DNA of 64,000 bases from NCBI GenBank assembly GCA_041613315.1, contig JBFJHJ010000006.1, forward strand, positions 1 to 64,000. Reading direction: 5' to 3'. Below, piece after piece: positions 1 to 64,000 of the stretch. The stretch comes from Gemmatimonadales bacterium (GTDB lineage: Bacteria; Gemmatimonadota; Gemmatimonadetes; Gemmatimonadales; GWC2-71-9). Numbering within the stretch: position 1 is the stretch's first letter; each line of letters begins with the position of its first letter. A program made the position numbers and the translations under genes. Under the pieces are notes generated by a model. That model was not told where the DNA came from. It saw only the letters and a list, made by a program, of their open reading frames with translations, and made no database searches.

Positions 1-86
1 CGCGCCGCGCGATGGCCGAGCTGGCGGTACGCAACGTGCGCGCGGTGCTGGCGGGTGCGCCCCCGCTGACGCCGGTGTCGCGTTGA
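1..86 (+). CDS. 3' end of probable D-2-hydroxyacid dehydrogenase (glyoxylate reductase/D-glycerate dehydrogenase type), partial
   Basis: Frame 3 reads RRAMAELAVRNVRAVLAGAPPLTPVSR*, typical of the C-terminal helix of this family; stop TGA 84-86. Confidence 0.6.
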   Translation, partial: RRAMAELAVRNVRAVLAGAPPLTPVSR

Positions 87-111
87 CGCGCCCTCGGGGC
101 CCGTCTAACTT
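83..111 (+). promoter_or_regulatory. sigma70-type promoter for pyrRBC
   Basis: TTGACG(83-88)-17 nt-TAACTT(106-111), 11 nt before the ATG. Confidence 0.65.
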
Positions 112-122
112 CCCCCGCGACG

Positions 123-671
123 ATGACCCCGGCCGTCCGGCACGCTCTCCTTGACGCCCGCGCTGTCCAGCGGGCGCTCGACCGTCAGTCCCACGCTATC
201 GTTGAGTTCGCCGGAGGCACCGAGCACTTGGTGCTGGTGGGCATCCGGCGCCGCGGCGTCGAGCTCGCCGAGCGGCTGGCGCGCCGCATTGCCGAACGCG
301 AGGGACGCGAGATTCCGCGCGGGGCGCTCGACATCACCCTGTATCGGGACGACCTCCAGACGATCGGCCCGCGGCCGGTCGTCGGCGAGACGCAGCTGCC
401 GTTGGATCTGAACGGGCGGTGTGTCGTCATCGTGGACGACGTGCTGTACACCGGCCGCACGGTACGGGCCGCCCTCGATCTCCTGGCGGACTTCGGGCGC
501 CCGTCGCGCATCGGCCTCTGCGTGCTGGTCGATCGCGGTGGCCGCGAGCTGCCGATTCAGGCGGACATCGTGGGGGAGGTGGTGGACGCTGCTCATGGCG
601 ATCGCGTGGACGTGCAGCTCACCGAGATCGACGGGCGGGACGCGGTCGAGCTGGTGCGGGACGCGACATGA
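123..671 (+). CDS. pyrR: bifunctional pyr regulator/uracil phosphoribosyltransferase
   Basis: [20 protein letters not shown] (PRPP-binding), [14 protein letters not shown]. Confidence 0.95.
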
Positions 672-1639
672 GCACGCTGACCCTGGGCAAGGACCTGCTC
701 GGGCTCGAGCGGCTGACCGCCGCGCAGCTTCGCCTGATCCTGGACACGGCGGAACCGTTCAAGGAGGTCAGCGAGCGCGCCATCAAGAAGGTACCCGCGC
801 TCCGCGGCAAGACGATCGTCAATCTCTTCTTCGAGGCCTCGACCCGCACGCGCATCTCGTTCGAGTTCGCGGAGAAGCGACTCTCGGCCGATACGGTGAA
901 CGTGGCCGCCCAGGGCTCCGCGGTGCAAAAAGGGGAAAACCTCGTAGACACGGCGCGGAACCTCGAGGCGATGCGCATCGACATGGTGGTCATGCGGCAC
1001 CCCTCGTCGGGCGCCGCGCAGTTCCTGGCGGAGCGGATTCCGTCGAACGTGATCAATGCCGGTGACGGGAAGCACGAGCATCCGACGCAGGGGCTACTCG
1101 ACCTGCTGACGATCCGCGACCGGCTCGGCCGGATCGACGGCGTGAAGGTGTGCATCGTGGGCGACATTCTCCACAGTCGGGTGGCACGAAGCAACATCTG
1201 GGGGCTGCTCAAGTTGGGGGCCCGCGTGGCCGTGTGCGGGCCGGCGACCTTGATGCCTCGGGGCATCGCTACGCTCGGTGTACAGGTCTTCCGTCGGGTG
1301 GAAGAGGCGATCGAGTGGGCGGACGTGTTGAACGTGCTGCGCCTCCAGCTCGAGCGGATGCAGGCTGGCTATCTTCCCTCGCAGCGCGAGTACTACCGGG
1401 TGTTCGGCGTGACGCACGAGCGGCTCGACCGGGCGCCCCGAGAACTCGTGATCCTCCATCCGGGGCCGATGAACCGCGGTGTCGAGATCGACTCCCGCGT
1501 GGCCGACGGGCCGCACAGCGTGATTCTGCAGCAGGTGACCAACGGGGTCGCGGTCCGGATGGCGGTGCTCTATCTGCTGGCGGGGGGCCGGCCGGAGCTG
1601 GCCGAGGCGGCGAAGGGAACGTCGGAGCGCGCCCCGTGA
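668..1639 (+). CDS. pyrB: aspartate carbamoyltransferase catalytic subunit
   Basis: [39 protein letters not shown] overlap with pyrR. Confidence 0.97.
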
Positions 1640-2940
1640 GGCCGATCCTGCTCGCCGGCGGCCGGGTGATCGACCCGTCGCAGACGCTGGACGCGGTGGC
1701 TGACGTGCTGCTCGTGGACGGCCGGGTCGAGGCCGTGGAGAGCGGGCTCGCGGCGCCGGACGGCGCGGTGGTGCTGGATGTGGCGGGCCGGGTCGTCGCG
1801 CCGGGGCTCGTGGATCTCCACGTGCATCTCCGCGAGCCCGGGCGAGAGGAGGCCGAGACGGTGGCGACGGGCGCGCGCGCGGCGGCGGCGGGCGGCTTCA
1901 CGGCGATCTGTGCGATGCCCAACACCGATCCGGTGACCGACAACCAGGCCGCCGTGGGGTTCCTCGTGAAGCAGGGGGCCGCCGCCCGGTCGGCCCGCGT
2001 CCATCCGATTGGCGCCGTGTCCTTGGGGCTGCGTGGCGAGCAGCTCGCCGAGTTCGGCGAGCTCGTCGCCGCCGGCGCGGTCGCCGTCAGCGACGACGGG
2101 CGACCGGTCGAGACGAGCCACCTCATGCGCACGGCGCTCGAGTACGCCCGCACGTTCGAGATCCCCGTCGCGGACCACTGTGAAGACTTGATGCTCGCCG
2201 CCGGCGGCGTCATGCACGAGGGCGTGGTCTCGACGCGGCTTGGCCTGAAGGGCATCCCGGCCGCCGCCGAGGAGATCATGGTGGCGCGCGACGTGCTCCT
2301 CGCCGAGTTGACCGGCGGGCACGTGCACCTGTGCCACATCTCCACCCGGGGATCCGTGGACCTGATCCGCCGCGGTAAAGCGAGCGGCGTGCGCGTCACG
2401 GCGGAGGCGACCCCTCACCACTTCACGCTCACCGACGAGGCGTGCGAGACGTACGACACGAACGCCAAGATGAACCCCCCGCTCCGGGAGGCGGCCGACA
2501 TCGAGGCGATCCGGGAGGCGCTGGCCGACGGTACGATTGACGCCATCGCCACGGACCACGCGCCGCACCACTACGAAGCGAAGGAGCGCGAGTTTGACGA
2601 TGCGCCGTTCGGGGTCGTAGGCCTGGAGACGGCGCTGAGTCTGGGCCTCACGGAGCTGGTACGGCCTGGGCACCTGACGCTCCCGACGCTCATCGCCCGT
2701 CTGAGCTCCGATCCCGCCCGCGTCTTCCGCCTGTCGGGCGGTACGCTGCGCCGCGGTGCCCCCGCGGACGTCGTGGTGTTCGACGCTGAGGCCAATTGGG
2801 TCGTCACCCCCGAACGGTTCCTGTCCAAGAGCCGCAACACGCCGTTCGCTGGGCGTACGCTTACCGGGAAAGTGGAACGCACGATCGTTGGTGGCGTTAC
2901 CGTGTTCCAGGCCCCGGTGTCCGCAGGGGCGGGGGTTTGA
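1636..2940 (+). CDS. pyrC: dihydroorotase (class I)
   Basis: [32 protein letters not shown] overlap with pyrB. Confidence 0.95.
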
Positions 2941-3043
2941 CGGAAACCCCGCGCCCTGCAGTATCTTGCAGGGTAGTGCGTTCGGCTGTCGGTGGTCCGT
3001 GTCCGGACGGCCGAGCGCCTGCAGCCTCCGGTGCGGAGATGTG

Positions 3044-3949
3044 ATGGCGAAGAAGGGACCGTCCAAGCCGACCGACGCGGTTCAGCGATTGCTCGCCGAG
3101 AAGCACCAGATCGAGCAATGGCTGGAGCGGCTGAACAGTGCGGGCGACACGACGCCTGGGCACGTACGGGAAAAGGTGCAATCGGACTACCGCAAGCGCC
3201 TCGTCGAGATCGTGGGCGAGCTCCAGGAGCACCGGGACAATCTCTCCGCGACGCTCGACGAAGCACGCCGGCGCCAGGACGATCTCGCCCGCAAGGAGGA
3301 GGCGGCCTCGGAGCGGTTGTCCGAGGCGGAATTGCGCCACACCGTGGGCGAGTACGATGAGAAGAAGTGGGCGGCACTCAAAGCAGACATCCTGGAGTCG
3401 CTGGTGAAGGTGCGGGAAGGGTTGAAAGAGGCCAATGCGCAGATCGCCGCGCTCGAGGAGATCGCGGCCGTCGTGGATGATCAGCCGGCGGGGCTGACGC
3501 CGACGGGCGAGCCCGACGAGGAGGTCAATCTGGGCGGGATGCAGGTCTCCCTGGACGACGTCGACGCGGGGACGGCGGCCGCGAAGGCCGCGCGGGAGGC
3601 GACGCCGGAGCGCCCGCGCCCCAAGCCGAAGCAGACGGACGCCTTCGACGAGCTGGCCTTTCTCAAGTCGGTCACCGCAGGCGACGCCACTGTTCGGCCT
3701 CGGCCCAGCGGCGGGGTGGCGCGGCCGCGCCAGGACACCAAGCCCCCCGTCAAGGAGCCGCCCCGGCCGCCCCGGCGAAGCGGGGCGTCAGAAATCGGAG
3801 CGGAAGGGGTGGAGGCGTTGCTGCAAGAGCCGACGCAGCCCTCGAAGGGGACGGCGGGCAAGACCCTCAAGTGCGCCGAGTGCGGCGCCAACAATCTCCC
3901 TACGGAATGGTACTGCGAGCGCTGTGGTGCTGAGCTCGCGGCACTCTAG
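3044..3949 (+). CDS. hypothetical protein: N-terminal coiled coil, Pro-rich linker, C-terminal zinc ribbon
   Basis: Heptad-rich N half; terminal CAECGANNLPTEWYCERCG (CxxC-x10-CxxC); GGAG upstream of ATG 3044. Confidence 0.8.
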   Translation: MAKKGPSKPTDAVQRLLAEKHQIEQWLERLNSAGDTTPGHVREKVQSDYRKRLVEIVGELQEHRDNLSATLDEARRRQDDLARKEEAASERLSEAELRHTVGEYDEKKWAALKADILESLVKVREGLKEANAQIAALEEIAAVVDDQPAGLTPTGEPDEEVNLGGMQVSLDDVDAGTAAAKAAREATPERPRPKPKQTDAFDELAFLKSVTAGDATVRPRPSGGVARPRQDTKPPVKEPPRPPRRSGASEIGAEGVEALLQEPTQPSKGTAGKTLKCAECGANNLPTEWYCERCGAELAAL

Positions 3950-3958
3950 CGTCCCGAC

Positions 3959-4213
3959 TCAGGCCATCGAGGCGACGACCTTCGCGAGGCGCTGCTTGTG
4001 GCGGGCAACGGTGTTGCGCGCGATCAGGCCCTTGCGCGCGCCGCGGTCGAGCAACCGCTCGGCCACGCGGAAGGCATTCGCGGCCTCGTCGTGGCTGGTG
4101 GCGGTGCGCACCTGCTTGATCGCGGTGCGCATCGCTGAGCGCGCCGTGCGATTCTGGATGCGCTGCCGCTGGGACTGCCGCATCCGTTTCTTGGCCGATC
4201 GAATGTTGGGCAC
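3959..4213 (-). CDS. rpsT: 30S ribosomal protein S20
   Basis: MPNIRSAKKRMRQS...RN...SAMRTAIK...RNTVARHKQRL; GTG start with GGAGGAG SD. Confidence 0.97.
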   Translation of the reverse strand: MPNIRSAKKRMRQSQRQRIQNRTARSAMRTAIKQVRTATSHDEAANAFRVAERLLDRGARKGLIARNTVARHKQRLAKVVASMA

Positions 4214-4269
4214 GGTCTCTCCTCCACGTGGGGCCCGCGGGCCCCGAACCCCGGCAACAATCGGCGGGA

Positions 4270-4298
4270 AGTTTATCGCGCAAGTGTCGGTGAGTCAA
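4270..4298 (-). promoter_or_regulatory. sigma70-type promoter for rpsT
   Basis: Minus strand TTGACT(4298-4293)-17 nt-TAAACT(4275-4270). Confidence 0.7.
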
Positions 4299-4311
4299 GG
4301 CGCTACAGCTT

Positions 4312-4340
4312 TTGACACCGCGTAAGGTCACCGTTACCTT
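4312..4340 (+). promoter_or_regulatory. sigma70-type promoter for the scpA super-operon, back-to-back with the rpsT promoter
   Basis: TTGACA(4312-4317)-17 nt-TACCTT(4335-4340). Confidence 0.7.
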
Positions 4341-4374
4341 TCTGCCGCACCTGACCTGGCGATCGCCACGCGAC

Positions 4375-4559
4375 GTGCTCGACTTCCCGCTCGCCCCCCC
4401 TGCGCCCGGCGGTCCGACGGCGGCGCACGACGACGCGCTTCGTCACGGCGCCCGCCGCGGGGCGACCTCACCGCCCAGCAGCCGGTGCGGCGCGTGCTGA
4501 GCCTGCCCGAGCCGATCGCGGCGCGGCGGGGCCGACGGCTGCCGCGATCCCGCGGATGA
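4375..4559 (+). pseudogene. decayed 5' fragment of a site-2 protease (M50 family) gene
   Basis: GTG 4375 frame reads VLDFPLAPPAPGGPTAAHDDALRHGARR; after a 1-nt shift near 4460 it reads GDLTAQQPVRRVLSLPEPI, collinear with the S2P pattern AHExAHGxxAxxxGDxTAxxxGRLTLNPxxHI. Confidence 0.55.
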
Positions 4560-5290
4560 CGGCGCCCGCCCTCACCGCTTCGGACCAGCCCTTCATCGTG
4601 CGGCTGGACGCGTTCTCCGGACCCCTCGATCTCCTGTTGCATCTGATCCGAGAGCAGGAGATCGACATCGCGGACATCCCGATCGCCCGCATTGCGGACC
4701 AGTTCCTGGCGAGTATTCACGACTTGGGGCTGAACGAGGCAGCTGACTACCTCGACATGGCTGCCTATCTCCTGCGGATCAAGATCCAAATGTTGCTGCC
4801 GCGGCCGTTCGACGACGAGGAGTGGGAGGATCCCCGCGCCGAGCTGGTGCGCCGGCTCCTGGAATACCAGCAGGTTCTTGAGGTTGCCGACTGGATCGGG
4901 GACCAGGTGGGCCAGCGGTCGGATCGGTTTCCGCGCGGCTGGGTGCCCGCGCCGGCGCCCGCCCCGCCCGCGCCCGTTACGGTCGAGCTGGACGATCTGC
5001 TCACCGCCGTGGAACGCGTGCGCGAGGCGATGCCGCAACCCGTGCTGCATCGGGTCGTGGCTCGGCCCCTCGACGTCGAGGGCGCGACGCGCCGCATCGT
5101 GGCGATGCTGGCGTCACGCGAGCACCTCGACTTCGGGGAGTTGCTCGGCGCGGCGCCGACCGTGGCAGACATTCTGTCGGTGCTGCTCGCGTTGCTGGAA
5201 TTGGCCCGGATGGGCCGGCTGCGGCTCGTGCAGCGGAACGCCTTCGGCTCGGTTGCCGTTCGCCGTGAATCGACTGACGCCGCTGCTTGA
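4556..5290 (+). CDS. scpA: segregation and condensation protein A (kleisin)
   Basis: FSGPLDLLLHLI...DIPIARIADQF...MAAYLLRIK...DPRAELVRRLLEY; LALLELAR. Confidence 0.95.
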   Translation: MTAPALTASDQPFIVRLDAFSGPLDLLLHLIREQEIDIADIPIARIADQFLASIHDLGLNEAADYLDMAAYLLRIKIQMLLPRPFDDEEWEDPRAELVRRLLEYQQVLEVADWIGDQVGQRSDRFPRGWVPAPAPAPPAPVTVELDDLLTAVERVREAMPQPVLHRVVARPLDVEGATRRIVAMLASREHLDFGELLGAAPTVADILSVLLALLELARMGRLRLVQRNAFGSVAVRRESTDAAA

Positions 5291-5813
5291 GGCAGCCCTG
5301 TTCGCCGCGGCGCGACCGCTCAGCTTCGACGAGCTCGCGCGGCTGGACCCCGACGCGTCGCGCGAGGACGTACGGGAGGCGGTGGAGGACTTGCGACGTC
5401 GGTACGACGAGCCCGGCCACGGCATCGCGCTGGTGGAGCTGGCGGACGGGATGCAGATCCTCACGCGCCAGGAGTACGCCGACCAGGTCGCGGAGGCCCA
5501 GATCGTCCAACGTCCGCGCAAGCTGTCGCCGGCAGCCCTGGAGACGCTGGCCGTGATCGCGTATCGCCAACCGGTGAGCCGCTCCGAGATCGAAGAGATT
5601 CGGGGCGTGTCGGTCGAGGGGGTGCTCCGGTCACTCCACGAGCGCGAGTTGATCGAGCCGGTGAGTCGCGCGGAGGGTCTCGGCCGGCCCATCCTCTACG
5701 GCACCACATCGCGGTTCCTCGAACGCCTCGGCCTCCGCGCGCTCGACGAGCTGCCCCGCTTGGAGGAGCTATCGGTGGCGCTGCGGCCGCCGGCCGAGGT
5801 CGGCGAGCCGTGA
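5265..5813 (+). CDS. scpB: segregation and condensation protein B
   Basis: LEAALFAA, LSPAALETLAVIAYRQPVSRSEIEEIRGV, GRPILYGTT; GTG start inferred. Confidence 0.95.
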   Translation: MNRLTPLLEAALFAAARPLSFDELARLDPDASREDVREAVEDLRRRYDEPGHGIALVELADGMQILTRQEYADQVAEAQIVQRPRKLSPAALETLAVIAYRQPVSRSEIEEIRGVSVEGVLRSLHERELIEPVSRAEGLGRPILYGTTSRFLERLGLRALDELPRLEELSVALRPPAEVGEP

Positions 5814-6532
5814 CCGAAATGCGGCTCCAGCGCGCGCTGGCGCGCGCCGGGGTCGCGTCGCGTCGCCACGCCGAAGGGCTGATCCGTGAAGGGCGCGTGC
5901 GCGTGAACGGCCGCCTGGCCGAGCTGGGGATGCGGGTGGATCCCGCCACGGATGTGATCACGATCGGGGGTCGGCGCGTCCGGCCCGCCCCCCCAGTCTG
6001 GCTCGCGTTGCACAAGCCCGTGGGCTACGTCGTCACGCGGCGCGACCCGGAAGGACGCCGCACCGTGTTCACGCTCGTCCCCACGATCCCCGGCCTCACG
6101 CATGTGGGCCGGCTGGATGTCATGACCTCGGGTCTACTCCTGCTCACCAGCGACGGCGAGGGGGCCAATCGGCTGATGCACCCGCGGTACGCAGTGCCCC
6201 GTACCTACCGCGCCATCGTGCACGGCCGGTCGGCCAGCGAGATCAGGCATGCCCTGTCGCGACCGATCGTGATCGACGGCCGGCCGGTCAACCTCGTGGC
6301 GCATCGGATACGGCCAACCGCGGGAGCGTCACTGGGACTCACGCTGGAGCTGGCCGAAGGGCGCAACCGCATCGTCCGGCGGCTGTGCGAGCAGCTCGAG
6401 GTGAAAGTCGAGCGGCTGATGCGGCTGAGCTACGGGCCCGTGCGCCTGGGGCGCTTGGCGCCCGGCGCGTGGCGGCACCTGACCGTGCGGGAGACGCGCG
6501 CCATACACCTGCGTGGCGGCCGGGGTCGGTGA
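5810..6532 (+). CDS. rluB: rRNA pseudouridine synthase (RluB/RsuA family)
   Basis: S4 domain RLQRALARAGVASRR; HKPVGYV; catalytic GRLDVMTSGLLLLT; follows scpAB. Confidence 0.85.
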   Translation: MTEMRLQRALARAGVASRRHAEGLIREGRVRVNGRLAELGMRVDPATDVITIGGRRVRPAPPVWLALHKPVGYVVTRRDPEGRRTVFTLVPTIPGLTHVGRLDVMTSGLLLLTSDGEGANRLMHPRYAVPRTYRAIVHGRSASEIRHALSRPIVIDGRPVNLVAHRIRPTAGASLGLTLELAEGRNRIVRRLCEQLEVKVERLMRLSYGPVRLGRLAPGAWRHLTVRETRAIHLRGGRGR

Positions 6533-6535
6533 TTC

Positions 6536-8170
6536 ATGGACCTGACCGGCAAGACCATCCTCATTCTGGGCGGCAGCGGGCTCGTCGGACAGGCCGTGGC
6601 CCGCCGGCTGCTCGCGTTCCGCCCGGCGCGGATTGGTCTCGTCGCCCTCTACCAGGGGGAGCTCGAGCGTGCGCGGGACGCGCTGGCGTCCGACGCCGCC
6701 GGCATCCCGATCGAGATCGCCTGGGGGAACGTCTTCCTGCCGGAGGCAGCGGCGCAGCTCGACCGCAGCGCCATGCTCGCCGACGACCGGATGCGCGAAC
6801 TGGTGCTCCACGATCTCCTGGACGATCTCAACGACGAGATCCTCGAGCGGAGCTTTCTGGTGCGGCTCTTCCGCCGCTTCAAACCGCACGCCGTGGTGGA
6901 CTGCATCAATACCGCCACGGCGTTCGCGTATCAGGACGTGTTTCGCAGCGCACACGCGCTGGTCGCGACCGCCCGCCGCGGCCCGGTGTCGTTGAAGCAG
7001 GTCGAGGAGCACGTCCTGTCCATCCCCGTGCCGCAGCTGATCCGGCACATTCAGATCGTTGTCGAGGCGATGCGAGAGGTCGAGACGCAGGCGTACGTCA
7101 AGATCGGCACGAGCGGGACGGGCGGGATGGGTCTCAACGTGCCGTATACCCACTCCGAGGAGCGCCCTTCACGGACCTTACTCAGCAAATCGGCCGTCGC
7201 CGGGGCGCACACCATGATGCTCTTCCTCGTGGCCCGCACGCCGAACGCTCCCGCCACGGTGGAAATCAAGCCGACGGCGGCGATCGGCTGGCGCGAGCTG
7301 GGCTACGGTCCGATCCGCCGCCGCGGGGGGCCGATCCCCCGCGTCGATTGTCCCTCGCCGCTTCCGGTGGACCGCGCGTTCAGTCCCGGGGCGTCGGGCT
7401 GGCGGGACACCGGTGCCGTAATCGAGGGCGTGTTCGCGGATCTTGGGGAGAACGGGCTGTTTTCCCGCGACGAGTTCGAAACGGTCACCGCACTGGGGCA
7501 GATGGAGTTCATCACCCCCGAAGAGATCGCCGACTACGTCGTGCTGGAACTCCAGGGGCGCCCCACCGGGCGAGACGTCGTGGCAGCCTTGGACGCCGCG
7601 ACAGCGGGCCCGACGTATCGCGCGGGGATGCTCCGGGCCACGGCGATCGAGCGCCTCGTGGCGCTCGAGCGCGCCCATACCTCACGGGCGCCGGCGTTCG
7701 AGATGCTGGGGCCGCCGCGCCTCACCAAGCTCCTCTACGAGGCGTTCGTCTGGTCGCGGCAGCGCGCCTCGGTTGTGGCGCTGGCGGAGAGCGACCCCGT
7801 CGCGCTGACCGCGGAGGCCGCGCAGCTGATCGCGGAGGACGACGACCTGCGCACGCTGATCATCTCCGTAGGGCTTCCGATTCTCCTCGCTGGTGGAAAG
7901 GTTTATAGAGGTGACACGGTCATGGTGCCGCCGGCCGACGGCGACCTCGATCGGGCGGCGGTCCGGGGCTGGGTTGACCTGCGCCCCGACAATTGCGCCG
8001 TGTGGATCGAGCGGGCGCGCCGCGTGGTGTCGCAAGCGGCATCCCGGCGCGCGGGGACCTCGAGTGGCGAGGATTGGGGGGCGATGGACGCGCGCGAGGC
8101 AATCGTGCCGTCGCGCTTCGCGACATGGATTTTCCGTTACGAGGAGGGTGGCGAGCGCATCAAACGGTAG
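6536..8170 (+). CDS. atypical large NAD(P)-binding Rossmann-fold (SDR-like) protein, function unknown
   Basis: MDLTGKTILILGGSGLVGQAVAR glycine-rich motif; 544 aa; no YxxxK in the translation. Confidence 0.75.
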   Translation: MDLTGKTILILGGSGLVGQAVARRLLAFRPARIGLVALYQGELERARDALASDAAGIPIEIAWGNVFLPEAAAQLDRSAMLADDRMRELVLHDLLDDLNDEILERSFLVRLFRRFKPHAVVDCINTATAFAYQDVFRSAHALVATARRGPVSLKQVEEHVLSIPVPQLIRHIQIVVEAMREVETQAYVKIGTSGTGGMGLNVPYTHSEERPSRTLLSKSAVAGAHTMMLFLVARTPNAPATVEIKPTAAIGWRELGYGPIRRRGGPIPRVDCPSPLPVDRAFSPGASGWRDTGAVIEGVFADLGENGLFSRDEFETVTALGQMEFITPEEIADYVVLELQGRPTGRDVVAALDAATAGPTYRAGMLRATAIERLVALERAHTSRAPAFEMLGPPRLTKLLYEAFVWSRQRASVVALAESDPVALTAEAAQLIAEDDDLRTLIISVGLPILLAGGKVYRGDTVMVPPADGDLDRAAVRGWVDLRPDNCAVWIERARRVVSQAASRRAGTSSGEDWGAMDAREAIVPSRFATWIFRYEEGGERIKR

Positions 8171-8204
8171 GAGCCGAGCCACGCGCCCCCGGCGGTGAGG
8201 AGCG

Positions 8205-9692
8205 ATGGATCTGACCCAGGCGGAACAGACGCTGGCCGCGGCGGCCAAGGTGTTCCGGCTGTCCCGCCTGTATCCGGCGACCCATCCGGCGGTGGCACGC
8301 GCCGAAGATGAGCTGGCGGCCGCCCTGCCCGCGCTCGCGGCGCGGGGCGTCGCCGACTGGAAGGTGCGTGCGCAGGGCGTGTTTTATCGGGAGCGCCAGC
8401 TCCAGGGGCGCAATCACGCCCTCCTCGAGTTGGTGCAGCTCTTGTTCTCGCGCGGGGTGCGCGGCGTGCGCATCGCGCCCGGGACGACGGTCGAGCACGT
8501 GCGGGCGCTGATTCGGGTCGCCACGGGGGCCGCCGAGCCAACAGACGCGGCCTTGGGGCCGATCGAGCTGTCGGTGGGCCGCCGGGCGAGCGCGGCAGCC
8601 GGTCCGGCGGGTCTGCGGCTGACGTCCGTGCCGAGGGCGCGGTCACGCCAGGAGGCCCTCCGGCCGTCCCGCTCGACCGACGTTGCCTTCGAGCCGGACG
8701 TGCTCCCGGCGGACGTGGATGCCCGGCGGTGGCTCGAGGTCTTTCAGCGGGACGGCGAACCGACCGCACGGGCGGCGGCGCTGGCGCGCCTCGAGGAGCT
8801 GGGCACCGCGCTCGCCGACCTGCGAGACCCGCGGCTCGTGGCTGAAGTGATCGGCGCCCTGCATGCCGCCTCGATGGGCGGCGACGACGCCGTGCCGCGG
8901 GAGCGCGTGCAGGCGCTCGCTGACCGACTGGTGGACCACGCGCTGCTGGCGCAGCTGGTGCGTCGGGTGGGCGAGCCGGGTGTGCCCCCCGACGAGCGCC
9001 GGGTCATGGTGCGGTCGGTCGGTGCGGTGGCGGCGCGGGCCGTCCCGCTGATCATTGACGTGTACGTGAAGGCGTCGCCGGAAGCGCGGGCCGCGTATCG
9101 GGCGGCGGCTCGGGCGGCGGGCGAGGAGGCCGTCGCGCCGCTGTTGGCGCGGCTGGGGACGGGTGGGGCCGACGCGGTGGCGGCGGCCCTCGATCTCCTG
9201 GGTGCGACCGGTAGCCCCACGGCGGACGAGCGGATGATCTCGTGCCTCGAGCACGCATCGCCGATCGTTCGCGAGCACGCCCTCGGCGCACTTGCGGAGA
9301 TCGGGGCAACGACCCTGGGCCGGTGTGTGGCGTCGCGACTCAAGGATCCCGTGGCGGCGGTGCGCCGTGCGGCGGTCCGGGCGCTGGTCGCGGCGCACGA
9401 GGCCGGGGGGACTGCGTTGACGCTGGCGCGCTTGAAAGACGAAGAGGACGAGGGCGTCGTGGTCGAGCTTCTCGGCGCACTAGGGCGACTTGGCGGGGCC
9501 GACGTGGTCGAATCGCTGGCCGAGTACACGGAGAGCGGTGTGCTGCGGGCCCCGTTCCCCAGCGCGGTGCGCGTGGCGGCCGCGAAGGCGCTGGCAACAC
9601 TGGGCATCCCCGAAGCACGGGAGAAGCTGATGACGCTTACAACGGACCGGGATCCCGAGGTCAGGGACGTGGCGCGGGGGGCGACGGCATGA
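8205..9692 (+). CDS. HEAT-repeat protein
   Basis: Repeated units such as SPIVREHALGALAEIG, DPVAAVRRAAVRALV, DPEVRDVA; GAGGAG SD. Confidence 0.85.
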   Translation: MDLTQAEQTLAAAAKVFRLSRLYPATHPAVARAEDELAAALPALAARGVADWKVRAQGVFYRERQLQGRNHALLELVQLLFSRGVRGVRIAPGTTVEHVRALIRVATGAAEPTDAALGPIELSVGRRASAAAGPAGLRLTSVPRARSRQEALRPSRSTDVAFEPDVLPADVDARRWLEVFQRDGEPTARAAALARLEELGTALADLRDPRLVAEVIGALHAASMGGDDAVPRERVQALADRLVDHALLAQLVRRVGEPGVPPDERRVMVRSVGAVAARAVPLIIDVYVKASPEARAAYRAAARAAGEEAVAPLLARLGTGGADAVAAALDLLGATGSPTADERMISCLEHASPIVREHALGALAEIGATTLGRCVASRLKDPVAAVRRAAVRALVAAHEAGGTALTLARLKDEEDEGVVVELLGALGRLGGADVVESLAEYTESGVLRAPFPSAVRVAAAKALATLGIPEAREKLMTLTTDRDPEVRDVARGATA

Positions 9693-10663
9693 CGACCCAG
9701 CCCATGAAAGCGGTGGATGCGTCGCTCACGACGGCTATCGTGGATGAGGTGGGGAAACGAGTGGTGGGGCAGGATGTGATGGTGGAGCGCCTGCTGATCG
9801 GACTGCTGACCGGCGGGCACATCCTGCTCGAGGGCGTGCCGGGGCTCGCCAAGACCCTGGCGGTGCGGTCGCTGGCCGAGACGATCCACACGACCTTTCA
9901 GCGGATCCAGTTCACGCCAGATCTTCTCCCCGCGGATATCGTGGGGACGATGGTGCTCGATCCGAAGACCGGCGACTTCCGGCCGAAGTTCGGTCCGCTG
10001 TTCGCCAACATCGTGCTCGCTGACGAGGTGAACCGGGCGCCCGCCAAGGTGCAGGCCGCCCTGCTCGAGGCCATGCAGGAGAAGCAGGTCACGATCGGGG
10101 GCGAGACCCACACGCTCACCGAGCCGTTTCTCGTCTTGGCGACCCAGAATCCGATCGAGCACGACGGGACCTATCCGTTGCCCGAGGCGCAGCTCGATCG
10201 GTTCATGCTCAAGGTTCGCGTGGGGTATCCGTCGCGCGATGAAGAGAAGGAGATCCTCTGGCGGATGGCCGGCGGGCATGAGATCCCCATGGCGCGCGTG
10301 GCGGAGCCGAAACAGATCCTGGCGCTGCGCCGCACGATCGCCGAGCTGTACATGGATCAGAAGATCGTGGATTACATCGTGGACGTCGTCCGCGCCACGC
10401 GGCAGCCGCAGACGGTGGGGCTGCACGAGATCCGCGCGCTGATCGCCTATGGAGCGAGCCCGCGCGCCTCGATCTATCTCGCGCAGGCATCCCGCGCGCA
10501 CGCGTTCTTGCGGGGCCGGGCCTACGTGGTGCCCGAAGACGTGAAGGCGATGGCGCCGGACGTGCTGCGACATCGCGTCTTGCTCACGTTCGAAGCGGAG
10601 GCGGAGGAAGTCCGCTCCGACGACGTGATCGCGAAGGTGCTGGAGGCGGTGGACGTGCCATGA
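9689..10663 (+). CDS. moxR: MoxR family AAA+ ATPase
   Basis: LLEGVPGLAKT, RIQFTPDLLPAD, LADEVNRAPAKVQAALLEAMQE, TYPLPEAQLDRF. Confidence 0.95.
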   Translation: MTTQPMKAVDASLTTAIVDEVGKRVVGQDVMVERLLIGLLTGGHILLEGVPGLAKTLAVRSLAETIHTTFQRIQFTPDLLPADIVGTMVLDPKTGDFRPKFGPLFANIVLADEVNRAPAKVQAALLEAMQEKQVTIGGETHTLTEPFLVLATQNPIEHDGTYPLPEAQLDRFMLKVRVGYPSRDEEKEILWRMAGGHEIPMARVAEPKQILALRRTIAELYMDQKIVDYIVDVVRATRQPQTVGLHEIRALIAYGASPRASIYLAQASRAHAFLRGRAYVVPEDVKAMAPDVLRHRVLLTFEAEAEEVRSDDVIAKVLEAVDVP

Positions 10664-11556
10664 CGTCGGCCGCTCGCGTCGTCGGGCCCGAGGTCCTCCG
10701 GCAGGTTCGGGCGATTGAACTGCGCACGCGGCGCCTGGTGACGGCGCTGTTCTCCGGCGAGTACCGATCGGTGTTCCGCGGCCAGGGCATGGAGTTCGCC
10801 GAGGTGCGGGCGTACCAGCACGGCGACGACTACCGCACGATCGACTGGAACGTCTCGGCCCGCATGGGGTCGCCCTACGTGAAGACCTTCGAGGAGGAAC
10901 GCGAGTTGACCCTGCTGCTCGTCGTGGACCGCTCGGGCTCGGAGGAGTTCGGCTCGCCGGTGGGGAAGGCCGAGCGGGGCGTGGAGGTGGCGGCGGTGCT
11001 GGCGCTGGCGGCGGCACGGCAGAATGATCGTGTGGGCGCCCTCATCTTCTCCGATGGCGTGGACCATGTCGTCCCGGCTCGCAAGGGGCGTCGGCACGCC
11101 CTTCGCGTCATCCGCGACCTGCTCGCCTTCGAGCCGCAACGTTCGGGTACCAACATCGGGGCGGCGCTCGCCTATGCGGCCCGCCTCTTGCGGCATCGCT
11201 CCATCGTCGTGGTACTGTCGGACTTCCGGGCGCCAGGCTGGCAGGAGCAGCTTCGGCGCATCGCCCTGCGGCACGAGGTGGTGGCGGTGACGGTCGACGA
11301 TCCGCGCGAGTTCACCCTGCCGGAGACCGGCTGGATCGAGCTGGAGGACGCTGAATCCGGAGACCGCATGCTGGTGGATGCGTACCACGAAAGCACCCGT
11401 CTCGCGCTGGCCATGGCCGCTGAAGAGTTCCGCCAGGCGCGCGCGCGGATGCTCAAGCAGACCCGGGTCGATCACGTGGCCCTCCGCACCGACCGCTCCT
11501 ACACCGAACCACTGCACCGGGCGTTCGCCGAACGCGCGCGCCGGCTCCGGCGGTGA
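10660..11556 (+). CDS. DUF58 domain protein (MoxR partner)
   Basis: GMEFAEVRAYQHGDDYRTIDWNVSAR, YVKTFEEERE, VDRSGS. Confidence 0.93.
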   Translation: MTSAARVVGPEVLRQVRAIELRTRRLVTALFSGEYRSVFRGQGMEFAEVRAYQHGDDYRTIDWNVSARMGSPYVKTFEEERELTLLLVVDRSGSEEFGSPVGKAERGVEVAAVLALAAARQNDRVGALIFSDGVDHVVPARKGRRHALRVIRDLLAFEPQRSGTNIGAALAYAARLLRHRSIVVVLSDFRAPGWQEQLRRIALRHEVVAVTVDDPREFTLPETGWIELEDAESGDRMLVDAYHESTRLALAMAAEEFRQARARMLKQTRVDHVALRTDRSYTEPLHRAFAERARRLRR

Positions 11557-12389
11557 TCGCTCTCGTCGCGGCGCTCGTGCAGGCCGCCACGTGGAGCGTC
11601 GTCCCGGAGGCGCCCACCGTGGGCGACACGGTGCGGCTGGTCCGGCGCCTGAGTGTGCCGCCGGGCGTGCAACCGCGGGTCAGGCCGCTGCCGGGCAGCG
11701 AGGCCGTCGTCGCCCTCGCGGGTCCGCAGGCGACCTACGCGGACGGCGTACTCACCGTGGTGTACACCCTCGCCGCCTTCGAGCCCGGGCCGCACGAGAT
11801 CGCCCTGCCCGACGCAGAGTTGCTGTTCCCGGATGGGCGGGTGGAGACCGTGCGGGGCGGGACGATCGTCGTGCGCATCCGGTCCGTGCTCCCGCGGGAC
11901 GCCGGGCCGCCGGAGCCGAAGCCGTCGCTGGGCCCCCTGCCGCGTGCCCCCACCCGGGCGGCTCCCCTGATCGTGCTCGTGGGTGCGGCGCTCGGCATGA
12001 CGGTCCTGTGGGGCGTAGCGCGCCGGCGTACGGGACCGCGGCCCGCGCCGCTCGAGGACCCGGTGACGTCGTCGACCGTCCCGATTGACCGATGGGTCGC
12101 GGCGGGTGAGCCGCGAGCGGTGGCGGCGGCGACAGCCGATCGGGCGCGGGCGTGGATCGCCGCCCATGTGCCGGATGCCGGCCGGCAGCTCGATACCGAC
12201 ACCTGCCTCGCGGTGCTGCGGAGCCGGCGACCGGAGTGGCCCCTCCATGAGTTGGCGGATCTCCTCCGCTCGCTGGAGCGGGCACGCTTCGCACCCGCCG
12301 TTCCCACGGACGTCATGATCGTCGTCGATCAGGCAGAGCTGTTGTTGCAGCGCCTCGGTGATCCCCACGGCGCCGGCGAGGTCGCATGA
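11553..12389 (+). CDS. Bat-cluster membrane-anchored accessory protein
   Basis: Signal-like N-terminus, beta-rich domain (PTVGDTV), single TM, helical tail ending LERARFAP; lies between DUF58 and BatA. Confidence 0.7.
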   Translation: MIALVAALVQAATWSVVPEAPTVGDTVRLVRRLSVPPGVQPRVRPLPGSEAVVALAGPQATYADGVLTVVYTLAAFEPGPHEIALPDAELLFPDGRVETVRGGTIVVRIRSVLPRDAGPPEPKPSLGPLPRAPTRAAPLIVLVGAALGMTVLWGVARRRTGPRPAPLEDPVTSSTVPIDRWVAAGEPRAVAAATADRARAWIAAHVPDAGRQLDTDTCLAVLRSRRPEWPLHELADLLRSLERARFAPAVPTDVMIVVDQAELLLQRLGDPHGAGEVA

Positions 12390-13369
12390 TCTCGTTTGCC
12401 CGGCCGCTGCTGTTGCTCTTGCTGCTGGTCCTCCCCTTCTGGTGGTGGCGGCGGCGGCGGCGACGCATGCCGACGGCGCGCTATAGCGATGTCCGTCCGC
12501 TGGCGGGCGTCCCTGCCACCAGGCGCTGGCTGGCCGAAACGCCAGCCGGTCTTCGAACCGTCGCGCTCGGCGCGTGGATCGTAGCGGCGGCGGGGCCGCT
12601 CGTGCCGTCGGGGGCGAGCGAGACCGCGAGCGAGGGGATCGCCATTGTGTTGGCCGTCGACGTTTCGAGCAGCATGCTGGCCCAGGACTTCGCCCCGTCC
12701 AACCGTCTCGATGTCGCCAAGGAGCAGTCCGTCGCGTTCCTGCGGGGCCGGCGGTTCGATCGCATCGGTCTCGTGAGCTTCGCGGGTGAGGCGCTCACCA
12801 AGGTGCCGATCACCGTCGACTATCCGGTGCTGGAGCAGTCGGTGCGCGACTTGCGCGTCGGCGAAGTGGAGGACGGCACGGCGATCGGGACGGCGATCGC
12901 CACGGCCGCCAACCGTCTTCGCCGGGCGCCGGGGACGAGCAAGGTGATCGTGCTGCTCACCGATGGCGAGAACACCCGCGGGATGCTCGATCCCCGCACC
13001 GCGGCGGAGGCGGCGGTGGCGGTGGGGGTGAAGATCTACACCATCGGTGTGGGGACCGAAGGCGAGGCCCCGATGCCGATTGGGCGCGGTCCCGAGGGCC
13101 AGATCCGTTATCAGACGCTCCCGGTCCGGCTGGACGAGGTGCTGCTCGAAGACGTCGCGCGGATCACCGGCGGCCGCTACTTCCGTGCGACCGACCCGCA
13201 GGCGTTGAGCCGGATTTTTTCGCAGATCGATCAGCTGGAGCGGACCCGCGTGGTGATCACGCGGTACTCGCAGTTCGACGACGCCTACCGTGCTCCCCTC
13301 CTTGCCGGGATCGTGGCGCTGGCCGTGGAGCTGCTGCTGGCGGCCACGATCGTGGTGCGGGTGCCCTGA
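12386..13369 (+). CDS. batA: BatA-like vWA domain membrane protein
   Basis: N-terminal F.RP.LLLLL TM; MIDAS DVSSSM; DGTAIG; LLTDGEN; KIYTIGVG. Confidence 0.88.
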   Translation: MISFARPLLLLLLLVLPFWWWRRRRRRMPTARYSDVRPLAGVPATRRWLAETPAGLRTVALGAWIVAAAGPLVPSGASETASEGIAIVLAVDVSSSMLAQDFAPSNRLDVAKEQSVAFLRGRRFDRIGLVSFAGEALTKVPITVDYPVLEQSVRDLRVGEVEDGTAIGTAIATAANRLRRAPGTSKVIVLLTDGENTRGMLDPRTAAEAAVAVGVKIYTIGVGTEGEAPMPIGRGPEGQIRYQTLPVRLDEVLLEDVARITGGRYFRATDPQALSRIFSQIDQLERTRVVITRYSQFDDAYRAPLLAGIVALAVELLLAATIVVRVP

Positions 13370-14985
13370 TGGCGTTCGACGCCCCCTTCCTGCTATGGGT
13401 GGCTCCCGGGGTCGGTGTCGTGCTCGCGGGCCTCGCCCTCTGGGCCCGGGCCGCGCGCGTCGCCCGGGCGGCCAAGTGGTCGGCGGAGTTGGGGGCCCAG
13501 GCTGCCGCGCTCGGGCGGCTCACTCCTTTGGTCGTCGGCGTCGCGGCACTCCTCGCGACGATCGCCGTCGCCAATCCGCGGTGGGGCAGCCGCACGGTTG
13601 TGACCGAGACGAAGGGCTTGAACCTCGTGATCGCCGTGGACATTTCGCGCTCGATGCTCGCCGAAGACGTGCGCCCCTCGCGCCTCGAGCGAGCGCGCCG
13701 ACTGGCGGCGCGGCTGGTGCACGATCTGCCGGGCGACCGGATCGGCCTGATCGCGTTCGCCGGCCAGAGCTTCATCCTCTCGCCGCTCACGGTGGACGCG
13801 TCGGCCCTCCAGCTCTTGATCGATGCCCTGGATCCGAATCTCACCAGCGCCGGCGGTTCCGAGCTCTCCGGCGCGCTGCGGATCGGTCGCGAGCTCCTCT
13901 TCGTCGGTGACAAGATCGCGGACCGCGTGCTGGTGGTGGTCACCGACGGAGAGGCGCACGACTCCGTGGCGAGCATCGTCACCGAGGCGCAGCGGCTCCG
14001 GCGCGAGGGCGTGCGGCTGCTGCTCGTGGCCGAGGGGAGCCGCGAGCCGGCCCGCATCCCGGTGCGCGATACGTCGGGCGCGCTGGTCGGCTATCAGCGC
14101 GATCCTGGCGGCGAGATCGTGGAGACCCGGCGGCGCGATGATGTGTTGGCAGCGACGGCCGACGCCGCGCAAGGGCTGGTGGTGGCGGCCGAATTGGAGG
14201 ATCAGGCCGGCGCCGTCCGCGAGATGGTCGCCGCCTTCAAGCGTATGCCGCAAGCGACGAGCACCGCCGAGCAAGACATCTCGCGCGCCTGGGTGCCGCT
14301 CCTCGTGGCGGTGGCGCTGTTATTGGGGCAGACGGTGACGCGGCGCTCCATGGCGCTCGCGGGCGCGGCCCTCGCGTTGGTCGGTGGCGGACCGCTGCAG
14401 GCGCAGGCGCCCCGGCGGCTGGCGGAGGAGGCGTGGGGCCGCGGCGAGTTCCGCGTGGCCGCGGAGCGCTATCTCGCCGAGCTCCGCTCCGGGGCGGGCG
14501 GCGACACGTCGTGGTTCAATTTCGGGACCGCGGCGCTCGCCATCGGCGATACCGGCGCGGCCCGGCAGGCGCTCGAACGCGCCGCCGCGTCGCTCGATCC
14601 CGACCTACGGTTCCGGGCGCTGTACAACCTCGGCCTGCTGCACCTCCGCCGTGGGCGCGCGGATTCGGCGAACGCCGCCGGCCATTTCGACGCGGCCCGC
14701 GGGCGTTTCCGCGAAGCGTTGCTGCTATTCCCCAATGACATGGCAGCCAAGTGGAACCTCGAACTGGCGATCCGACACTCGCCACCGGCATCCGGCGGCG
14801 GTGCGCCGCAGGGCGGGGGCGCGGGCGGCGGGGGCGGCGCGCCTCCGCCCCCCAGCGGCGGGCTGTCGCTCGCGCAGGCCGAGCAGCTCCTCAACTCGAT
14901 GAGTGAGGAGGAGCGCCGTACGCGCCTGGAGCAAGTGCGCCGCCGCCACGAGACACGCGACTCGCGCGGGAGACGGGACTGGTGA
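13369..14985 (+). CDS. BatB-like vWA protein fused to a BatC-like TPR region
   Basis: DISRSM MIDAS, TDGE, then TPRs (ALYNLG, AAKWNLELA), Gly/Pro linker, QAEQLL...RRDW end. Confidence 0.85.
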   Translation: MAFDAPFLLWVAPGVGVVLAGLALWARAARVARAAKWSAELGAQAAALGRLTPLVVGVAALLATIAVANPRWGSRTVVTETKGLNLVIAVDISRSMLAEDVRPSRLERARRLAARLVHDLPGDRIGLIAFAGQSFILSPLTVDASALQLLIDALDPNLTSAGGSELSGALRIGRELLFVGDKIADRVLVVVTDGEAHDSVASIVTEAQRLRREGVRLLLVAEGSREPARIPVRDTSGALVGYQRDPGGEIVETRRRDDVLAATADAAQGLVVAAELEDQAGAVREMVAAFKRMPQATSTAEQDISRAWVPLLVAVALLLGQTVTRRSMALAGAALALVGGGPLQAQAPRRLAEEAWGRGEFRVAAERYLAELRSGAGGDTSWFNFGTAALAIGDTGAARQALERAAASLDPDLRFRALYNLGLLHLRRGRADSANAAGHFDAARGRFREALLLFPNDMAAKWNLELAIRHSPPASGGGAPQGGGAGGGGGAPPPPSGGLSLAQAEQLLNSMSEEERRTRLEQVRRRHETRDSRGRRDW

Positions 14986-17315
14986 TCCTCTTCCTCATCC
15001 TGCTGGGCGTGCAGCAGCCGGAGATTAGCGCCGCCGTGAACCGCGACGAGGTGGTGGTGGGCGAGGCGCTCGTGCTCACGATCCTCGCGCACACCGGTGG
15101 GCAGGAGCCGGTGGAGATCGTGAACCCGCCGCTCATCGGTCTGCAGCTCGTCGGCTCGCGGGAGCAGTCGCGCGTCACGATGCGACAGGGCGCTCCGGCG
15201 CGGGAGACCACGCGCGAGCTGACGTTGCGCGCCGTCGCGCCCGGCGCGGCCACGATCGGCGCCGTGCGCCTTCGCCAGGGCGCGGTGGCGGTCCAGACGC
15301 GCCCGATCACCGTGACGGTGACCGCCCCCGACGCCGGGGCCGGGTCGCTCGCGCCCCACGTACGCGCCCTGCTGGAGGGCGGCGCCGCGCCGACTTTGAG
15401 TGCGGACGCGGTGGGCCTCACGGTGCTCCCCTCTCCCGGCGTTGTCGTCCTGGGCGAGCAAGTGGACGTGGTCGTCGTGGCGTGGTTCCCGCGAGACATC
15501 CGGGCGCTCTTGCGGAACCCGCCGACGCTGACCCCGCCGCCGGTGCGGGGGGCGTGGTCCTACCGGCAAACCACGCCCAGCCGGCCCGCGATGAGCCGCC
15601 GTGTCCGCGGCGTGTGGTACGACCTGTACGTGTTGCACGACGTGGTGTTCCCCGTGACGACGGGGTCGCTCGAGATCGGGTCCGCGACGGTGTCGTATAG
15701 CGTCCCGATGACCCGTCCGTATGCCAGCCGAGAGGTACGGCACGAGGTTCAGAGCCGGCCGATCGCCGTCTCGGTACGCGCGCAGCCCGCGGCGGGCCGC
15801 CCGTCCGGGTTTGCCGGCACGGCGGGGACGCGGCTCAGGCTGGCGGTCACCGCCTCGGCGCGCGAACTCCCCATCGGCGGCGCGGCGACGGTGCTGGCGG
15901 AGATCAGCGGGATCGGGCACGTTTCGCTCTGGCCCGAACCGAGCATCGAGTGGCCAGCGGGCCTTCGCGTCTATCCCGAGACGGTCGACGAGCAGGTGGA
16001 CACGGACGATGGCTTTGTGGCGGGGCTCAAGACGTTCCGCTACCTCGTCGTGGCCGAGTCCCTCGGCACCCACCGCGTGCCCGCCCCGGTGTATCGCTAC
16101 TTTGACGTCCGCACGGCCCGCTACGTGACCCTTCGGGCCGGTGGCCTCGAGTTCGTTACCCCGGGAACGGCGGCGCGCACGACCGCCGCCGCGGCGTCGC
16201 TGCCGCCGCTCATGGACGCGCCGGCGCGGGTCGCCGCCGCGACGCTCGCGACCCGTGTGCCGCCGTGGGGGTGGGCACTCGCGGTGTTGCTGCCCGTCGG
16301 GCTCGCGGCCATCGTGCGCCTGCTCGCACGGCGCCGCCGAGGCGCCGTCGGCCGCCGCGCGACCACACGGTCGGCGCCGACACCGCTCGAACGGTTGGAG
16401 GGGGATGTGCGGCGGTTGCTCGAAGCACTGGTTCCCGATGCGGCGCTTCGCGATACCGGCGCCCTGGCGGACGCGCTGCGCGCGGCAGGCGTGGACGATC
16501 CCGTGGCGGCGCACGCGGCGCGCGTGCGGGAGCGGCTGCGGCAGGCGACTTACGGCCCCGACGGCGCACCGGATCCCGACGAGTTGGCGGCCGAAGCCAC
16601 GGCGGTGCAGGACGCGCTGGCCGGGCACCTGCGGCCCCCATCCCGCTGGGTCTCCGTGGGCGTGGTGCTCTGCGTGCTCACCGCGGCGGCGACGCCGGGG
16701 TCCGCACAGTCACCCGATCGTCTGTACCATGCGGGGGCGGTGGGCGCCGCCGCCGATAGCTTCGCCGCGCGCGCCGCGCAGGAGCCGTCGGTCGCCGCGC
16801 ACTGGTACAACCTGGGCCATGCGCGCTTTCGCCTCGGCGATCCGGCCGGCACCCGCCGCGCGTGGCTTCGGGCCGCGCGTCTTGCGCCGCGCGAGCGGGC
16901 GATTCAGCGCGCGCTGGCCCTCGCGCCAGCCCCCGACCGGGCGACGGTGCGACTCACATGGGTCTCCCCGATGACGCCCGTCGAGGCGCTCGCGGCGGCG
17001 CTCTTCCTATGGCTCATCGGCTGGCTCGTCGTGACCGTTCGCGGAGCCGGACGCCTGGCCATCGCGTGCATCGGGTTCGCCGTTGCGGCGGCGGCCTACG
17101 CGGGTGCCGTGGCGTATCGCTACCGCCTCCCCGTCGGGCTCGCCGCGCACGCGGAGGTACCGCTGCGGGTGGCCCCCTATGGACCCGCGCCCGCCGACCG
17201 GGTGCTGCCCGAAGGCGCGGCCGTGCTCGTCACCCACCGGCGGGGTCCATGGGTTCTCGTGCGGCATGGAAACGCGCGGGGGTGGTTGCTCGACGCTGAA
17301 CTCGTGCGTCTCTGA
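14982..17315 (+). CDS. BatD-like protein fused to a BatE-like TPR/SH3-type region
   Basis: Ig-like BatD repeats (ISAAVNRDEVVVGE), TM, TPR (HWYNLGHARFRLG), terminal SH3b-like (GPWVLVRHGNARGWL). Confidence 0.8.
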   Translation: MILFLILLGVQQPEISAAVNRDEVVVGEALVLTILAHTGGQEPVEIVNPPLIGLQLVGSREQSRVTMRQGAPARETTRELTLRAVAPGAATIGAVRLRQGAVAVQTRPITVTVTAPDAGAGSLAPHVRALLEGGAAPTLSADAVGLTVLPSPGVVVLGEQVDVVVVAWFPRDIRALLRNPPTLTPPPVRGAWSYRQTTPSRPAMSRRVRGVWYDLYVLHDVVFPVTTGSLEIGSATVSYSVPMTRPYASREVRHEVQSRPIAVSVRAQPAAGRPSGFAGTAGTRLRLAVTASARELPIGGAATVLAEISGIGHVSLWPEPSIEWPAGLRVYPETVDEQVDTDDGFVAGLKTFRYLVVAESLGTHRVPAPVYRYFDVRTARYVTLRAGGLEFVTPGTAARTTAAAASLPPLMDAPARVAAATLATRVPPWGWALAVLLPVGLAAIVRLLARRRRGAVGRRATTRSAPTPLERLEGDVRRLLEALVPDAALRDTGALADALRAAGVDDPVAAHAARVRERLRQATYGPDGAPDPDELAAEATAVQDALAGHLRPPSRWVSVGVVLCVLTAAATPGSAQSPDRLYHAGAVGAAADSFAARAAQEPSVAAHWYNLGHARFRLGDPAGTRRAWLRAARLAPRERAIQRALALAPAPDRATVRLTWVSPMTPVEALAAALFLWLIGWLVVTVRGAGRLAIACIGFAVAAAAYAGAVAYRYRLPVGLAAHAEVPLRVAPYGPAPADRVLPEGAAVLVTHRRGPWVLVRHGNARGWLLDAELVRL

Positions 17316-19036
17316 TGGGGCAGGTCGCGGTCCTTCCCCGCGCGGTGGCCGATCAGATCGCTGCTGGTGAGGTGGTCGAGCGCCCGGCGTCGGTCGTGAA
17401 GGAGCTCGTCGAAAACGCGCTGGACGCAGGGGCGACGACGGTCACCGTCGAGCTCGAGGACGGCGGGCGCACACTCGTGCGCGTCGGCGACGACGGGGCT
17501 GGCATGGATCGGGCCGACGCCGAGCTCGCGGTGCAGCGGCACGCGACGAGCAAGATCCGCGCGGCGCGAGATCTCGTCGGCGTCACGACCTACGGGTTCC
17601 GCGGCGAGGCGCTGCCGACCATCGCGTCGGTGGCGCACTTCGAGCTTGAGACGGCGCCGCGGCGGGCGGACGGCTCGGCCGGCCCGGGGACCCGCGTCAC
17701 GATCGCAGGTGGGCGACACGAGGACATGCGCGAGATCGCCCGCACGCCGGGGACGACCGTGACGGTACGGCGCCTGTTCGTCAATACGCCGGCACGGCGC
17801 AAGTTTCTCCGCTCACAGCGGAGCGAGACTCGCGCCGCCGTGGAGGCGCTCACAGCGCTCGCGCTCGCTCGGCTCGACGTCGCGTTTCGGTTGACGAGCG
17901 ACGGGCGGACGCTGCTGGAGGCGCCGCGCACGGAGCACGCCGTGGAGCGCATCGCGGCGCTCTTCTCCCGCCGAGTCGCCGAGGAGCTGGTGCCCGTCGC
18001 GCACGCGAGCGGATCCACGTCGGTGCAGGGCTTCGTGCAACGCCCCGCCGATGCCCGGACGAGTGGGCGCAAGGCGTACTTCTTCGTGAACGGCCGGCCG
18101 TTCCGCGACCCGTTTCTGATCCGGGCCGCCGAAGCGGGCTATCGCGCGACCATCGCGCCCGGCCTCCGCCCGACGATGTTCCTCGCGGTCCGCGTGCCCG
18201 GCGATCGGGTGGACGTGAACGTCCACCCGGCGAAGCTGGAGGTCCGGTTTCGCGATAAGCTCCTCGTCGAGCGCGCCATCGAAGACGCGGTGCGGGCCGG
18301 GCTTCGGCCCATGGCGGCGGCGGCCGTGGTGACCGGTCGCGGGTTGGGAGGGGCGAGCGCCCCACCGTGGGAGTCAGAGGCCGACGCTGGGGTCCCGTCG
18401 CCCGACGGATTCCTCCCGGACTCGCTTCTTGGGTCCGCCACCGGCCCGGCCACCCCCGCGGCCCTCGCGCAGGGCGATCTCCTGCAGGTCTTCAACACGT
18501 ACATCGTCTTCGAGACACCGGAGGGTGTGGCGATCGTGGACCAGCACTCGGCCGCCGAGCGCATTCTCTACGAGCGCACGATCGCGCAGCTGGAAGGGGA
18601 GGGGAGTGCCGCGCAACGCTTGCTCCTCCCGCTCACCGTCGATCTCGATGCGAACGAGCTGGAAGCCGTGGAGCGACACCACGACCTCCTGGAGCAGGTG
18701 GGGTACGAGGTGGAGCCCTTTGGCGGTCGCTCGGTCGTGCTCCACGCGGTGCCGAACCCGCATCCGCGCTTCGACGCCCGGCGGTGTTTCGAGGAGCTGG
18801 CAGCCGATCTGGCGCGCGGGCGGTTCGGCGGGATGGCGAACCGGCTCGAGCGTTTCGCCGCCACCTTCGCGTGCCGGGCCGCGATCAAGGCGGGGCACAC
18901 GCTCGAGCGCGCTGAGATGCGCGATCTGCTGCGCCGCCTCTTCGCCTGTCAGCTCCCGCCGCACGACGTGCACGGGCGTCCCACCATCGTCCAACTGCCC
19001 AAGCACGAGCTGGAACGCCGATTTGGGCGATCCTAA
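17315..19036 (+). CDS. mutL: DNA mismatch repair endonuclease MutL
   Basis: QIAAGEVVERPASVVKELVENALDAGA, GFRGEAL, DVNVHPAK, DQHSAAERILYE, ACRAAIK, HGRP. Confidence 0.97.
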   Translation: MGQVAVLPRAVADQIAAGEVVERPASVVKELVENALDAGATTVTVELEDGGRTLVRVGDDGAGMDRADAELAVQRHATSKIRAARDLVGVTTYGFRGEALPTIASVAHFELETAPRRADGSAGPGTRVTIAGGRHEDMREIARTPGTTVTVRRLFVNTPARRKFLRSQRSETRAAVEALTALALARLDVAFRLTSDGRTLLEAPRTEHAVERIAALFSRRVAEELVPVAHASGSTSVQGFVQRPADARTSGRKAYFFVNGRPFRDPFLIRAAEAGYRATIAPGLRPTMFLAVRVPGDRVDVNVHPAKLEVRFRDKLLVERAIEDAVRAGLRPMAAAAVVTGRGLGGASAPPWESEADAGVPSPDGFLPDSLLGSATGPATPAALAQGDLLQVFNTYIVFETPEGVAIVDQHSAAERILYERTIAQLEGEGSAAQRLLLPLTVDLDANELEAVERHHDLLEQVGYEVEPFGGRSVVLHAVPNPHPRFDARRCFEELAADLARGRFGGMANRLERFAATFACRAAIKAGHTLERAEMRDLLRRLFACQLPPHDVHGRPTIVQLPKHELERRFGRS

Positions 19037-19946
19037 ACCGCTCGTCCCGATCATCGTGGGGCCGACCGCGGTCGGTAAGACGGCCGTGGCGGTGGCGCTC
19101 GCCCGGCACTGGCCGGTGACGGTGATCTCGGCCGACGCACGACAGGTGTACCGTGGGCTCGACATCGGCACCGCGAAACCGTCGCCGGAGGAACGGCGTA
19201 CGGTGCCCCACCTGGGGCTCGATCTCGTGGACCCGGGCATGCGCTATAGCGCGGGTCGGTTCGCCGCGGACGCGGCCCGGTGGCTCGGGGAGCTGGGTCC
19301 GAGCGCCCGCCCGATCGTAGCGGGGGGCACGGGCTTCTACGTGAAAGCCCTCGCGGACGGCCTGTTCCGCGAGCCCGCGATGGATCCGGATCGCCGCGAG
19401 CGGTTCCGGCGGTGGACCCGCGGCGCCGAGGGGCTCGGGGCCTGGGCGGCGCGGCTCGACCGCGGTTACACGGGCGGGGGCCGGCAGCGCGCGGCGCGCG
19501 CGGTGGAGATCGCGCTGTTCACCGGTCGGCCGCTCTCGTGGTGGCAACGGCGGGCGAAAGCCGAAGGGCAGATGCGGCCGTGGTACGTGCGGCTCACGGT
19601 GCCCCGCTCGGTGCTCCATCGCCGGATCGCGGAGCGGGCCGCCCGGATGGTCGAGCGGGGCTTCGTGGACGAAGTACGCGCCGTGCTCGCCCGCGGCGTC
19701 GCCCCCGATGCGCCGGGCCTCGATGCCGTGGGCTACCGTGAGGTCGTGGAGCATGTGCGGGGAGCGCGCCCGCGCGAAACGCTGGTGGAGGCGATCGCGG
19801 CCGCGACCCGCCGCTATGCCAAGCGGCAGGAAACGTGGTTCCGGCATCAGCTCATCGGCCATCCGGTGGTTACCTTGGATGCGACGGACGCCCCGCACAC
19901 GCTGGGCCGGCGGATCGTCGAGCTTTGGAAGGCGCGAGGAGAGTGA
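19023..19946 (+). CDS. miaA: tRNA dimethylallyltransferase
   Basis: GPTAVGKT, DARQVYRGLDIGTAKP, GGTGFY, TRRYAKRQETWF; TTG start inferred. Confidence 0.93.
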   Translation: MGDPKPLVPIIVGPTAVGKTAVAVALARHWPVTVISADARQVYRGLDIGTAKPSPEERRTVPHLGLDLVDPGMRYSAGRFAADAARWLGELGPSARPIVAGGTGFYVKALADGLFREPAMDPDRRERFRRWTRGAEGLGAWAARLDRGYTGGGRQRAARAVEIALFTGRPLSWWQRRAKAEGQMRPWYVRLTVPRSVLHRRIAERAARMVERGFVDEVRAVLARGVAPDAPGLDAVGYREVVEHVRGARPRETLVEAIAAATRRYAKRQETWFRHQLIGHPVVTLDATDAPHTLGRRIVELWKARGE

Positions 19947-21067
19947 TGCGGATCGGGATCACCTGCTATCCGACGTATGGCGGCTCGGGCGCGGTCGCGA
20001 CCGAGCTCGGCCTCGACCTCGCCCGGCGGGGGCACGAAGCCCATCTGATCTCCTACGCGTCACCGTTCCGCCTGCGCGGCTTCAACGAACGAGTCTACTT
20101 CCACGAGGTCGACCTCAGCGGCACGTACCCGCTCCTGGAGTATTTCCCCTACTCGCTCGCCCTCGCCGTCAAGCAGCACGAGGTGGCGATCCGTGAGCAG
20201 CTCGACATCCTGCACGTCCATTACGCGGTACCCCATGCTACGGCGGCGTTCTTAGCGAAGCAGATGCTGGCTCCGGAGCGGGACCTGAAGGTCGTGACGA
20301 CGCTTCACGGGACCGACATCACCCTCGTCGGTCAAGAGAGCTCGTTCTTCACGGTGACCAAGTTCTCGATCGAGCGGTCGGACGCCGTCACCGCGGTCTC
20401 CACGTTCCTGCGGGACGAGACGTACCACGCCTTCGGGTGCGACGGGTGTGCGATCGAAGTGATCCCGAATTTCGTCAACCCCGCCGAGTACTTCCCGACG
20501 GACGATGCCGCGTGCCGCACGTCGCTGGCGCCCGCCGAGACGAAGGTGCTGATGCACATCTCGAACTTTCGGCCGGTGAAGCGCGTGACGGACGTCGTCC
20601 GTGTCTTCGCGGAGGTGCGGCGGCGGATGCCCGCGGTGCTCGTCATGGTGGGTGACGGGCCGGAACGGCCCGAGGCAGAGGCCGCAGGGCAGCGCCTCGG
20701 CGTCGCCGGCGACGTGCGGTTTCTCGGTAAGGTGAACGCGGTGGCGGATCTCTTGCGGGCCGCCGACCTGTTCCTGCTCCCCAGTGCGTCGGAATCGTTC
20801 GGCCTCAGTGCCCTCGAGGCGATGGCCTGCGGTGTGCCGGTCGTCGGCACCAACGTGGGCGGCCTTCCGGAAGTGGTGACGGACGGCGAAAATGGGGCGC
20901 TTCTTCCCCTGGGTGACGTGGAGGCGATGGCGGCGCGGGCGCTCGCCCTCCTCGAGCCCGCCGCGTGGCGGCGGGCCCGAGCGGCGGCCGTGACGCGAGC
21001 CCAGACGTTTGCATCGGACCGCGTCGTGCCGATGTACGAGGCGTTGTATCGCCGATTGCTGGGGTGA
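19946..21067 (+). CDS. bshA: N-acetyl-alpha-D-glucosaminyl L-malate synthase (GT4)
   Basis: MRIGITCYPTYGGSGAVATELG, HVHYAVPHA, TTLHGTDITLVG, HISNFRPVKRV, ESFGLSALEAMACGVP. Confidence 0.92.
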   Translation: MRIGITCYPTYGGSGAVATELGLDLARRGHEAHLISYASPFRLRGFNERVYFHEVDLSGTYPLLEYFPYSLALAVKQHEVAIREQLDILHVHYAVPHATAAFLAKQMLAPERDLKVVTTLHGTDITLVGQESSFFTVTKFSIERSDAVTAVSTFLRDETYHAFGCDGCAIEVIPNFVNPAEYFPTDDAACRTSLAPAETKVLMHISNFRPVKRVTDVVRVFAEVRRRMPAVLVMVGDGPERPEAEAAGQRLGVAGDVRFLGKVNAVADLLRAADLFLLPSASESFGLSALEAMACGVPVVGTNVGGLPEVVTDGENGALLPLGDVEAMAARALALLEPAAWRRARAAAVTRAQTFASDRVVPMYEALYRRLLG

Positions 21068-21115
21068 TGGAGCGCCCCATCGTCCAACGCCCGTGAGCGG
21101 ATCCTCCGCGCCGTG

Positions 21116-21901
21116 ATGACCTACTGGGAGGGGCTGGTGCTCGGCCTGGTGCAGGGGCTCACGGAGTTCTTGCCGGTTTCGAGCTCGGGGCATCTGGTGG
21201 TGGCGGAGGCGGCCATTGGCGTGACGACGCCGGGCGTCACCGTGGAGGTGGCGCTCCACGTCGCGACGCTCATCGCCGTGGTCGTGGTGTACCGGGCGCG
21301 CGTGCTCGAACTGGGGCGCGGGATGGTCGCCGGCCGCCGGGACGCCTGGCGCTATGTCGGGCTGCTCACCGCCGCGACGATTCCTGCGGCGCTCGTCGGC
21401 GTTTCGTTCGGTGGCCTCATCGAGCGGACATTCGATTCGCTTGTGATCGTCGGGGTGAACTTGATTGTGACCGGCACGATGCTCTGGACGACGTCGCGCG
21501 TGGCCGCGCGGGCCACGCTCCCCCAGCCGGCCATGGGCGGGGCGGTGGTGATCGGGCTGGCGCAAGCGGTGGCGATCCTTCCCGGGATCTCCCGCTCGGG
21601 CACGACCGTTGCCGCCGGGCTCTGGCTCAAGGTCGATCCGGTCCGAGCCGCGGAGTTCTCCTTCCTCCTCGCGATCCCCGCGATTGCCGGCGCCGCCGTG
21701 CTTCAGGTGCCGCACCTCTCGGCCGACGCCTCGCTCGTCGGCTGGGGGCCGCTGGCGGTGAGCTGCGGGGCCGCGCTCCTTGCGGGCGTCGCGGCAATCC
21801 GGCTGCTCGTGGCACTGCTTCAGCGCCGCGCGTTTCACCACTTCGCGCCCTACTGCTGGCTCGTGGGCGCGGTCACCGTGTTGGCGGGGCTCCGCGGATG
21901 A
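21116..21901 (+). CDS. uppP: undecaprenyl-diphosphate phosphatase
   Basis: GLVQGLTEFLPVSSSGHL, PGISRSGTT, AAEFSFLL. Confidence 0.95.
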   Translation: MTYWEGLVLGLVQGLTEFLPVSSSGHLVVAEAAIGVTTPGVTVEVALHVATLIAVVVVYRARVLELGRGMVAGRRDAWRYVGLLTAATIPAALVGVSFGGLIERTFDSLVIVGVNLIVTGTMLWTTSRVAARATLPQPAMGGAVVIGLAQAVAILPGISRSGTTVAAGLWLKVDPVRAAEFSFLLAIPAIAGAAVLQVPHLSADASLVGWGPLAVSCGAALLAGVAAIRLLVALLQRRAFHHFAPYCWLVGAVTVLAGLRG

Positions 21902-22641
21902 TCTCCTACGATGGGCTGAGCGCCGCGGAGCTCGGCGCCCGGCTGCGGACCCCGGCGTGCCTCACCCTGCCGACGGTGACGAGCACGCTCGACGTCATTC
22001 ACGACATGGCGGCCGAAGGCGCCCCGGCCGGGACGCTGGTGCTCGCCGACGAGCAGATCGCCGGCCGGGGCCGGCAGGGGCGGCGCTGGTACAGCCCGCC
22101 CGGCACTGGGATCTGGCTCGGGTACCTCGCCCGCCCGGCTCGACCGCCGGAAGGTGGCGTGATGGCTTTGCGCGTGGGCCTGGCGGTGACGGCCGCGCTG
22201 GAAACGGTGGGCGCCGCGGTGGCGCTCAAGTGGCCCAACGATGTGCTTGCGGCGGGCCGAAAGCTCGCCGGGATCCTCTGCGAAGCGCGATGGGAGCGAG
22301 GACGTCCCGGTTGGATCGCCGTGGGGATCGGCATGAATGTGTACGGGCCGCTTCCGGAGCGGCTCACGCCCCACGCCGTCACCCTGGACGAGCTCGTGCC
22401 CGGCGTGACGCGACTCGCCGTGCTGGAGCAGTTGATCCCCCGGCTGGGGACGCTGCCCGAGGCGCCGACCCTGTCCACGGAGGAGCGCGCCGCGTACGCG
22501 CGGCACGACTGGCTGTCGGGCAAGCGGTTGGTCGAGCCGGTGCCCGGCGACGTGCAGGGCGTGGGGCCGGATGGCGCGCTGCTGGTCGCCACGGGCGGCC
22601 GCGTGCAGCGGATCGTGGGAGGTAGCGTTGTCACCGCGTGA
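21898..22641 (+). CDS. birA: biotin-protein ligase (class I, no HTH)
   Basis: ADEQIAGRGRQGRRW, LKWPNDV, RKLAGILCE, GIGMNV. Confidence 0.93.
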   Translation: MISYDGLSAAELGARLRTPACLTLPTVTSTLDVIHDMAAEGAPAGTLVLADEQIAGRGRQGRRWYSPPGTGIWLGYLARPARPPEGGVMALRVGLAVTAALETVGAAVALKWPNDVLAAGRKLAGILCEARWERGRPGWIAVGIGMNVYGPLPERLTPHAVTLDELVPGVTRLAVLEQLIPRLGTLPEAPTLSTEERAAYARHDWLSGKRLVEPVPGDVQGVGPDGALLVATGGRVQRIVGGSVVTA

Positions 22642-23623
22642 CTTACCGTTGTGGGCCCGGGCGGCGGCGGCGGGGCTCCTCATTGTCGCCTCGTGGTGGC
22701 TCGTGCGGACCGAGACGATCCGTGTTGCGGTCGGCGGCTCCGCGGCCCTGCTGAGCTTGGGGATCGTGGCCGGGTTCATCCTGCGAGGCATGCATCTCCC
22801 CCTGGATCTCTGGCCGCGAGGAGCGTGGCGGTCGTCGTTCGCCACCGCGGCCGTCGTCGCGATCGCGCTGGCGTTTGCCGTGCCGCTCGTGCTGACGCGC
22901 CCCGCGCGGGTCGCGGAGCTGGTCGTCCTGCTCGACCGCGGAGTGGTGGCGATGGTGACGGTCGGGGTGATCGTGTGGGGATTCGCGTGGGCGTTCGTTC
23001 GGCAACGGCCGTACGCCGGCTGGTACGCCATCGGGACCGCCGCGGCGCTTGCGCCGCTCCTCGTGGCGGCGCTGTGGCTCCGCGTCGGCGGAGATGCCGT
23101 CCTTTCGAATCCGCTGCCGTGGGGTGACGTCGTGCAGGTCGTCGTCTTCGCCGGCGTCACGGGCACTGCCGTGTCCCTGGTGACGGAAGAGTTGGCCTTC
23201 CGGCGCCTGCTGATCGGCGAGCCCACGCAGGCGGGGCTCGTGGTGGTGGTCGTCGCGGCAGCGGCAGCGGCGGCGTGGCACCTGGTGATCGGTGGCAGCG
23301 TGGGCGCAGGCGCGCGGGCGGTCTGGCTGGGCGCGGCGGTGGCTGCATTCGTCGTCGGCCCGGTGTATGTGCTCTCGAAATCCCTCCTCGTGTCGGCGCT
23401 GTGCAACGCGCTGATCATCGGTGGCCTGTACGCCCTGGACTTGGTGAACCCCGTCGGCGTCGCCGCTGCCGACGGGTGGCGGGCCGCCGTCGCCGGTGTG
23501 ATGCGGCCCGCCCTGCTGACGGAAGCGGTGCTGGCGGCCGTACTGCTCGCGCTCGTGGCGCGCCGCAACGGTGTGCTCACGGGTCTTCGGCCCGCTGGGG
23601 AGCGGCATGCTCCTCGCGATTGA
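22628..23623 (+). CDS. polytopic membrane protein, degenerate CPBP/Abi (CAAX protease-like)
   Basis: Many hydrophobic segments; TEELAFRRLL resembles CPBP motif 1 (EExxxR); start uncertain (TTG 22628). Confidence 0.55.
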   Translation: MSPRDLPLWARAAAAGLLIVASWWLVRTETIRVAVGGSAALLSLGIVAGFILRGMHLPLDLWPRGAWRSSFATAAVVAIALAFAVPLVLTRPARVAELVVLLDRGVVAMVTVGVIVWGFAWAFVRQRPYAGWYAIGTAAALAPLLVAALWLRVGGDAVLSNPLPWGDVVQVVVFAGVTGTAVSLVTEELAFRRLLIGEPTQAGLVVVVVAAAAAAAWHLVIGGSVGAGARAVWLGAAVAAFVVGPVYVLSKSLLVSALCNALIIGGLYALDLVNPVGVAAADGWRAAVAGVMRPALLTEAVLAAVLLALVARRNGVLTGLRPAGERHAPRD

Positions 23624-24404
23624 CGTCGGCAACACCGAAATCACGCTGGGGCTCTTCGCCGGCGATCGGCTGGGGGCCCACTGGCGGCTCACCACGGCCA
23701 CGCGCCGGACGCCCGACGAGTGGGCCGCGGTGTTGACCTCGTTCCTCACCCATGCGGGGCATTCGACGCAGGAGGTGCGCGGGGCAATCAGCGCGTCGGT
23801 GGCGCCGGCGATCAGTGAGGGGCTCGATGAGGGGGTGGAGCGCGCGGTTGGGATCCGCCCGGTGGCCGTCGGCCCGGGCGCCGCGCTGCCCATTGTGCTC
23901 GACGTGGAGGAGCCGCTGAGTGTCGGGGCGGACCGTGTGGTGAACACGTTGGCGGCCGCCGAGATCTACCGCCGGGACACCATCGTCGTGGACTTCGGCA
24001 CCGCGACCACGTTCGACTGTATCACCAAGGACGGGCGTTTTCTCGGGGGCGTCATCGCGCCTGGCCTGCGGACGGCGGCGGACGAGCTGGCTCGCCGGAC
24101 GGCCAAGCTGCCGGTGACCGAGCTGCGCACGCCGGAACGGGTGATCGGCCGGCGCACGGAGGAGTGTATTCGGGCCGGGGTGCTGTATGGTGCGGCCGAT
24201 GCCGTCGATGGTCTCGTCCGCCGCATCAAGGCCGAATGGCCGAATCGCGAGGTGCCGTTTGTCGTCGGCACTGGGGGGCTCGCCCCGAAGATCGCACCAC
24301 TGTGTCGGGAGATCGAGGAGGTGGAGCCGAATCTGACGTTGCTGGGTCTCCGCATCGCTGCGGGACATCTGCACGTGAAGTGGGAAGCGGGCAAGACCGA
24401 CTGA
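23607..24404 (+). CDS. coaX: type III pantothenate kinase
   Basis: LLAIDVGNT, VGADRVVN, VVDFGTATTFD, GGVIAPG, GTGGLA. Confidence 0.95.
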   Translation: MLLAIDVGNTEITLGLFAGDRLGAHWRLTTATRRTPDEWAAVLTSFLTHAGHSTQEVRGAISASVAPAISEGLDEGVERAVGIRPVAVGPGAALPIVLDVEEPLSVGADRVVNTLAAAEIYRRDTIVVDFGTATTFDCITKDGRFLGGVIAPGLRTAADELARRTAKLPVTELRTPERVIGRRTEECIRAGVLYGAADAVDGLVRRIKAEWPNREVPFVVGTGGLAPKIAPLCREIEEVEPNLTLLGLRIAAGHLHVKWEAGKTD

Positions 24405-24421
24405 CACGCATGGAGGTGGTG

Positions 24422-24943
24422 ATGGCGCGCGTGGCGCTGCAGTGGAGCACGGCGTTCGTCTTGGCGATGCTGCTGATCGGCGCCGGGGGCGCCGTGCACC
24501 CGGCGTCGCTCGTCGCACAGAATGAGGCGGACGCCGTGATGGCACCCGTCAAGGGGCTGTTCGACGCGATGCGGACGCGGGACAGCGTCGCCGCGCGCGC
24601 GGTCTTTCACCCGGAGGCGCGGCTCGTCGGGACCGGCGTGCGTGACGGCCGGTCGGTGGTGCAGGTGAATGCGATCGACGGGTTCATCGCCGCGATCGGC
24701 CGCGACCGCGAGGTCTGGGACGAGCGGATCTGGGATTGGGAAGTACGGATCGCCGACAACCTCGCGACGGTCTGGACGAAGTACGACTTCCTCCGCGCCG
24801 GCGCGTTCAGTCACTGCGGGGTGGACGCGTTTCAGTTGGTCCGGACGGACGACGGGTGGAAGATCGTCCAGGTCGCGGATACGCGGCGACGGGAGGGGTG
24901 CGAGGCGCCGTCGGGAACCGTCTATCCCCGTGGCGGCCGTTGA
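24422..24943 (+). CDS. secreted NTF2/SnoaL-like (lumazine-binding-like) protein
   Basis: Signal peptide; LFDAMR, ERIWD.EVRIADNLATVWTKY, HCGVDAFQLV..DDGWKIV; GGAGG SD. Confidence 0.8.
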   Translation: MARVALQWSTAFVLAMLLIGAGGAVHPASLVAQNEADAVMAPVKGLFDAMRTRDSVAARAVFHPEARLVGTGVRDGRSVVQVNAIDGFIAAIGRDREVWDERIWDWEVRIADNLATVWTKYDFLRAGAFSHCGVDAFQLVRTDDGWKIVQVADTRRREGCEAPSGTVYPRGGR

Positions 24944-24968
24944 ACTGCCCGACGGCCCGCGCTAACTT
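24940..24968 (+). promoter_or_regulatory. sigma70-type promoter
   Basis: TTGAAC(24940-45)-17 nt-TAACTT(24963-68). Confidence 0.55.
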
Positions 24969-25007
24969 GTGGCGCCTGGCCCCCACTCTGACCCGGGAGA
25001 GCCCTGG

Positions 25008-25628
25008 ATGACTTCCGCCGCGCAACCGGTTGACGACGAACGCAACGACGTCCGTACGATGGTAGGCGGCGGGGTGAAGCTCGGGATCATAACGGCCATC
25101 GGCGTCACCGTGTTCGCCCTCGTGTCGCGTCCGATGCCGGCGGGGACGACGGAGACCGTCGTTCAGTCGCTGCTCGTCGTGGTGGGAGGCGCGCTCTTCA
25201 GCTATCTCCCTGCGTACTGGGTGCGGCCGCGCAGCACGGACGGGATCGCCTGGACCGCGCTGTTGGGCCTGCTCGGTGCCGTCGCGTTCACCGTGGTCGA
25301 TACGGCGGTCCTCCGCCCCTTGAGCCTGTATCACTGGACGTGGGACGAGATCGGCGGCGGGAGCGGCTTCTGGTACATCCCCGTATGGTGGATGGGGGCG
25401 GCGGTGTTGGCGTGGCTGGGTGCCTGGGTCACCGCGATCACGACGCGCGCCGGGCGAGTAGCTGAGTTGCCCGCGACGGCCGCCCAGACGTGCGGCGGGG
25501 CGATCGCGTTGTTCGCGATCCTCACGCTCGCCGGGATCGGGCCGTTTCACACGGCCATGATGGCGCTGGCGTTCGCCCTGGCGCTGATGCTCCACGTCCC
25601 GATCGCCGCGGCACTCCAGCGGCGGTGA
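25008..25628 (+). CDS. hypothetical integral membrane protein
   Basis: About 6 hydrophobic segments; aromatic-rich loop YHWTWDEIGGGSGFWYIPVWW. Confidence 0.75.
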   Translation: MTSAAQPVDDERNDVRTMVGGGVKLGIITAIGVTVFALVSRPMPAGTTETVVQSLLVVVGGALFSYLPAYWVRPRSTDGIAWTALLGLLGAVAFTVVDTAVLRPLSLYHWTWDEIGGGSGFWYIPVWWMGAAVLAWLGAWVTAITTRAGRVAELPATAAQTCGGAIALFAILTLAGIGPFHTAMMALAFALALMLHVPIAAALQRR

Positions 25629-25861
25629 ACCGCCGGACGGCGCGCCGGCTCGCCCGGGTCGCCGGTTGGCTGCTCACACCTCTCGTGGTGTGGGCAGCTT
25701 CGTTTTTGGGAGGATGGGCCGCGGCCGTGCTGTGGGGTGAAGCCGTGGGCGGCACCGTGGGGCTGCTCTGGCTCGCCGGCGGCGCCGTCGTGGGGGGACT
25801 GATCGGCGCCGCCGCCTGGCTCGCCGTGATGTGGCATGCGAGGGGACCGGGCGACCTGTAA
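25625..25861 (+). CDS. small two-TM membrane protein
   Basis: GTGA overlap with the previous gene; basic N-terminus then two Gly/Ala-rich helices. Confidence 0.55.
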   Translation: MNRRTARRLARVAGWLLTPLVVWAASFLGGWAAAVLWGEAVGGTVGLLWLAGGAVVGGLIGAAAWLAVMWHARGPGDL

Positions 25862-25994
25862 GCGATACTCCGCGATCCGCGGTCCGGGGGCGTGCCCGTC
25901 GACGAGCGGAAGCCTCTTCGTCAACCACGGTTGCCGAGGGGGCGGCCACCCCTGGGTCGGCGCCGGGACTGCGGGTAGGAGAACGCGGAACAGC

Positions 25995-26894
25995 TTACGG
26001 CTTCGCCGCCGCGTCCACGAGGATCCCCACCCACACGTCCGGCTGGAGGAAGCCGCTGCCCCACTTCGCGTCGTAGGCCGTGGTGGGCTTCGCCGCGATC
26101 ACCTGGTCCCGCGTCTTGCCCTCCGCGAGCAGCCGGCGAACCTGGCGCCCGACGTCGGTGAGCATGTTCCGAAAGGCCCGCAGCTCCGCCGCGGTCGACA
26201 GCGGCCCGTGCCCCGGGATGATCTTGGTGTTGGCGTCGCTGAGCGCCAGGACGCGATCCGCCGCGGCCACCATGCCGTCGAGCGACCCCCCCGTCGACGC
26301 ATCGATGAACGGGTACATGCCGTTGAAGTAGGTGTCCCCCATGTGGATCGCGTTCGCCGCGCGGAAGTGGATCACCGCGTCGCCGTCGGTGTGAGCTGGT
26401 TGCACGCGGAACACGTCGATCTCGCCGCCGTTCCAGTGAAAGGTCACGCCCTGTGTGAACGTGATGACCGGGAGCGCGGCGGGAGGAGCGGGCGGCGTGC
26501 GGCTATTGAAGGCCGCGATGAACTGCTCGGCGCTCATCCGCTTACGCACATTCTCGTGCGCGACGATGATCGCGCCCGCCTTGCCCAGGTTCTCGTTGCC
26601 GCCCGTATGGTCGCCGTGCCAGTGCGTGTTGATGACGAATCGAATGGGTTTGTCGGTGAGCGCCGCGACCGCCGCCTCGATCTTGGGCGTCAGCGGAGCA
26701 TATTGGTCGTCCACGAGGAAGGCGCCGTCTGGGCCAACCGACAGCCCGATGTTCCCGCCCTGGCCCACCAGCATGTAGACGCCGCTGCCAATGGGGATGG
26801 TGCGGATCTGTACTTCCTGCTGCTGCGCCGCGAGCGGCGCGGCGGCGAGCGCCGCCGCGATGATCGCCGTGCCGAACCGCCGTGTCGTGAACAT
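25995..26894 (-). CDS. secreted MBL-fold metallo-hydrolase (cyclase-like)
   Basis: INTHWHGDHTGGN, AHTDGD, HMGD, IPGHG; signal peptide; GAGGAGG SD. Confidence 0.9.
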   Translation of the reverse strand: MFTTRRFGTAIIAAALAAAPLAAQQQEVQIRTIPIGSGVYMLVGQGGNIGLSVGPDGAFLVDDQYAPLTPKIEAAVAALTDKPIRFVINTHWHGDHTGGNENLGKAGAIIVAHENVRKRMSAEQFIAAFNSRTPPAPPAALPVITFTQGVTFHWNGGEIDVFRVQPAHTDGDAVIHFRAANAIHMGDTYFNGMYPFIDASTGGSLDGMVAAADRVLALSDANTKIIPGHGPLSTAAELRAFRNMLTDVGRQVRRLLAEGKTRDQVIAAKPTTAYDAKWGSGFLQPDVWVGILVDAAAKP

Positions 26895-26953
26895 GTGCCG
26901 CCTCCTCATTGGTGAGTCGGAGTGTCGATCATGACCGGTGCCGTGGACGTCAC

Positions 26954-28153
26954 TCACGGCCCCGTGGCTTCAACGGTGCCACGCTCGGCGAGCCGTTGTC
27001 CCGCCACCAGCGCCACGCTCCGGAAGTAGAGTGCGGCGGGGGCCATCGCGCGCTCGTCCCACTCGAAACGGCTCGAGTGCGCGGGGAAGCTTTCCTTGCC
27101 CGCAATCCGCGCTCCGAACCGCACGAAGCATCCGGGGACATGCTCCAGGTAAAACCCAAAATCCTCGCCGCCCATGTTGCCCGCGGTCATCGGCTGCACG
27201 CCGAGGGGGCCCACGGCGTGCTGGGCGGCCTCCCGCGCCAGGGCGGCCAGGTGGGCGCGATTGACGACGGGCGGCGTCCCAGGCTGGATGGTGACGGTCA
27301 CGCCGACGCCCTGTGCGGCCGCTGTATGTTCGGCGATGCGCCGGACGGCGTCCTGCAGCTGCGCGCGGACGGGCGGCGTCTGCGCCCGCAACGTGCCGTC
27401 GAGGACCGCGCGGCTCGCCAACACGTTGGGCGCCGTCCCCGCATGGAACCGGCCAACGGAGACCACGGCGGCGGCGGTCGGATCGACGTCGCGTGCGACG
27501 ATCGTCTGCAGGCCCGCGACGACGAGGCTCGCCGCAACGATCGGATCCACGCTCTCGTGCGGCCGCGCGCCATGGCCGCCCGGTCCCGTCAACACGATCG
27601 TGAACTCATCGGTGGCGGCGTTCACCGGCCCCTCGGTCACGACGATGGTCCCGGGGTCGTAGAGCCGGTCGAGATGCCCGCCGAAGATGGCGCCCACTCC
27701 CTCGAGCGCGCCGGCCGCAATCATCGCGGGCGCGCCCGTCCCTTTCTCCTCCGAGGGCTGGAACAGAAGCCGTACCGGCGCGGGCAGCGCCGCCTCCCGG
27801 GCCAGCAACTCCGCGGCACCCGCCATGATGCTCGTGTGACCGTCGTGACCGCAGGCGTGCATCACCCCCGCGCGCACGGATGCGAACGGCAGTCCCGTCT
27901 CTTCCAGAATCGGCAGGGCGTCCATATCGGCGCGAAGCGCCACGGCCGGCACGCCCGGCGGCCCCGGCAGATCCGCCACGATGCCGTGACCCGCCACGGC
28001 GGTGCGATGAGGAATCCCCAACTCGGTCAGGCGGCGGGCGATGCGCTCCGCCGTCCGGGCCTCCTCTCCGCTCAGCTCCGGGTGCTGATGGAGGTCGCGC
28101 CGGAGAGCGACCATGCGGTCGAACACGGCAGGATCGCCCAAGACATTCGTCAC
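26954..28153 (-). CDS. M20 family amidohydrolase
   Basis: RRDLHQHPELSGEE, LRADMDALP, MHACGHDGH, FQPSEE, GGHGARPH, GEDF. Confidence 0.93.
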   Translation of the reverse strand: MTNVLGDPAVFDRMVALRRDLHQHPELSGEEARTAERIARRLTELGIPHRTAVAGHGIVADLPGPPGVPAVALRADMDALPILEETGLPFASVRAGVMHACGHDGHTSIMAGAAELLAREAALPAPVRLLFQPSEEKGTGAPAMIAAGALEGVGAIFGGHLDRLYDPGTIVVTEGPVNAATDEFTIVLTGPGGHGARPHESVDPIVAASLVVAGLQTIVARDVDPTAAAVVSVGRFHAGTAPNVLASRAVLDGTLRAQTPPVRAQLQDAVRRIAEHTAAAQGVGVTVTIQPGTPPVVNRAHLAALAREAAQHAVGPLGVQPMTAGNMGGEDFGFYLEHVPGCFVRFGARIAGKESFPAHSSRFEWDERAMAPAALYFRSVALVAGQRLAERGTVEATGP

Positions 28154-28169
28154 GTGGTCGCGCGTCCCG

Positions 28170-29291
28170 CTAGGCCGTGAGGGTCGTGCAGCGTAGCGTG
28201 AGACCGCCGATCATCTCGACATCCACTTCCACCCCCAGGCCCGGCCGATCCCGCGGCACCCGGACCGTTCCGGCGTCCATTGTCCACGCAGGCGTCACGA
28301 TGTCCCGTGCCCAGTAACGGCTACTCGGGCTGAGGTCGCCGGGCAGGCGGAAATTGTCGAGCGAGGCGAGCGCGACATTGTAGGCGCGGCCGATCCCCGT
28401 TTCCAGCATGCCGCCGCACCAGACCGGTATGTCGTGTGCCGCGGCGAGATCGTGGATGGCTATGGCGCGCGTGAAGCCCCCCACGCGACCCGGCTTGATG
28501 TTGATGATCTTGCCGCTGCCCAGGGTGATCATGTCCGCGGCACGGTCCGGGCCCGTGATGGACTCGTCCAGGCAGATGGGCGTCCGCAGGTGTCGCTGGA
28601 GCTCGGCGTGGCGGACGAGATCGTCATGGGCGAGCGGTTGCTCGATGAGCAGGAGGTTGAACGCGTCAAGCTCGCGCAGCACCTCGCGGTCGTCCAGACG
28701 GTAGGCACTGTTCGCGTCGACCGTGAGCGGCACGTCGGGGCCCAGGGCCTCGCGGACGGTGGCCACGAACGCCACGTCGGCGCCGGGCTGGATCTTGAGC
28801 TTGATCCGCCGATAGCCCTCACGGCGGGCGTCGCACGCCTGCGCCGCCAACGCCTCGGGGGTCTCTTGAATCCCCAGGGAGATGCCGGTCGGGACCGATT
28901 CGCGCTGGCCGCCGACCACATCGGCGAGGGACATCCCCTGCCGCACCGCCAGCAGACCCCAAGCGCCCATCTCCACGGCCGCCTTGGCCATGTAGTGCCC
29001 CCGTACCGCGGTGTCGAGCACGGCGGACAACTCGGCCGGAGTCGCAAAGGCGCGGCCCAGCACGAGCGGGGCGATCCACTCACCGATCGCGAGGAAACAG
29101 GTGTCGATGGTCTCCGGCGAATAGTTGGGGCGCTCGCCCGCCACGCACTCGCTCCAGCACTCGGCGCCGTCGTGGTCCGTGAGATGCAGGAGCAACACGC
29201 GGCGCTCCTGCGTGGCGCCGGACGAGATGCGAAACGGCGTCTTGAGGGCGACGCGGATCTCCCGCATGGTGAGCTGCGCGATCTCAAGCAT
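28170..29291 (-). CDS. menC: N-succinylamino acid racemase / o-succinylbenzoate synthase (enolase superfamily)
   Basis: IKLKIQPG, DANSAY, IEQP, LDES, NIKPGRVGG, CGGMLETGIGRA. Confidence 0.88.
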   Translation of the reverse strand: MLEIAQLTMREIRVALKTPFRISSGATQERRVLLLHLTDHDGAECWSECVAGERPNYSPETIDTCFLAIGEWIAPLVLGRAFATPAELSAVLDTAVRGHYMAKAAVEMGAWGLLAVRQGMSLADVVGGQRESVPTGISLGIQETPEALAAQACDARREGYRRIKLKIQPGADVAFVATVREALGPDVPLTVDANSAYRLDDREVLRELDAFNLLLIEQPLAHDDLVRHAELQRHLRTPICLDESITGPDRAADMITLGSGKIINIKPGRVGGFTRAIAIHDLAAAHDIPVWCGGMLETGIGRAYNVALASLDNFRLPGDLSPSSRYWARDIVTPAWTMDAGTVRVPRDRPGLGVEVDVEMIGGLTLRCTTLTA

Positions 29292-29378
29292 GGTGTCGGG
29301 GTACGGTGTGGATCAGTGGCGGACACGCTCGGCGGACGGGAAGCATCGCCGTCCCAGAAGGCCGGTCGCCGGCCGTGT

Positions 29379-29407
29379 AGGTTAACCCGCCATCCTGCCC
29401 GCTACAA
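29379..29407 (-). promoter_or_regulatory. possible internal promoter for the racemase-M20-MBL genes
   Basis: Minus strand TTGTAG-17 nt-TAACCT. Confidence 0.4.
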
Positions 29408-29518
29408 GGCGCCGTTGGTTCAGGGCGTACGTGCCGCCCGCCGTCCGTAAGGCTGGTCGGCGCCGACGGTGCCTGTATCAATCGGGACATGTGAGCGGTC
29501 GGTGGTGTGCCGGCGGCG

Positions 29519-30316
29519 TTACCCGCCGCCGGCGCGGCGCACGACGTAGAAACACCGGCCGCCGCGGGTGCGGGCCAGCCCCTCGACGACGTACCCGCGG
29601 CCCAGGTAGTGCAGAAACGCGCGGCGCGTGGCGGCGCGCCACGCGGCGGCGGTCGCCGGATCCTGCTGTTTGAGTCCCTGGACGTCCTCGGGGATCTCGA
29701 CCCGAACGACGGGCGCATCGGGCAGCGTCGCCGCACAGGCCGCTGGCGACCCGGGCGCGATCACGGGTGCGTCCTCGATGTCCGTGGGCTCGCGGCCACC
29801 CGGGGCGCTCGCCAACCGCCACTCGACGATGAATCGGTCGGTCCCGATGACGCTGTCGGTCCCGCTCATCGGGTTGCTACCGTACATGTCCGGCACGTAT
29901 TCCTCGACGACCGCGCCCAGCCGGTTCAAATTGAGGTGCGCGTTGCGCGCGACGAGCGGATCGTACGTCCAGTACATCGCGTCGATGCCCATAGCGCGCA
30001 GGCGGTCCCGCTGGTAGAGCTTGAGCTGCTGGCCGACGCCGCGGTCGCGGAGGTCCTCGCGCACGGCGAGCATGTGCGACCAGTGCACCAGCGACCCTCG
30101 CCGGACCCCGGTGAGGCCGAAGACGAAGCCGACGAGCCGGCCGTCCGCGTCAAACGCCCCGGCGGCGAGGCCTCCAACGATTTGGACGATCTTGAGAACG
30201 GCCGGCGGCACGAGCTCGCGAAAATCGTCGCCCCACGTCTCGCGTTGGAGGGCCACGCACTGCTCGTAGTCGTCGGTCGAGATGAGGTCTCGGACCTGAA
30301 AAACATCGGCCGTCAT
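29519..30316 (-). CDS. GNAT family acyltransferase, probable D-amino acid N-succinyltransferase
   Basis: HWSHMLAVREDLRDRGVG..LKLYQR, WTYDPLVARNAHLNLNRLG; adjacent to NSAR and M20. Confidence 0.8.
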   Translation of the reverse strand: MTADVFQVRDLISTDDYEQCVALQRETWGDDFRELVPPAVLKIVQIVGGLAAGAFDADGRLVGFVFGLTGVRRGSLVHWSHMLAVREDLRDRGVGQQLKLYQRDRLRAMGIDAMYWTYDPLVARNAHLNLNRLGAVVEEYVPDMYGSNPMSGTDSVIGTDRFIVEWRLASAPGGREPTDIEDAPVIAPGSPAACAATLPDAPVVRVEIPEDVQGLKQQDPATAAAWRAATRRAFLHYLGRGYVVEGLARTRGGRCFYVVRRAGGG

Positions 30317-30449
30317 CGTCCGTGGTCCGCCGAAGGCTCACGCTAAGGTATCACCCGGCTTGCGTTCGCGCGCGTGGGGCAGTTCCGTTACGTGGGCTCC
30401 AGAGGGCGGTGGCGGGGGGCGGGGGCCGAGCGAACGAGAAGGAGGAGTG

Positions 30450-31211
30450 GTGAGAGCGATAGCGACAATCCTGGCGTTGGCGATCCTGGTGCCGACGCCC
30501 CGGCGCGCGGACGCGCAGACGGCGACACGCGTGGTCGTGCGCGTGGTCTCGCATGACGCAAAGATCATCGGGAGCGCCGTGGGTGGCGCCCGCGTGATCG
30601 TGCGTGACCCCGCGACCGGGCGGGTGCTCGCCGACGGCGTCCAGGAGGGCGGGACGGGGAGCACCAAGACGATCATGGTCGACCCGGTGGTGCGGGGGAC
30701 GCCGGTGTACGATTCGCCGGGCGCTGCGGCCTTCACCGCGTCGCTGGAGATCGACCGGCCGACGGTGTTGGAGTTCGTGGGGCAGGGCCCCCTCGGCTAC
30801 CCCCACGCGATGCAGCGCGCCGCGAAATCGCTGTTGGTCGTGCCGGGACAGGACATCGTGAAGGACGGTGTCATCCTCGAGCTCCACGGGCTCATCGTCG
30901 AACTCCTGGCCCCCGATCGGGTGCCGCCCGGGGCGCCGGCCGTCGAGGTGAGTGCCCGCGTCCGCATGCTCTGCGGCTGCCCGCTCGAGCCGGGCGGCCT
31001 GTGGGACGCCGATCGGGTCCGTGTCGTGGCGCGCGTGGTTGCCGGCGCTCGCGTGGTGCGGGAGGTGCCGCTCGCGTACGCAGGCGAGCCGACGATGTTC
31101 AGGGGCGACGTTCCGCTGACGGGACTGCCGTCGGGCGCCCACCTGGTGGTGGCAGCGCTCGATCCGAGCCGGGTGAACTTCGGCCAGAGCACCCCGCTCG
31201 CCCTTCCATGA
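30450..31211 (+). CDS. secreted hypothetical protein with CGCP motif
   Basis: AAGGAGGAG SD; signal peptide ending ADA; DAKIIGSAVGGA and RMLCGCPLEPGGLWD. Confidence 0.75.
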   Translation: MRAIATILALAILVPTPRRADAQTATRVVVRVVSHDAKIIGSAVGGARVIVRDPATGRVLADGVQEGGTGSTKTIMVDPVVRGTPVYDSPGAAAFTASLEIDRPTVLEFVGQGPLGYPHAMQRAAKSLLVVPGQDIVKDGVILELHGLIVELLAPDRVPPGAPAVEVSARVRMLCGCPLEPGGLWDADRVRVVARVVAGARVVREVPLAYAGEPTMFRGDVPLTGLPSGAHLVVAALDPSRVNFGQSTPLALP

Positions 31212-31243
31212 CGATGCCGACTGCCACTCTGTGGAGGACCATT

Positions 31244-32860
31244 ATGCGCCATGCGGTCAGCGTTCTATTGGCCGTCCTGTTCGTGGCCCCGGCCGCGCCG
31301 TCGGCCCCCGCCCAAGAGCGTGCCGAGCGCACCGTAGCCCCGGCGCCGGACCGGCGTCCCGATGAAGGGGAAGGCCCCTTTGATCGGCTCATCATCCGCG
31401 GCGCCACCGTGATCGACGGGACGGGCGCACCACCACGAGGCCCGATGGACATCGTGATTGAGCGGAACCGGATCGTGGACGTCCAGAGCGTCGGCAGTCC
31501 GGGCGCGCCGATCGCCGCTGAGCGGCGGCCCAAGGGCGCGACCCGGGAGCTGGACGCCCAGGGCATGTATGTGCTGCCCGGCTTCGTGGACCTGCACGCC
31601 CATACGGGAGGGACGGCCCAGGGAACGCCGGCGGAGTACGTCTACAAGCTCTGGATGGCACATGGGGTGACGACGATTCGCGACCCGGGCTCGGGCAACG
31701 GCGTGGACTGGACGCTTACCTCCCGGGCGCGCGGCGCCGCCAATGCGATCGTGGCTCCGCGGGTCTTCGTCTATGTCCGCCCGGGCACGGGGTGGGACAA
31801 GGGAGACATCACGACGCCGGAGGCGGCCCGGGAGTACGTCCGATGGGCGGCGCGCAAAGGCGTCGACGGCTTCAAGCTCGGGTCCTACGACCCCGGGATC
31901 ATGGCGGCGCTGATCGAAGAGGCGAAGAAGCTGGGCCTCGGCACCCAGGCCCACCTGGGCCAAATGGGGGTGGCGCGAATGAACGTGCTCGACGCGGCGC
32001 GGCTTGGCCTGGGCTCGATGGAACACTGGTACGGCCTGCCGGAGGCGCTCTTCGCGGACCGCACGGTGCAGGATTTCCCGTTCGACTACAACTACAACGA
32101 CGAATACGACCGATTCGGACAGGCCGGCCGGCTGTGGAGGCAGGCGGCGCCGCCGGGCAGCGAGACGTGGAACGCCGTGATCGAGGAGCTCCTGGCGTTG
32201 CGGTTCGTCATCGATCCGACGCTGACGATCTACGAAGCCAGCCGCGACGTCATGCGGGCGCGCCGCGCCGAGTGGCACGACGCCTATACGCTCCCCTCGG
32301 TGTGGCAGTTCTACCAGCCCAGTCGCGAGAGCCATGGGTCCTATTGGTTCGACTGGACGACGCAGGACGAGATCGAGTGGAAGACGAACTTCCGGATCTG
32401 GATGACGTTCCTCAATGCATACAAGAACCGAGGCGGGCGGGTATGCACGGGATCCGACTCGGGCTTCATCTACAAGCTGTACGGCTTCGACTACATCCGA
32501 GAGCTGGAGCTGCTGCAAGAGGCCGGGTTTCACCCCTTGGAGGTCATCCGGGCCGCCACGCTGTGCGGGGCGGAAACGCTGCACGAGCCGAAGGGGCGGC
32601 CGATCGCATTCGGCGTCATTCGACCCGGCCTGCTCGCCGATCTCGTCGTCGTCGAGGAGAACCCGATTCACAACCTCAAGGTCCTGTACGGGACCGGCAC
32701 CGACCGGCTGAACGACGCGACGGGTCAGGTCGAGCGAGTGGGCGGCGTCAAGTACACCATCAAAGATGGGATCATCTACGACGCGAAGCGGCTGTTGGCG
32801 GACGTCGCTCGGATGGTGGAAGAAGCGAAACGGCAGCAGGCGGCCGCCAGCAGCGACTAG
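31244..32860 (+). CDS. secreted metal-dependent amidohydrolase-superfamily protein
   Basis: Signal peptide; IIRGATVIDGTG, PGFVDLHAH, GVTTIRDPG, GSDSG, GLLADLVVV; alternative in-frame start at 31208. Confidence 0.88.
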   Translation: MRHAVSVLLAVLFVAPAAPSAPAQERAERTVAPAPDRRPDEGEGPFDRLIIRGATVIDGTGAPPRGPMDIVIERNRIVDVQSVGSPGAPIAAERRPKGATRELDAQGMYVLPGFVDLHAHTGGTAQGTPAEYVYKLWMAHGVTTIRDPGSGNGVDWTLTSRARGAANAIVAPRVFVYVRPGTGWDKGDITTPEAAREYVRWAARKGVDGFKLGSYDPGIMAALIEEAKKLGLGTQAHLGQMGVARMNVLDAARLGLGSMEHWYGLPEALFADRTVQDFPFDYNYNDEYDRFGQAGRLWRQAAPPGSETWNAVIEELLALRFVIDPTLTIYEASRDVMRARRAEWHDAYTLPSVWQFYQPSRESHGSYWFDWTTQDEIEWKTNFRIWMTFLNAYKNRGGRVCTGSDSGFIYKLYGFDYIRELELLQEAGFHPLEVIRAATLCGAETLHEPKGRPIAFGVIRPGLLADLVVVEENPIHNLKVLYGTGTDRLNDATGQVERVGGVKYTIKDGIIYDAKRLLADVARMVEEAKRQQAAASSD

Positions 32861-32876
32861 TCTCGATCGCCTTCGC

Positions 32877-33782
32877 TTAGCGCACCGTCCGGATTTCGAC
32901 CCGGTCGGTGGTGAAGAGCGGGATCAACACGCGGTGGCGGCGCGCGTCGTACCCGATGTCGGCCGGCGCCTCCACGTCGGACACCGCCACGGTGTATTGC
33001 CCGCCGGGGCCGAGGCGGTAGACCGCCCGGCCCTCCCAACTCGAGATCAGGTAGATCCCGTCGCCGATTTTCACCACCCCGTCGAGCTGACCCGCGGGGG
33101 GTGCCGGAAGGCCGCTGACCTGACCGGACTCCGCCACGACGAGCATGACTCGACCTGTGCCGAACGTGACCAGCATGATGCGATGTCCGTCCACGACGAT
33201 GCCGTTGGGCCGCCCCAGCGCGTCGCCCCGCACGAGCGGGACCGCCGTGCCGTCCGATTCGAACCGATACACCGCGTCCGTGCCGGAGGGCGCGAACCCG
33301 CCACCCTCACCCGCCCGAAGGCCGCTGTCGGTGACGTAGAGCGTGCCGCCCGGCGCCGCCGCGAGGTCGTTCAAGAAGGTAGCGCCCGGAACCGGGCGGG
33401 CGCCCAGGGGCGCGCCGGTCTCTCGGGTGAACAGACGTACGGCGTCGATGTCGGCGACGAACAGCGTATCCCCGATGATGACCATGCCTTTCGGGGCGTT
33501 GAGCGTGACCTCGGGCGATCGACCGTCGATCCACCGCAACGCCTCCACGGTGCCGTCGGGCCGCAGCCGGGAGATGAACCCATTGTCGTCCGTGGCGAGC
33601 GGGCTGCCGTTGATGTTCGCGACCAGGTACACGTCGGCGTGCGGGTCATGCAGCACCGATTCGGGGGTGCGGAACCCGACGTTGGCGACGGTGAGGGACT
33701 CGGCCGCTCCCGGCGCCTCGCCGCCGCGGGCGCACGCCACGAGCAAGATGGCCGGGATGAGCATGCAGCGCGCAACCACCAT
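32877..33782 (-). CDS. SMP-30/gluconolactonase-like beta-propeller lipoprotein
   Basis: Lipobox LLVAC; GFRTPESV, LNAPKGM, FLNDL, PNGI, LDGV, PADIG blades. Confidence 0.85.
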   Translation of the reverse strand: MVVARCMLIPAILLVACARGGEAPGAAESLTVANVGFRTPESVLHDPHADVYLVANINGSPLATDDNGFISRLRPDGTVEALRWIDGRSPEVTLNAPKGMVIIGDTLFVADIDAVRLFTRETGAPLGARPVPGATFLNDLAAAPGGTLYVTDSGLRAGEGGGFAPSGTDAVYRFESDGTAVPLVRGDALGRPNGIVVDGHRIMLVTFGTGRVMLVVAESGQVSGLPAPPAGQLDGVVKIGDGIYLISSWEGRAVYRLGPGGQYTVAVSDVEAPADIGYDARRHRVLIPLFTTDRVEIRTVR

Positions 33783-33905
33783 GGGGACCTCCAGAGCGCC
33801 CGTGAGTCGTGGCAAGATACTATGCCATGCAAGCCGCGGGCCACGGCCGAGCACCTTGTACGGATCGTGACGGTCGTACTACTTTGGCGGTGGTGGAGAG
33901 CGAGC

Positions 33906-34301
33906 ATGCGTGCCCGAGTGGAGCGGCGGTGGTGGGCGGCCATCGCGGCGATGGTGGTGGCGTGCGGGCAGTCGCCGGCGCGCGATCGGCCGGTCGCGAC
34001 CGGGGACAGGTTGCCCACGCCTCCGGTGTTGCGGCAGGGCGAAGCGTGGTACCTGGCGCACTGCGCGGCGTGTCACGGGCCCGGCGGCACGGGGACCGAA
34101 CAGGGGCCGCCGCTGGTGCATCCGGTCTATGCGCCCCGGCACCACGCGGACGCCGCGTTCGTCCTCGCCGCCGCCGCCGGCGTGCGTGCCCACCACTGGC
34201 GCTTCGGGGACATGCCGCCGGTGCCGGCGGTGTCGCGCGCGCAGGTCACCGCGATCGTGCGTTACGTCCGCTGGCTGCAGCGGGTCTCTGGAATATCCTA
34301 G
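33906..34301 (+). CDS. monoheme cytochrome c lipoprotein
   Basis: Lipobox VVACG; CAACHG heme motif; GPPLVH, HHWRFGDMPPV. Confidence 0.85.
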   Translation: MRARVERRWWAAIAAMVVACGQSPARDRPVATGDRLPTPPVLRQGEAWYLAHCAACHGPGGTGTEQGPPLVHPVYAPRHHADAAFVLAAAAGVRAHHWRFGDMPPVPAVSRAQVTAIVRYVRWLQRVSGIS

Positions 34302-34362
34302 CGCGCCCCGGATCCCTCGACGGCGCGCGTCTTGTATCGTCACACGAACGAGGAGAGCAACG

Positions 34363-34773
34363 ATGCGATTGATCGCTCGGATGGTCGCCGGGGCCGGGGT
34401 GCTCGCTCTGGCGCTCGCCGCCGCTCCGCTGGCGGCGCAGCAAAGCGGGATCATGGTCGAGACGGCCGTCGCGCGGGACATCGTGGATCGGATGCCGGCC
34501 GATACCGGTGCCACGTTCCCCGCCGACGTCGGCAAGCTCTGGTGCTGGACGCGCGTCACGGGCGCGGAGCCGGGCACGACCCTCCAGCACGTCTGGATGC
34601 GCGGGACGGATGAGATGGGGACCGTGAGCCTTGCGATCGGTGGCTCGCCGTGGCGCACCTACAGCAGCAAGAACATCGAGCCGTCGTGGACGGGCGAGTG
34701 GCGCGTCGAGGTACGGGACGCGACCGGCAACGTCCTTGCGACGAAGAGCTTCACGGTCGGATCCGGCATGTAG
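34363..34773 (+). CDS. secreted Ig-like protein (DUF2914-like)
   Basis: Signal peptide; LWCWTRV, HVW, WRTYSSKNI..SWTGEWRVEV; GAGGAG SD. Confidence 0.8.
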   Translation: MRLIARMVAGAGVLALALAAAPLAAQQSGIMVETAVARDIVDRMPADTGATFPADVGKLWCWTRVTGAEPGTTLQHVWMRGTDEMGTVSLAIGGSPWRTYSSKNIEPSWTGEWRVEVRDATGNVLATKSFTVGSGM

Positions 34774-34784
34774 CGAGATCACGC

Positions 34785-34823
34785 CGGCAGGGGCGGCCGG
34801 CAGCCTGCCGCCCGTCCCTGCCG
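34785..34823. terminator. GC-rich hairpin between convergent genes, probable bidirectional terminator
   Basis: CGGCAGGGGCGGCCGGCAG / CTGCCGCCCGTCCCTGCCG, 17 of 19 positions complementary; no U-tract. Confidence 0.5.
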
Positions 34824-34854
34824 TAGCAGGACAAGGGATGGTACTCGGGCGGGC

Positions 34855-35613
34855 TCAGCCCACGAGGAGTCTCACCACGGCCGCCACGCCGACCGCCACG
34901 AGCACCCACAGCCCGCCGACGATGGCGAGCGGTCCGGTGACGGTTTTCCCGCCGGTCAGCACGCGATTCCCCGCCGCCAGGAGATACACTTTCCACGCCC
35001 CGAAGAACGTGAGCTGTTCGCCGACCCTCGCCAGGAACGGGGACTCGTCGGCGTCGAACAGAAACCCCAGCGACAGTGTCAGCTGCTCGAGTTTCAGCGC
35101 GGCGACGACGGCGACGACGAGCACAGCGCCGAGGAGCTGCGGCATCTGCGCATGCGCGACGACGGCAAGCTCGTCTCGGAAGGAGACGGTTCGGCTCGCC
35201 GCGGCGCCGAACAGCAGTTGTAGCACAGCCGCGACGATGACGAGCGACGCGAGGCCCAAGGCCGCGCCGCCCCCGAAGATGAGGAGCCGGTTGGAGAGGC
35301 TCCCCGCCCGCTCGAGCGCCCGCTCGCGCGCTTCGGGTGGCACCCGGTCCGGATTCTGTTGCTGCACGCTCTGGAGCTGCGCTTCCACCTGACTGCGAAG
35401 GGTGGTCGTCGGCGTCCCGAAGGCGACGACCCCGGACACGGCCACGAGCAGTACGACCGGGAATAGCCACCGCGGCCTGGCCGCCAGCGACCGAAAGACC
35501 CGGGTGGGCTCGTCGAGCACCCGCACGGCGTGCCACCAGTCACCTTTCGTCTGGTCACCGGCCGGGGAGGGGGGAATAGTGGCCACTGGGAGACCTCCTT
35601 CCGAGTGCGTCAT
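34855..35613 (-). CDS. Yip1 family membrane protein
   Basis: VLDEPTRVFRSLAARPRWLFP N-terminal signature, about 5 TMs; alternative GTG start at 35586 with GGAGG SD. Confidence 0.75.
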   Translation of the reverse strand: MTHSEGGLPVATIPPSPAGDQTKGDWWHAVRVLDEPTRVFRSLAARPRWLFPVVLLVAVSGVVAFGTPTTTLRSQVEAQLQSVQQQNPDRVPPEARERALERAGSLSNRLLIFGGGAALGLASLVIVAAVLQLLFGAAASRTVSFRDELAVVAHAQMPQLLGAVLVVAVVAALKLEQLTLSLGFLFDADESPFLARVGEQLTFFGAWKVYLLAAGNRVLTGGKTVTGPLAIVGGLWVLVAVGVAAVVRLLVG

Positions 35614-35719
35614 CCGGTGTCGCTTGTCCGCGACGCGCCGGTCCGCCCCCGTGACGGTTCGGAAGACGGGAAACGGACGGCGCGTCGTCGCCGGCGCCCA
35701 AGAATGCGCCGTCCCTGGC

Positions 35720-36619
35720 TCAACATGCCACCCCCTCCGCGTACGGCCCTGGCCGATCGCGCCCGACGATCTGCACCTGCGTGGCGACCCATTCGAGCTC
35801 CGCGCCCTCCCGGCCGACCACGGCGTAGCGCCGCTCGCCGTCCACGAGGATCCCGATGGCCCGCGGCTGCAAGGTCACCAGCGCGTCGAGGCAGCCGTTG
35901 GGGGGGCGCACCTCCGCGCGCAGCACGCGCTGCGGGCGCGCCTCCAGCGACCGGTACACCGCGTACCCGTGGTCGACCAGCGGCGCGCGAAAGGTGCCGG
36001 TCCCGACTTCGGTGGGCGTGCCAATGAGCGCCAGCGCGCCGGCGACGTGGCGCTCCACGATCCCGATGCGGAGCCCTCGCCACGTTCGGTTGGAAACGCT
36101 GAACGTGACGGCGTACACGGTGTCGTTGTACGCGTCGATCGCGAGATCGGCGCCGTACGTGTAGCGGGCGAGTTGCGGCGCGCTGGAGTGGGGCTGCGGC
36201 GCCTGCGTTCCCAGGACGGCGAACACCACCGCGATCGGCGCGCCGGGGGCCACGGGGAGCGTCCGCGCGTCATCCGTGGGCACCGGCGGCTGTGGCGCCG
36301 CCACGTATCGCGGGCCCGACAGGAGAACCGCCGCGCCCGCCGCCGCGATGGCGCCGCTGGCCGCCAGCAAGAACGCCCACCGGCGCCACCCCTGGCGAGG
36401 CGCTTCCCGCGGCGCGCGCCCCGATGGCCGGGAGGGGCCGCGCCCCGTGAGGAGCGCCTCGCCGCGCCCTCCCGGCCGGCCCGTCTGTGTTGCCCGCGCC
36501 AGCTCCTGCATCACCTGATCGTGATCGACCCCCTGCCGCTCACGGTGGCAGGCCGGGCACCCGCGCGGGTTCTCGTCGTTGTACGGGATCTTGTGGATCG
36601 AGCAGCGGACGACGGTCAT
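35720..36619 (-). CDS. hypothetical bitopic membrane protein with N-terminal zinc-finger-like motif
   Basis: CSIH-x11-CPAC, basic linker, single TM, beta-rich C domain. Confidence 0.75.
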   Translation of the reverse strand: MTVVRCSIHKIPYNDENPRGCPACHRERQGVDHDQVMQELARATQTGRPGGRGEALLTGRGPSRPSGRAPREAPRQGWRRWAFLLAASGAIAAAGAAVLLSGPRYVAAPQPPVPTDDARTLPVAPGAPIAVVFAVLGTQAPQPHSSAPQLARYTYGADLAIDAYNDTVYAVTFSVSNRTWRGLRIGIVERHVAGALALIGTPTEVGTGTFRAPLVDHGYAVYRSLEARPQRVLRAEVRPPNGCLDALVTLQPRAIGILVDGERRYAVVGREGAELEWVATQVQIVGRDRPGPYAEGVAC

Positions 36620-36630
36620 GCGCGACGCGC

Positions 36631-37191
36631 TCAGAGTCTCGGGAGCGTGACGCCCCGCTGGGCCTGGTACTTCCCCCGCCGATCGGCGTACGACACCTCG
36701 CAGATGTCGTCGCGGTCCGCTTCGAAGAAGAGCACCTGCGCGATCCCCTCGCCGGCGTAGATCTTGGCCGGGAGGGGCGTCGTGTTGGAGATCTCGAGCG
36801 TCACGTGCCCCTCCCACTCCGGCTCGAACGGCGTCACGTTGGTGATGATCCCGCAGCGTGCATACGTGCTCTTGCCGACGCAGATCGTGAGCACCTCGCG
36901 AGGAATCCGGAAGTACTCCACCGAACGGGCTAGCGCGAACGAATTGGGGGGAATGAGGCAGCTGTCCGCCTCGACTTCCACGAAGGAGCGCGAGTCGAAC
37001 GCTTTCGGATCGACGACCGAGGAGTGCACGTTCGTGAAGATGCGGAACTCCCGCCCGACCCGCATGTCGTAGCCGTACGACGAGACCCCGTAACTGATGA
37101 CGCCGGACCGCACCTGGCCCTGCTCGAAGGGCTCGATCATGCGGCGGGACTCGGCCATCCGACGGATCCAGCGGTCCGACTTGATCGACAT
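36631..37191 (-). CDS. dcd: dCTP deaminase
   Basis: [51 protein letters not shown]. Confidence 0.96.
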
Positions 37192-37286
37192 CGTCCGTTC
37201 CTTCCGCGTCTTCGCACCGAGGCATCGGCCCGTGGCGGGCCGGCTAAAGATACGTAAGCGTAGCTCGCGCGCCAGCTTAGGTTTGC

Positions 37287-37316
37287 TTGACACTGCTCCG
37301 AGCGGCTGAGTAACTT
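37287..37316 (+). promoter_or_regulatory. sigma70-type promoter of the nuo operon
   Basis: TTGACA(37287-92)-18 nt-TAACTT(37311-16). Confidence 0.7.
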
Positions 37317-37330
37317 CAGTCACGCCGTCC

Positions 37331-37348
37331 TAGTGAAATTTTTCACGA
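37331..37348. promoter_or_regulatory. Rex-like operator
   Basis: TAGTGAA-ATTT-TTCACGA versus Rex consensus TTGTGAA-N4-TTCACAA (2 mismatches); AT-rich palindrome between promoter and nuoA. Confidence 0.75.
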
Positions 37349-37360
37349 GTGAACGCGCCT

Positions 37361-37717
37361 GTGCTCCGAGAGTACCTCCCGCTCCTGTTGCTGATCGGCT
37401 TCGTCATCCTGAACGCTGTCGGGATGCTGGCCCTCTCGCATCTCTTCCCCCGCCGCCGTCCCACGCCGATCAAGCTGATGCCGTACGAGTCCGGGATGAC
37501 GCCCCTCGGCACGGCGCGCGAGCGCTTCAGCGTGAAGTTCTACTTGGTGGCCATGCTGTTCATCCTGTTCGATATTGAAGTCGTCTTCCTGATTCCGTGG
37601 GGAGTGGCCTTCCGGCAGCTGGGCCTGCTCGGGCTCGTCGCCATGACGGTGTTCGTGGTGATCCTCGAGGTGGGGCACGTCTACGCGTGGAAGCGGGGAG
37701 CGCTGGAATGGGACTGA
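37361..37717 (+). CDS. nuoA: NADH-quinone oxidoreductase subunit A
   Basis: [42 protein letters not shown]; start 37349 or 37361. Confidence 0.95.
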
Positions 37718-38346
37718 CCGCCGACCGGCCGGCGCCCGCGCCGGCCACCGACCACGGCCGGACGATCGTCTCGCAGGTCTCCCCCAACTGGGTGACCACG
37801 CGCTTCGATTTCCTGGTCAACTGGGCCCGGTCGAACAGCTTATGGCCCATGCCGTTCGGCACGGCCTGCTGCGCGATCGAGTTCATGGCCACGGCCGCCG
37901 CGCGGTTCGACCTGGCGCGCTTCGGCATGGAGCGCATGAGCTTCTCCCCGCGACAGGCGGACGTGCTGATCTGTGCTGGCCGGCTGCCGTTCAAGCTGGC
38001 CCCCGTCATCCGCCGCATCTACGACCAAATGCCCCAGCCCAAGTGGGTGATCTCCATGGGGGCCTGCGCCTCATCGGGCGGTATCTTCGACAACTACGCG
38101 ATGGTGCAGGGCATCGATACCGTGGTCCCGGTGGATGTCTACGTCCCCGGCTGCCCCCCCCGACCCGAGGGGCTCCTGTACGGGATCCTCCTTCTCCAGA
38201 AGAAGGTCCGCGGCGAAACGGTGGCGGACCCGGCCCTGCGGCAAGAGCACGTCGTCCCGCCCGGCGGGCTCCGCATCTCGGCGAGCGCGATCGACGAACT
38301 GTCCGAGCCGTTCGGGAACTCCATCCATCAGACGCGCTCTGCCTGA
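37708..38346 (+). CDS. nuoB: NADH-quinone oxidoreductase subunit B
   Basis: [36 protein letters not shown]. Confidence 0.96.
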
Positions 38347-38353
38347 CGCCGCG

Positions 38354-38989
38354 GTGAACCCCTCCGTCGAGGCGTTGCGCAGGCAATTCGGCGGCCGTGT
38401 CCGGCGGGCCCTGGTCACATGTGGCGACACGGTCGTCTATGTCGACCGCGCCGCCGTCCGCCAGGTCCTGGCGTGGCTCAAGGAGACGCCCGGGCAGGAC
38501 TACGACTACCTGGTGGACGTGACGGCCGTCGAGTATCGGGATCCCGAGCGTCCGCTTGAGGTGGTCTACCAGCTGCGCTCGCTCCAGCGCCGAGCCGACC
38601 TGCGCGTGAAGGCGGAGGTGGACAAGGTGGGGCCGCTCGAAGTGGAGTCCGTCGTGCCGCTGTGGCGGGCGGCCGATTGGCTGGAGCGCGAGGTGTACGA
38701 CATGTTCGGGATCACGTTCCGTGGCCACCCCGATCTGCGTCGCATTCTCATGTGGGAGACGTACGCCGAAGGGTATCCCCTGCGGAAGGACTTCCCCCTG
38801 CGCGGGCGGTTCTCGCGAGCCGAGCAGGTGCGCCAGGCGCTGCATGCGAATCCCGAGGCGCACTACTCGATGGAGGAGCTGTCGATCGCCGAGGCGCACG
38901 TCGATCTCCCGCTGGACATGCGGGAGCGGCTGGCCCGCGGGCGGCGGGAGACGGTCCCCGAGCCCGACCTTCCTGACGACGATGGCTGA
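38354..38989 (+). CDS. nuoC: NADH-quinone oxidoreductase subunit C
   Basis: ADWLEREVYDMFGITFRGHPDLRRILM, YPLRKDFPL; start approximate. Confidence 0.93.
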   Translation: MNPSVEALRRQFGGRVRRALVTCGDTVVYVDRAAVRQVLAWLKETPGQDYDYLVDVTAVEYRDPERPLEVVYQLRSLQRRADLRVKAEVDKVGPLEVESVVPLWRAADWLEREVYDMFGITFRGHPDLRRILMWETYAEGYPLRKDFPLRGRFSRAEQVRQALHANPEAHYSMEELSIAEAHVDLPLDMRERLARGRRETVPEPDLPDDDG

Positions 38990-40271
38990 GCGGCGCACCG
39001 TGGAGCTGGATGTCGCCACCGCCGGTGTGGACGCCGGGGGCCGGCCCCTGCGCGTGCCGCTGGGCGTGGCGACCGCGCCGGAGGGCCCCGGCGAGCCGGA
39101 CATCGGCGCGGAGCACATGCTCCTGAACATCGGGCCACAGCATCCCGCGACGCATGGAGTGCTCCGGCTGGTCGTGGAGCTGGACGGCGAAATCGTACGC
39201 CGCGTGATCCCCCACGTGGGGTACCTGCACTCGGGGTTCGAGAAGCTCGGAGAGTACCGGCACTACAATCAGATCATCCCCCTCACGGACCGGACCGATT
39301 ACCTGTCGCCCATGGCGAACAACGTGGCGCTCGCGCTGGCGGCCGAGCGGCTCATGGGCATCGAGATCACGGAGCGCTGCAAGGTGCTCCGGGTGATCGC
39401 GTGCGAGATGAGTCGGGTGATCTCGCACGTCGTCTGGTTGGGGACCACCGCGATCGATATCGGCGCGTTCACGCCCTTCCTCTGGACCTTCCAGCAGCGC
39501 GAGCTCGTGTACGACCTCCAGGAGGCGTGGACGGGCGCGCGGCTCACCACCAGCCTGACGCGGGTCGGCGGGCTCATGGCGGACATTCCCCAAGGGTTCG
39601 AGGACCAGCTCCGCGCCTTCTGCCGCGGCTTCCCGAAGGTCCTGGACGAGGTGGACCGGCTCCTCACCCGCAACGGCATCTGGTGCTCGCGGACCCAAGG
39701 ATTGGGTGTGATGAGTGCGGCGGAGGCGATCAACTACGGTCTCTCGGGGCCCATGCTGCGGGCCAGTGGGGTGGCGTACGATGTGCGGAAAGATCGCCCC
39801 TATCTCGACTACGAGACCTACGACTTTGACGTGCCCGTCGGCGAACACGGCGACGTCTACGACCGGTACCTGGTCCGCCTGGAGGAGATGCGGCAGTCCG
39901 TGCGGCTCCTGGAGCAGGCGCTGGACCGCCTCCCCGACGGGCCGATCAACGTGGACGACCCGCGGGTCATCCTGCCGCCCAAGACGGCGGCGATGACGGA
40001 CATGGAAGCTATGATCTTCCACTTCAAGCAGGTGATGGACGGGGTTCGGGCGCCGGTGGGCGAGGTCTACCTGCCGATCGAGAACGGCAAAGGCGAGCTG
40101 GGGACCTACTTCGTGTCCGACGGCACGGCGAAGCCGGTCCGGTGGCGCATTCGGCCCCCGTCATTCATCAATCTCGCGGCGCTCCCCAAAATGGCGGAAG
40201 GGCACCTCCTGTCCGACCTGATCGCGGTCAATGCCAGCGTGGACATCGTGATGGGCGAGGTGGATCGGTGA
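38982..40271 (+). CDS. nuoD: NADH-quinone oxidoreductase subunit D
   Basis: NIGPQHPATHGVLRL, GYLHSGFEK, DIVMGEVDR. Confidence 0.96.
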   Translation: MAERRTVELDVATAGVDAGGRPLRVPLGVATAPEGPGEPDIGAEHMLLNIGPQHPATHGVLRLVVELDGEIVRRVIPHVGYLHSGFEKLGEYRHYNQIIPLTDRTDYLSPMANNVALALAAERLMGIEITERCKVLRVIACEMSRVISHVVWLGTTAIDIGAFTPFLWTFQQRELVYDLQEAWTGARLTTSLTRVGGLMADIPQGFEDQLRAFCRGFPKVLDEVDRLLTRNGIWCSRTQGLGVMSAAEAINYGLSGPMLRASGVAYDVRKDRPYLDYETYDFDVPVGEHGDVYDRYLVRLEEMRQSVRLLEQALDRLPDGPINVDDPRVILPPKTAAMTDMEAMIFHFKQVMDGVRAPVGEVYLPIENGKGELGTYFVSDGTAKPVRWRIRPPSFINLAALPKMAEGHLLSDLIAVNASVDIVMGEVDR

Positions 40272-40288
40272 GCGGTCGGCACCCGGCG

Positions 40289-40388
40289 TGTTCCGTGATC
40301 CGTCGTCCGGTTTCCGACGTTTCGCGACCCGCCCCGCTGCGGGTGTCCGCCCGGGGCCACGGAGCCACGACGAATGATGGATGACGCT
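40289..40388. repeat. degenerate heptamer/octamer tandem repeats in opposite orientations
   Basis: TGTTCCG TGATCCG TCGTCCG GTTTCCG (40289-40316), then CGGGGCCA CGGAGCCA CGACGAA TGATGGA. Confidence 0.45.
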
Positions 40389-40397
40389 TCAGCGGCG

Positions 40398-40892
40398 ATG
40401 ACCGAGACCACGACGTACGAGCCCGTCTTCACGGGCGCGCAACGGAAACAGCTGGAGGCGATCCTCCCGCGCTACCCCACGAAGCAGGCCGCGCTGCTGC
40501 CGGCCCTGTGGATGGTACAGGAGACGCACGGCTGGGTGTCGGACAGCGCCATGGCGGAGGTCGCGGAGGTCCTGGACTTGGCGCCCGCTTACGTCAAGGG
40601 CGTGGTGACCTTCTACACGATGTACCACCAGCACCCGGTGGGGCGCTATTTCATTCAGATATGCACGACGACGCCGTGCAACCTGTGTGGCGCGGAAGAC
40701 GTCGTGCACGCCTTCCTCACGCACACGGGCTGCGGGGAGCTCGGCGCCACGTCGACCGACGGCGGGTACACGGTGATCGAGGTCGAGTGCCTGGGAGCGT
40801 GCGGGTTTGCCACACCGGTGCTGATCAACGACGACTTCATCGAGGGCGTGACGCCGGAAACCGTTCCGGAGCTGCTGCGGAGCTACCGATGA
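40398..40892 (+). CDS. nuoE: NADH-quinone oxidoreductase subunit E
   Basis: ALLPALW, VVTFYTMY, CTTTPC..CG, ECLGAC (2Fe-2S); start 40374/40377/40398. Confidence 0.94.
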   Translation: MTETTTYEPVFTGAQRKQLEAILPRYPTKQAALLPALWMVQETHGWVSDSAMAEVAEVLDLAPAYVKGVVTFYTMYHQHPVGRYFIQICTTTPCNLCGAEDVVHAFLTHTGCGELGATSTDGGYTVIEVECLGACGFATPVLINDDFIEGVTPETVPELLRSYR

Positions 40893-40984
40893 CGCCGCCG
40901 CCGGCGCCGGCGTGACCCGGCCCGTGATCAGACGCCGCAGGGGTGCGGCGCGTCCGCCGCGTCATGGCGGAGCGGCGAGGTAAC

Positions 40985-42292
40985 ATGGGTTACCCGCACC
41001 AGCCGCACTCCAAAGAGACCGTGGTGCTCTCCGAGTACTTCGGCGACCCCGACGCCCGCACCTACGACGGGTGGATCAAGCGGGGTGGCTACCGGGCGCT
41101 CGAGCGGGCGTTGGGAATGGCGCCGGCCGCCATCATCGAAGAGGTCAAGCGATCCGGGCTTCGCGGCCGGGGCGGCGCGGGCTTCCCGACCGGTGTCAAA
41201 TGGGGGTTCATGCCGCGGGAGAAGAAGAAGCCCCACTACCTCTGCTGCAACGCGGACGAGTCGGAGCCCGGGACGTTCAAGGACCGCGAGATCATGCGGT
41301 GGACGCCGCACGCGCTCATCGAGGGGTGCGCGATCGCCCAGTACGCGATCCAGGCCGAGATCAACTACATCTACATCCGCGGCGAGTTCACCGAGCCGCT
41401 CCGCATCATGTCGCAGGCGCTGGACGAGGCGTACGCCAAGGGTGTGCTCGGTGCCAACGCGATGGGCACGGGCGTGCGGCTCGACATGTATGTGCACCGC
41501 GGTGCCGGGGCCTACATCTGCGGGGAGGAGACCGCCCTCATGAACTCGATCGAGGGCCGCCGCGGCAATCCCCGGGTGAAACCGCCCTTTCCGGCGGCGG
41601 TCGGTGTGTTCGGTATGCCGACCACGATCAACAACGTCGAGACGCTGGCGGCGGTGCCGCCCATTCTCAACCGCGGTGGCGAGTGGTATAAAGGCCTGAG
41701 CCGCGCCAGCCCGAAGAGCACCGGCACCAAGCTCTACAGCGTGTGCGGACACGTGCAGCGACCCGGCAACTACGAGCTCGAGATGGGCTTCCCCCTGGGC
41801 GAGCTGATCCACGAGTTGTGCGGCGGCGTCCCCGCCGGCCGCACGCTCAAGGCCTGCATCCCCGGCGGCTCCTCGGTGCCGATTCTGACCCGCGAGGAGA
41901 CCGAGGCCTGCGTCCTCGACTACGAGGGCGTCGTGGAGGCCGGCTCGATGCTGGGCTCCGGGGGTGTGATCGTGTTGGACGACAGCGCCGACATGGTCTA
42001 CCAGATCATGCGGCTCGCCAAGTTCTACGCCCATGAGTCGTGCGCCCAGTGCACGCAGTGTCGGGAGGGCACGGCGTGGACCGTGCGGATCCTCCAGAGG
42101 ATTCTGGCCGGGGAAGGCGAGATGCGGGACTTGGACGTGCTGCTGGACCTGGCCGAGCAGATGACGGGGAAGACGATCTGCGTGTTGAGCGACTCGTGTG
42201 CCGCGCCGGTCGTGAGCGGCATCAAGAAATTCCGCGGGGAGTTCGAAGCGTACATCTCGGGCGCGCGGCGCCCGGCACGAGCGGTGGCATAG
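40985..42292 (+). CDS. nuoF: NADH-quinone oxidoreductase subunit F
   Basis: GLRGRGGAGFPTGVKW, NADESEPGTFKDR, GAGAYICGEETAL, ESCAQCTQCREG. Confidence 0.96.
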   Translation: MGYPHQPHSKETVVLSEYFGDPDARTYDGWIKRGGYRALERALGMAPAAIIEEVKRSGLRGRGGAGFPTGVKWGFMPREKKKPHYLCCNADESEPGTFKDREIMRWTPHALIEGCAIAQYAIQAEINYIYIRGEFTEPLRIMSQALDEAYAKGVLGANAMGTGVRLDMYVHRGAGAYICGEETALMNSIEGRRGNPRVKPPFPAAVGVFGMPTTINNVETLAAVPPILNRGGEWYKGLSRASPKSTGTKLYSVCGHVQRPGNYELEMGFPLGELIHELCGGVPAGRTLKACIPGGSSVPILTREETEACVLDYEGVVEAGSMLGSGGVIVLDDSADMVYQIMRLAKFYAHESCAQCTQCREGTAWTVRILQRILAGEGEMRDLDVLLDLAEQMTGKTICVLSDSCAAPVVSGIKKFRGEFEAYISGARRPARAVA

Positions 42293-42297
42293 CCGCG

Positions 42298-43884
42298 ATG
42301 ACCCAGAGCGAGCTGGTCACGCTGACGATCGAAGGCGTCGAGGTCACGGTCCCCAAGGGGACGACGATCCTCGAGGCGGCGAAGCAGGCGGGGATCCTCA
42401 TCCCGCACTACTGCTACCACCCCGGGCTCCCCATCGCCGGCGTCTGTCGGATGTGCCTCATCGAGGTCGAAGGCATGCCGAAGTTGCAGATCGGCTGCCA
42501 GGCGCAGGTCGGGGCGGGGCAGGTGGTGCGCGTCTCGTCCGAGGAAGCGAAGCAAGCGCGAGAGGCGGTCCTCGAGTTCCTCCTCATCAATCATCCGCTC
42601 GATTGCCCGATCTGCGACCAGGCCGGTGAGTGCGAGCTCCAGGATTACGTGTTTCAGGAGGGCCGCGCCCGCACGCGCTACACCCCGGCCTATCCCAAGC
42701 GCTTCAATCCCGTGGAAGACTTCGGCGGCGACGTGCTCTACGTCCCCAACCGCTGCATCCTGTGCACGCGCTGCGTGCGCTTCATGGACCACGTCGCGAC
42801 CGACCCCATCCTGAACGTGAGCGAGCGCGGCGATCGAGCCTACATCGGGATCCATCCCGACCGGGAGCTGGTGCACCCCTGGGCCGGCAACGTGGTGGAC
42901 CTCTGTCCCGTCGGATCGCTCCTCTCCAAGGATTTCCTGCACAAGGCGCGCGCGTGGGAGCTGGACAAGACGGCGAGTATCTGTACCGGCTGCTCGCAGG
43001 GGTGCAACATCAACCTGGATACCCGGACCGACGTCGTGGTACGCCTCCGCCCACGATCCAACCCGCACGTCAACCGCTGGTTCATGTGCGATCACGGGCG
43101 GCTCACCTATCGCTGGCTGAACCGCGGGGATCGGATCGAGGCGCCGCTCGTTCTGGAAGGGGGCGAGCTCGTCGCCACAGACTGGGACCAGGCGCTGGAG
43201 CGCGCGGCGGAGCGCCTGGCCGCGGCGGCGGGGCGCGCCGTGGCGCTCGTCTCGCCGGGCGCCTCGAACGAGGCGCTGTTCCTCGCGCAGCGCGTGTTGC
43301 GCGGCTTCGACGTCACCGGCGCGTTTCGGGTGGAGCGAGTCCCCGGTGAGTCGCCGTTGCCCGGCGTGCCGGGGCTGGCGCTCCGAAGTGAACGGGCGCC
43401 GAACGTGGCGGGCGCCCTGGCGCTGGGGTACGAGGAGGCGTTCGACCGCGCGTTAGCCGAGCTTGGGGAGGCGGCGGCCCTGTTGGTGCTCGACGAGTCG
43501 CTCGACGGCGTGTCTCGCGAGACGCTGAGAGGCGCAGGGTCGGTGATCTATCTGGGGACGGTGCTCCCCGAGGCGGCCCGGGGGGCGGAAGTCGTCCTGC
43601 CGATCACGAACGTGGCGGAGGAAGATGGCACGTTCGTGAATCGGGACCGCCGCGTGCAGCGCTATTTCCAGGCCACGGCGGCGCCGGGGATGGCGCGCCC
43701 CGCGTGGTGGGTGCTGGGCGAGCTGGTGATGCATCGGGGCGACAGTGCGCCGCTGAGCAGCGCCGCCGAGGCGTTCGACCGCCTCGCCGCCGCGGAGGCG
43801 TCGTTCCACGGACTGTCGTACGCGCGCCTCGGTTACCAGGGTGCCGAGCTGCAGCGGGCCGAGACCGCCGGAGTGACCGGATGA
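42298..43884 (+). CDS. nuoG: NADH-quinone oxidoreductase subunit G (short, 528 aa)
   Basis: IPHYCYH, CRMC, HPLDCPICDQAGECELQ, CILCTRCVRF, CTGCSQGC-x27-C. Confidence 0.92.
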   Translation: MTQSELVTLTIEGVEVTVPKGTTILEAAKQAGILIPHYCYHPGLPIAGVCRMCLIEVEGMPKLQIGCQAQVGAGQVVRVSSEEAKQAREAVLEFLLINHPLDCPICDQAGECELQDYVFQEGRARTRYTPAYPKRFNPVEDFGGDVLYVPNRCILCTRCVRFMDHVATDPILNVSERGDRAYIGIHPDRELVHPWAGNVVDLCPVGSLLSKDFLHKARAWELDKTASICTGCSQGCNINLDTRTDVVVRLRPRSNPHVNRWFMCDHGRLTYRWLNRGDRIEAPLVLEGGELVATDWDQALERAAERLAAAAGRAVALVSPGASNEALFLAQRVLRGFDVTGAFRVERVPGESPLPGVPGLALRSERAPNVAGALALGYEEAFDRALAELGEAAALLVLDESLDGVSRETLRGAGSVIYLGTVLPEAARGAEVVLPITNVAEEDGTFVNRDRRVQRYFQATAAPGMARPAWWVLGELVMHRGDSAPLSSAAEAFDRLAAAEASFHGLSYARLGYQGAELQRAETAGVTG

Positions 43885-45089
43885 CCCCCGAGCTCAAGGG
43901 GTTCCTTCTGCTCGGCGTCGCGAAAGTCATCGTCGTGTTCACCGTGCTTATGGTGGGCGTGATGATGGTGGTCTGGGCCGAGCGCCGGGTGAGCGGCTGG
44001 ATGCAGGACCGGCTCGGCCCCAACCGTGTGGGGCCTGAAGGGCTGTTCCAGTCGGTCGCCGACGGCATCAAGAACATCGTGAAGGAAGAGACGTTCCCGG
44101 CCGAGGCGCATCGGACGTTGTTCTTGCTCGCCCCCGTCATGTCCTTCGTGCCGGCGCTGCTCCTGTTTGCGGTGATTCCGTTCGGGGCGCCCCTTCCCGT
44201 GAACTTCGACGTGACGCTGCCCCTGCTGGGGCACGTCGTCCATCACGGCGCGATGCCGATGGTGATCGCCGACCTGCCGGTGGGCTTCCTCTTCATCTTC
44301 GCCCTGTCCAGCCTCGGCGTGTACGGCATCGTGCTCGCCGGCTGGGCGTCCAACAGCAAGTACGCCTTCTTGGGCGCCCTTCGTGCGAGCGCCCAGATGA
44401 TCAGCTATGAGGTGGCCCTCGGCATGAGCGTCATCGTCGTCGTGATCCTGGCGGGGAACGTCAAGCTGTCGGCGGTGATCGCCGCGCAACAGCAGTCCGT
44501 CTGGTTCGTCCTCCCCCTGACGCTGGGTTTCGTGATGTTCTTCATCTCGGCGCTCGCGGAGACCAACCGGCTGCCGTTCGATTTGCCGGAGGCGGAGGCC
44601 GAGCTCATCGCGGGCTACCACACCGAGTACAGCGCGATGAAGTTCTCGATGTTCTTTATCGCGGAGTACGCCGCGATCATCACCATGTCAGCCCTCATGG
44701 CGACGTTCTTCTTCGGAGGCTGGGACATTCCCTTCTGGGACGAGGGCGCACCGGCGGCCTGGAAGACGGCGCTCACGTTGCTGGCGTTCATGCTCAAGAC
44801 GACGTTCTTCGTCTTCTGCTACATCTGGGTCCGGTGGACGCTGCCGCGGTTCCGCTTCGACCAGCTCATGGCCTTGGGGTGGAAGTTCCTCTTTCCGCTC
44901 GTGCTCGCATACATCGTGCTGATCGCGGGGGCGGTGTGGGTGTTGGACGCCGTGGGAGTCGCCTTCGGACCGATGTACGGCCTGATCCTCTTCGCGGTCA
45001 ACGTCGTGGTGCTCTACTGGGTATTCTCGGTGCTCGACCGGGGCCGCCTGATCACCGGGGCGCGGCTGCAGCAGGAAGGGCTGCGCTGA
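43881..45089 (+). CDS. nuoH: NADH-quinone oxidoreductase subunit H
   Basis: ERRVSGWMQDRLGPNRVG, AETNRLPFDLPEAEAEL, TLPRFRFDQLM. Confidence 0.96.
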   Translation: MTPELKGFLLLGVAKVIVVFTVLMVGVMMVVWAERRVSGWMQDRLGPNRVGPEGLFQSVADGIKNIVKEETFPAEAHRTLFLLAPVMSFVPALLLFAVIPFGAPLPVNFDVTLPLLGHVVHHGAMPMVIADLPVGFLFIFALSSLGVYGIVLAGWASNSKYAFLGALRASAQMISYEVALGMSVIVVVILAGNVKLSAVIAAQQQSVWFVLPLTLGFVMFFISALAETNRLPFDLPEAEAELIAGYHTEYSAMKFSMFFIAEYAAIITMSALMATFFFGGWDIPFWDEGAPAAWKTALTLLAFMLKTTFFVFCYIWVRWTLPRFRFDQLMALGWKFLFPLVLAYIVLIAGAVWVLDAVGVAFGPMYGLILFAVNVVVLYWVFSVLDRGRLITGARLQQEGLR

Positions 45090-45595
45090 TGCCGATCGGC
45101 GTGAAGGTGATGCAGCGGCCGGTGGCGGAGACCAGCTATCTGCGGGCGGCGCTCAAGGGCATGGCGCTCACGTTCCGGCACCTCCTGCGGCCCAAGGTCA
45201 CGATGCAGTACCCGGAGCAGAAGGCCACGGCGACGTGGACGCTGTCGCCCCGCTGGCGCGGCACGCACCGCATGCTCACCGACGAGCAGGGGAGGGCCAA
45301 GTGCGTGGCCTGCGGGCTCTGCCCCCAGATCTGTCCGGCCAATTGCATCAAGCTCGTACCGGGCGAGGACGAAGAGGGGCACCGGTATCCTCTGATCTAC
45401 GAGATCGACGAGTTCCGGTGCGTCTTCTGCGGCTACTGTCAGGAAGTGTGCCCCGAAGAGGCGATTCACGTCGGCGTGCACTATGAGAACGCCGAATACG
45501 AGCGCGGGCGGTTCGTGTACGACCTGGAGCGGCTGTGCGCCCAGACGCACGCCGTGTCGACGTTGTGGGATCCCTCGGACCCACGGGGGGAATAG
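45089..45595 (+). CDS. nuoI: NADH-quinone oxidoreductase subunit I
   Basis: [12 protein letters not shown] and [12 protein letters not shown]. Confidence 0.96.
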
Positions 45596-45597
45596 CC

Positions 45598-46128
45598 GTG
45601 ACCCTCGCCGTGTTTTGGCTGTTCGCCGGCATCGCCATCGTCGCGGCCTTCCTGTGTATCACGCGCCGCAGCCCGGTGACCAGCGCGCTCTGGCTCGTGC
45701 TGACGCTCTTCTCGCTCGCCGCGCTCTTCGTGCTGCTGGACGCGCACTTCATCGCCGCAGTCCAGGTCCTGGTCTACGCCGGGGCCATCATGGTCTTGTT
45801 CCTGTTCGTGATCATGCTGCTCAACCTCGGCCGAGAGGGCCCCAGCGACATGCTGGGGTGGGCCGGCCGCCTGGTGATGCTCGCGGTCGGCGCGCTCCTC
45901 GCGACCGAGCTGTGGGTGGTCGCCCGCGTCGTGCCCGCGGAGGCGCTGCGGCTCCCGGCGGGAACGCTGGACCGGCTCGCCGAGTCCCGGGGGGGCGTCG
46001 ACGTGATCACCCCAGTGATCAGCGAGCCGCTGTTTGGGGAGTTCCTCATTCCGCTCGAGATCACCGCCGTGCTGCTCCTCACCGCCATCGTGGGCGCCGT
46101 CGTGCTGGCCAAGCGGAAACTCGGATGA
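45598..46128 (+). CDS. nuoJ: NADH-quinone oxidoreductase subunit J
   Basis: [21 protein letters not shown]. Confidence 0.95.
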
Positions 46129-46436
46129 GCGGCGACCTTCAGCTCCTGGGTCCAGCGCTCGCGGTATCGGCCATTCTCTTCAGTCTCGGCGTGGCGGGGG
46201 TGCTGTTTCGCCGGAACGCCATCATCATCTTCATGTGCATCGAGCTCATGCTGAACGCGGTGAACCTCACGTTCATCGCGCTAGCGCAGCAGCTCGGACC
46301 GCGGGGGCAGGTGCTGGTCTTCTTCGTGATGGCCGTGGCGGCGGCCGAGGCGGCGGTGGGACTGGCAATCATGATCGCCGTCTATCGCCACAAAGAGTCG
46401 GTGAACGTCCGTGAGATCAACCTGCTGAGAGGCTGA
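46125..46436 (+). CDS. nuoK: NADH-quinone oxidoreductase subunit K
   Basis: [31 protein letters not shown]. Confidence 0.95.
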
Positions 46437-48412
46437 TGCCGGCGTCCCTCGCTTGGCTGTGGCTCGTCGTCGTGCTGCCGTTTGCGGGGTTCCTCGTCAA
46501 CGGAGCCGTGAGCTTCCTCAGGCCCGGGGCGAAGCGCGTGGTGAGTGTGGTGGGTGTAGGCAGCGTCGTGCTCGCCTTCGCCGTCGCACTCGCTGTGGCG
46601 GCGGACATTGCGCGGACCGCGCCCGGCGAGCCGTACGTCCTCACCTACTTCGAGTGGATGGTCGTGGGCGGCCTGGACGTGGCCGTCGCGTTCCAGGTGG
46701 ACCAGCTGTCCGCGGTGATGCTGCTCGTGGTCACGGGGGTGGGCGCGCTGATCCATGTGTTCAGTGTCGGCTACATGCACGCGGACGACGGCTACGCCCG
46801 GTACTTCGCGTACCTGAACCTCTTCGTCTTCTTCATGCTGGTGCTCGTCCTGGGAGCCAACTTCCCGGTGATGTTCGTGGGGTGGGAAGGGGTCGGGCTC
46901 TGCAGTTACCTGCTGATCGGCTTCTGGTACGAGGTGAAGGCGTTTGCCGACGCGGGCAAGAAGGCCTTCATCATGAACCGCATTGGGGACTTCGGCTTCC
47001 TCGTCGCGATGCTCCTGCTCTTCCAGACCACGGGTTCGTTGTCGTTCGTCGAGGTGTTCGACGTCGCGCCGACGGCGTTCGCGGTGGGCGGGGGCACCAT
47101 TACGCTGATCACGCTGCTGCTGTTCCTGGGCTGCGCGGGCAAGTCGGCACAGATCCCGCTGTATACGTGGCTCCCCGACGCCATGGCGGGCCCCACGCCC
47201 GTCTCGGCGCTGATCCACGCCGCCACAATGGTGACCGCGGGTGTGTACCTCGTGGCGCGCGCGAACATCCTCTTTGCGATGGCGCCGGTCTCGAGCTTCG
47301 TCGTGGCAGCCGTGGGCGCCGCCACCGCGCTGTTTGCGGCGACGATCGCGCTCAAGCAATGGGATATCAAGAAAGTGCTGGCGTACTCCACCATCTCTCA
47401 ACTGGGATACATGTTCCTCGGCGTCGGGGTCGGCGCGTACGCCGCCGGCATGTTCCACCTCGTGACCCACGCCTTCTTCAAGGCGCTCCTCTTCTTGGGA
47501 TCGGGGAGCGTGATTCACGCGCTGCACCACGCGTACCACGCCACGCACCGCGAGGACGACGCGCAAGACATGCGGAACATGGGCGGGCTGCGGCGCTGGA
47601 TGCCCTGGACCGCTGCGCTGATGTGGATCGCTACGCTCGCCATCGCCGGGGTACCCGGGTTCTCGGGCTTCTTCTCGAAAGACGAGATCCTGGCCGCGAC
47701 GTTCGCGCGCGGACCCGACGCTGACGCCTTCTACGTGCTGTGGATCGTTGGCAGCGTGGCGGCGCTGCTCACGGCGTTCTACATGACGCGCATGATGCTC
47801 TACACCTTCCACGGCCCCAACCGGACGGGCGCCGACGAGCAGCCCCACCTGCACGAGGCTCCGTGGGTGATGACCGGCCCCCTCGTCGTCCTGGGCATCG
47901 GCAGCGTGGTCGCCGGGCTGCTCAACCTGCCGGCCGTGCTGCCGGGGAGTGGATGGCTGCACCACTGGCTCGAGCCGGTCACCGAGTCCGGCGCCGCATT
48001 CTTCATGGAGACGCACCTGACTCACGGGACCGAATGGGCGCTTTTGGGCATCGCCACCGCGGTCGCCGCCGCCGGCCTCCTGGGTGCGTGGACCCTTCTC
48101 AAGCCTGCGGCGTTGCGGCCTGCCCGGGAGGCCCCGGCGGAAGCGGGGCTCCAACGGCTCCTGCTCCACAAGTGGTACGTGGACGAATTGTACGACGCGC
48201 TCGTGGTCCGCCCGCTCGTGCGGCTCTCCGACCGCGTGTTCTGGCGGACGCTAGACGAGGGCGCGATCGACGGCGCCGCGGTCAACGGGTCGGCGTGGCT
48301 GGCGCGCGGGATCGGGCGCGTCGGCAGCGCGCTCCAGACCGGACTCGTGAGCTGGTACGTGTTCGTGTTCGTGGCGGGGACCGTGCTCCTCCTCTACTTC
48401 GTGCTCCGCTGA
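46436..48412 (+). CDS. nuoL: NADH-quinone oxidoreductase subunit L
   Basis: GKSAQIPLYTWLPDAMAGPTPVSALIHAATMVTAG, HAFFKALLFL. Confidence 0.96.
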   Translation: MPASLAWLWLVVVLPFAGFLVNGAVSFLRPGAKRVVSVVGVGSVVLAFAVALAVAADIARTAPGEPYVLTYFEWMVVGGLDVAVAFQVDQLSAVMLLVVTGVGALIHVFSVGYMHADDGYARYFAYLNLFVFFMLVLVLGANFPVMFVGWEGVGLCSYLLIGFWYEVKAFADAGKKAFIMNRIGDFGFLVAMLLLFQTTGSLSFVEVFDVAPTAFAVGGGTITLITLLLFLGCAGKSAQIPLYTWLPDAMAGPTPVSALIHAATMVTAGVYLVARANILFAMAPVSSFVVAAVGAATALFAATIALKQWDIKKVLAYSTISQLGYMFLGVGVGAYAAGMFHLVTHAFFKALLFLGSGSVIHALHHAYHATHREDDAQDMRNMGGLRRWMPWTAALMWIATLAIAGVPGFSGFFSKDEILAATFARGPDADAFYVLWIVGSVAALLTAFYMTRMMLYTFHGPNRTGADEQPHLHEAPWVMTGPLVVLGIGSVVAGLLNLPAVLPGSGWLHHWLEPVTESGAAFFMETHLTHGTEWALLGIATAVAAAGLLGAWTLLKPAALRPAREAPAEAGLQRLLLHKWYVDELYDALVVRPLVRLSDRVFWRTLDEGAIDGAAVNGSAWLARGIGRVGSALQTGLVSWYVFVFVAGTVLLLYFVLR

Positions 48413-48413
48413 G

Positions 48414-49967
48414 ATGGACGGCCTGCTGACGACGATCGGGTACGACGCCTGGGTGCTGGACGCCCTGCTGGCGTTCCCCTTGCTTGGGGCACTGGCCGTG
48501 CTGCTCAGTCCGGTGACGGCGTCGAAGCGCCTCGCCCTGGCGGTGACGCTGCTCGAGTTTGCGCTGTCGGTGCCCCTCTGGTGGCGCTTCGCCCCCGCCA
48601 CCGCCGCCATGCAGTTCGGGGCAACGCACCCCTGGATCCCCGACTGGGGCATCATGTACCGGGTGGGGCTGGACGGGATCTCCCTGTTCATGGTGCTGCT
48701 CACGACGCTGACGATGCCGCTCGCCGTGCTGGGGAGCTGGACCTACATCACGCAGAAGGAGCGTCCGTACTACACGCTCCTCCTGGTGCTGACCACCGGG
48801 ATGCTCGGGGTGTTCGTCGCGCTGGACCTGTTCGTGTTCTACGTGTTCTGGGAGATCATGCTCATCCCGATGTACTTCATCATCGGGGTGTGGGGAGGCG
48901 CCCGGCGCCTCTACGCGGCGATCAAGTTCTTCCTGTACACTTTCGTGGGCTCGCTGCTCATGCTCGTGGCGATCCTGACCGTGTACTACATGGTGGGTCG
49001 CGCGACGGGCACCTACTCCTTTGCCTACGAGCACCTGCTGAGCAACATCGGGGCTGCGGAGCGGTGGGCCTTCTGGCTCTTCGGCGCCTTCTTCTTGGCG
49101 TTCGCCATCAAGGTGCCGATGTTCCCGTTCCATACCTGGCTGCCGGATGCGCACGTGGAGGCCCCGACCGCGGGCTCCGTGATCCTGGCGGGCATCCTCC
49201 TCAAGATGGGGACCTACGGGTTCCTGCGGTTTGCGCTCCCCTTCTTCCCGGATGTCGCGCTCCATCCGGTCGTGGCGAGCGCCATCGTGATCCTGGCGGT
49301 CGTCGGCATCATCTACGGCGCCCTCGTGGCGATGGTGCAACCCGACTTCAAGAAGCTCGTCGCGTACTCGTCGGTCAGCCACCTGGGCTTCGTCATGCTC
49401 GGCATCTGGGCGCTCACCGCGGAGAGCGTGAGCGGTGCCGTGATCATCATGATCAACCACGGCATTTCGACCGGCGCGCTGTTTTTCCTCGCGGGCATGC
49501 TGTACGAGCGCCGACATACGCGGGAGATCGCCGAGTTCGGGGGGCTCGCGCGCGTGGTACCGCTGCTGGCGACCGTCCTGACCGTCGTGGCCCTCTCGTC
49601 GATTGGCCTGCCCGGTACCAATGGCTTCATCGGGGAGTTCTTGGTGCTGGTGGGGGCGTTCGGGCCGTACCCGTGGGCGACGGCTATCGCCACGACCGGG
49701 GTGATCTTCGCGGCAGCGTACCTGCTCTGGGCGCTGCAGCGATTGATCTTCAACCGGCTCGAGAAGAGTGAGAACCGAGGGCTGCCCGATCTGTCGCGCC
49801 GCGAGGTGATGGTGCTGGCGCCGCTCCTTGCCTGTATCCTGTGGATCGGCATCTACCCCCAACCGTTCTTGCGGCGGATTGAGGCCTCGGCGGAGGCGCT
49901 GATCCAGCAGGTGCGGCCCGACGAAACCGTGGCAACGGGCGCGCGTCCACCGGAGCGGGCACCATGA
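48414..49967 (+). CDS. nuoM: NADH-quinone oxidoreductase subunit M
   Basis: KVPMFPFHTWLPDAHVEAPT, LLKMGTYG, AYSSVSHLG. Confidence 0.96.
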   Translation: MDGLLTTIGYDAWVLDALLAFPLLGALAVLLSPVTASKRLALAVTLLEFALSVPLWWRFAPATAAMQFGATHPWIPDWGIMYRVGLDGISLFMVLLTTLTMPLAVLGSWTYITQKERPYYTLLLVLTTGMLGVFVALDLFVFYVFWEIMLIPMYFIIGVWGGARRLYAAIKFFLYTFVGSLLMLVAILTVYYMVGRATGTYSFAYEHLLSNIGAAERWAFWLFGAFFLAFAIKVPMFPFHTWLPDAHVEAPTAGSVILAGILLKMGTYGFLRFALPFFPDVALHPVVASAIVILAVVGIIYGALVAMVQPDFKKLVAYSSVSHLGFVMLGIWALTAESVSGAVIIMINHGISTGALFFLAGMLYERRHTREIAEFGGLARVVPLLATVLTVVALSSIGLPGTNGFIGEFLVLVGAFGPYPWATAIATTGVIFAAAYLLWALQRLIFNRLEKSENRGLPDLSRREVMVLAPLLACILWIGIYPQPFLRRIEASAEALIQQVRPDETVATGARPPERAP

Positions 49968-51472
49968 GCCCGCTCGATCTGACGCGGCCGGCCGGGATGG
50001 TCCTCGCGGTCGGTCCGGAACTGGTGCTCACGGCGTGGAGCGTGGCCGTGATGCTCACGATCGCGTGGCGGCATGCGAACGAGCGCGATCAGCGGCTGGC
50101 GGGCCATCTTGCCCTGGCCGGGCTCGTGACCACGCTGGTGACGGTGATCTGGTACTGGGCGGCCGGCGTCCAGGCCGCGCCGGGCGCCGGCATGGTCGCC
50201 GCCGACGCCTTCCGCTACGCCACGTCCACCATCTTCCTCGTTGGCGCGATCCTCGCGGTCCTCCTCTCGCTGGGGTACCTGGGCCGCGAGCGGATCCTCG
50301 TGCCCGAGTACTACCTCCTCGTCTTGCTCGCGACCGTGGGCATGATGTTCATGGGGAGCGGCACGGATCTCGTCGTCATCTTTCTGGGGCTCGAGCTGAT
50401 GTCGGTCGCCGTGTACGTCCTGGCCGGCGTCAACCGCCGTAGCGTGTTCGGGGCGGAGGCCGCGCTCAAGTACTTCCTGCTCGGCGCCTTCGCGTCCGGC
50501 TTCTTCCTCTATGGGATCGCGCTCATCTGGGGCGCAACCGGCAGCACCAACCTCTCGACGATCGCCGGGGAGATCACTCGTCTCGGCGTGCAGGGGAGCC
50601 CGATGCTGCTGGCGGGCGTGGGCCTGTTGCTCATCGGCTTCGGGTTCAAGGTGGCGGCGGTCCCGTTCCACATGTGGACCCCGGACGTGTACGACGGCGC
50701 CCCGACGCCGGTGACCGCGTTCATGGCGGCGGCGGTCAAGGCCGCCGGCTTCGCCGCGCTGGTCCGTGTTCTGCTCGAGGCGCTGGGGCCGGTCAGCGCG
50801 GTCTGGACCGGCGCTGTCTGGTGGCTCGCCGTCATCACGATGGTGGCCGGGAACCTCGTCGCCCTTGCCCAGCGCCAGCTCAAACGCATGCTGGCCTACA
50901 GCTCCATCGGGCACGCCGGGTATCTCCTCGCGGCCGTGGCGAGTGGAACCGCTCTGGGCGCGGCCGCCTTCTTGTACTACGCGTTGGTGTACACGCTCAT
51001 GACCGTCGGCGCGTTTGCGGTCCTGTCGGCCGCCGGGCGTGGGGGGGAGCGGGAAGTGTTGATCGACGACCTGGGTGGCCTCGCGTCCCGCCGCCCGTGG
51101 CTGGCCATCGCCATGGCGGTGTTCATGCTGTCGCTCTTGGGTTTCCCCGGCACCGCCGGGTTCATCGGCAAGTGGTATATCCTGTCGGCCGCGATCGATG
51201 CCCAGCACGCGTCGCTTGCCGTGGTGCTCGTGGGAGCGAGCGTCGTGTCGGCGGGCTACTATCTCCCCGTGATCATGGCCATGTTCATGCGCCCGCCGGC
51301 GTCCGAGAGCGCCCATCGGGAAACCCGCGTCGGCCGCACCGCCGGCTGGGTGGTGGGCGCCACGGCGGTCCTGCTCGTGCTGTTCGGCTTCTGGCCCAAC
51401 CGCGCCATCGACGTGGCGCAGCGTGGGAGCGAGCAGTTCAGGCCGGCCGTGACGATCACACAATCCCCCTAG
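49964..51472 (+). CDS. nuoN: NADH-quinone oxidoreductase subunit N
   Basis: EAALKYFLLG, FKVAAVPFHMWTPDVYDGAP, KRMLAYSSIGHAGY. Confidence 0.96.
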   Translation: MSPLDLTRPAGMVLAVGPELVLTAWSVAVMLTIAWRHANERDQRLAGHLALAGLVTTLVTVIWYWAAGVQAAPGAGMVAADAFRYATSTIFLVGAILAVLLSLGYLGRERILVPEYYLLVLLATVGMMFMGSGTDLVVIFLGLELMSVAVYVLAGVNRRSVFGAEAALKYFLLGAFASGFFLYGIALIWGATGSTNLSTIAGEITRLGVQGSPMLLAGVGLLLIGFGFKVAAVPFHMWTPDVYDGAPTPVTAFMAAAVKAAGFAALVRVLLEALGPVSAVWTGAVWWLAVITMVAGNLVALAQRQLKRMLAYSSIGHAGYLLAAVASGTALGAAAFLYYALVYTLMTVGAFAVLSAAGRGGEREVLIDDLGGLASRRPWLAIAMAVFMLSLLGFPGTAGFIGKWYILSAAIDAQHASLAVVLVGASVVSAGYYLPVIMAMFMRPPASESAHRETRVGRTAGWVVGATAVLLVLFGFWPNRAIDVAQRGSEQFRPAVTITQSP

Positions 51473-51503
51473 GCGCGGGCCGCGCTCCCGCATCGGGTCA
51501 TCC

Positions 51504-52877
51504 GTGAATATTCCGGCCGTGATCTTCCGGCAGTACGACATTCGTGGTGTGGTCGGGCAGGATCTCACCTCCGAGACGGCGCACGCCGTGGGGCGCGCGC
51601 TGGCGACGCTCGCACGGCGCTGGATCGGCCGTGACCCGCGGCTCGCCGTCGGTCGTGATAACCGGCCGTCGGGCGAGCTGCTCGCTCGGGCGACCCGAGA
51701 CGGGATCAGCCGGGCTGGCGGCGTCGCGGTGGACGTCGGGCAAGTGCCGACGCCCGCTCTGTATCTCGCCCTGCACGAGCTCGACGTCGACGGGGGCGTG
51801 CAGGTGACGGGCTCGCACAACCCGCCGGAGTTCAATGGGTTCAAGATGGTCGCCGCCGGGCGCACGCTGCACGGCGAGGACATTCAGACGCTGCGGCAGC
51901 TCATCGTTGACGATGCCACCGATACCGGCGAGGGCGGGCTCGAGGCCGACGACTCGCTCCTGCGGCGCTACGCCGATGCGGTGGTCTCACGCAACAGCCC
52001 GCTCGCCCGACCCGTCAAAGTCGCCGTGGACTGCGGCAACGGGGTGACCAGCCTGGTCGCGGAGACGGTGCTCACCCGCGTGGGTGCCGACGTGATTCCG
52101 CTGTTCTGTGACTCCGACGGGCGGTTTCCCAACCACCATCCCGATCCCACCGTACCGGAGAACCTCGCCGACCTCCAGGCGGCCGTGCGCCGCACCGGCG
52201 CGGAGCTGGGCATCGCGTTCGACGGCGACGGGGATCGGATCGGCGCCGTCGATGAAACCGGGAACGTCGTGTTCGGCGATCAACTCCTCGTGCTGTTCGG
52301 CCGCGATCTCGTGGCCCGGATGGGTCCCGGCCATCCAGTGATCTTCGACGTGAAGTGTTCGAACGTGCTGGTCGAGGCGCTCGAGCGCGCCGGGCTCGAG
52401 CCCGTGATCTGGAAGACCGGCCACTCGCTCATCAAAGCCAAGATGCACGAGCTGAAGGCGCCGCTGGCGGGCGAGATGAGCGGCCACGTGTTCTTCGGTG
52501 GCGACTATTACGGCTTCGACGATGCGCTCTTCGCGGCGGCCCGGCTGGTGGCGTACGTCGCGGTGCAGGGTGGCCCGTTGTCGACGCTGCTCGCCGATCT
52601 TCCCAAGACGTTCGCGACCCCCGAGCTCCGCGTCGACTGCCCGGAAGAACGCAAATTCGCGATCGTCGAAGACGCCGCGCAGTATTTTGGCGAGCGCTAC
52701 GAGACCCTCACCCTCGACGGCGTCCGGATCTCGTTTCCCCACGGATGGGGACTGCTACGGGCGTCCAACACGCAGCCCGTCCTCGTACTGCGGTTCGAGG
52801 CGACCTCGGCGGACGCGTTGACCGCGTACCGCGGCGAGGTCGAGAACTGGCTGCGCGCTCAGGGTATTGCAGTGTAG
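51504..52877 (+). CDS. phosphomannomutase/phosphoglucomutase (AlgC-like)
   Basis: FRQYDIRG, TGSHNP, FDGDGDRIG, GEMSGH, RASNTQP. Confidence 0.95.
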   Translation: MNIPAVIFRQYDIRGVVGQDLTSETAHAVGRALATLARRWIGRDPRLAVGRDNRPSGELLARATRDGISRAGGVAVDVGQVPTPALYLALHELDVDGGVQVTGSHNPPEFNGFKMVAAGRTLHGEDIQTLRQLIVDDATDTGEGGLEADDSLLRRYADAVVSRNSPLARPVKVAVDCGNGVTSLVAETVLTRVGADVIPLFCDSDGRFPNHHPDPTVPENLADLQAAVRRTGAELGIAFDGDGDRIGAVDETGNVVFGDQLLVLFGRDLVARMGPGHPVIFDVKCSNVLVEALERAGLEPVIWKTGHSLIKAKMHELKAPLAGEMSGHVFFGGDYYGFDDALFAAARLVAYVAVQGGPLSTLLADLPKTFATPELRVDCPEERKFAIVEDAAQYFGERYETLTLDGVRISFPHGWGLLRASNTQPVLVLRFEATSADALTAYRGEVENWLRAQGIAV

Positions 52878-52880
52878 GAC

Positions 52881-55454
52881 ATGGGTCCACGCCGACGATG
52901 GGTGCAGGCGGCCATCGGGGTCGCGCTGGTAGGACTGGTCGGCGGCCGCTGGCTCGCGGTGTCGACCGCGGGTCGGCTGTGGGCGGAGGCGATGGGCGTG
53001 CCCGGCACCCACGGGGACATCGCGCGCCTCCGGGTGTTGCTCCTCGCCACCGCCATGAGCGCCGCGCTGCTCTGGTGCCTCGGCAATCTCTACCTGGTCT
53101 ACCGATCCATCGGCTCGGTGCACGTGCCCCGCCGCCTCGGCAACATCGAGATTCTCGAGGTGGTCCCACGCCGCTACCTCCTGCTCATCGCCCTCGGCAT
53201 CGGGACGGCTCTCGCCGTCCTCCTGAGCCATGGCGCCGGCGACTGGTGGCGCGTCCGCGCCCTCGCCGGCCTTTCCACCAGTGTGGGGATCCGCGACCCG
53301 GTGCTCGGCGAAGATCTCGCGTACTACCTGTTTCGCCTGCCCTGGCACCGGACGCTGCACGGGTTCGCGACCTTGCTGAGCGGCGTGCTCCTGGCGGTCA
53401 CCGGCGTGCTCTACGCCGCGCTCGGGGCGATTCGCTGGGCGGAACGTCGGCTGCAGGTGACCGAGCTGGCGCGCGCCCACTTGGGCGTGCTGCTCGCCGC
53501 CTTCGCGCTCGCGCTCGCCTGGGGCTATCGCCTCGAGCCCACCGAGTACGTCGCCGGGGTGCACAGTGTCCCCGCCGACGTCGTCTTGACCGGCGTGCGG
53601 ATCCCGGCCGCGCGGCTCCTGAGCGGCCTTGCGCTGGTCGCGGCCGGCGCCTCGGTGCTGTGGATCTGGGCGGCGCGCATGACCGTGGTCGTGGTGTCGT
53701 GGGTCATCCTGGGGGCCGCGTCAGTGGCGGGTCACTATGTCGTGCCCGTGTTCGCCACCGCCACGCGGCGCCCGGAGGAGCTGCCCCTCTCGCAGGTCGT
53801 CAAGCGATCGGACGAGTTTGCACGACTCGCTTACGGCAGGGTGCCGGCGGCACAGCTCGTGCGGACCTCCGTGCTGACCGATCCGGACCGCCTCGTGGGC
53901 TATGCGGCGGCTCTCCGCCGGGGGCCGGTGTGGGACGCCTTTGCGCTCACCGTGTCTCTCGATCGCGTCGCCGCCCCCCGGCCGGCGACCGCATTCCACG
54001 AGGCGACACTCGCCGCGTACCCGGACCCGGAGGGGCGCCAGGTGCCGGTCTACCTGGCGGCGCGACGGGTTGATCTGACGGCGCTCCGGTCGGCGGCGCC
54101 CGCGCCGACCTGGGAGGCGGTGCATGTCGGTCCGCACGCCGTAGCACGCGGGGCCGTTGCGGTCCTGGCCCACCGTGCGGCTGCCGACGGCCTGCCGCTG
54201 TTCATCGCCGATCTGTCACGTCCCGAGGTCGCCGGGGAAGCGCCGGCGGACCTTTCGCTCGCCATCCCCGAGATGTTGACGGCGCCCGGCATCGCCGATT
54301 TCGCGGTGCGCCCCCCGGCGGAGGGTGGGGCGCGCGGCGTCCGGGCGGGCGGCTTCTGGCGGCGCCTCGCCTTAGCTTGGGCGCTCCAGAGCCCGCAGCT
54401 CATCGGATCGGAGGCGGTGGGCGACAGCGCGGTGCTGATCTGGGAGCGCGACGTGGCGTCCCGCCTGCACCAATTCGCCCCGTTTGCCGACTTCGGGGCG
54501 CCGTACGCCGTCGTCGTGGAAACACGTCTCTACTGGCTCGCCAGCGGCTACGTGGCGGCCGACGCCTTCCCGCTCGCGCCCGAAGCGCGGTGGCAGGGAG
54601 AGGCCGTGCGCTATCTCCGGGCGGGATACCTGGGCGTCGTTGACGCGGCCACCGGTGCGACGGCGGTCTACCTGGTCGCCGACCCGGATCCGCTCAGCGC
54701 GGCGTGGGCGTCGTTGGCGCCCGACGTTGTCCAGCCGGCCGACGCGTTCCCGGAGGCGCTGGCCGGGCACATCCGCTATCCGGCGGAAGCATTTGCCGTT
54801 CAGGCGACGCTCGCACGCGCCACGCAGCTGGAGGCTGCGCCGGAGGGTGGTGGGCTGCAGCGGCGCGGTGCCCTCGGTGTTGGGGCGGTCCCCTACTGGT
54901 GGTTTGGCCCGGTGCCCGGGGACTCAGCCAACCGGGTGCGGCTGATGGCGGCCGTCGAAGGAGGGGTACCCTCCGAACTCCGCGGTATGGTCGTCGGCAC
55001 GGCGCGCGGCACCGAGCGTGAGCTCCGCCTATTCCGGTTCGATCCGGCCGCGGAGCTCCCTGTCCCGTCGGCCGCGGCGCGCGCGTTCGCCGAGCTGCGA
55101 CCGGACACGGCGGGGATCCGCGGCGCGGTCCGCCTCGTCCCGTTCGACGACGGTGTGCTCGCGATCCAGACGGGGTACGCGGGCGCGCGGGATTCGCGCG
55201 ACCCCCCGCGGATCGCCGACATCGCGGTGCAGTGGGGCGGGCTGACCGCCGTCGGGCCGACGCTCGCCGCCGCCCTGCGCCGCGCGGGGACGGAACAACA
55301 TGCGGCGGTGGTCTCGGCCGAGACGTGGCGCGAGGCGGGACGCTGGTTCGAGCGCATGGACGCGGCGCGGCGCGCCGGCGATTGGACCGCGTTTGGGCGC
55401 GCGTACGACGCCCTGCGGCGACTGCTGGCGGGACCACCCGACAGCCGCCCGTGA
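52881..55454 (+). CDS. UPF0182 family membrane protein (divergent)
   Basis: 7-TM-like N half with DPVLGEDLAYYLFRLP; HIRYP; C-terminal GDWTAFGRAY. Confidence 0.8.
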   Translation: MGPRRRWVQAAIGVALVGLVGGRWLAVSTAGRLWAEAMGVPGTHGDIARLRVLLLATAMSAALLWCLGNLYLVYRSIGSVHVPRRLGNIEILEVVPRRYLLLIALGIGTALAVLLSHGAGDWWRVRALAGLSTSVGIRDPVLGEDLAYYLFRLPWHRTLHGFATLLSGVLLAVTGVLYAALGAIRWAERRLQVTELARAHLGVLLAAFALALAWGYRLEPTEYVAGVHSVPADVVLTGVRIPAARLLSGLALVAAGASVLWIWAARMTVVVVSWVILGAASVAGHYVVPVFATATRRPEELPLSQVVKRSDEFARLAYGRVPAAQLVRTSVLTDPDRLVGYAAALRRGPVWDAFALTVSLDRVAAPRPATAFHEATLAAYPDPEGRQVPVYLAARRVDLTALRSAAPAPTWEAVHVGPHAVARGAVAVLAHRAAADGLPLFIADLSRPEVAGEAPADLSLAIPEMLTAPGIADFAVRPPAEGGARGVRAGGFWRRLALAWALQSPQLIGSEAVGDSAVLIWERDVASRLHQFAPFADFGAPYAVVVETRLYWLASGYVAADAFPLAPEARWQGEAVRYLRAGYLGVVDAATGATAVYLVADPDPLSAAWASLAPDVVQPADAFPEALAGHIRYPAEAFAVQATLARATQLEAAPEGGGLQRRGALGVGAVPYWWFGPVPGDSANRVRLMAAVEGGVPSELRGMVVGTARGTERELRLFRFDPAAELPVPSAAARAFAELRPDTAGIRGAVRLVPFDDGVLAIQTGYAGARDSRDPPRIADIAVQWGGLTAVGPTLAAALRRAGTEQHAAVVSAETWREAGRWFERMDAARRAGDWTAFGRAYDALRRLLAGPPDSRP

Positions 55455-55461
55455 CGTCAAG

Positions 55462-55490
55462 TTGCTGGCGTTTCCGGCACGGACTAGCTT
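55462..55490 (+). promoter_or_regulatory. possible sigma70-type promoter for arcC-sucCD-EIIA/CBS-ndk
   Basis: TTGCTG-17 nt-TAGCTT, 10 nt before GTG 55501. Confidence 0.5.
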
Positions 55491-55500
55491 GCACGCTTCC

Positions 55501-56460
55501 GTGACCACCGCTCCCGGCACCATCGTCGTGGCCCTGGGGGGCAACGCGCTCGCCCCGCCCGGCGAACGGGCGACGATCCACGACCAGTTCCGCCACACCC
55601 GGGCGTCCCTCGCGGCCGTCGTGCCACTGGCCCGCGATGGCTGGAACATCGCTATCGTCCACGGCAACGGCCCGCAGGTGGGTGATGAGCTGGAGCGCAA
55701 CGAGATCGCGTACGAACGGGTCGAACCCCTCCCGCTCGGTGTGCTCGTGGCCGCCACCGCCGGTTGGATCGGCTACATGATCCAGCAGTCGCTCCAGAAT
55801 GCGCTGGAGGACGCCGGCATCAGGCGGGACGTGCTGACGATCATCACGCAGACGGTCGTGGCTCGGGACGATCCCCAGCTGGCGACCGCCACGAAACCCG
55901 TCGGACACGCCCTCGCACCCGACATGGTGGCACTGCTGGAGAGCCGCCGGGTCTCGGTGGGACAGGATGGGGCGGGCCGGTGGCGTCGGCTCGCGCCGAG
56001 CCCCGTGCCACGGGATGTGGTCGAAGCGGACGCGGTGAAACAGCTCGTCGACGAAGGCAAGATCGTGATCACGGCGGGGGGCGGCGGGCCGCCGGTGTAC
56101 TGGGACGGGCAACGACATTGGGAGGGCGTAGATGCCGTGGTGGACAAAGACCGCACGGCGGCTATCGTAGGCCGCCGGCTGGGTGCGGTCGCGCTCCTCA
56201 TTCTCACCGACGTGGATGCGGTGTATCGCGGGTGGGGCACCGAGCAGCGTGAGCCGCTGCGGCGGCTGTCGGTCGGCGCGGCCGAGGCGCTGCTGGCGGG
56301 CGGAACCCTGAGGGCGGGCAGCATGCGCCCCAAGGTGGAGGCGGCGGTGGAATTCGTCCGGAGCGGTGGCCGGCGCGCGGTGATCGCGCATCTGGAACAG
56401 GGCCTCGCCGCATTGCGCGGGGAGACGGGAACGACCGTGACGGAGGAGATGAGCGAGTGA
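55501..56460 (+). CDS. arcC: carbamate kinase
   Basis: VVALGGNAL, HGNGPQVG, TKPVG, AVVDKD, LTDVDAVY, GSMRPKVEAA. Confidence 0.93.
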   Translation: MTTAPGTIVVALGGNALAPPGERATIHDQFRHTRASLAAVVPLARDGWNIAIVHGNGPQVGDELERNEIAYERVEPLPLGVLVAATAGWIGYMIQQSLQNALEDAGIRRDVLTIITQTVVARDDPQLATATKPVGHALAPDMVALLESRRVSVGQDGAGRWRRLAPSPVPRDVVEADAVKQLVDEGKIVITAGGGGPPVYWDGQRHWEGVDAVVDKDRTAAIVGRRLGAVALLILTDVDAVYRGWGTEQREPLRRLSVGAAEALLAGGTLRAGSMRPKVEAAVEFVRSGGRRAVIAHLEQGLAALRGETGTTVTEEMSE

Positions 56461-57596
56461 ATCTGCACGAGTATCAGGCCCGGGCGCAGCTCAAGGCGGC
56501 TGGGATCCCGGTACCGGACGGGGACGTCGCCACCACGCCGGCGGAGGTCGAAGCGATCGCCCGGCGCTTGGGCGGGGCCGTGGTCGTCAAGGCGCAGGTG
56601 CACGCGGGTGGGCGCGGGAAGGCAGGCGGGGTCAAGCTCGCCAGGGACGCGCGGGAAGCGCGAGCCCATGGCGAGCAGATCCTTGGCATGCAGATCAAGG
56701 GACTCACCGTGCAGCGGGTGCTCGTGGTGCCAGCGGCGGACATCGCCTCCGAGAGCTATGTCGGGATCATTGTGGATCGGGCGTCGCGCCGCCCCGTGCT
56801 GATGGTGAGTCCGGCTGGTGGCGTGGACATCGAGGACGTCGCGGCCGCGACGCCGGAGAAGATCTTCCGTGCCGGCATCGACCCGCGCTACGGGCTCCTG
56901 TCGCACCAGGCCATGCAGCTCGCGTTTCGGCTGTATGACGAGCTCAGCCAGGTGCGGCAGGCCGCCATGATCATGCAGCGACTCTACGACGCGTTTGTGA
57001 CCGCGGGCGCGTCGCTGGCGGAGATCAATCCCCTGATCACAACGCCCGAAGGGCGGGTCGTGGCGATCGACGCGAAGATCGCCGTGGACGATAACGAGTT
57101 GGAGCGTCGGCCGGAGATCGCGGCGCTGCGCGACGTCTCTGCGGAGGACCCCGCCGAGGTCGCGGCGCGCGAGGGCGGTTTGTCGTACATCAAGTTGGAC
57201 GGCGACGTCGGCTGCTGCGTGAACGGCGCCGGGCTCGCCATGGCGACCATGGATCTCGTCAAGTACTACGGCGGGGCGCCCGCCAACTTCCTGGATATCG
57301 GAGGGAGCAGCAGCCCCGACAAGGTGGTCACCGCACTGACGATCATTACGGGCGATCGCCATGTGAAGAGTATCTTGTTCAACATCTTCGGCGGCATCAC
57401 GCGATGCGACGATGTCGCGAACGGAATCGTGGCGGCGACCAAACGCGCGCCGATCGACCGGCCGCTCGTCATCCGGCTCACCGGCACCAACGAAGAACAG
57501 GCGGTCCGGATCCTGAAGCGGGCCGGGTTCGAGGCGCTCACGGGTATGGACGAGGCGGTGCAGGAAGCCGTGAAGCGGGCGCGGGAGGCGGCGTGA
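56457..57596 (+). CDS. sucC: succinyl-CoA synthetase beta subunit
   Basis: [43 protein letters not shown]. Confidence 0.97.
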
Positions 57597-58462
57597 GCAT
57601 CTTCATCGGCCGTGACACGAAACTGGTGGTGCAGGGCATCACCGGGCGGGACGGGTCGTTCCACACGGCGCAAATGCGTGAATACGGCACGCGGGTGGTG
57701 GCGGGCGTGACGCCCGGTAAGGGCGGCGAGAAGTTCGACGGCGCCGTGCCCGTCTTCGACACGGTGGCGGAGGCCGTCAGCGAGACGGGCGCGAATACCT
57801 CCGTGATCTACGTGCCGGCCCGGTTTGCCGCCGATGCGATCTACGAGGCTGCCGATGCGGGGATCGGGCTGATCGTGTGCATCACCGAAGGCATCCCCGT
57901 GTTGGACATGACCCGGCTGATGCCGTTCCTCGCGGAGCGCGGCACCCGCCTGATTGGGCCCAACTGTCCGGGAGCGATCGCGCCGGGGCAGACCAAAGTC
58001 GGGATCATCCCGGGCCGGATCTGTCGCGAGGGCACCCTCGGCGTCGTTTCCCGCAGCGGCACGCTGACCTACGAGATCGTGGATCAGTTGTCCCGCCACG
58101 GCCAGGGGCAGTCGACGTGCGTCGGCATCGGCGGGGATCCGATCGTCGGGACGACGTTCATCGACTGCCTGGCCGCCTTCGAGGCGGACTCGGCGACGGA
58201 GGCGGTCGTGATGATAGGCGAGATCGGCGGCACGGACGAGCAGAAGGCCGCCGAGTACGTGGCGAGCGAGATGGGCAAGCCGGTCGTCGGCTTCATCGCC
58301 GGGCAGACGGCGCCGCCGGGCCGCCGCATGGGCCACGCGGGGGCCATCATCTCGGGCTCCTCGGGCACGGCGCGGGAGAAAATGGAGGCGTTCGCGCGGG
58401 CGGGGATCGGGGTCATGAAGCGGCCGGCCGACGTGGTGCCCCTGCTGAAGGAGCGACTCTGA
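57593..58462 (+). CDS. sucD: succinyl-CoA synthetase alpha subunit
   Basis: [37 protein letters not shown] (phospho-His). Confidence 0.97.
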
Positions 58463-59358
58463 GACTCGTCGACCTCCTCATTCCCGAGCGCGTGCTCGTC
58501 CCGCTCGACGTGGAGAGCCTCCGTGATGCGGCGGAAGCGCTCCTCGAGGCGCTGATCGCCTCCGGGGTGACCGAGGAGCCCGACAAGCTGCGGGAGCGTC
58601 TGGGAGGCGTGCTGCCGCGCGACGTGATTGCGGCGGGGCAGGCGTTCATCTTGCACTTTCGGAGCGACGCGCTCTCGGCGCTCGCGGCCGCGCTCGGGAT
58701 CGCGCCGCGGCCGCTGTCCGGTGAGCAGGACCGGTCGAAGGAGGCTCGAATCATCCTCCTGATCGTGGCGCCGCCGGGGGAGACCTCCTCGTACCTCCAG
58801 GCCGTGAGCGCGTTCGGACGGGTCCTGAGTCGGGAGGCGGTGGTCTCCGCGCTGCACAGTGCACAGAGCGCCGAGGAGGTCGTCCAAGCGGACGCCCTGG
58901 CCGACATCAGGATGCCGGGCTACCTGTCGGTGCGCGACGTGATGGTCGCCAGCAGCCTCTCGGTCCGGCCGGAGACGACGCTGGGTGACGCGGCCGAGAT
59001 GATGTTGGCCAGCAACGTGCGGGCGCTCCCGGTCGTGAGCGAGACGGGAGAAGTCCTCGGCATGGTCTCGCACCGAGAGTTGCTGCGGTACCTGTTGCCC
59101 ATGTATGTCAAGCGGGCGAGCAGCGGCGAGTTCCGGGCGGTCCGCCGGTCCAGCGAAGGCGGGACCGACCCGCGCAAGCTGCCCGTCCGGGAAGTGATGG
59201 ACCGGAGCGTCCTGTGCGTATCCGAAGACCAGACCCTGGCGGATATCGCCACCACGATGATCAGCCGGAACGTCGACCGGTTTCCGGTCGTGCGGGAAGG
59301 CAAGCTCGCCGGGTTCCTGACGCGCAGCGATATCGTGCGCCGGCTCCTCGGGAAATAG
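58459..59358 (+). CDS. PTS EIIA(Fru/Ntr)-like domain fused to a tandem CBS pair
   Basis: [16 protein letters not shown]...AFILHFR...IILLIVAPP...[10 protein letters not shown]...A.SAEEV, then VRDVM...ALPVV...LGMVS and VREVM...[16 protein letters not shown]; probable CTG start. Confidence 0.8.
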
Positions 59359-59392
59359 CGCGTCGCGGGGCCCGTTCGAGCGGCGTGAGATG

Positions 59393-59435
59393 CGGAACGA
59401 CGGCGAACGGATAAGGGACAACGGATAACGGCAGT
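59393..59435 (+). repeat. degenerate heptamer tandem repeat (consensus near CGGATAA)
   Basis: CGGAACGA CGGCGAA CGGATAA GGGACAA CGGATAA CGGCAGT directly upstream of ndk. Confidence 0.55.
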
Positions 59436-59439
59436 CGCT

Positions 59440-59856
59440 ATGTTGACTTTGGCGATCATCAAGCCCGATGCCGTGGCCAGCGGCAAGATGGGCCGGATTC
59501 TGGCGCATCTCGAGGACGCCGGCTTCGCGATCCGGGCGGCTCGGCTCCTCCGGCTGACCACCGCAGAGGCAGAGGCGTTCTATGCCGTCCACCGGGAGCG
59601 GCCGTTTTTCCGTTCCCTCGTGACCTTCATGACGTCCGGGCCGTGCCTCCCGATCGTGCTGGAGCGCGACGACGCCGTGGCCCACCTGCGAACGGTCATC
59701 GGCGCGACCGATCCCGCCGAGGCGGCCGAGGGCACGGTGCGGCGGCTGTACGCCGAGTCGAAGGAACGAAACGCGATTCATGCCTCCGATGCCCCGGACA
59801 CGGCCCGTCGCGAGGTCGCGTTCTTCTTTGCCGAGAGCGAGCTCTGGCGGCGGTGA
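59440..59856 (+). CDS. ndk: nucleoside diphosphate kinase
   Basis: TLAIIKPDAV, FYAVHRERPFF, FMTSGP, GATDP, RNAIHASD. Confidence 0.97.
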   Translation: MLTLAIIKPDAVASGKMGRILAHLEDAGFAIRAARLLRLTTAEAEAFYAVHRERPFFRSLVTFMTSGPCLPIVLERDDAVAHLRTVIGATDPAEAAEGTVRRLYAESKERNAIHASDAPDTARREVAFFFAESELWRR

Positions 59857-59871
59857 CGGCGACGCGCCGCG

Positions 59872-59900
59872 TTGACCCAAGTATCGACGGCCGATAACTT
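59872..59900 (+). promoter_or_regulatory. sigma70-type promoter for the yceD-rpmF-plsX-fab operon
   Basis: TTGACC-17 nt-TAACTT, 9 nt before ATG 59910. Confidence 0.7.
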
Positions 59901-59909
59901 TAAAGGCTC

Positions 59910-60425
59910 ATGTTGCGCGTCGACCTCCCGGCTCTCCGCAAGGGACCGGTGCAGACCGAGGGTGCCATTCCGGCCGACGATCCGCTGTTCGCGGGGGTGG
60001 GCTTTCACCTGGGGCGGCCGGTGCGCGTGGGCGGACGGCTGATGGACAGTGGGCAGGGCCAGTACTATTGGCGTGCTGACCTGCGCACCGTGGTCGAGAC
60101 CACGTGCCGTCGCTGTTTGGCGCCGGTCGCGCTGGAGGTGGCGGCGGATCTCGACGTGCTGTTCACCGAGGACACGCAAGCCGACGACCCGTCGACCTAC
60201 GTGATCCCGCCGCGGAGCACCGAGCTCGATCTCGGCGCGACGGTGCGGGAGGAGCTGATCCTGGCGGTACCCTCGTACGTGGTGTGCCGGGACGACTGCC
60301 GCGGGCTCTGCCCGCGGTGCGGGAAGGACCTGAATCAGGGGCCATGCGACTGCCGTCCGGAGGCGGACCCCCGCTGGGGGCCGCTCGCGGCGCTGAGAGC
60401 GCGACTGGCCCGAGGCGAGGATTGA
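59910..60425 (+). CDS. yceD: DUF177/YceD family protein
   Basis: [35 protein letters not shown]; upstream of rpmF. Confidence 0.92.
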
Positions 60426-60429
60426 AGCC

Positions 60430-60612
60430 ATGGCCGTACCGAAGCGACGGACATCCAAGAGCCGCAAGCGCAAGCGCCGCACGCACCACCGGGCCCACGT
60501 GCCGGCCGTCCAGGCCTGCCCGCGCTGCGGCGATCCACGAATCCCGCATCGCGTGTGCCCCAGTTGCGGGTATTACGGGGAGCAGAAACGGGTCGACGTC
60601 GAGGACGTCTGA
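60430..60612 (+). CDS. rpmF: 50S ribosomal protein L32 (Zn-binding C+ form)
   Basis: [34 protein letters not shown]. Confidence 0.97.
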
Positions 60613-60614
60613 GC

Positions 60615-61607
60615 GTGGTCCGGATCGCGCTGGACGTGATGGGCGGTGACGAGGCGCCCGCGGTGCCGGTCGCTGGCGCGCTCGAAGCGCTCGCCGAGCT
60701 CCCCGCATCCACCGAGATCCTGCTGGTCGGGCGCCGCGACGCGATCGCCGCAGCCCTCGAGCCGCACGACGCCCCGGCGGACCGCCTGCGGATCGTCGAA
60801 GCTCCCGACGTGATCGCCATGAGCGAGAAGCCGCTCGCGGCCGTCCGCGGCAAGCCGAAGTCATCCATTCGGGTCGGTCTCGAGCTGCAAAAGGCCGGCG
60901 AGGCGGATGCCTTCATCTCGGCGGGCAACACGGGCGCCGTCCTCGCGGCGGCGACGCTCCTGCTGGGCCTCCACCCCGGGGTCGAGCGCGCAGCCATCGC
61001 CGCCCTGTTTCCGACCGGCGCTCAGCCGGTGCTCGTGATAGACGGCGGTGCGAACGTCGATTGCAGCCCCCGCGAGCTGACTGGTTTCGCCCACCTCGGC
61101 TCGGTCTACGCGCGCGATGTGTTACGCCGGCCCGATCCGGGCGTGGGGCTGTTGAACATCGGCGAGGAAGCCGAAAAGGGGAATGCGGCGGTCCGGGACG
61201 TGCACGCGCTCCTCGCGCAGGAACCGGGGATCCGCTTCGTCGGCAACGTCGAAGGGCGCGATATTCTGGCGGGGGCGTGCGACGTGGTCGTGTGCGACGG
61301 GTTCGTGGGGAACGTCGTGCTCAAGTTCTACGAGTCCGTGGCGCGGCTCTTCCGGGACCTCCTCGTTCGCGAGGTGGAGCGCTCGGTGCTCGAGAGCGCC
61401 GGTCTCCGGCGCGTGTTCAAGGTGCTCGACTATTCGGAGTACGGGGGCGCACCCCTGCTCGGCGTGCGCGGGGTAGCGGTCATTTGCCACGGCCGCTCAC
61501 CGGCCCGCGCCTTCAAGAATGCGATCCGCGTGGCGTTGCAGTCCGTCGAGAGCGGGCTGAGCGGGCATATCGGCGCGGAACTCACTCGAGGGGAGGCCGT
61601 GGCGTGA
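60615..61607 (+). CDS. plsX: phosphate acyltransferase
   Basis: IALDVMGGD, SAGNTGA, GANVD, LLNIGEE, CDGFVGNVVLK, YGGAPLLG. Confidence 0.96.
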   Translation: MVRIALDVMGGDEAPAVPVAGALEALAELPASTEILLVGRRDAIAAALEPHDAPADRLRIVEAPDVIAMSEKPLAAVRGKPKSSIRVGLELQKAGEADAFISAGNTGAVLAAATLLLGLHPGVERAAIAALFPTGAQPVLVIDGGANVDCSPRELTGFAHLGSVYARDVLRRPDPGVGLLNIGEEAEKGNAAVRDVHALLAQEPGIRFVGNVEGRDILAGACDVVVCDGFVGNVVLKFYESVARLFRDLLVREVERSVLESAGLRRVFKVLDYSEYGGAPLLGVRGVAVICHGRSPARAFKNAIRVALQSVESGLSGHIGAELTRGEAVA

Positions 61608-62596
61608 AGCGTCCGATTGCGGAAGTCGTGGGGACGGGGCGATACACGCCCCGGAAGGTGCTCACCAACGCGGACCTCGAGCGCCTGGTAGAGACCTCGG
61701 ATGAGTGGATTGTCGAGCGGACGGGCATCCGCGAGCGGCGCATCGCCGAAGGAAGCGAGACCGTCGCGTACATGGCCAAGGTGGCGTGCGAGCAGGTGCT
61801 CGAAGCGGTGGGCCTCGGGCCCGAGGACGTCGATGCTATCGTGGTCGGCACGGCGAGTCCCGATCGCTTGCTCCCGGCCCAAGCGTGTGACCTCCAAGCG
61901 ACGCTGGGCGCCAAAAACGCCGCGGCCTTCGATGTCGGCGCGGCGTGCAGCGGGTTCATCTACGGGCTGAGCGTGGCCGAGGGCATGATCGCCAACGAGT
62001 CCGCCACGAACATCCTGGTCGTGGGCGCGGAGCGGCTCTCCACGATCACGGACTACACGGACCGGACGACCTGCATCCTCTTCGGCGACGGCGCCGGTGC
62101 GACCCTGGTGCGGCCGGTGCAAAACGGGGCCGGTCGCGGCATCCTCTCCACCTACCTCAAGACGGACGGGACGCTCGCCGAGCTGCTGTACCGGCCCGGG
62201 GGCGGCGCCTGCCATCCGCCGGACGAGGCGTTGCTGCGGGATCACGGGTACTTCATCAAGATGGCGGGCCGGGAGGTGTTCAAGTCGGCCGTGCGATCGA
62301 TGGCGGATGCCTGCGACCGCGCCCTACAAAAGGCTGGGCTGTCGGCCGAGGACGTGGACGTGCTGATCCCGCACCAGGCGAACATTCGGATCATCGAGGC
62401 CACGGCCAAGCACGCCGGCGTCCCGATGGACAAGGTCTACGTCAACATCGATCGGTACGGGAATACCTCCGCCGCCTCGATCCCGATCGCCCTCGACGAA
62501 GGCGTGCGGGCCGGTCGGATCACTCAGGGATCAATCGTGCTTCTCGTCGCGTTCGGCGGCGGGTTTACCTGGGGCAGCGCCCTCATCCGGTGGTAA
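61604..62596 (+). CDS. fabH: beta-ketoacyl-ACP synthase III
   Basis: TSDEWIVERTGI, AACSGF, FGDGAGA, PHQANIRII, GNTSAASIP. Confidence 0.96.
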   Translation: MKRPIAEVVGTGRYTPRKVLTNADLERLVETSDEWIVERTGIRERRIAEGSETVAYMAKVACEQVLEAVGLGPEDVDAIVVGTASPDRLLPAQACDLQATLGAKNAAAFDVGAACSGFIYGLSVAEGMIANESATNILVVGAERLSTITDYTDRTTCILFGDGAGATLVRPVQNGAGRGILSTYLKTDGTLAELLYRPGGGACHPPDEALLRDHGYFIKMAGREVFKSAVRSMADACDRALQKAGLSAEDVDVLIPHQANIRIIEATAKHAGVPMDKVYVNIDRYGNTSAASIPIALDEGVRAGRITQGSIVLLVAFGGGFTWGSALIRW

Positions 62597-63528
62597 GTGC
62601 GATCGTGCTGTGCCCCGGCCAGGGGGCGCAGCGGGTGGGGATGGGGAAAGACCTGGCCGAACGGTTCGAGCCGGCGCGCGCCCTGTTCGCGGCGGTGGAC
62701 GAGGCGCTGGGGATCGCCCTCTCGCGCCTCCTGTGGGAGGGGCCCGAGAACGAGCTCACGCTCACCCACAACGCGCAACCGGCCATCCTCGCGCACACCC
62801 TCGCGGTCCTGGCGGTGGTTCAGCATGCCATGGCGCCGGCGGCCGGCGCCGGACACTCCCTGGGCGAGTACAGCGCCTACGTGGCCGCCGGCGCGCTCGC
62901 TGCAGTGGATGCCGCGCGGCTGGTGCGGTGCCGCGGCGAGTTCATGCTGGAGGCCGGCCGGCGGCGGCCGGGCGCGATGGCGGCCGTGCTGGGGCTGGAC
63001 GCCGACCGGGTAGCCGAGGTCTGCGCCGCCGAGAGTGGAGACGGCCGCGTCGTCGTGGCGGCCAACTTGAACGCGCCGGACCAGACGGTGATCTCGGGCG
63101 ATCCCGAGGCGGTGGACCGGGCGGGCGAGCATCTCAAGCAGCTGGGGGCCAAGCGCGTCGTGCCGCTCAGGGTGAGCGGCGCCTTCCACTCGCCGCTGAT
63201 GGCCCCGGCGGAAATGGGGCTCAAGGCGGAGCTCGCGCGCGTGGCGTTCCGCGATCCGGCGTTTCCGGTGATCGCCAACGCCACGGCCGAGCCGGTGCGG
63301 GATGCGGTGACCGCGAAACGGCAGCTCGGGGAACAGCTCACGGCGCCGGTCCGGTGGGTGGCTTCCATGCGGCGCGCCGCCGCCACCGCGCCGGAGGACG
63401 TGACGTTCATCGAGGTGGGACCGGGCAACGTCTTGAGCGGTCTCGCGCGCCGGATCGTGGACGGCGCCCGGACGATCGCCCTCGGCACGGCGGAGCAAGT
63501 GACGGCGTTTCTCGAGCAACACGGATGA
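62590..63528 (+). CDS. fabD: malonyl-CoA:ACP transacylase
   Basis: PGQGAQ, AQPAI, GHSLGEY, VSGAFHSPLM, EVGPG; GTG start inferred. Confidence 0.95.
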   Translation: MVSAIVLCPGQGAQRVGMGKDLAERFEPARALFAAVDEALGIALSRLLWEGPENELTLTHNAQPAILAHTLAVLAVVQHAMAPAAGAGHSLGEYSAYVAAGALAAVDAARLVRCRGEFMLEAGRRRPGAMAAVLGLDADRVAEVCAAESGDGRVVVAANLNAPDQTVISGDPEAVDRAGEHLKQLGAKRVVPLRVSGAFHSPLMAPAEMGLKAELARVAFRDPAFPVIANATAEPVRDAVTAKRQLGEQLTAPVRWVASMRRAAATAPEDVTFIEVGPGNVLSGLARRIVDGARTIALGTAEQVTAFLEQHG

Positions 63529-64000
63529 CCGTCGATCTCAGCGGCAAGGTGGCGATGGTGACCGGCGGCTCCCGGGGCATCGGGCGCGCCGTGGCCGAGT
63601 ACCTCTACGCGGCCGGGGGCCACGTGGCGGTCATCGGCCGGGACGAGGCTCGGGCCCGCGTTGCCGCGGGCGCGCTCACTGGGCGCGGCAAGGCCCTCGC
63701 GGTCGGGGCCGATGTGGCCGATGCGGCGCAGGTCGAGGCGGCGGTCGCGACCATCGAGGCGGCGCTCGGTCCCGTGGACATCCTGGTCAACAACGCCGGC
63801 CTCACGCGCGACGGCGTCTTGGTGCGAATGAGCGACGACGACTGGCAGACCGTGCTGGACGTCAATCTCAAGGGCGCGTTCAACACGATGAGGCACGTCA
63901 CCCGCGGCATGATGAAGCGGCGTGCGGGTCGGGTCGTCAACGTGACGAGCATCGTGGGGCTCACCGGCAACCGCGGACAGGCGAACTACGCCGCGTCGAA
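63525..64000 (+). CDS. fabG: 3-oxoacyl-ACP reductase, partial (runs off the window)
   Basis: Translated by hand: MTVDLSGKVAMVTGGSRGIG...LVNNAGLTRDG...GNRGQANYAAS; follows fabD. Confidence 0.93.
   Translation, partial: MTVDLSGKVAMVTGGSRGIGRAVAEYLYAAGGHVAVIGRDEARARVAAGALTGRGKALAVGADVADAAQVEAAVATIEAALGPVDILVNNAGLTRDGVLVRMSDDDWQTVLDVNLKGAFNTMRHVTRGMMKRRAGRVVNVTSIVGLTGNRGQANYAAS

Follow-up and report, generated by a model that had tools for sequence, protein, structure and literature searches.

Mycobacterial interspersed repetitive units (MIRUs; Supply et al. 1997) are described in PMC12548453 as intergenic repeat DNA with a short ORF coupled at −4, and that ORF is thought to spare the downstream gene from the harm of insertion. 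The junctions described here share with MIRUs, as portrayed there, a short ORF inside the spacer that overlaps the stop on one side and the start on the other (33/38 and 8/9 long nuoE>nuoF spacers in two genome sets; junctions are written as upstream>downstream gene). MIRUs are, by the same account, one repeat family that has a built-in ORF and inserts at start codons, whereas the spacers at one orthologous junction here are unrelated and the ORF arises anew; the hand-offs also vary (−1, 0, +1), and among the spacers are promoters and gene remnants. Termination-reinitiation at ATGA or TGATG (PMC6728339; PMC10666635) resembles our junctions in its overlaps, its distance limit, an SD often lying in the upstream ORF and its heteromeric subunits, and here too stop and start overlap or lie a few bases apart at each hand-off. 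Reinitiation is lost once the gap reaches about 20 nt, and coupling surveys sort pairs by annotated distance, treating gaps of more than 20 nt as independent (PMC10666635). Both of those papers concern real gene pairs and count such gaps as uncoupled, whereas here an unannotated filler ORF spans the gap at both ends. Intergenic heptamer repeats such as TAACTGA (PMC4679880) are likewise 7-nt tandem repeats near start codons that change quickly between strains; they are direct and carry stops in all frames, whereas here inverted hairpins are open in one frame, and the main text of that paper does not mention translational coupling. In uPPE2-PPE2 (PMC11260477) and engineered bicistronic designs (cited in PMC12548453), a short ORF likewise delivers the ribosome to an overlapping start, but by fresh initiation in a leader, whereas reinitiation at the previous stop inside an operon is proposed here.

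Mini-ORF relays in the window

The window, a stretch of 64,000 nt from a Gemmatimonadales bacterium, had been predicted to contain seven gaps spanned by relays, that is, by one or two mini-ORFs that begin on one gene's stop and end at the next gene's start. All seven were present in the sequence at the coordinates claimed (Table 1), four of them requiring a start different from that of the longest ORF. The nuoF ATG 40985 is fixed by alignment (140/140 orthologous junctions aligned); nuoE ATG 40398, arcC GTG 55501 and Yip1 ATG 35613 are chosen starts, the first two similar to the N-termini of relatives. In this genome nuoF and arcC seem, because of the relay region, to start upstream of their conserved starts, which calls for care in annotation. 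SDs lie within the tail of the short ORF, as they do in bicistronic designs. Contigs that other runs of this study produced cross six of the seven relays (those other than pyrC>hyp) and carry no indel there, so assembly error was rejected for these six. Rfam gave no match at gathering score in the window to a known structured RNA or leader.

Table 1 Mini-ORF relays and associated features in the window
Feature	Position	Strand	Description	Evidence
nuoE>nuoF relay, mini-ORF 1	40889..40915	+	8 aa; ATG on nuoE stop (ATGA)	Sequence and relatives' bridged spacers
nuoE>nuoF relay, mini-ORF 2	40912..40983	+	23 aa; hand-off GTGA; TAA 1 nt upstream of nuoF ATG 40985	
SD-like GAGG in tail of nuoE>nuoF mini-ORF 2	within 40912..40983	+		SD energies computed
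UPF0182>arcC relay mini-ORF	55451..55504	+	17 aa; both ends GTGA; arcC GTG 55501	
Promoter-like motif TTGCTG-N17-TAGCTT (putative promoter) in UPF0182>arcC relay	55462..55490	+	10 nt upstream of arcC start	
nuoD>nuoE relay, mini-ORF 1	40268..40384	+	38 aa	
nuoD>nuoE relay, mini-ORF 2	40381..40401	+	6 aa; ATGA end on probable nuoE start 40398	
bshA>uppP relay, mini-ORF 1	21064..21096	+	10 aa (GTG 21064) or 9 aa (ATG 21067)	
bshA>uppP relay, mini-ORF 2	21093..21116	+	7 aa; TGATG on uppP ATG 21116	
Mini-ORF before membrane-protein gene at 25008	24940..25011	+	23 aa, TTG start; TAACTT box in gap	
pyrC>hypothetical mini-ORF	2937..3044	+	35 aa, TTG start	
ZnF>Yip1 mini-ORF	35610..35723	−	37 aa, TTG start; ATGA end on ATG 35613	

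The remaining gaps were largely as the original prediction had them. Overlapping starts in frame with the next gene occur at M20>MBL (GTG 26957) and CGCP>amidohydrolase (ATG 31208), where the likelier main start, judged from a GGAG motif, is a downstream ATG (26894 and about 31244, respectively). The two exceptions, the pyrR gap and an ndk>yceD ORF that stops 12 nt short, match their description; one TGA gap had been omitted from the list, sucD>58492 (29 nt, CTGA), which no ORF starting with ATG, GTG or TTG bridges.

Bridged gaps compared with chance

By our own gene calls, 7 of 11 gaps in the window were bridged against 2.2–3.3 expected, in a window chosen because the pattern showed and with two of the eleven gaps not genuine (one contains a missed rpmF, the other lies beyond the window end). 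Across the genome we counted 32/272 bridged gaps against 18 expected under a strict rule and 49/272 against 29–31 under a loose one. This rate of 12–18%, 1.6–1.8 times the nulls, does not fit the window-wide pattern originally described, selection being junction-specific. The excess persisted outside the window (29/261 against 16–17 expected) and was absent from placebo gaps without a usable start (CTGA, 9 against 9.1 expected; TAG/TAA, 17 against 19.2). Genome-wide, mini-ORF ends also exceeded expectation at further offsets up to 40 nt away (62 against 43), so exactness of the ends is not established at that scale. Gap length modulo 3 was flat genome-wide, and stop- and start-codon context alone did not clearly differ between co-oriented and convergent or divergent genes for gaps above 50 nt. 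A null made by deleting 1–2 nt disrupts real relays by construction, and its P values were set aside. The counts leave about 60% of this genome's relays to chance, probably with three of the seven listed among them, an outcome that the original prediction had foreseen for some cases.

Bridging at nuoE>nuoF in relatives

We found the clearest excess at nuoE>nuoF. Among relatives, 33 of 38 long spacers, counted as distinct at 85%, were bridged against 6.9 expected, and 200,000 null draws never went above 18. A fresh genome set gave 8/9 against 1.9 expected (P 5e-6, overstated, as P values here are, because related genomes are not independent), making 41/47 for the two sets pooled. The nuoE stop was RTGA in 34/38 long spacers against 0/78 junctions with gaps of up to 6 nt. 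Frame matched in 31 of the 33 cases in which both ends exist, and the spacer sequences are mutually unrelated. In all 31 single relays the stop lies at most 1 nt from the start, with final hand-offs at −1, 0 and +1 in 19, 9 and 3. On the tree the relay state switched at least 12 times, as forced by well-supported branches. It is limited to one clade (77/112 tree rows), and five of the 38 long spacers, together with all five long spacers outside the clade, are unbridged; the relay is therefore dispensable or lineage-bound. These comparisons strongly support selection that keeps the nuoE>nuoF spacer translatable from stop to start.

The spacers are often hairpins built of 7–8-nt repeats, and tandem units were seen in 29/33, a count allowing a mismatch, made without a null and not relied on here. 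Relays might instead be a mechanical by-product, with little further selection, of tandem duplication of the stop and start or of a MIRU-like mobile repeat bearing an ORF. One heptamer family does recur across several lineages and a few short relays appear duplicated (L045), but the repeat units are of several unrelated kinds, many spacers have none, and a single homologous dispersed family of the MIRU type was not found among spacers distinct at 85%. MIRU-type elements duplicate their insertion site. Here the left and right junctions of one spacer were no more alike than cross-pairs (identity 7.0 against 6.75 of 20), the left ending in RTGA and the right mostly in TRATG or TAG-ATG. The same kind of hairpin is unbridged at other junctions, and 7-base units shift frame, so an open frame needs selection. 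Hairpin-repeat gaps elsewhere numbered nine, a small sample. We consider the by-product reading improbable. No cargo genes lay between repeat arms at nuoE>nuoF in gaps of 300–900 nt.

That the mini-ORF is a fast-evolving small protein gene, already ancestral in the clade, or belongs to a NuoE fusion made by frameshifting, is more improbable still. Confinement to one clade would allow an ancestral state with many losses, and some stop suppression at an AUGA overlap is described in PMC11260477. Against both stand mini-ORF lengths of 3–76 codons, the split into two ORFs in this genome, and peptides that are translated repeats, unrelated on inspection, sharing by eye only G/E/R tails explained by the SD; neither length nor peptide is conserved as in a small-protein gene.

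UPF0182>arcC and other junctions

Selection on a translatable spacer is strongly supported also at UPF0182>arcC, where 11/20 distinct long spacers of relatives were bridged against 3.5 expected and frame matched in 11/12. In 6 of the 11 relays the arcC start lies 9–10 nt downstream of a −10-like box, and relatives' spacers carry a similar version of the promoter-like motif, a putative internal sigma-70 promoter; a consensus scan found no promoters, this motif falling below its threshold. Pure chance in a 70% GC genome with many TGA stops accounts for about 60% of relays, among them pyrC>hyp, ZnF>Yip1 and clpP>clpX, and stands for most other gaps. It yields neither 41/47 at nuoE>nuoF nor the RTGA switch, the placebos show no excess, and it is refuted at nuoE>nuoF and arcC; as an account of everything it has almost no credibility.

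The proposal that spacers are selected to stay translatable finds strong support at these two junctions, weaker support at UPF0182>sucC, 6536>moxR and mlaE>mlaF, and none at three listed gaps. At pyrC>hyp the only bridged spacer among 15 distinct long ones is this genome's own; the mini-ORF is probably chance, possibly a lost-gene remnant. A gene of about 220 aa occupies that gap in 12/30 loci, but this genome's ORF was absent among the 12 best matches to its HMM and gave no protein or DNA profile match. The ZnF>Yip1 mini-ORF, with relays in 2/14 orthologous junctions including this genome's, is probably chance, and mini-ORF 24940..25011 is indistinguishable from it (25008 membrane-protein gene behind coaX, 5/19 bridged against 2.9 expected, P 0.14).

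Relatives overlap directly at bshA>uppP and nuoD>nuoE, leaving no recurrence to count, although selection there is plausible: 52/69 orthologous bshA>uppP junctions overlap at −4, a gap of 21–300 nt occurring in this genome only, and at 107/129 nuoD>nuoE junctions the start that overlaps just belongs to the frame of nuoE itself. In-frame absorption also occurs at nuoK>nuoL (9/14 against 2.5 expected). Bridging in relatives was otherwise rare: ndk>yceD 0/55, yceD>rpmF 0/29, nuoN>pgm 1/37, fabG>acpP 2/43, birA>coaX 0/12, sucD>58492 0/19 and clpP>clpX 1/28 (this genome only, in a gap that looks like a promoter). It was likewise rare in long gaps at usually coupled junctions (sucC>sucD 0/10, miaA>bshA 0/6, arcC>sucC 1/6, nuoF>nuoG 2/12). 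The selA>purN pair is retained in 3/10 loci only. In ribosomal-protein operons of 40 genomes, 2/51 long gaps were bridged against 0.8 expected; one of the two is, by our own reading, a missed small gene (rpsN).

Probable ribosome hand-off and alternatives

The mini-ORFs, their exact ends, the excess over nulls and placebos, the repeated gain and loss and the lack of a common peptide are established. We infer, with a probability of roughly 70%, that at a few junctions, chiefly nuoE>nuoF and UPF0182>arcC, exact stop-to-start mini-ORFs take a ribosome that has terminated across the gap through successive rounds of termination-reinitiation. Within the NADH module of complex I, NuoE and NuoF are adjacent subunits. 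Such a pair would need coupled translation, and its gap would be opened by hairpins of repeats, by a promoter or by the collapse of a gene; the three spacer origins named in the original prediction (gene remnant, repeat insertion, promoter) were each found in relatives, and a collapsed remnant of 107 aa in L324 retains both overlaps. A downstream N-terminus tolerant of junk would absorb the insert in frame, as at nuoD>nuoE and nuoK>nuoL. With no freedom at either end (NuoE C-terminus, NuoF MG[YF]P), only certain alleles would survive, with the stop turned into RTGA, a new frame open and a stop and SD at the next start, and the relay would preserve coupling where neither protein end absorbs an insertion. 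A preprint reports that overlaps are not consistently enriched among interacting subunits (10.64898/2026.09.10.750558), which weakens a stoichiometry motive.

The SD bears on this reading as well. Matches at nuoF were stronger in relays than in direct overlaps (median −10.0 versus −6.4 kcal/mol), with 94% of relay-fed nuoF at or below −5 kcal/mol and no clear difference in start accessibility. The suggested link to SD-less starts thus does not apply at nuoF, nor genome-wide, where relay-fed starts do not differ from unbridged ones (P 0.55); it may apply to arcC, a near-leaderless gene that, thanks to a relay, would be translated from read-through transcript as well. A strong SD could permit fresh initiation at nuoF, which counts against hand-off and favours another arrangement, in which translation of the mini-ORF is selected because it unfolds the spacer or shields that spacer from Rho, and the downstream gene is started by a separate ribosome at the gene's own SD. 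Consistent with this, 15/24 relay spacers of at least 60 nt fold at z < −2 (median −4.15), and overlapping uORFs reportedly suppress Rho termination (10.1101/2022.06.01.494293). However, relays of 3–6 codons over gaps of 7–17 nt have nothing to unfold, the spacers of this genome are no more stably folded than shuffled sequences (z −1.6 to +0.2), and mere coverage needs no stop as close to the start as every single relay has. We regard unfolding or shielding as unlikely, though the least so of the alternatives.

Discussion

We give slightly better than even odds to the broader idea that sequence-free relay ORFs form a selectable class of operon element, a disposable ORF evolved de novo, repeatedly, at junctions whose coupling has to persist, through any inserted DNA, hairpins and internal promoters included, and handing one ribosome from gene to gene. 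The relays likely work like MIRUs, by analogy, but without a common element or sign of junction duplication. They would return part of the class with gaps above 20 nt to coupled pairs, the excess being about 14–20 of 272 TGA gaps here; if so, many 'uncoupled' pairs with gaps of 20–300 nt would in fact be coupled. The nuoE>nuoF junction offers comparative evidence for selection on the act of translation rather than on the peptide. It also speaks against the idea that ribosomes scan over long distances after termination, as scanning would require no ORF, and its more than 40 natural spacer variants supply dozens of alleles for setting reinitiation against scanning or unfolding. In this Gemmatimonadota group, where extra DNA separates particular gene pairs, nuoE and nuoF foremost, it almost invariably contains a tiny frame of arbitrary sequence that extends exactly from stop to start and likely hands the ribosome across; at most other junctions these frames are chance.

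Relays at the nuoE–nuoF junction

We examined the nuoE>nuoF junction in syntenic loci from relatives of the genome under study (G000), fixing downstream starts by alignment, removing spacers more than 85% alike and using as null a shuffle that preserves both spacer ends. Among 140 junctions (some genomes counted twice), 64 were direct (60 at −1), 23 had other gaps of up to 20 nt and 53 were long. The long spacers comprised 38 distinct sequences, 33 of which were bridged by a relay of mini-ORFs running from upstream stop to downstream start (one ORF in 31, two in 2), against 6.9 expected; over 200,000 null draws the count peaked at 18. Six distinct gaps of 7–17 nt were also relays. The nuoE stop was ATGA or GTGA (RTGA) in 34/38 long spacers versus 0/78 junctions with gaps of at most 6 nt. 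All 24 TGA stops at these short gaps were CTGA, never RTGA, as if even one extra residue before the NuoF start were avoided. Relays carried the stronger SD match ahead of nuoF, with a median of −10.0 kcal/mol (n = 33); the median for direct overlaps was −6.4 kcal/mol (n = 64).

As a fresh set we chose 20 further genomes of the family by their NuoF scores, blind to the spacers. The junction was direct in 9 of them, short in 1 and long in 10; after one long near-copy was dropped, 8/9 long spacers were bridged (1.9 expected), and the ninth stops 2 nt short. Among 20 genomes from other families and orders, 0/5 long spacers were bridged. A FastTree phylogeny built from 112 NuoF proteins confines relays to one clade of 77 rows, and direct and relay states alternated between near neighbours. 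The relay label requires 19 changes, at least 12 of them forced by well-supported branches, which may be gains or losses.

Frames matched in 31 of the 33 spacers having start and stop at both ends, and the encoded peptides were unrelated by inspection. That the mini-ORFs encode a real peptide is very hard to credit. The peptides are often plain translations of hairpin-forming 7–8-nt repeats, and relays might arise as a side effect of duplication or of a mobile repeat; comparison of left and right spacer junctions gave no sign of duplication, and we consider this origin improbable. Of spacers of at least 60 nt, 15/24 fold at z below −2. A translating ribosome might serve to unfold the spacer or protect it from Rho, a reading that we regard as rather unlikely, if less so than the other two. 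Intergenic DNA in this order commonly contains long hairpins formed by inverted arrays of 7–8-nt units.

Other orthologous junctions

For UPF0182>arcC, we set the arcC start by an independent criterion, taking the first in-frame start codon downstream of a −10-like box. Of 36 junctions we discarded one that lacked a start; 31 were distinct and 20 long; 11/20 were bridged against 3.5 expected (P about 3e-5), with frames matching in 11/12. Gap lengths of 40, 43 and 46 nt all equal 1 mod 3, and the spacers carry a recurrent TTGC..N..TAG[CG]TT motif. The TAG that terminates the upstream gene doubles as the −10-like box in eight short cases, where it lies 8 nt ahead of the start. A tree of 23 ArcC rows requires a minimum of 3 changes to account for its 5 relay rows. 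Signals were weaker at UPF0182>sucC (8/26 versus 2.3, P 4e-4), 6536>moxR (5/11 versus 1.8, P 0.002) and mlaE>mlaF (3/4 versus 0.8, P 0.02). About 30 junction types were tried; nuoE>nuoF, UPF0182>arcC and UPF0182>sucC alone survive simple correction, and kinship among relatives inflates significance at every junction.

Usually coupled pairs with long gaps showed little bridging: sucC>sucD 0/10, miaA>bshA 0/6 and nuoF>nuoG 2/12. None of the orthologous ndk>yceD spacers was bridged; 29/55 have a −10-like box a median of 8 nt before the start, and the downstream gene is likely leaderless. A −10-like box also lies 6–10 nt upstream of 40/440 divergent starts in G000, a hint that some mRNAs form a leaderless or near-leaderless class. 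At clpP>clpX, the clpP stop TTGA lies within a TTGAC −35-like box in many relatives and is followed after about 20 nt by a TACTA-like box; the two form a putative promoter that overlaps the stop codon.

Relays across the genome

G000 (2.63 Mb, 70% GC, 83% complete) was called with a purpose-written periodic Markov model that gave the three bases before the start no weight, yielding 2353 genes. Of the 1781 co-oriented pairs among them, 394 lie at −4 and 53 at −1. The assembly gave no match to ribosomal protein L5 and encodes tRNA-Sec. NCBIfam backs the names pyrC, bshA, uppP, nuoD, nuoE, nuoF and rpmF; the arcC match falls below the family cut-off. UPF0182, SnoaL, ZnF, Yip1, sucC, moxR, coaX, clpP/X, mlaE/F, purN, rpsN, aldolase-like and UbiA-like are readings of the sequences without a family call.

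From 307 TGA gaps of 21–300 nt we set aside 35 with the overlapping start in frame, leaving 272. Under a strict rule (called start, −4/−1 hand-offs, at most two ORFs), 32 were bridged against 18.0 expected (P 7e-5, shuffle null; 6e-4, cross-pair null). Since 0, 1 and 2 hand-offs reach all three gap lengths mod 3, a looser rule can rescue any gap, so its null must permit the same paths; it gave 49/272 against 28.7 (shuffle) and 31.3 (cross-pair). Outside the window the counts were 29/261 (16.6–16.7 expected) and 42/261 (25.7–29.0), respectively. Placebo gaps with no usable start showed no excess (CTGA, 9/126 versus 9.1; TAG/TAA, 17/238 versus 19.2), RTGA/TTGA gaps gave 22/181 versus 14.4, and mini-ORFs that end elsewhere within 40 nt were likewise in excess (62 versus 43). 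Pooled loci of relatives, which are not independent, gave a similar ratio (33/224 versus 16.9). At least one bridged case is a missed small gene. From these counts, nulls and placebos we conclude that the genome-wide excess is real but small, with about 60% of relays due to chance.

Relays in the window

All seven relays first described, both in-frame cases (GTG 26957, ATG 31208) and both exceptions (the pyrR gap and ndk>yceD) are present. The window, positions 1–64000 of contig C6, is a selected hot spot, with 7/11 gaps bridged against 2.2–3.3 expected. UPF0182>arcC, bshA>uppP, the gap before gene 25008 and ZnF>Yip1 are each covered without indels by contigs from the study's other runs.

In 52/69 junctions bshA and uppP overlap directly at −4, and a gap of 21–300 nt occurs in G000 only; in 14/69 loci an approximately 270-aa (810-nt) UbiA-like membrane gene lies between the two, coupled at −8 and −4. 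ZnF>Yip1 is a relay in 2/14 junctions. At nuoD>nuoE, the overlapping start reads in frame into nuoE in 107/129 junctions, adding 6–30 unconserved residues ahead of the conserved part, so the double relay in G000 looks like a broken extension that was re-coupled. At pyrC>hyp, an aldolase-like gene of about 220 aa is present in 12/30 loci and lost in the rest (L307, L311, L318, L324 and others); in L324 the gene has collapsed to a remnant of 107 aa that keeps both overlaps. Otherwise 1/15 spacers is bridged, that of G000 itself. A TATCTT-like box inside the aldolase-like gene persists in spacers after gene loss, which suggests an internal promoter. The gene after sucD (58492) has −4 overlaps in 12/36 relatives, and with the open in-frame CTG at the sucD stop this makes CTG a possible start codon.

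Features located in the window and in relatives
Feature	Location	Strand	Observation
78-aa hydrophobic ORF	window 25625–25861	+	−4 overlap with upstream stop; conserved in 16 loci; NCBIfam family search gave none
nuoD>E>F	window 39353–41284		spanned by contig from other runs of same study; 1 letter differs, no gap
sucD>58492	window 58459–58492	+	CTG overlapping sucD stop, in frame and open into next gene
ndk>yceD	window 59857–59909 and orthologues		−10-like box in 29/55 spacers
rpmF (L32) small gene	window 60430–60612	+	TIGR01031; below ORF-list threshold, missed by own caller
UbiA-like gene	L280–L300		between bshA and uppP
clpP>clpX	L409–L438		promoter-like boxes
Inverted 7–8-nt arrays	L037, L048, L214, L219, L233, L250, L453; G000 C19		differ between close relatives

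A proposed model for ribosome hand-over

In the mainly open-access literature searched, neither relay ORFs at orthologous junctions nor translational coupling in Gemmatimonadota was the subject of any paper listed. PMC12548453 describes MIRUs and ribosome-delivering uORFs; relays would work like either, yet are not MIRUs. Further background came from PMC6728339, PMC11260477, PMC4679880, 10.1101/2022.06.01.494293 and 10.64898/2026.09.10.750558.

The original interpretation, that spacers are selected to stay translatable, is right for a few junctions, nuoE>nuoF foremost, and wrong as a window-wide rule. The ORFs are exact, exceed the nulls and have changed state repeatedly, with no shared peptide or element; as sequence comparisons go, support for relays is unusually strong. 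PMC10666635 reports that reinitiation fails beyond about 20 nt and is common between subunits of complexes. We favour, with a probability of roughly 0.7, a termination–reinitiation relay that carries the nuoE ribosome to nuoF. A ribosome finishing nuoE would restart on RTGA, translate through the spacer, stop at the nuoF start and restart there with help from the SD. If the N-terminus of the downstream protein is free to vary, this pressure would give in-frame junk tails instead of a relay.
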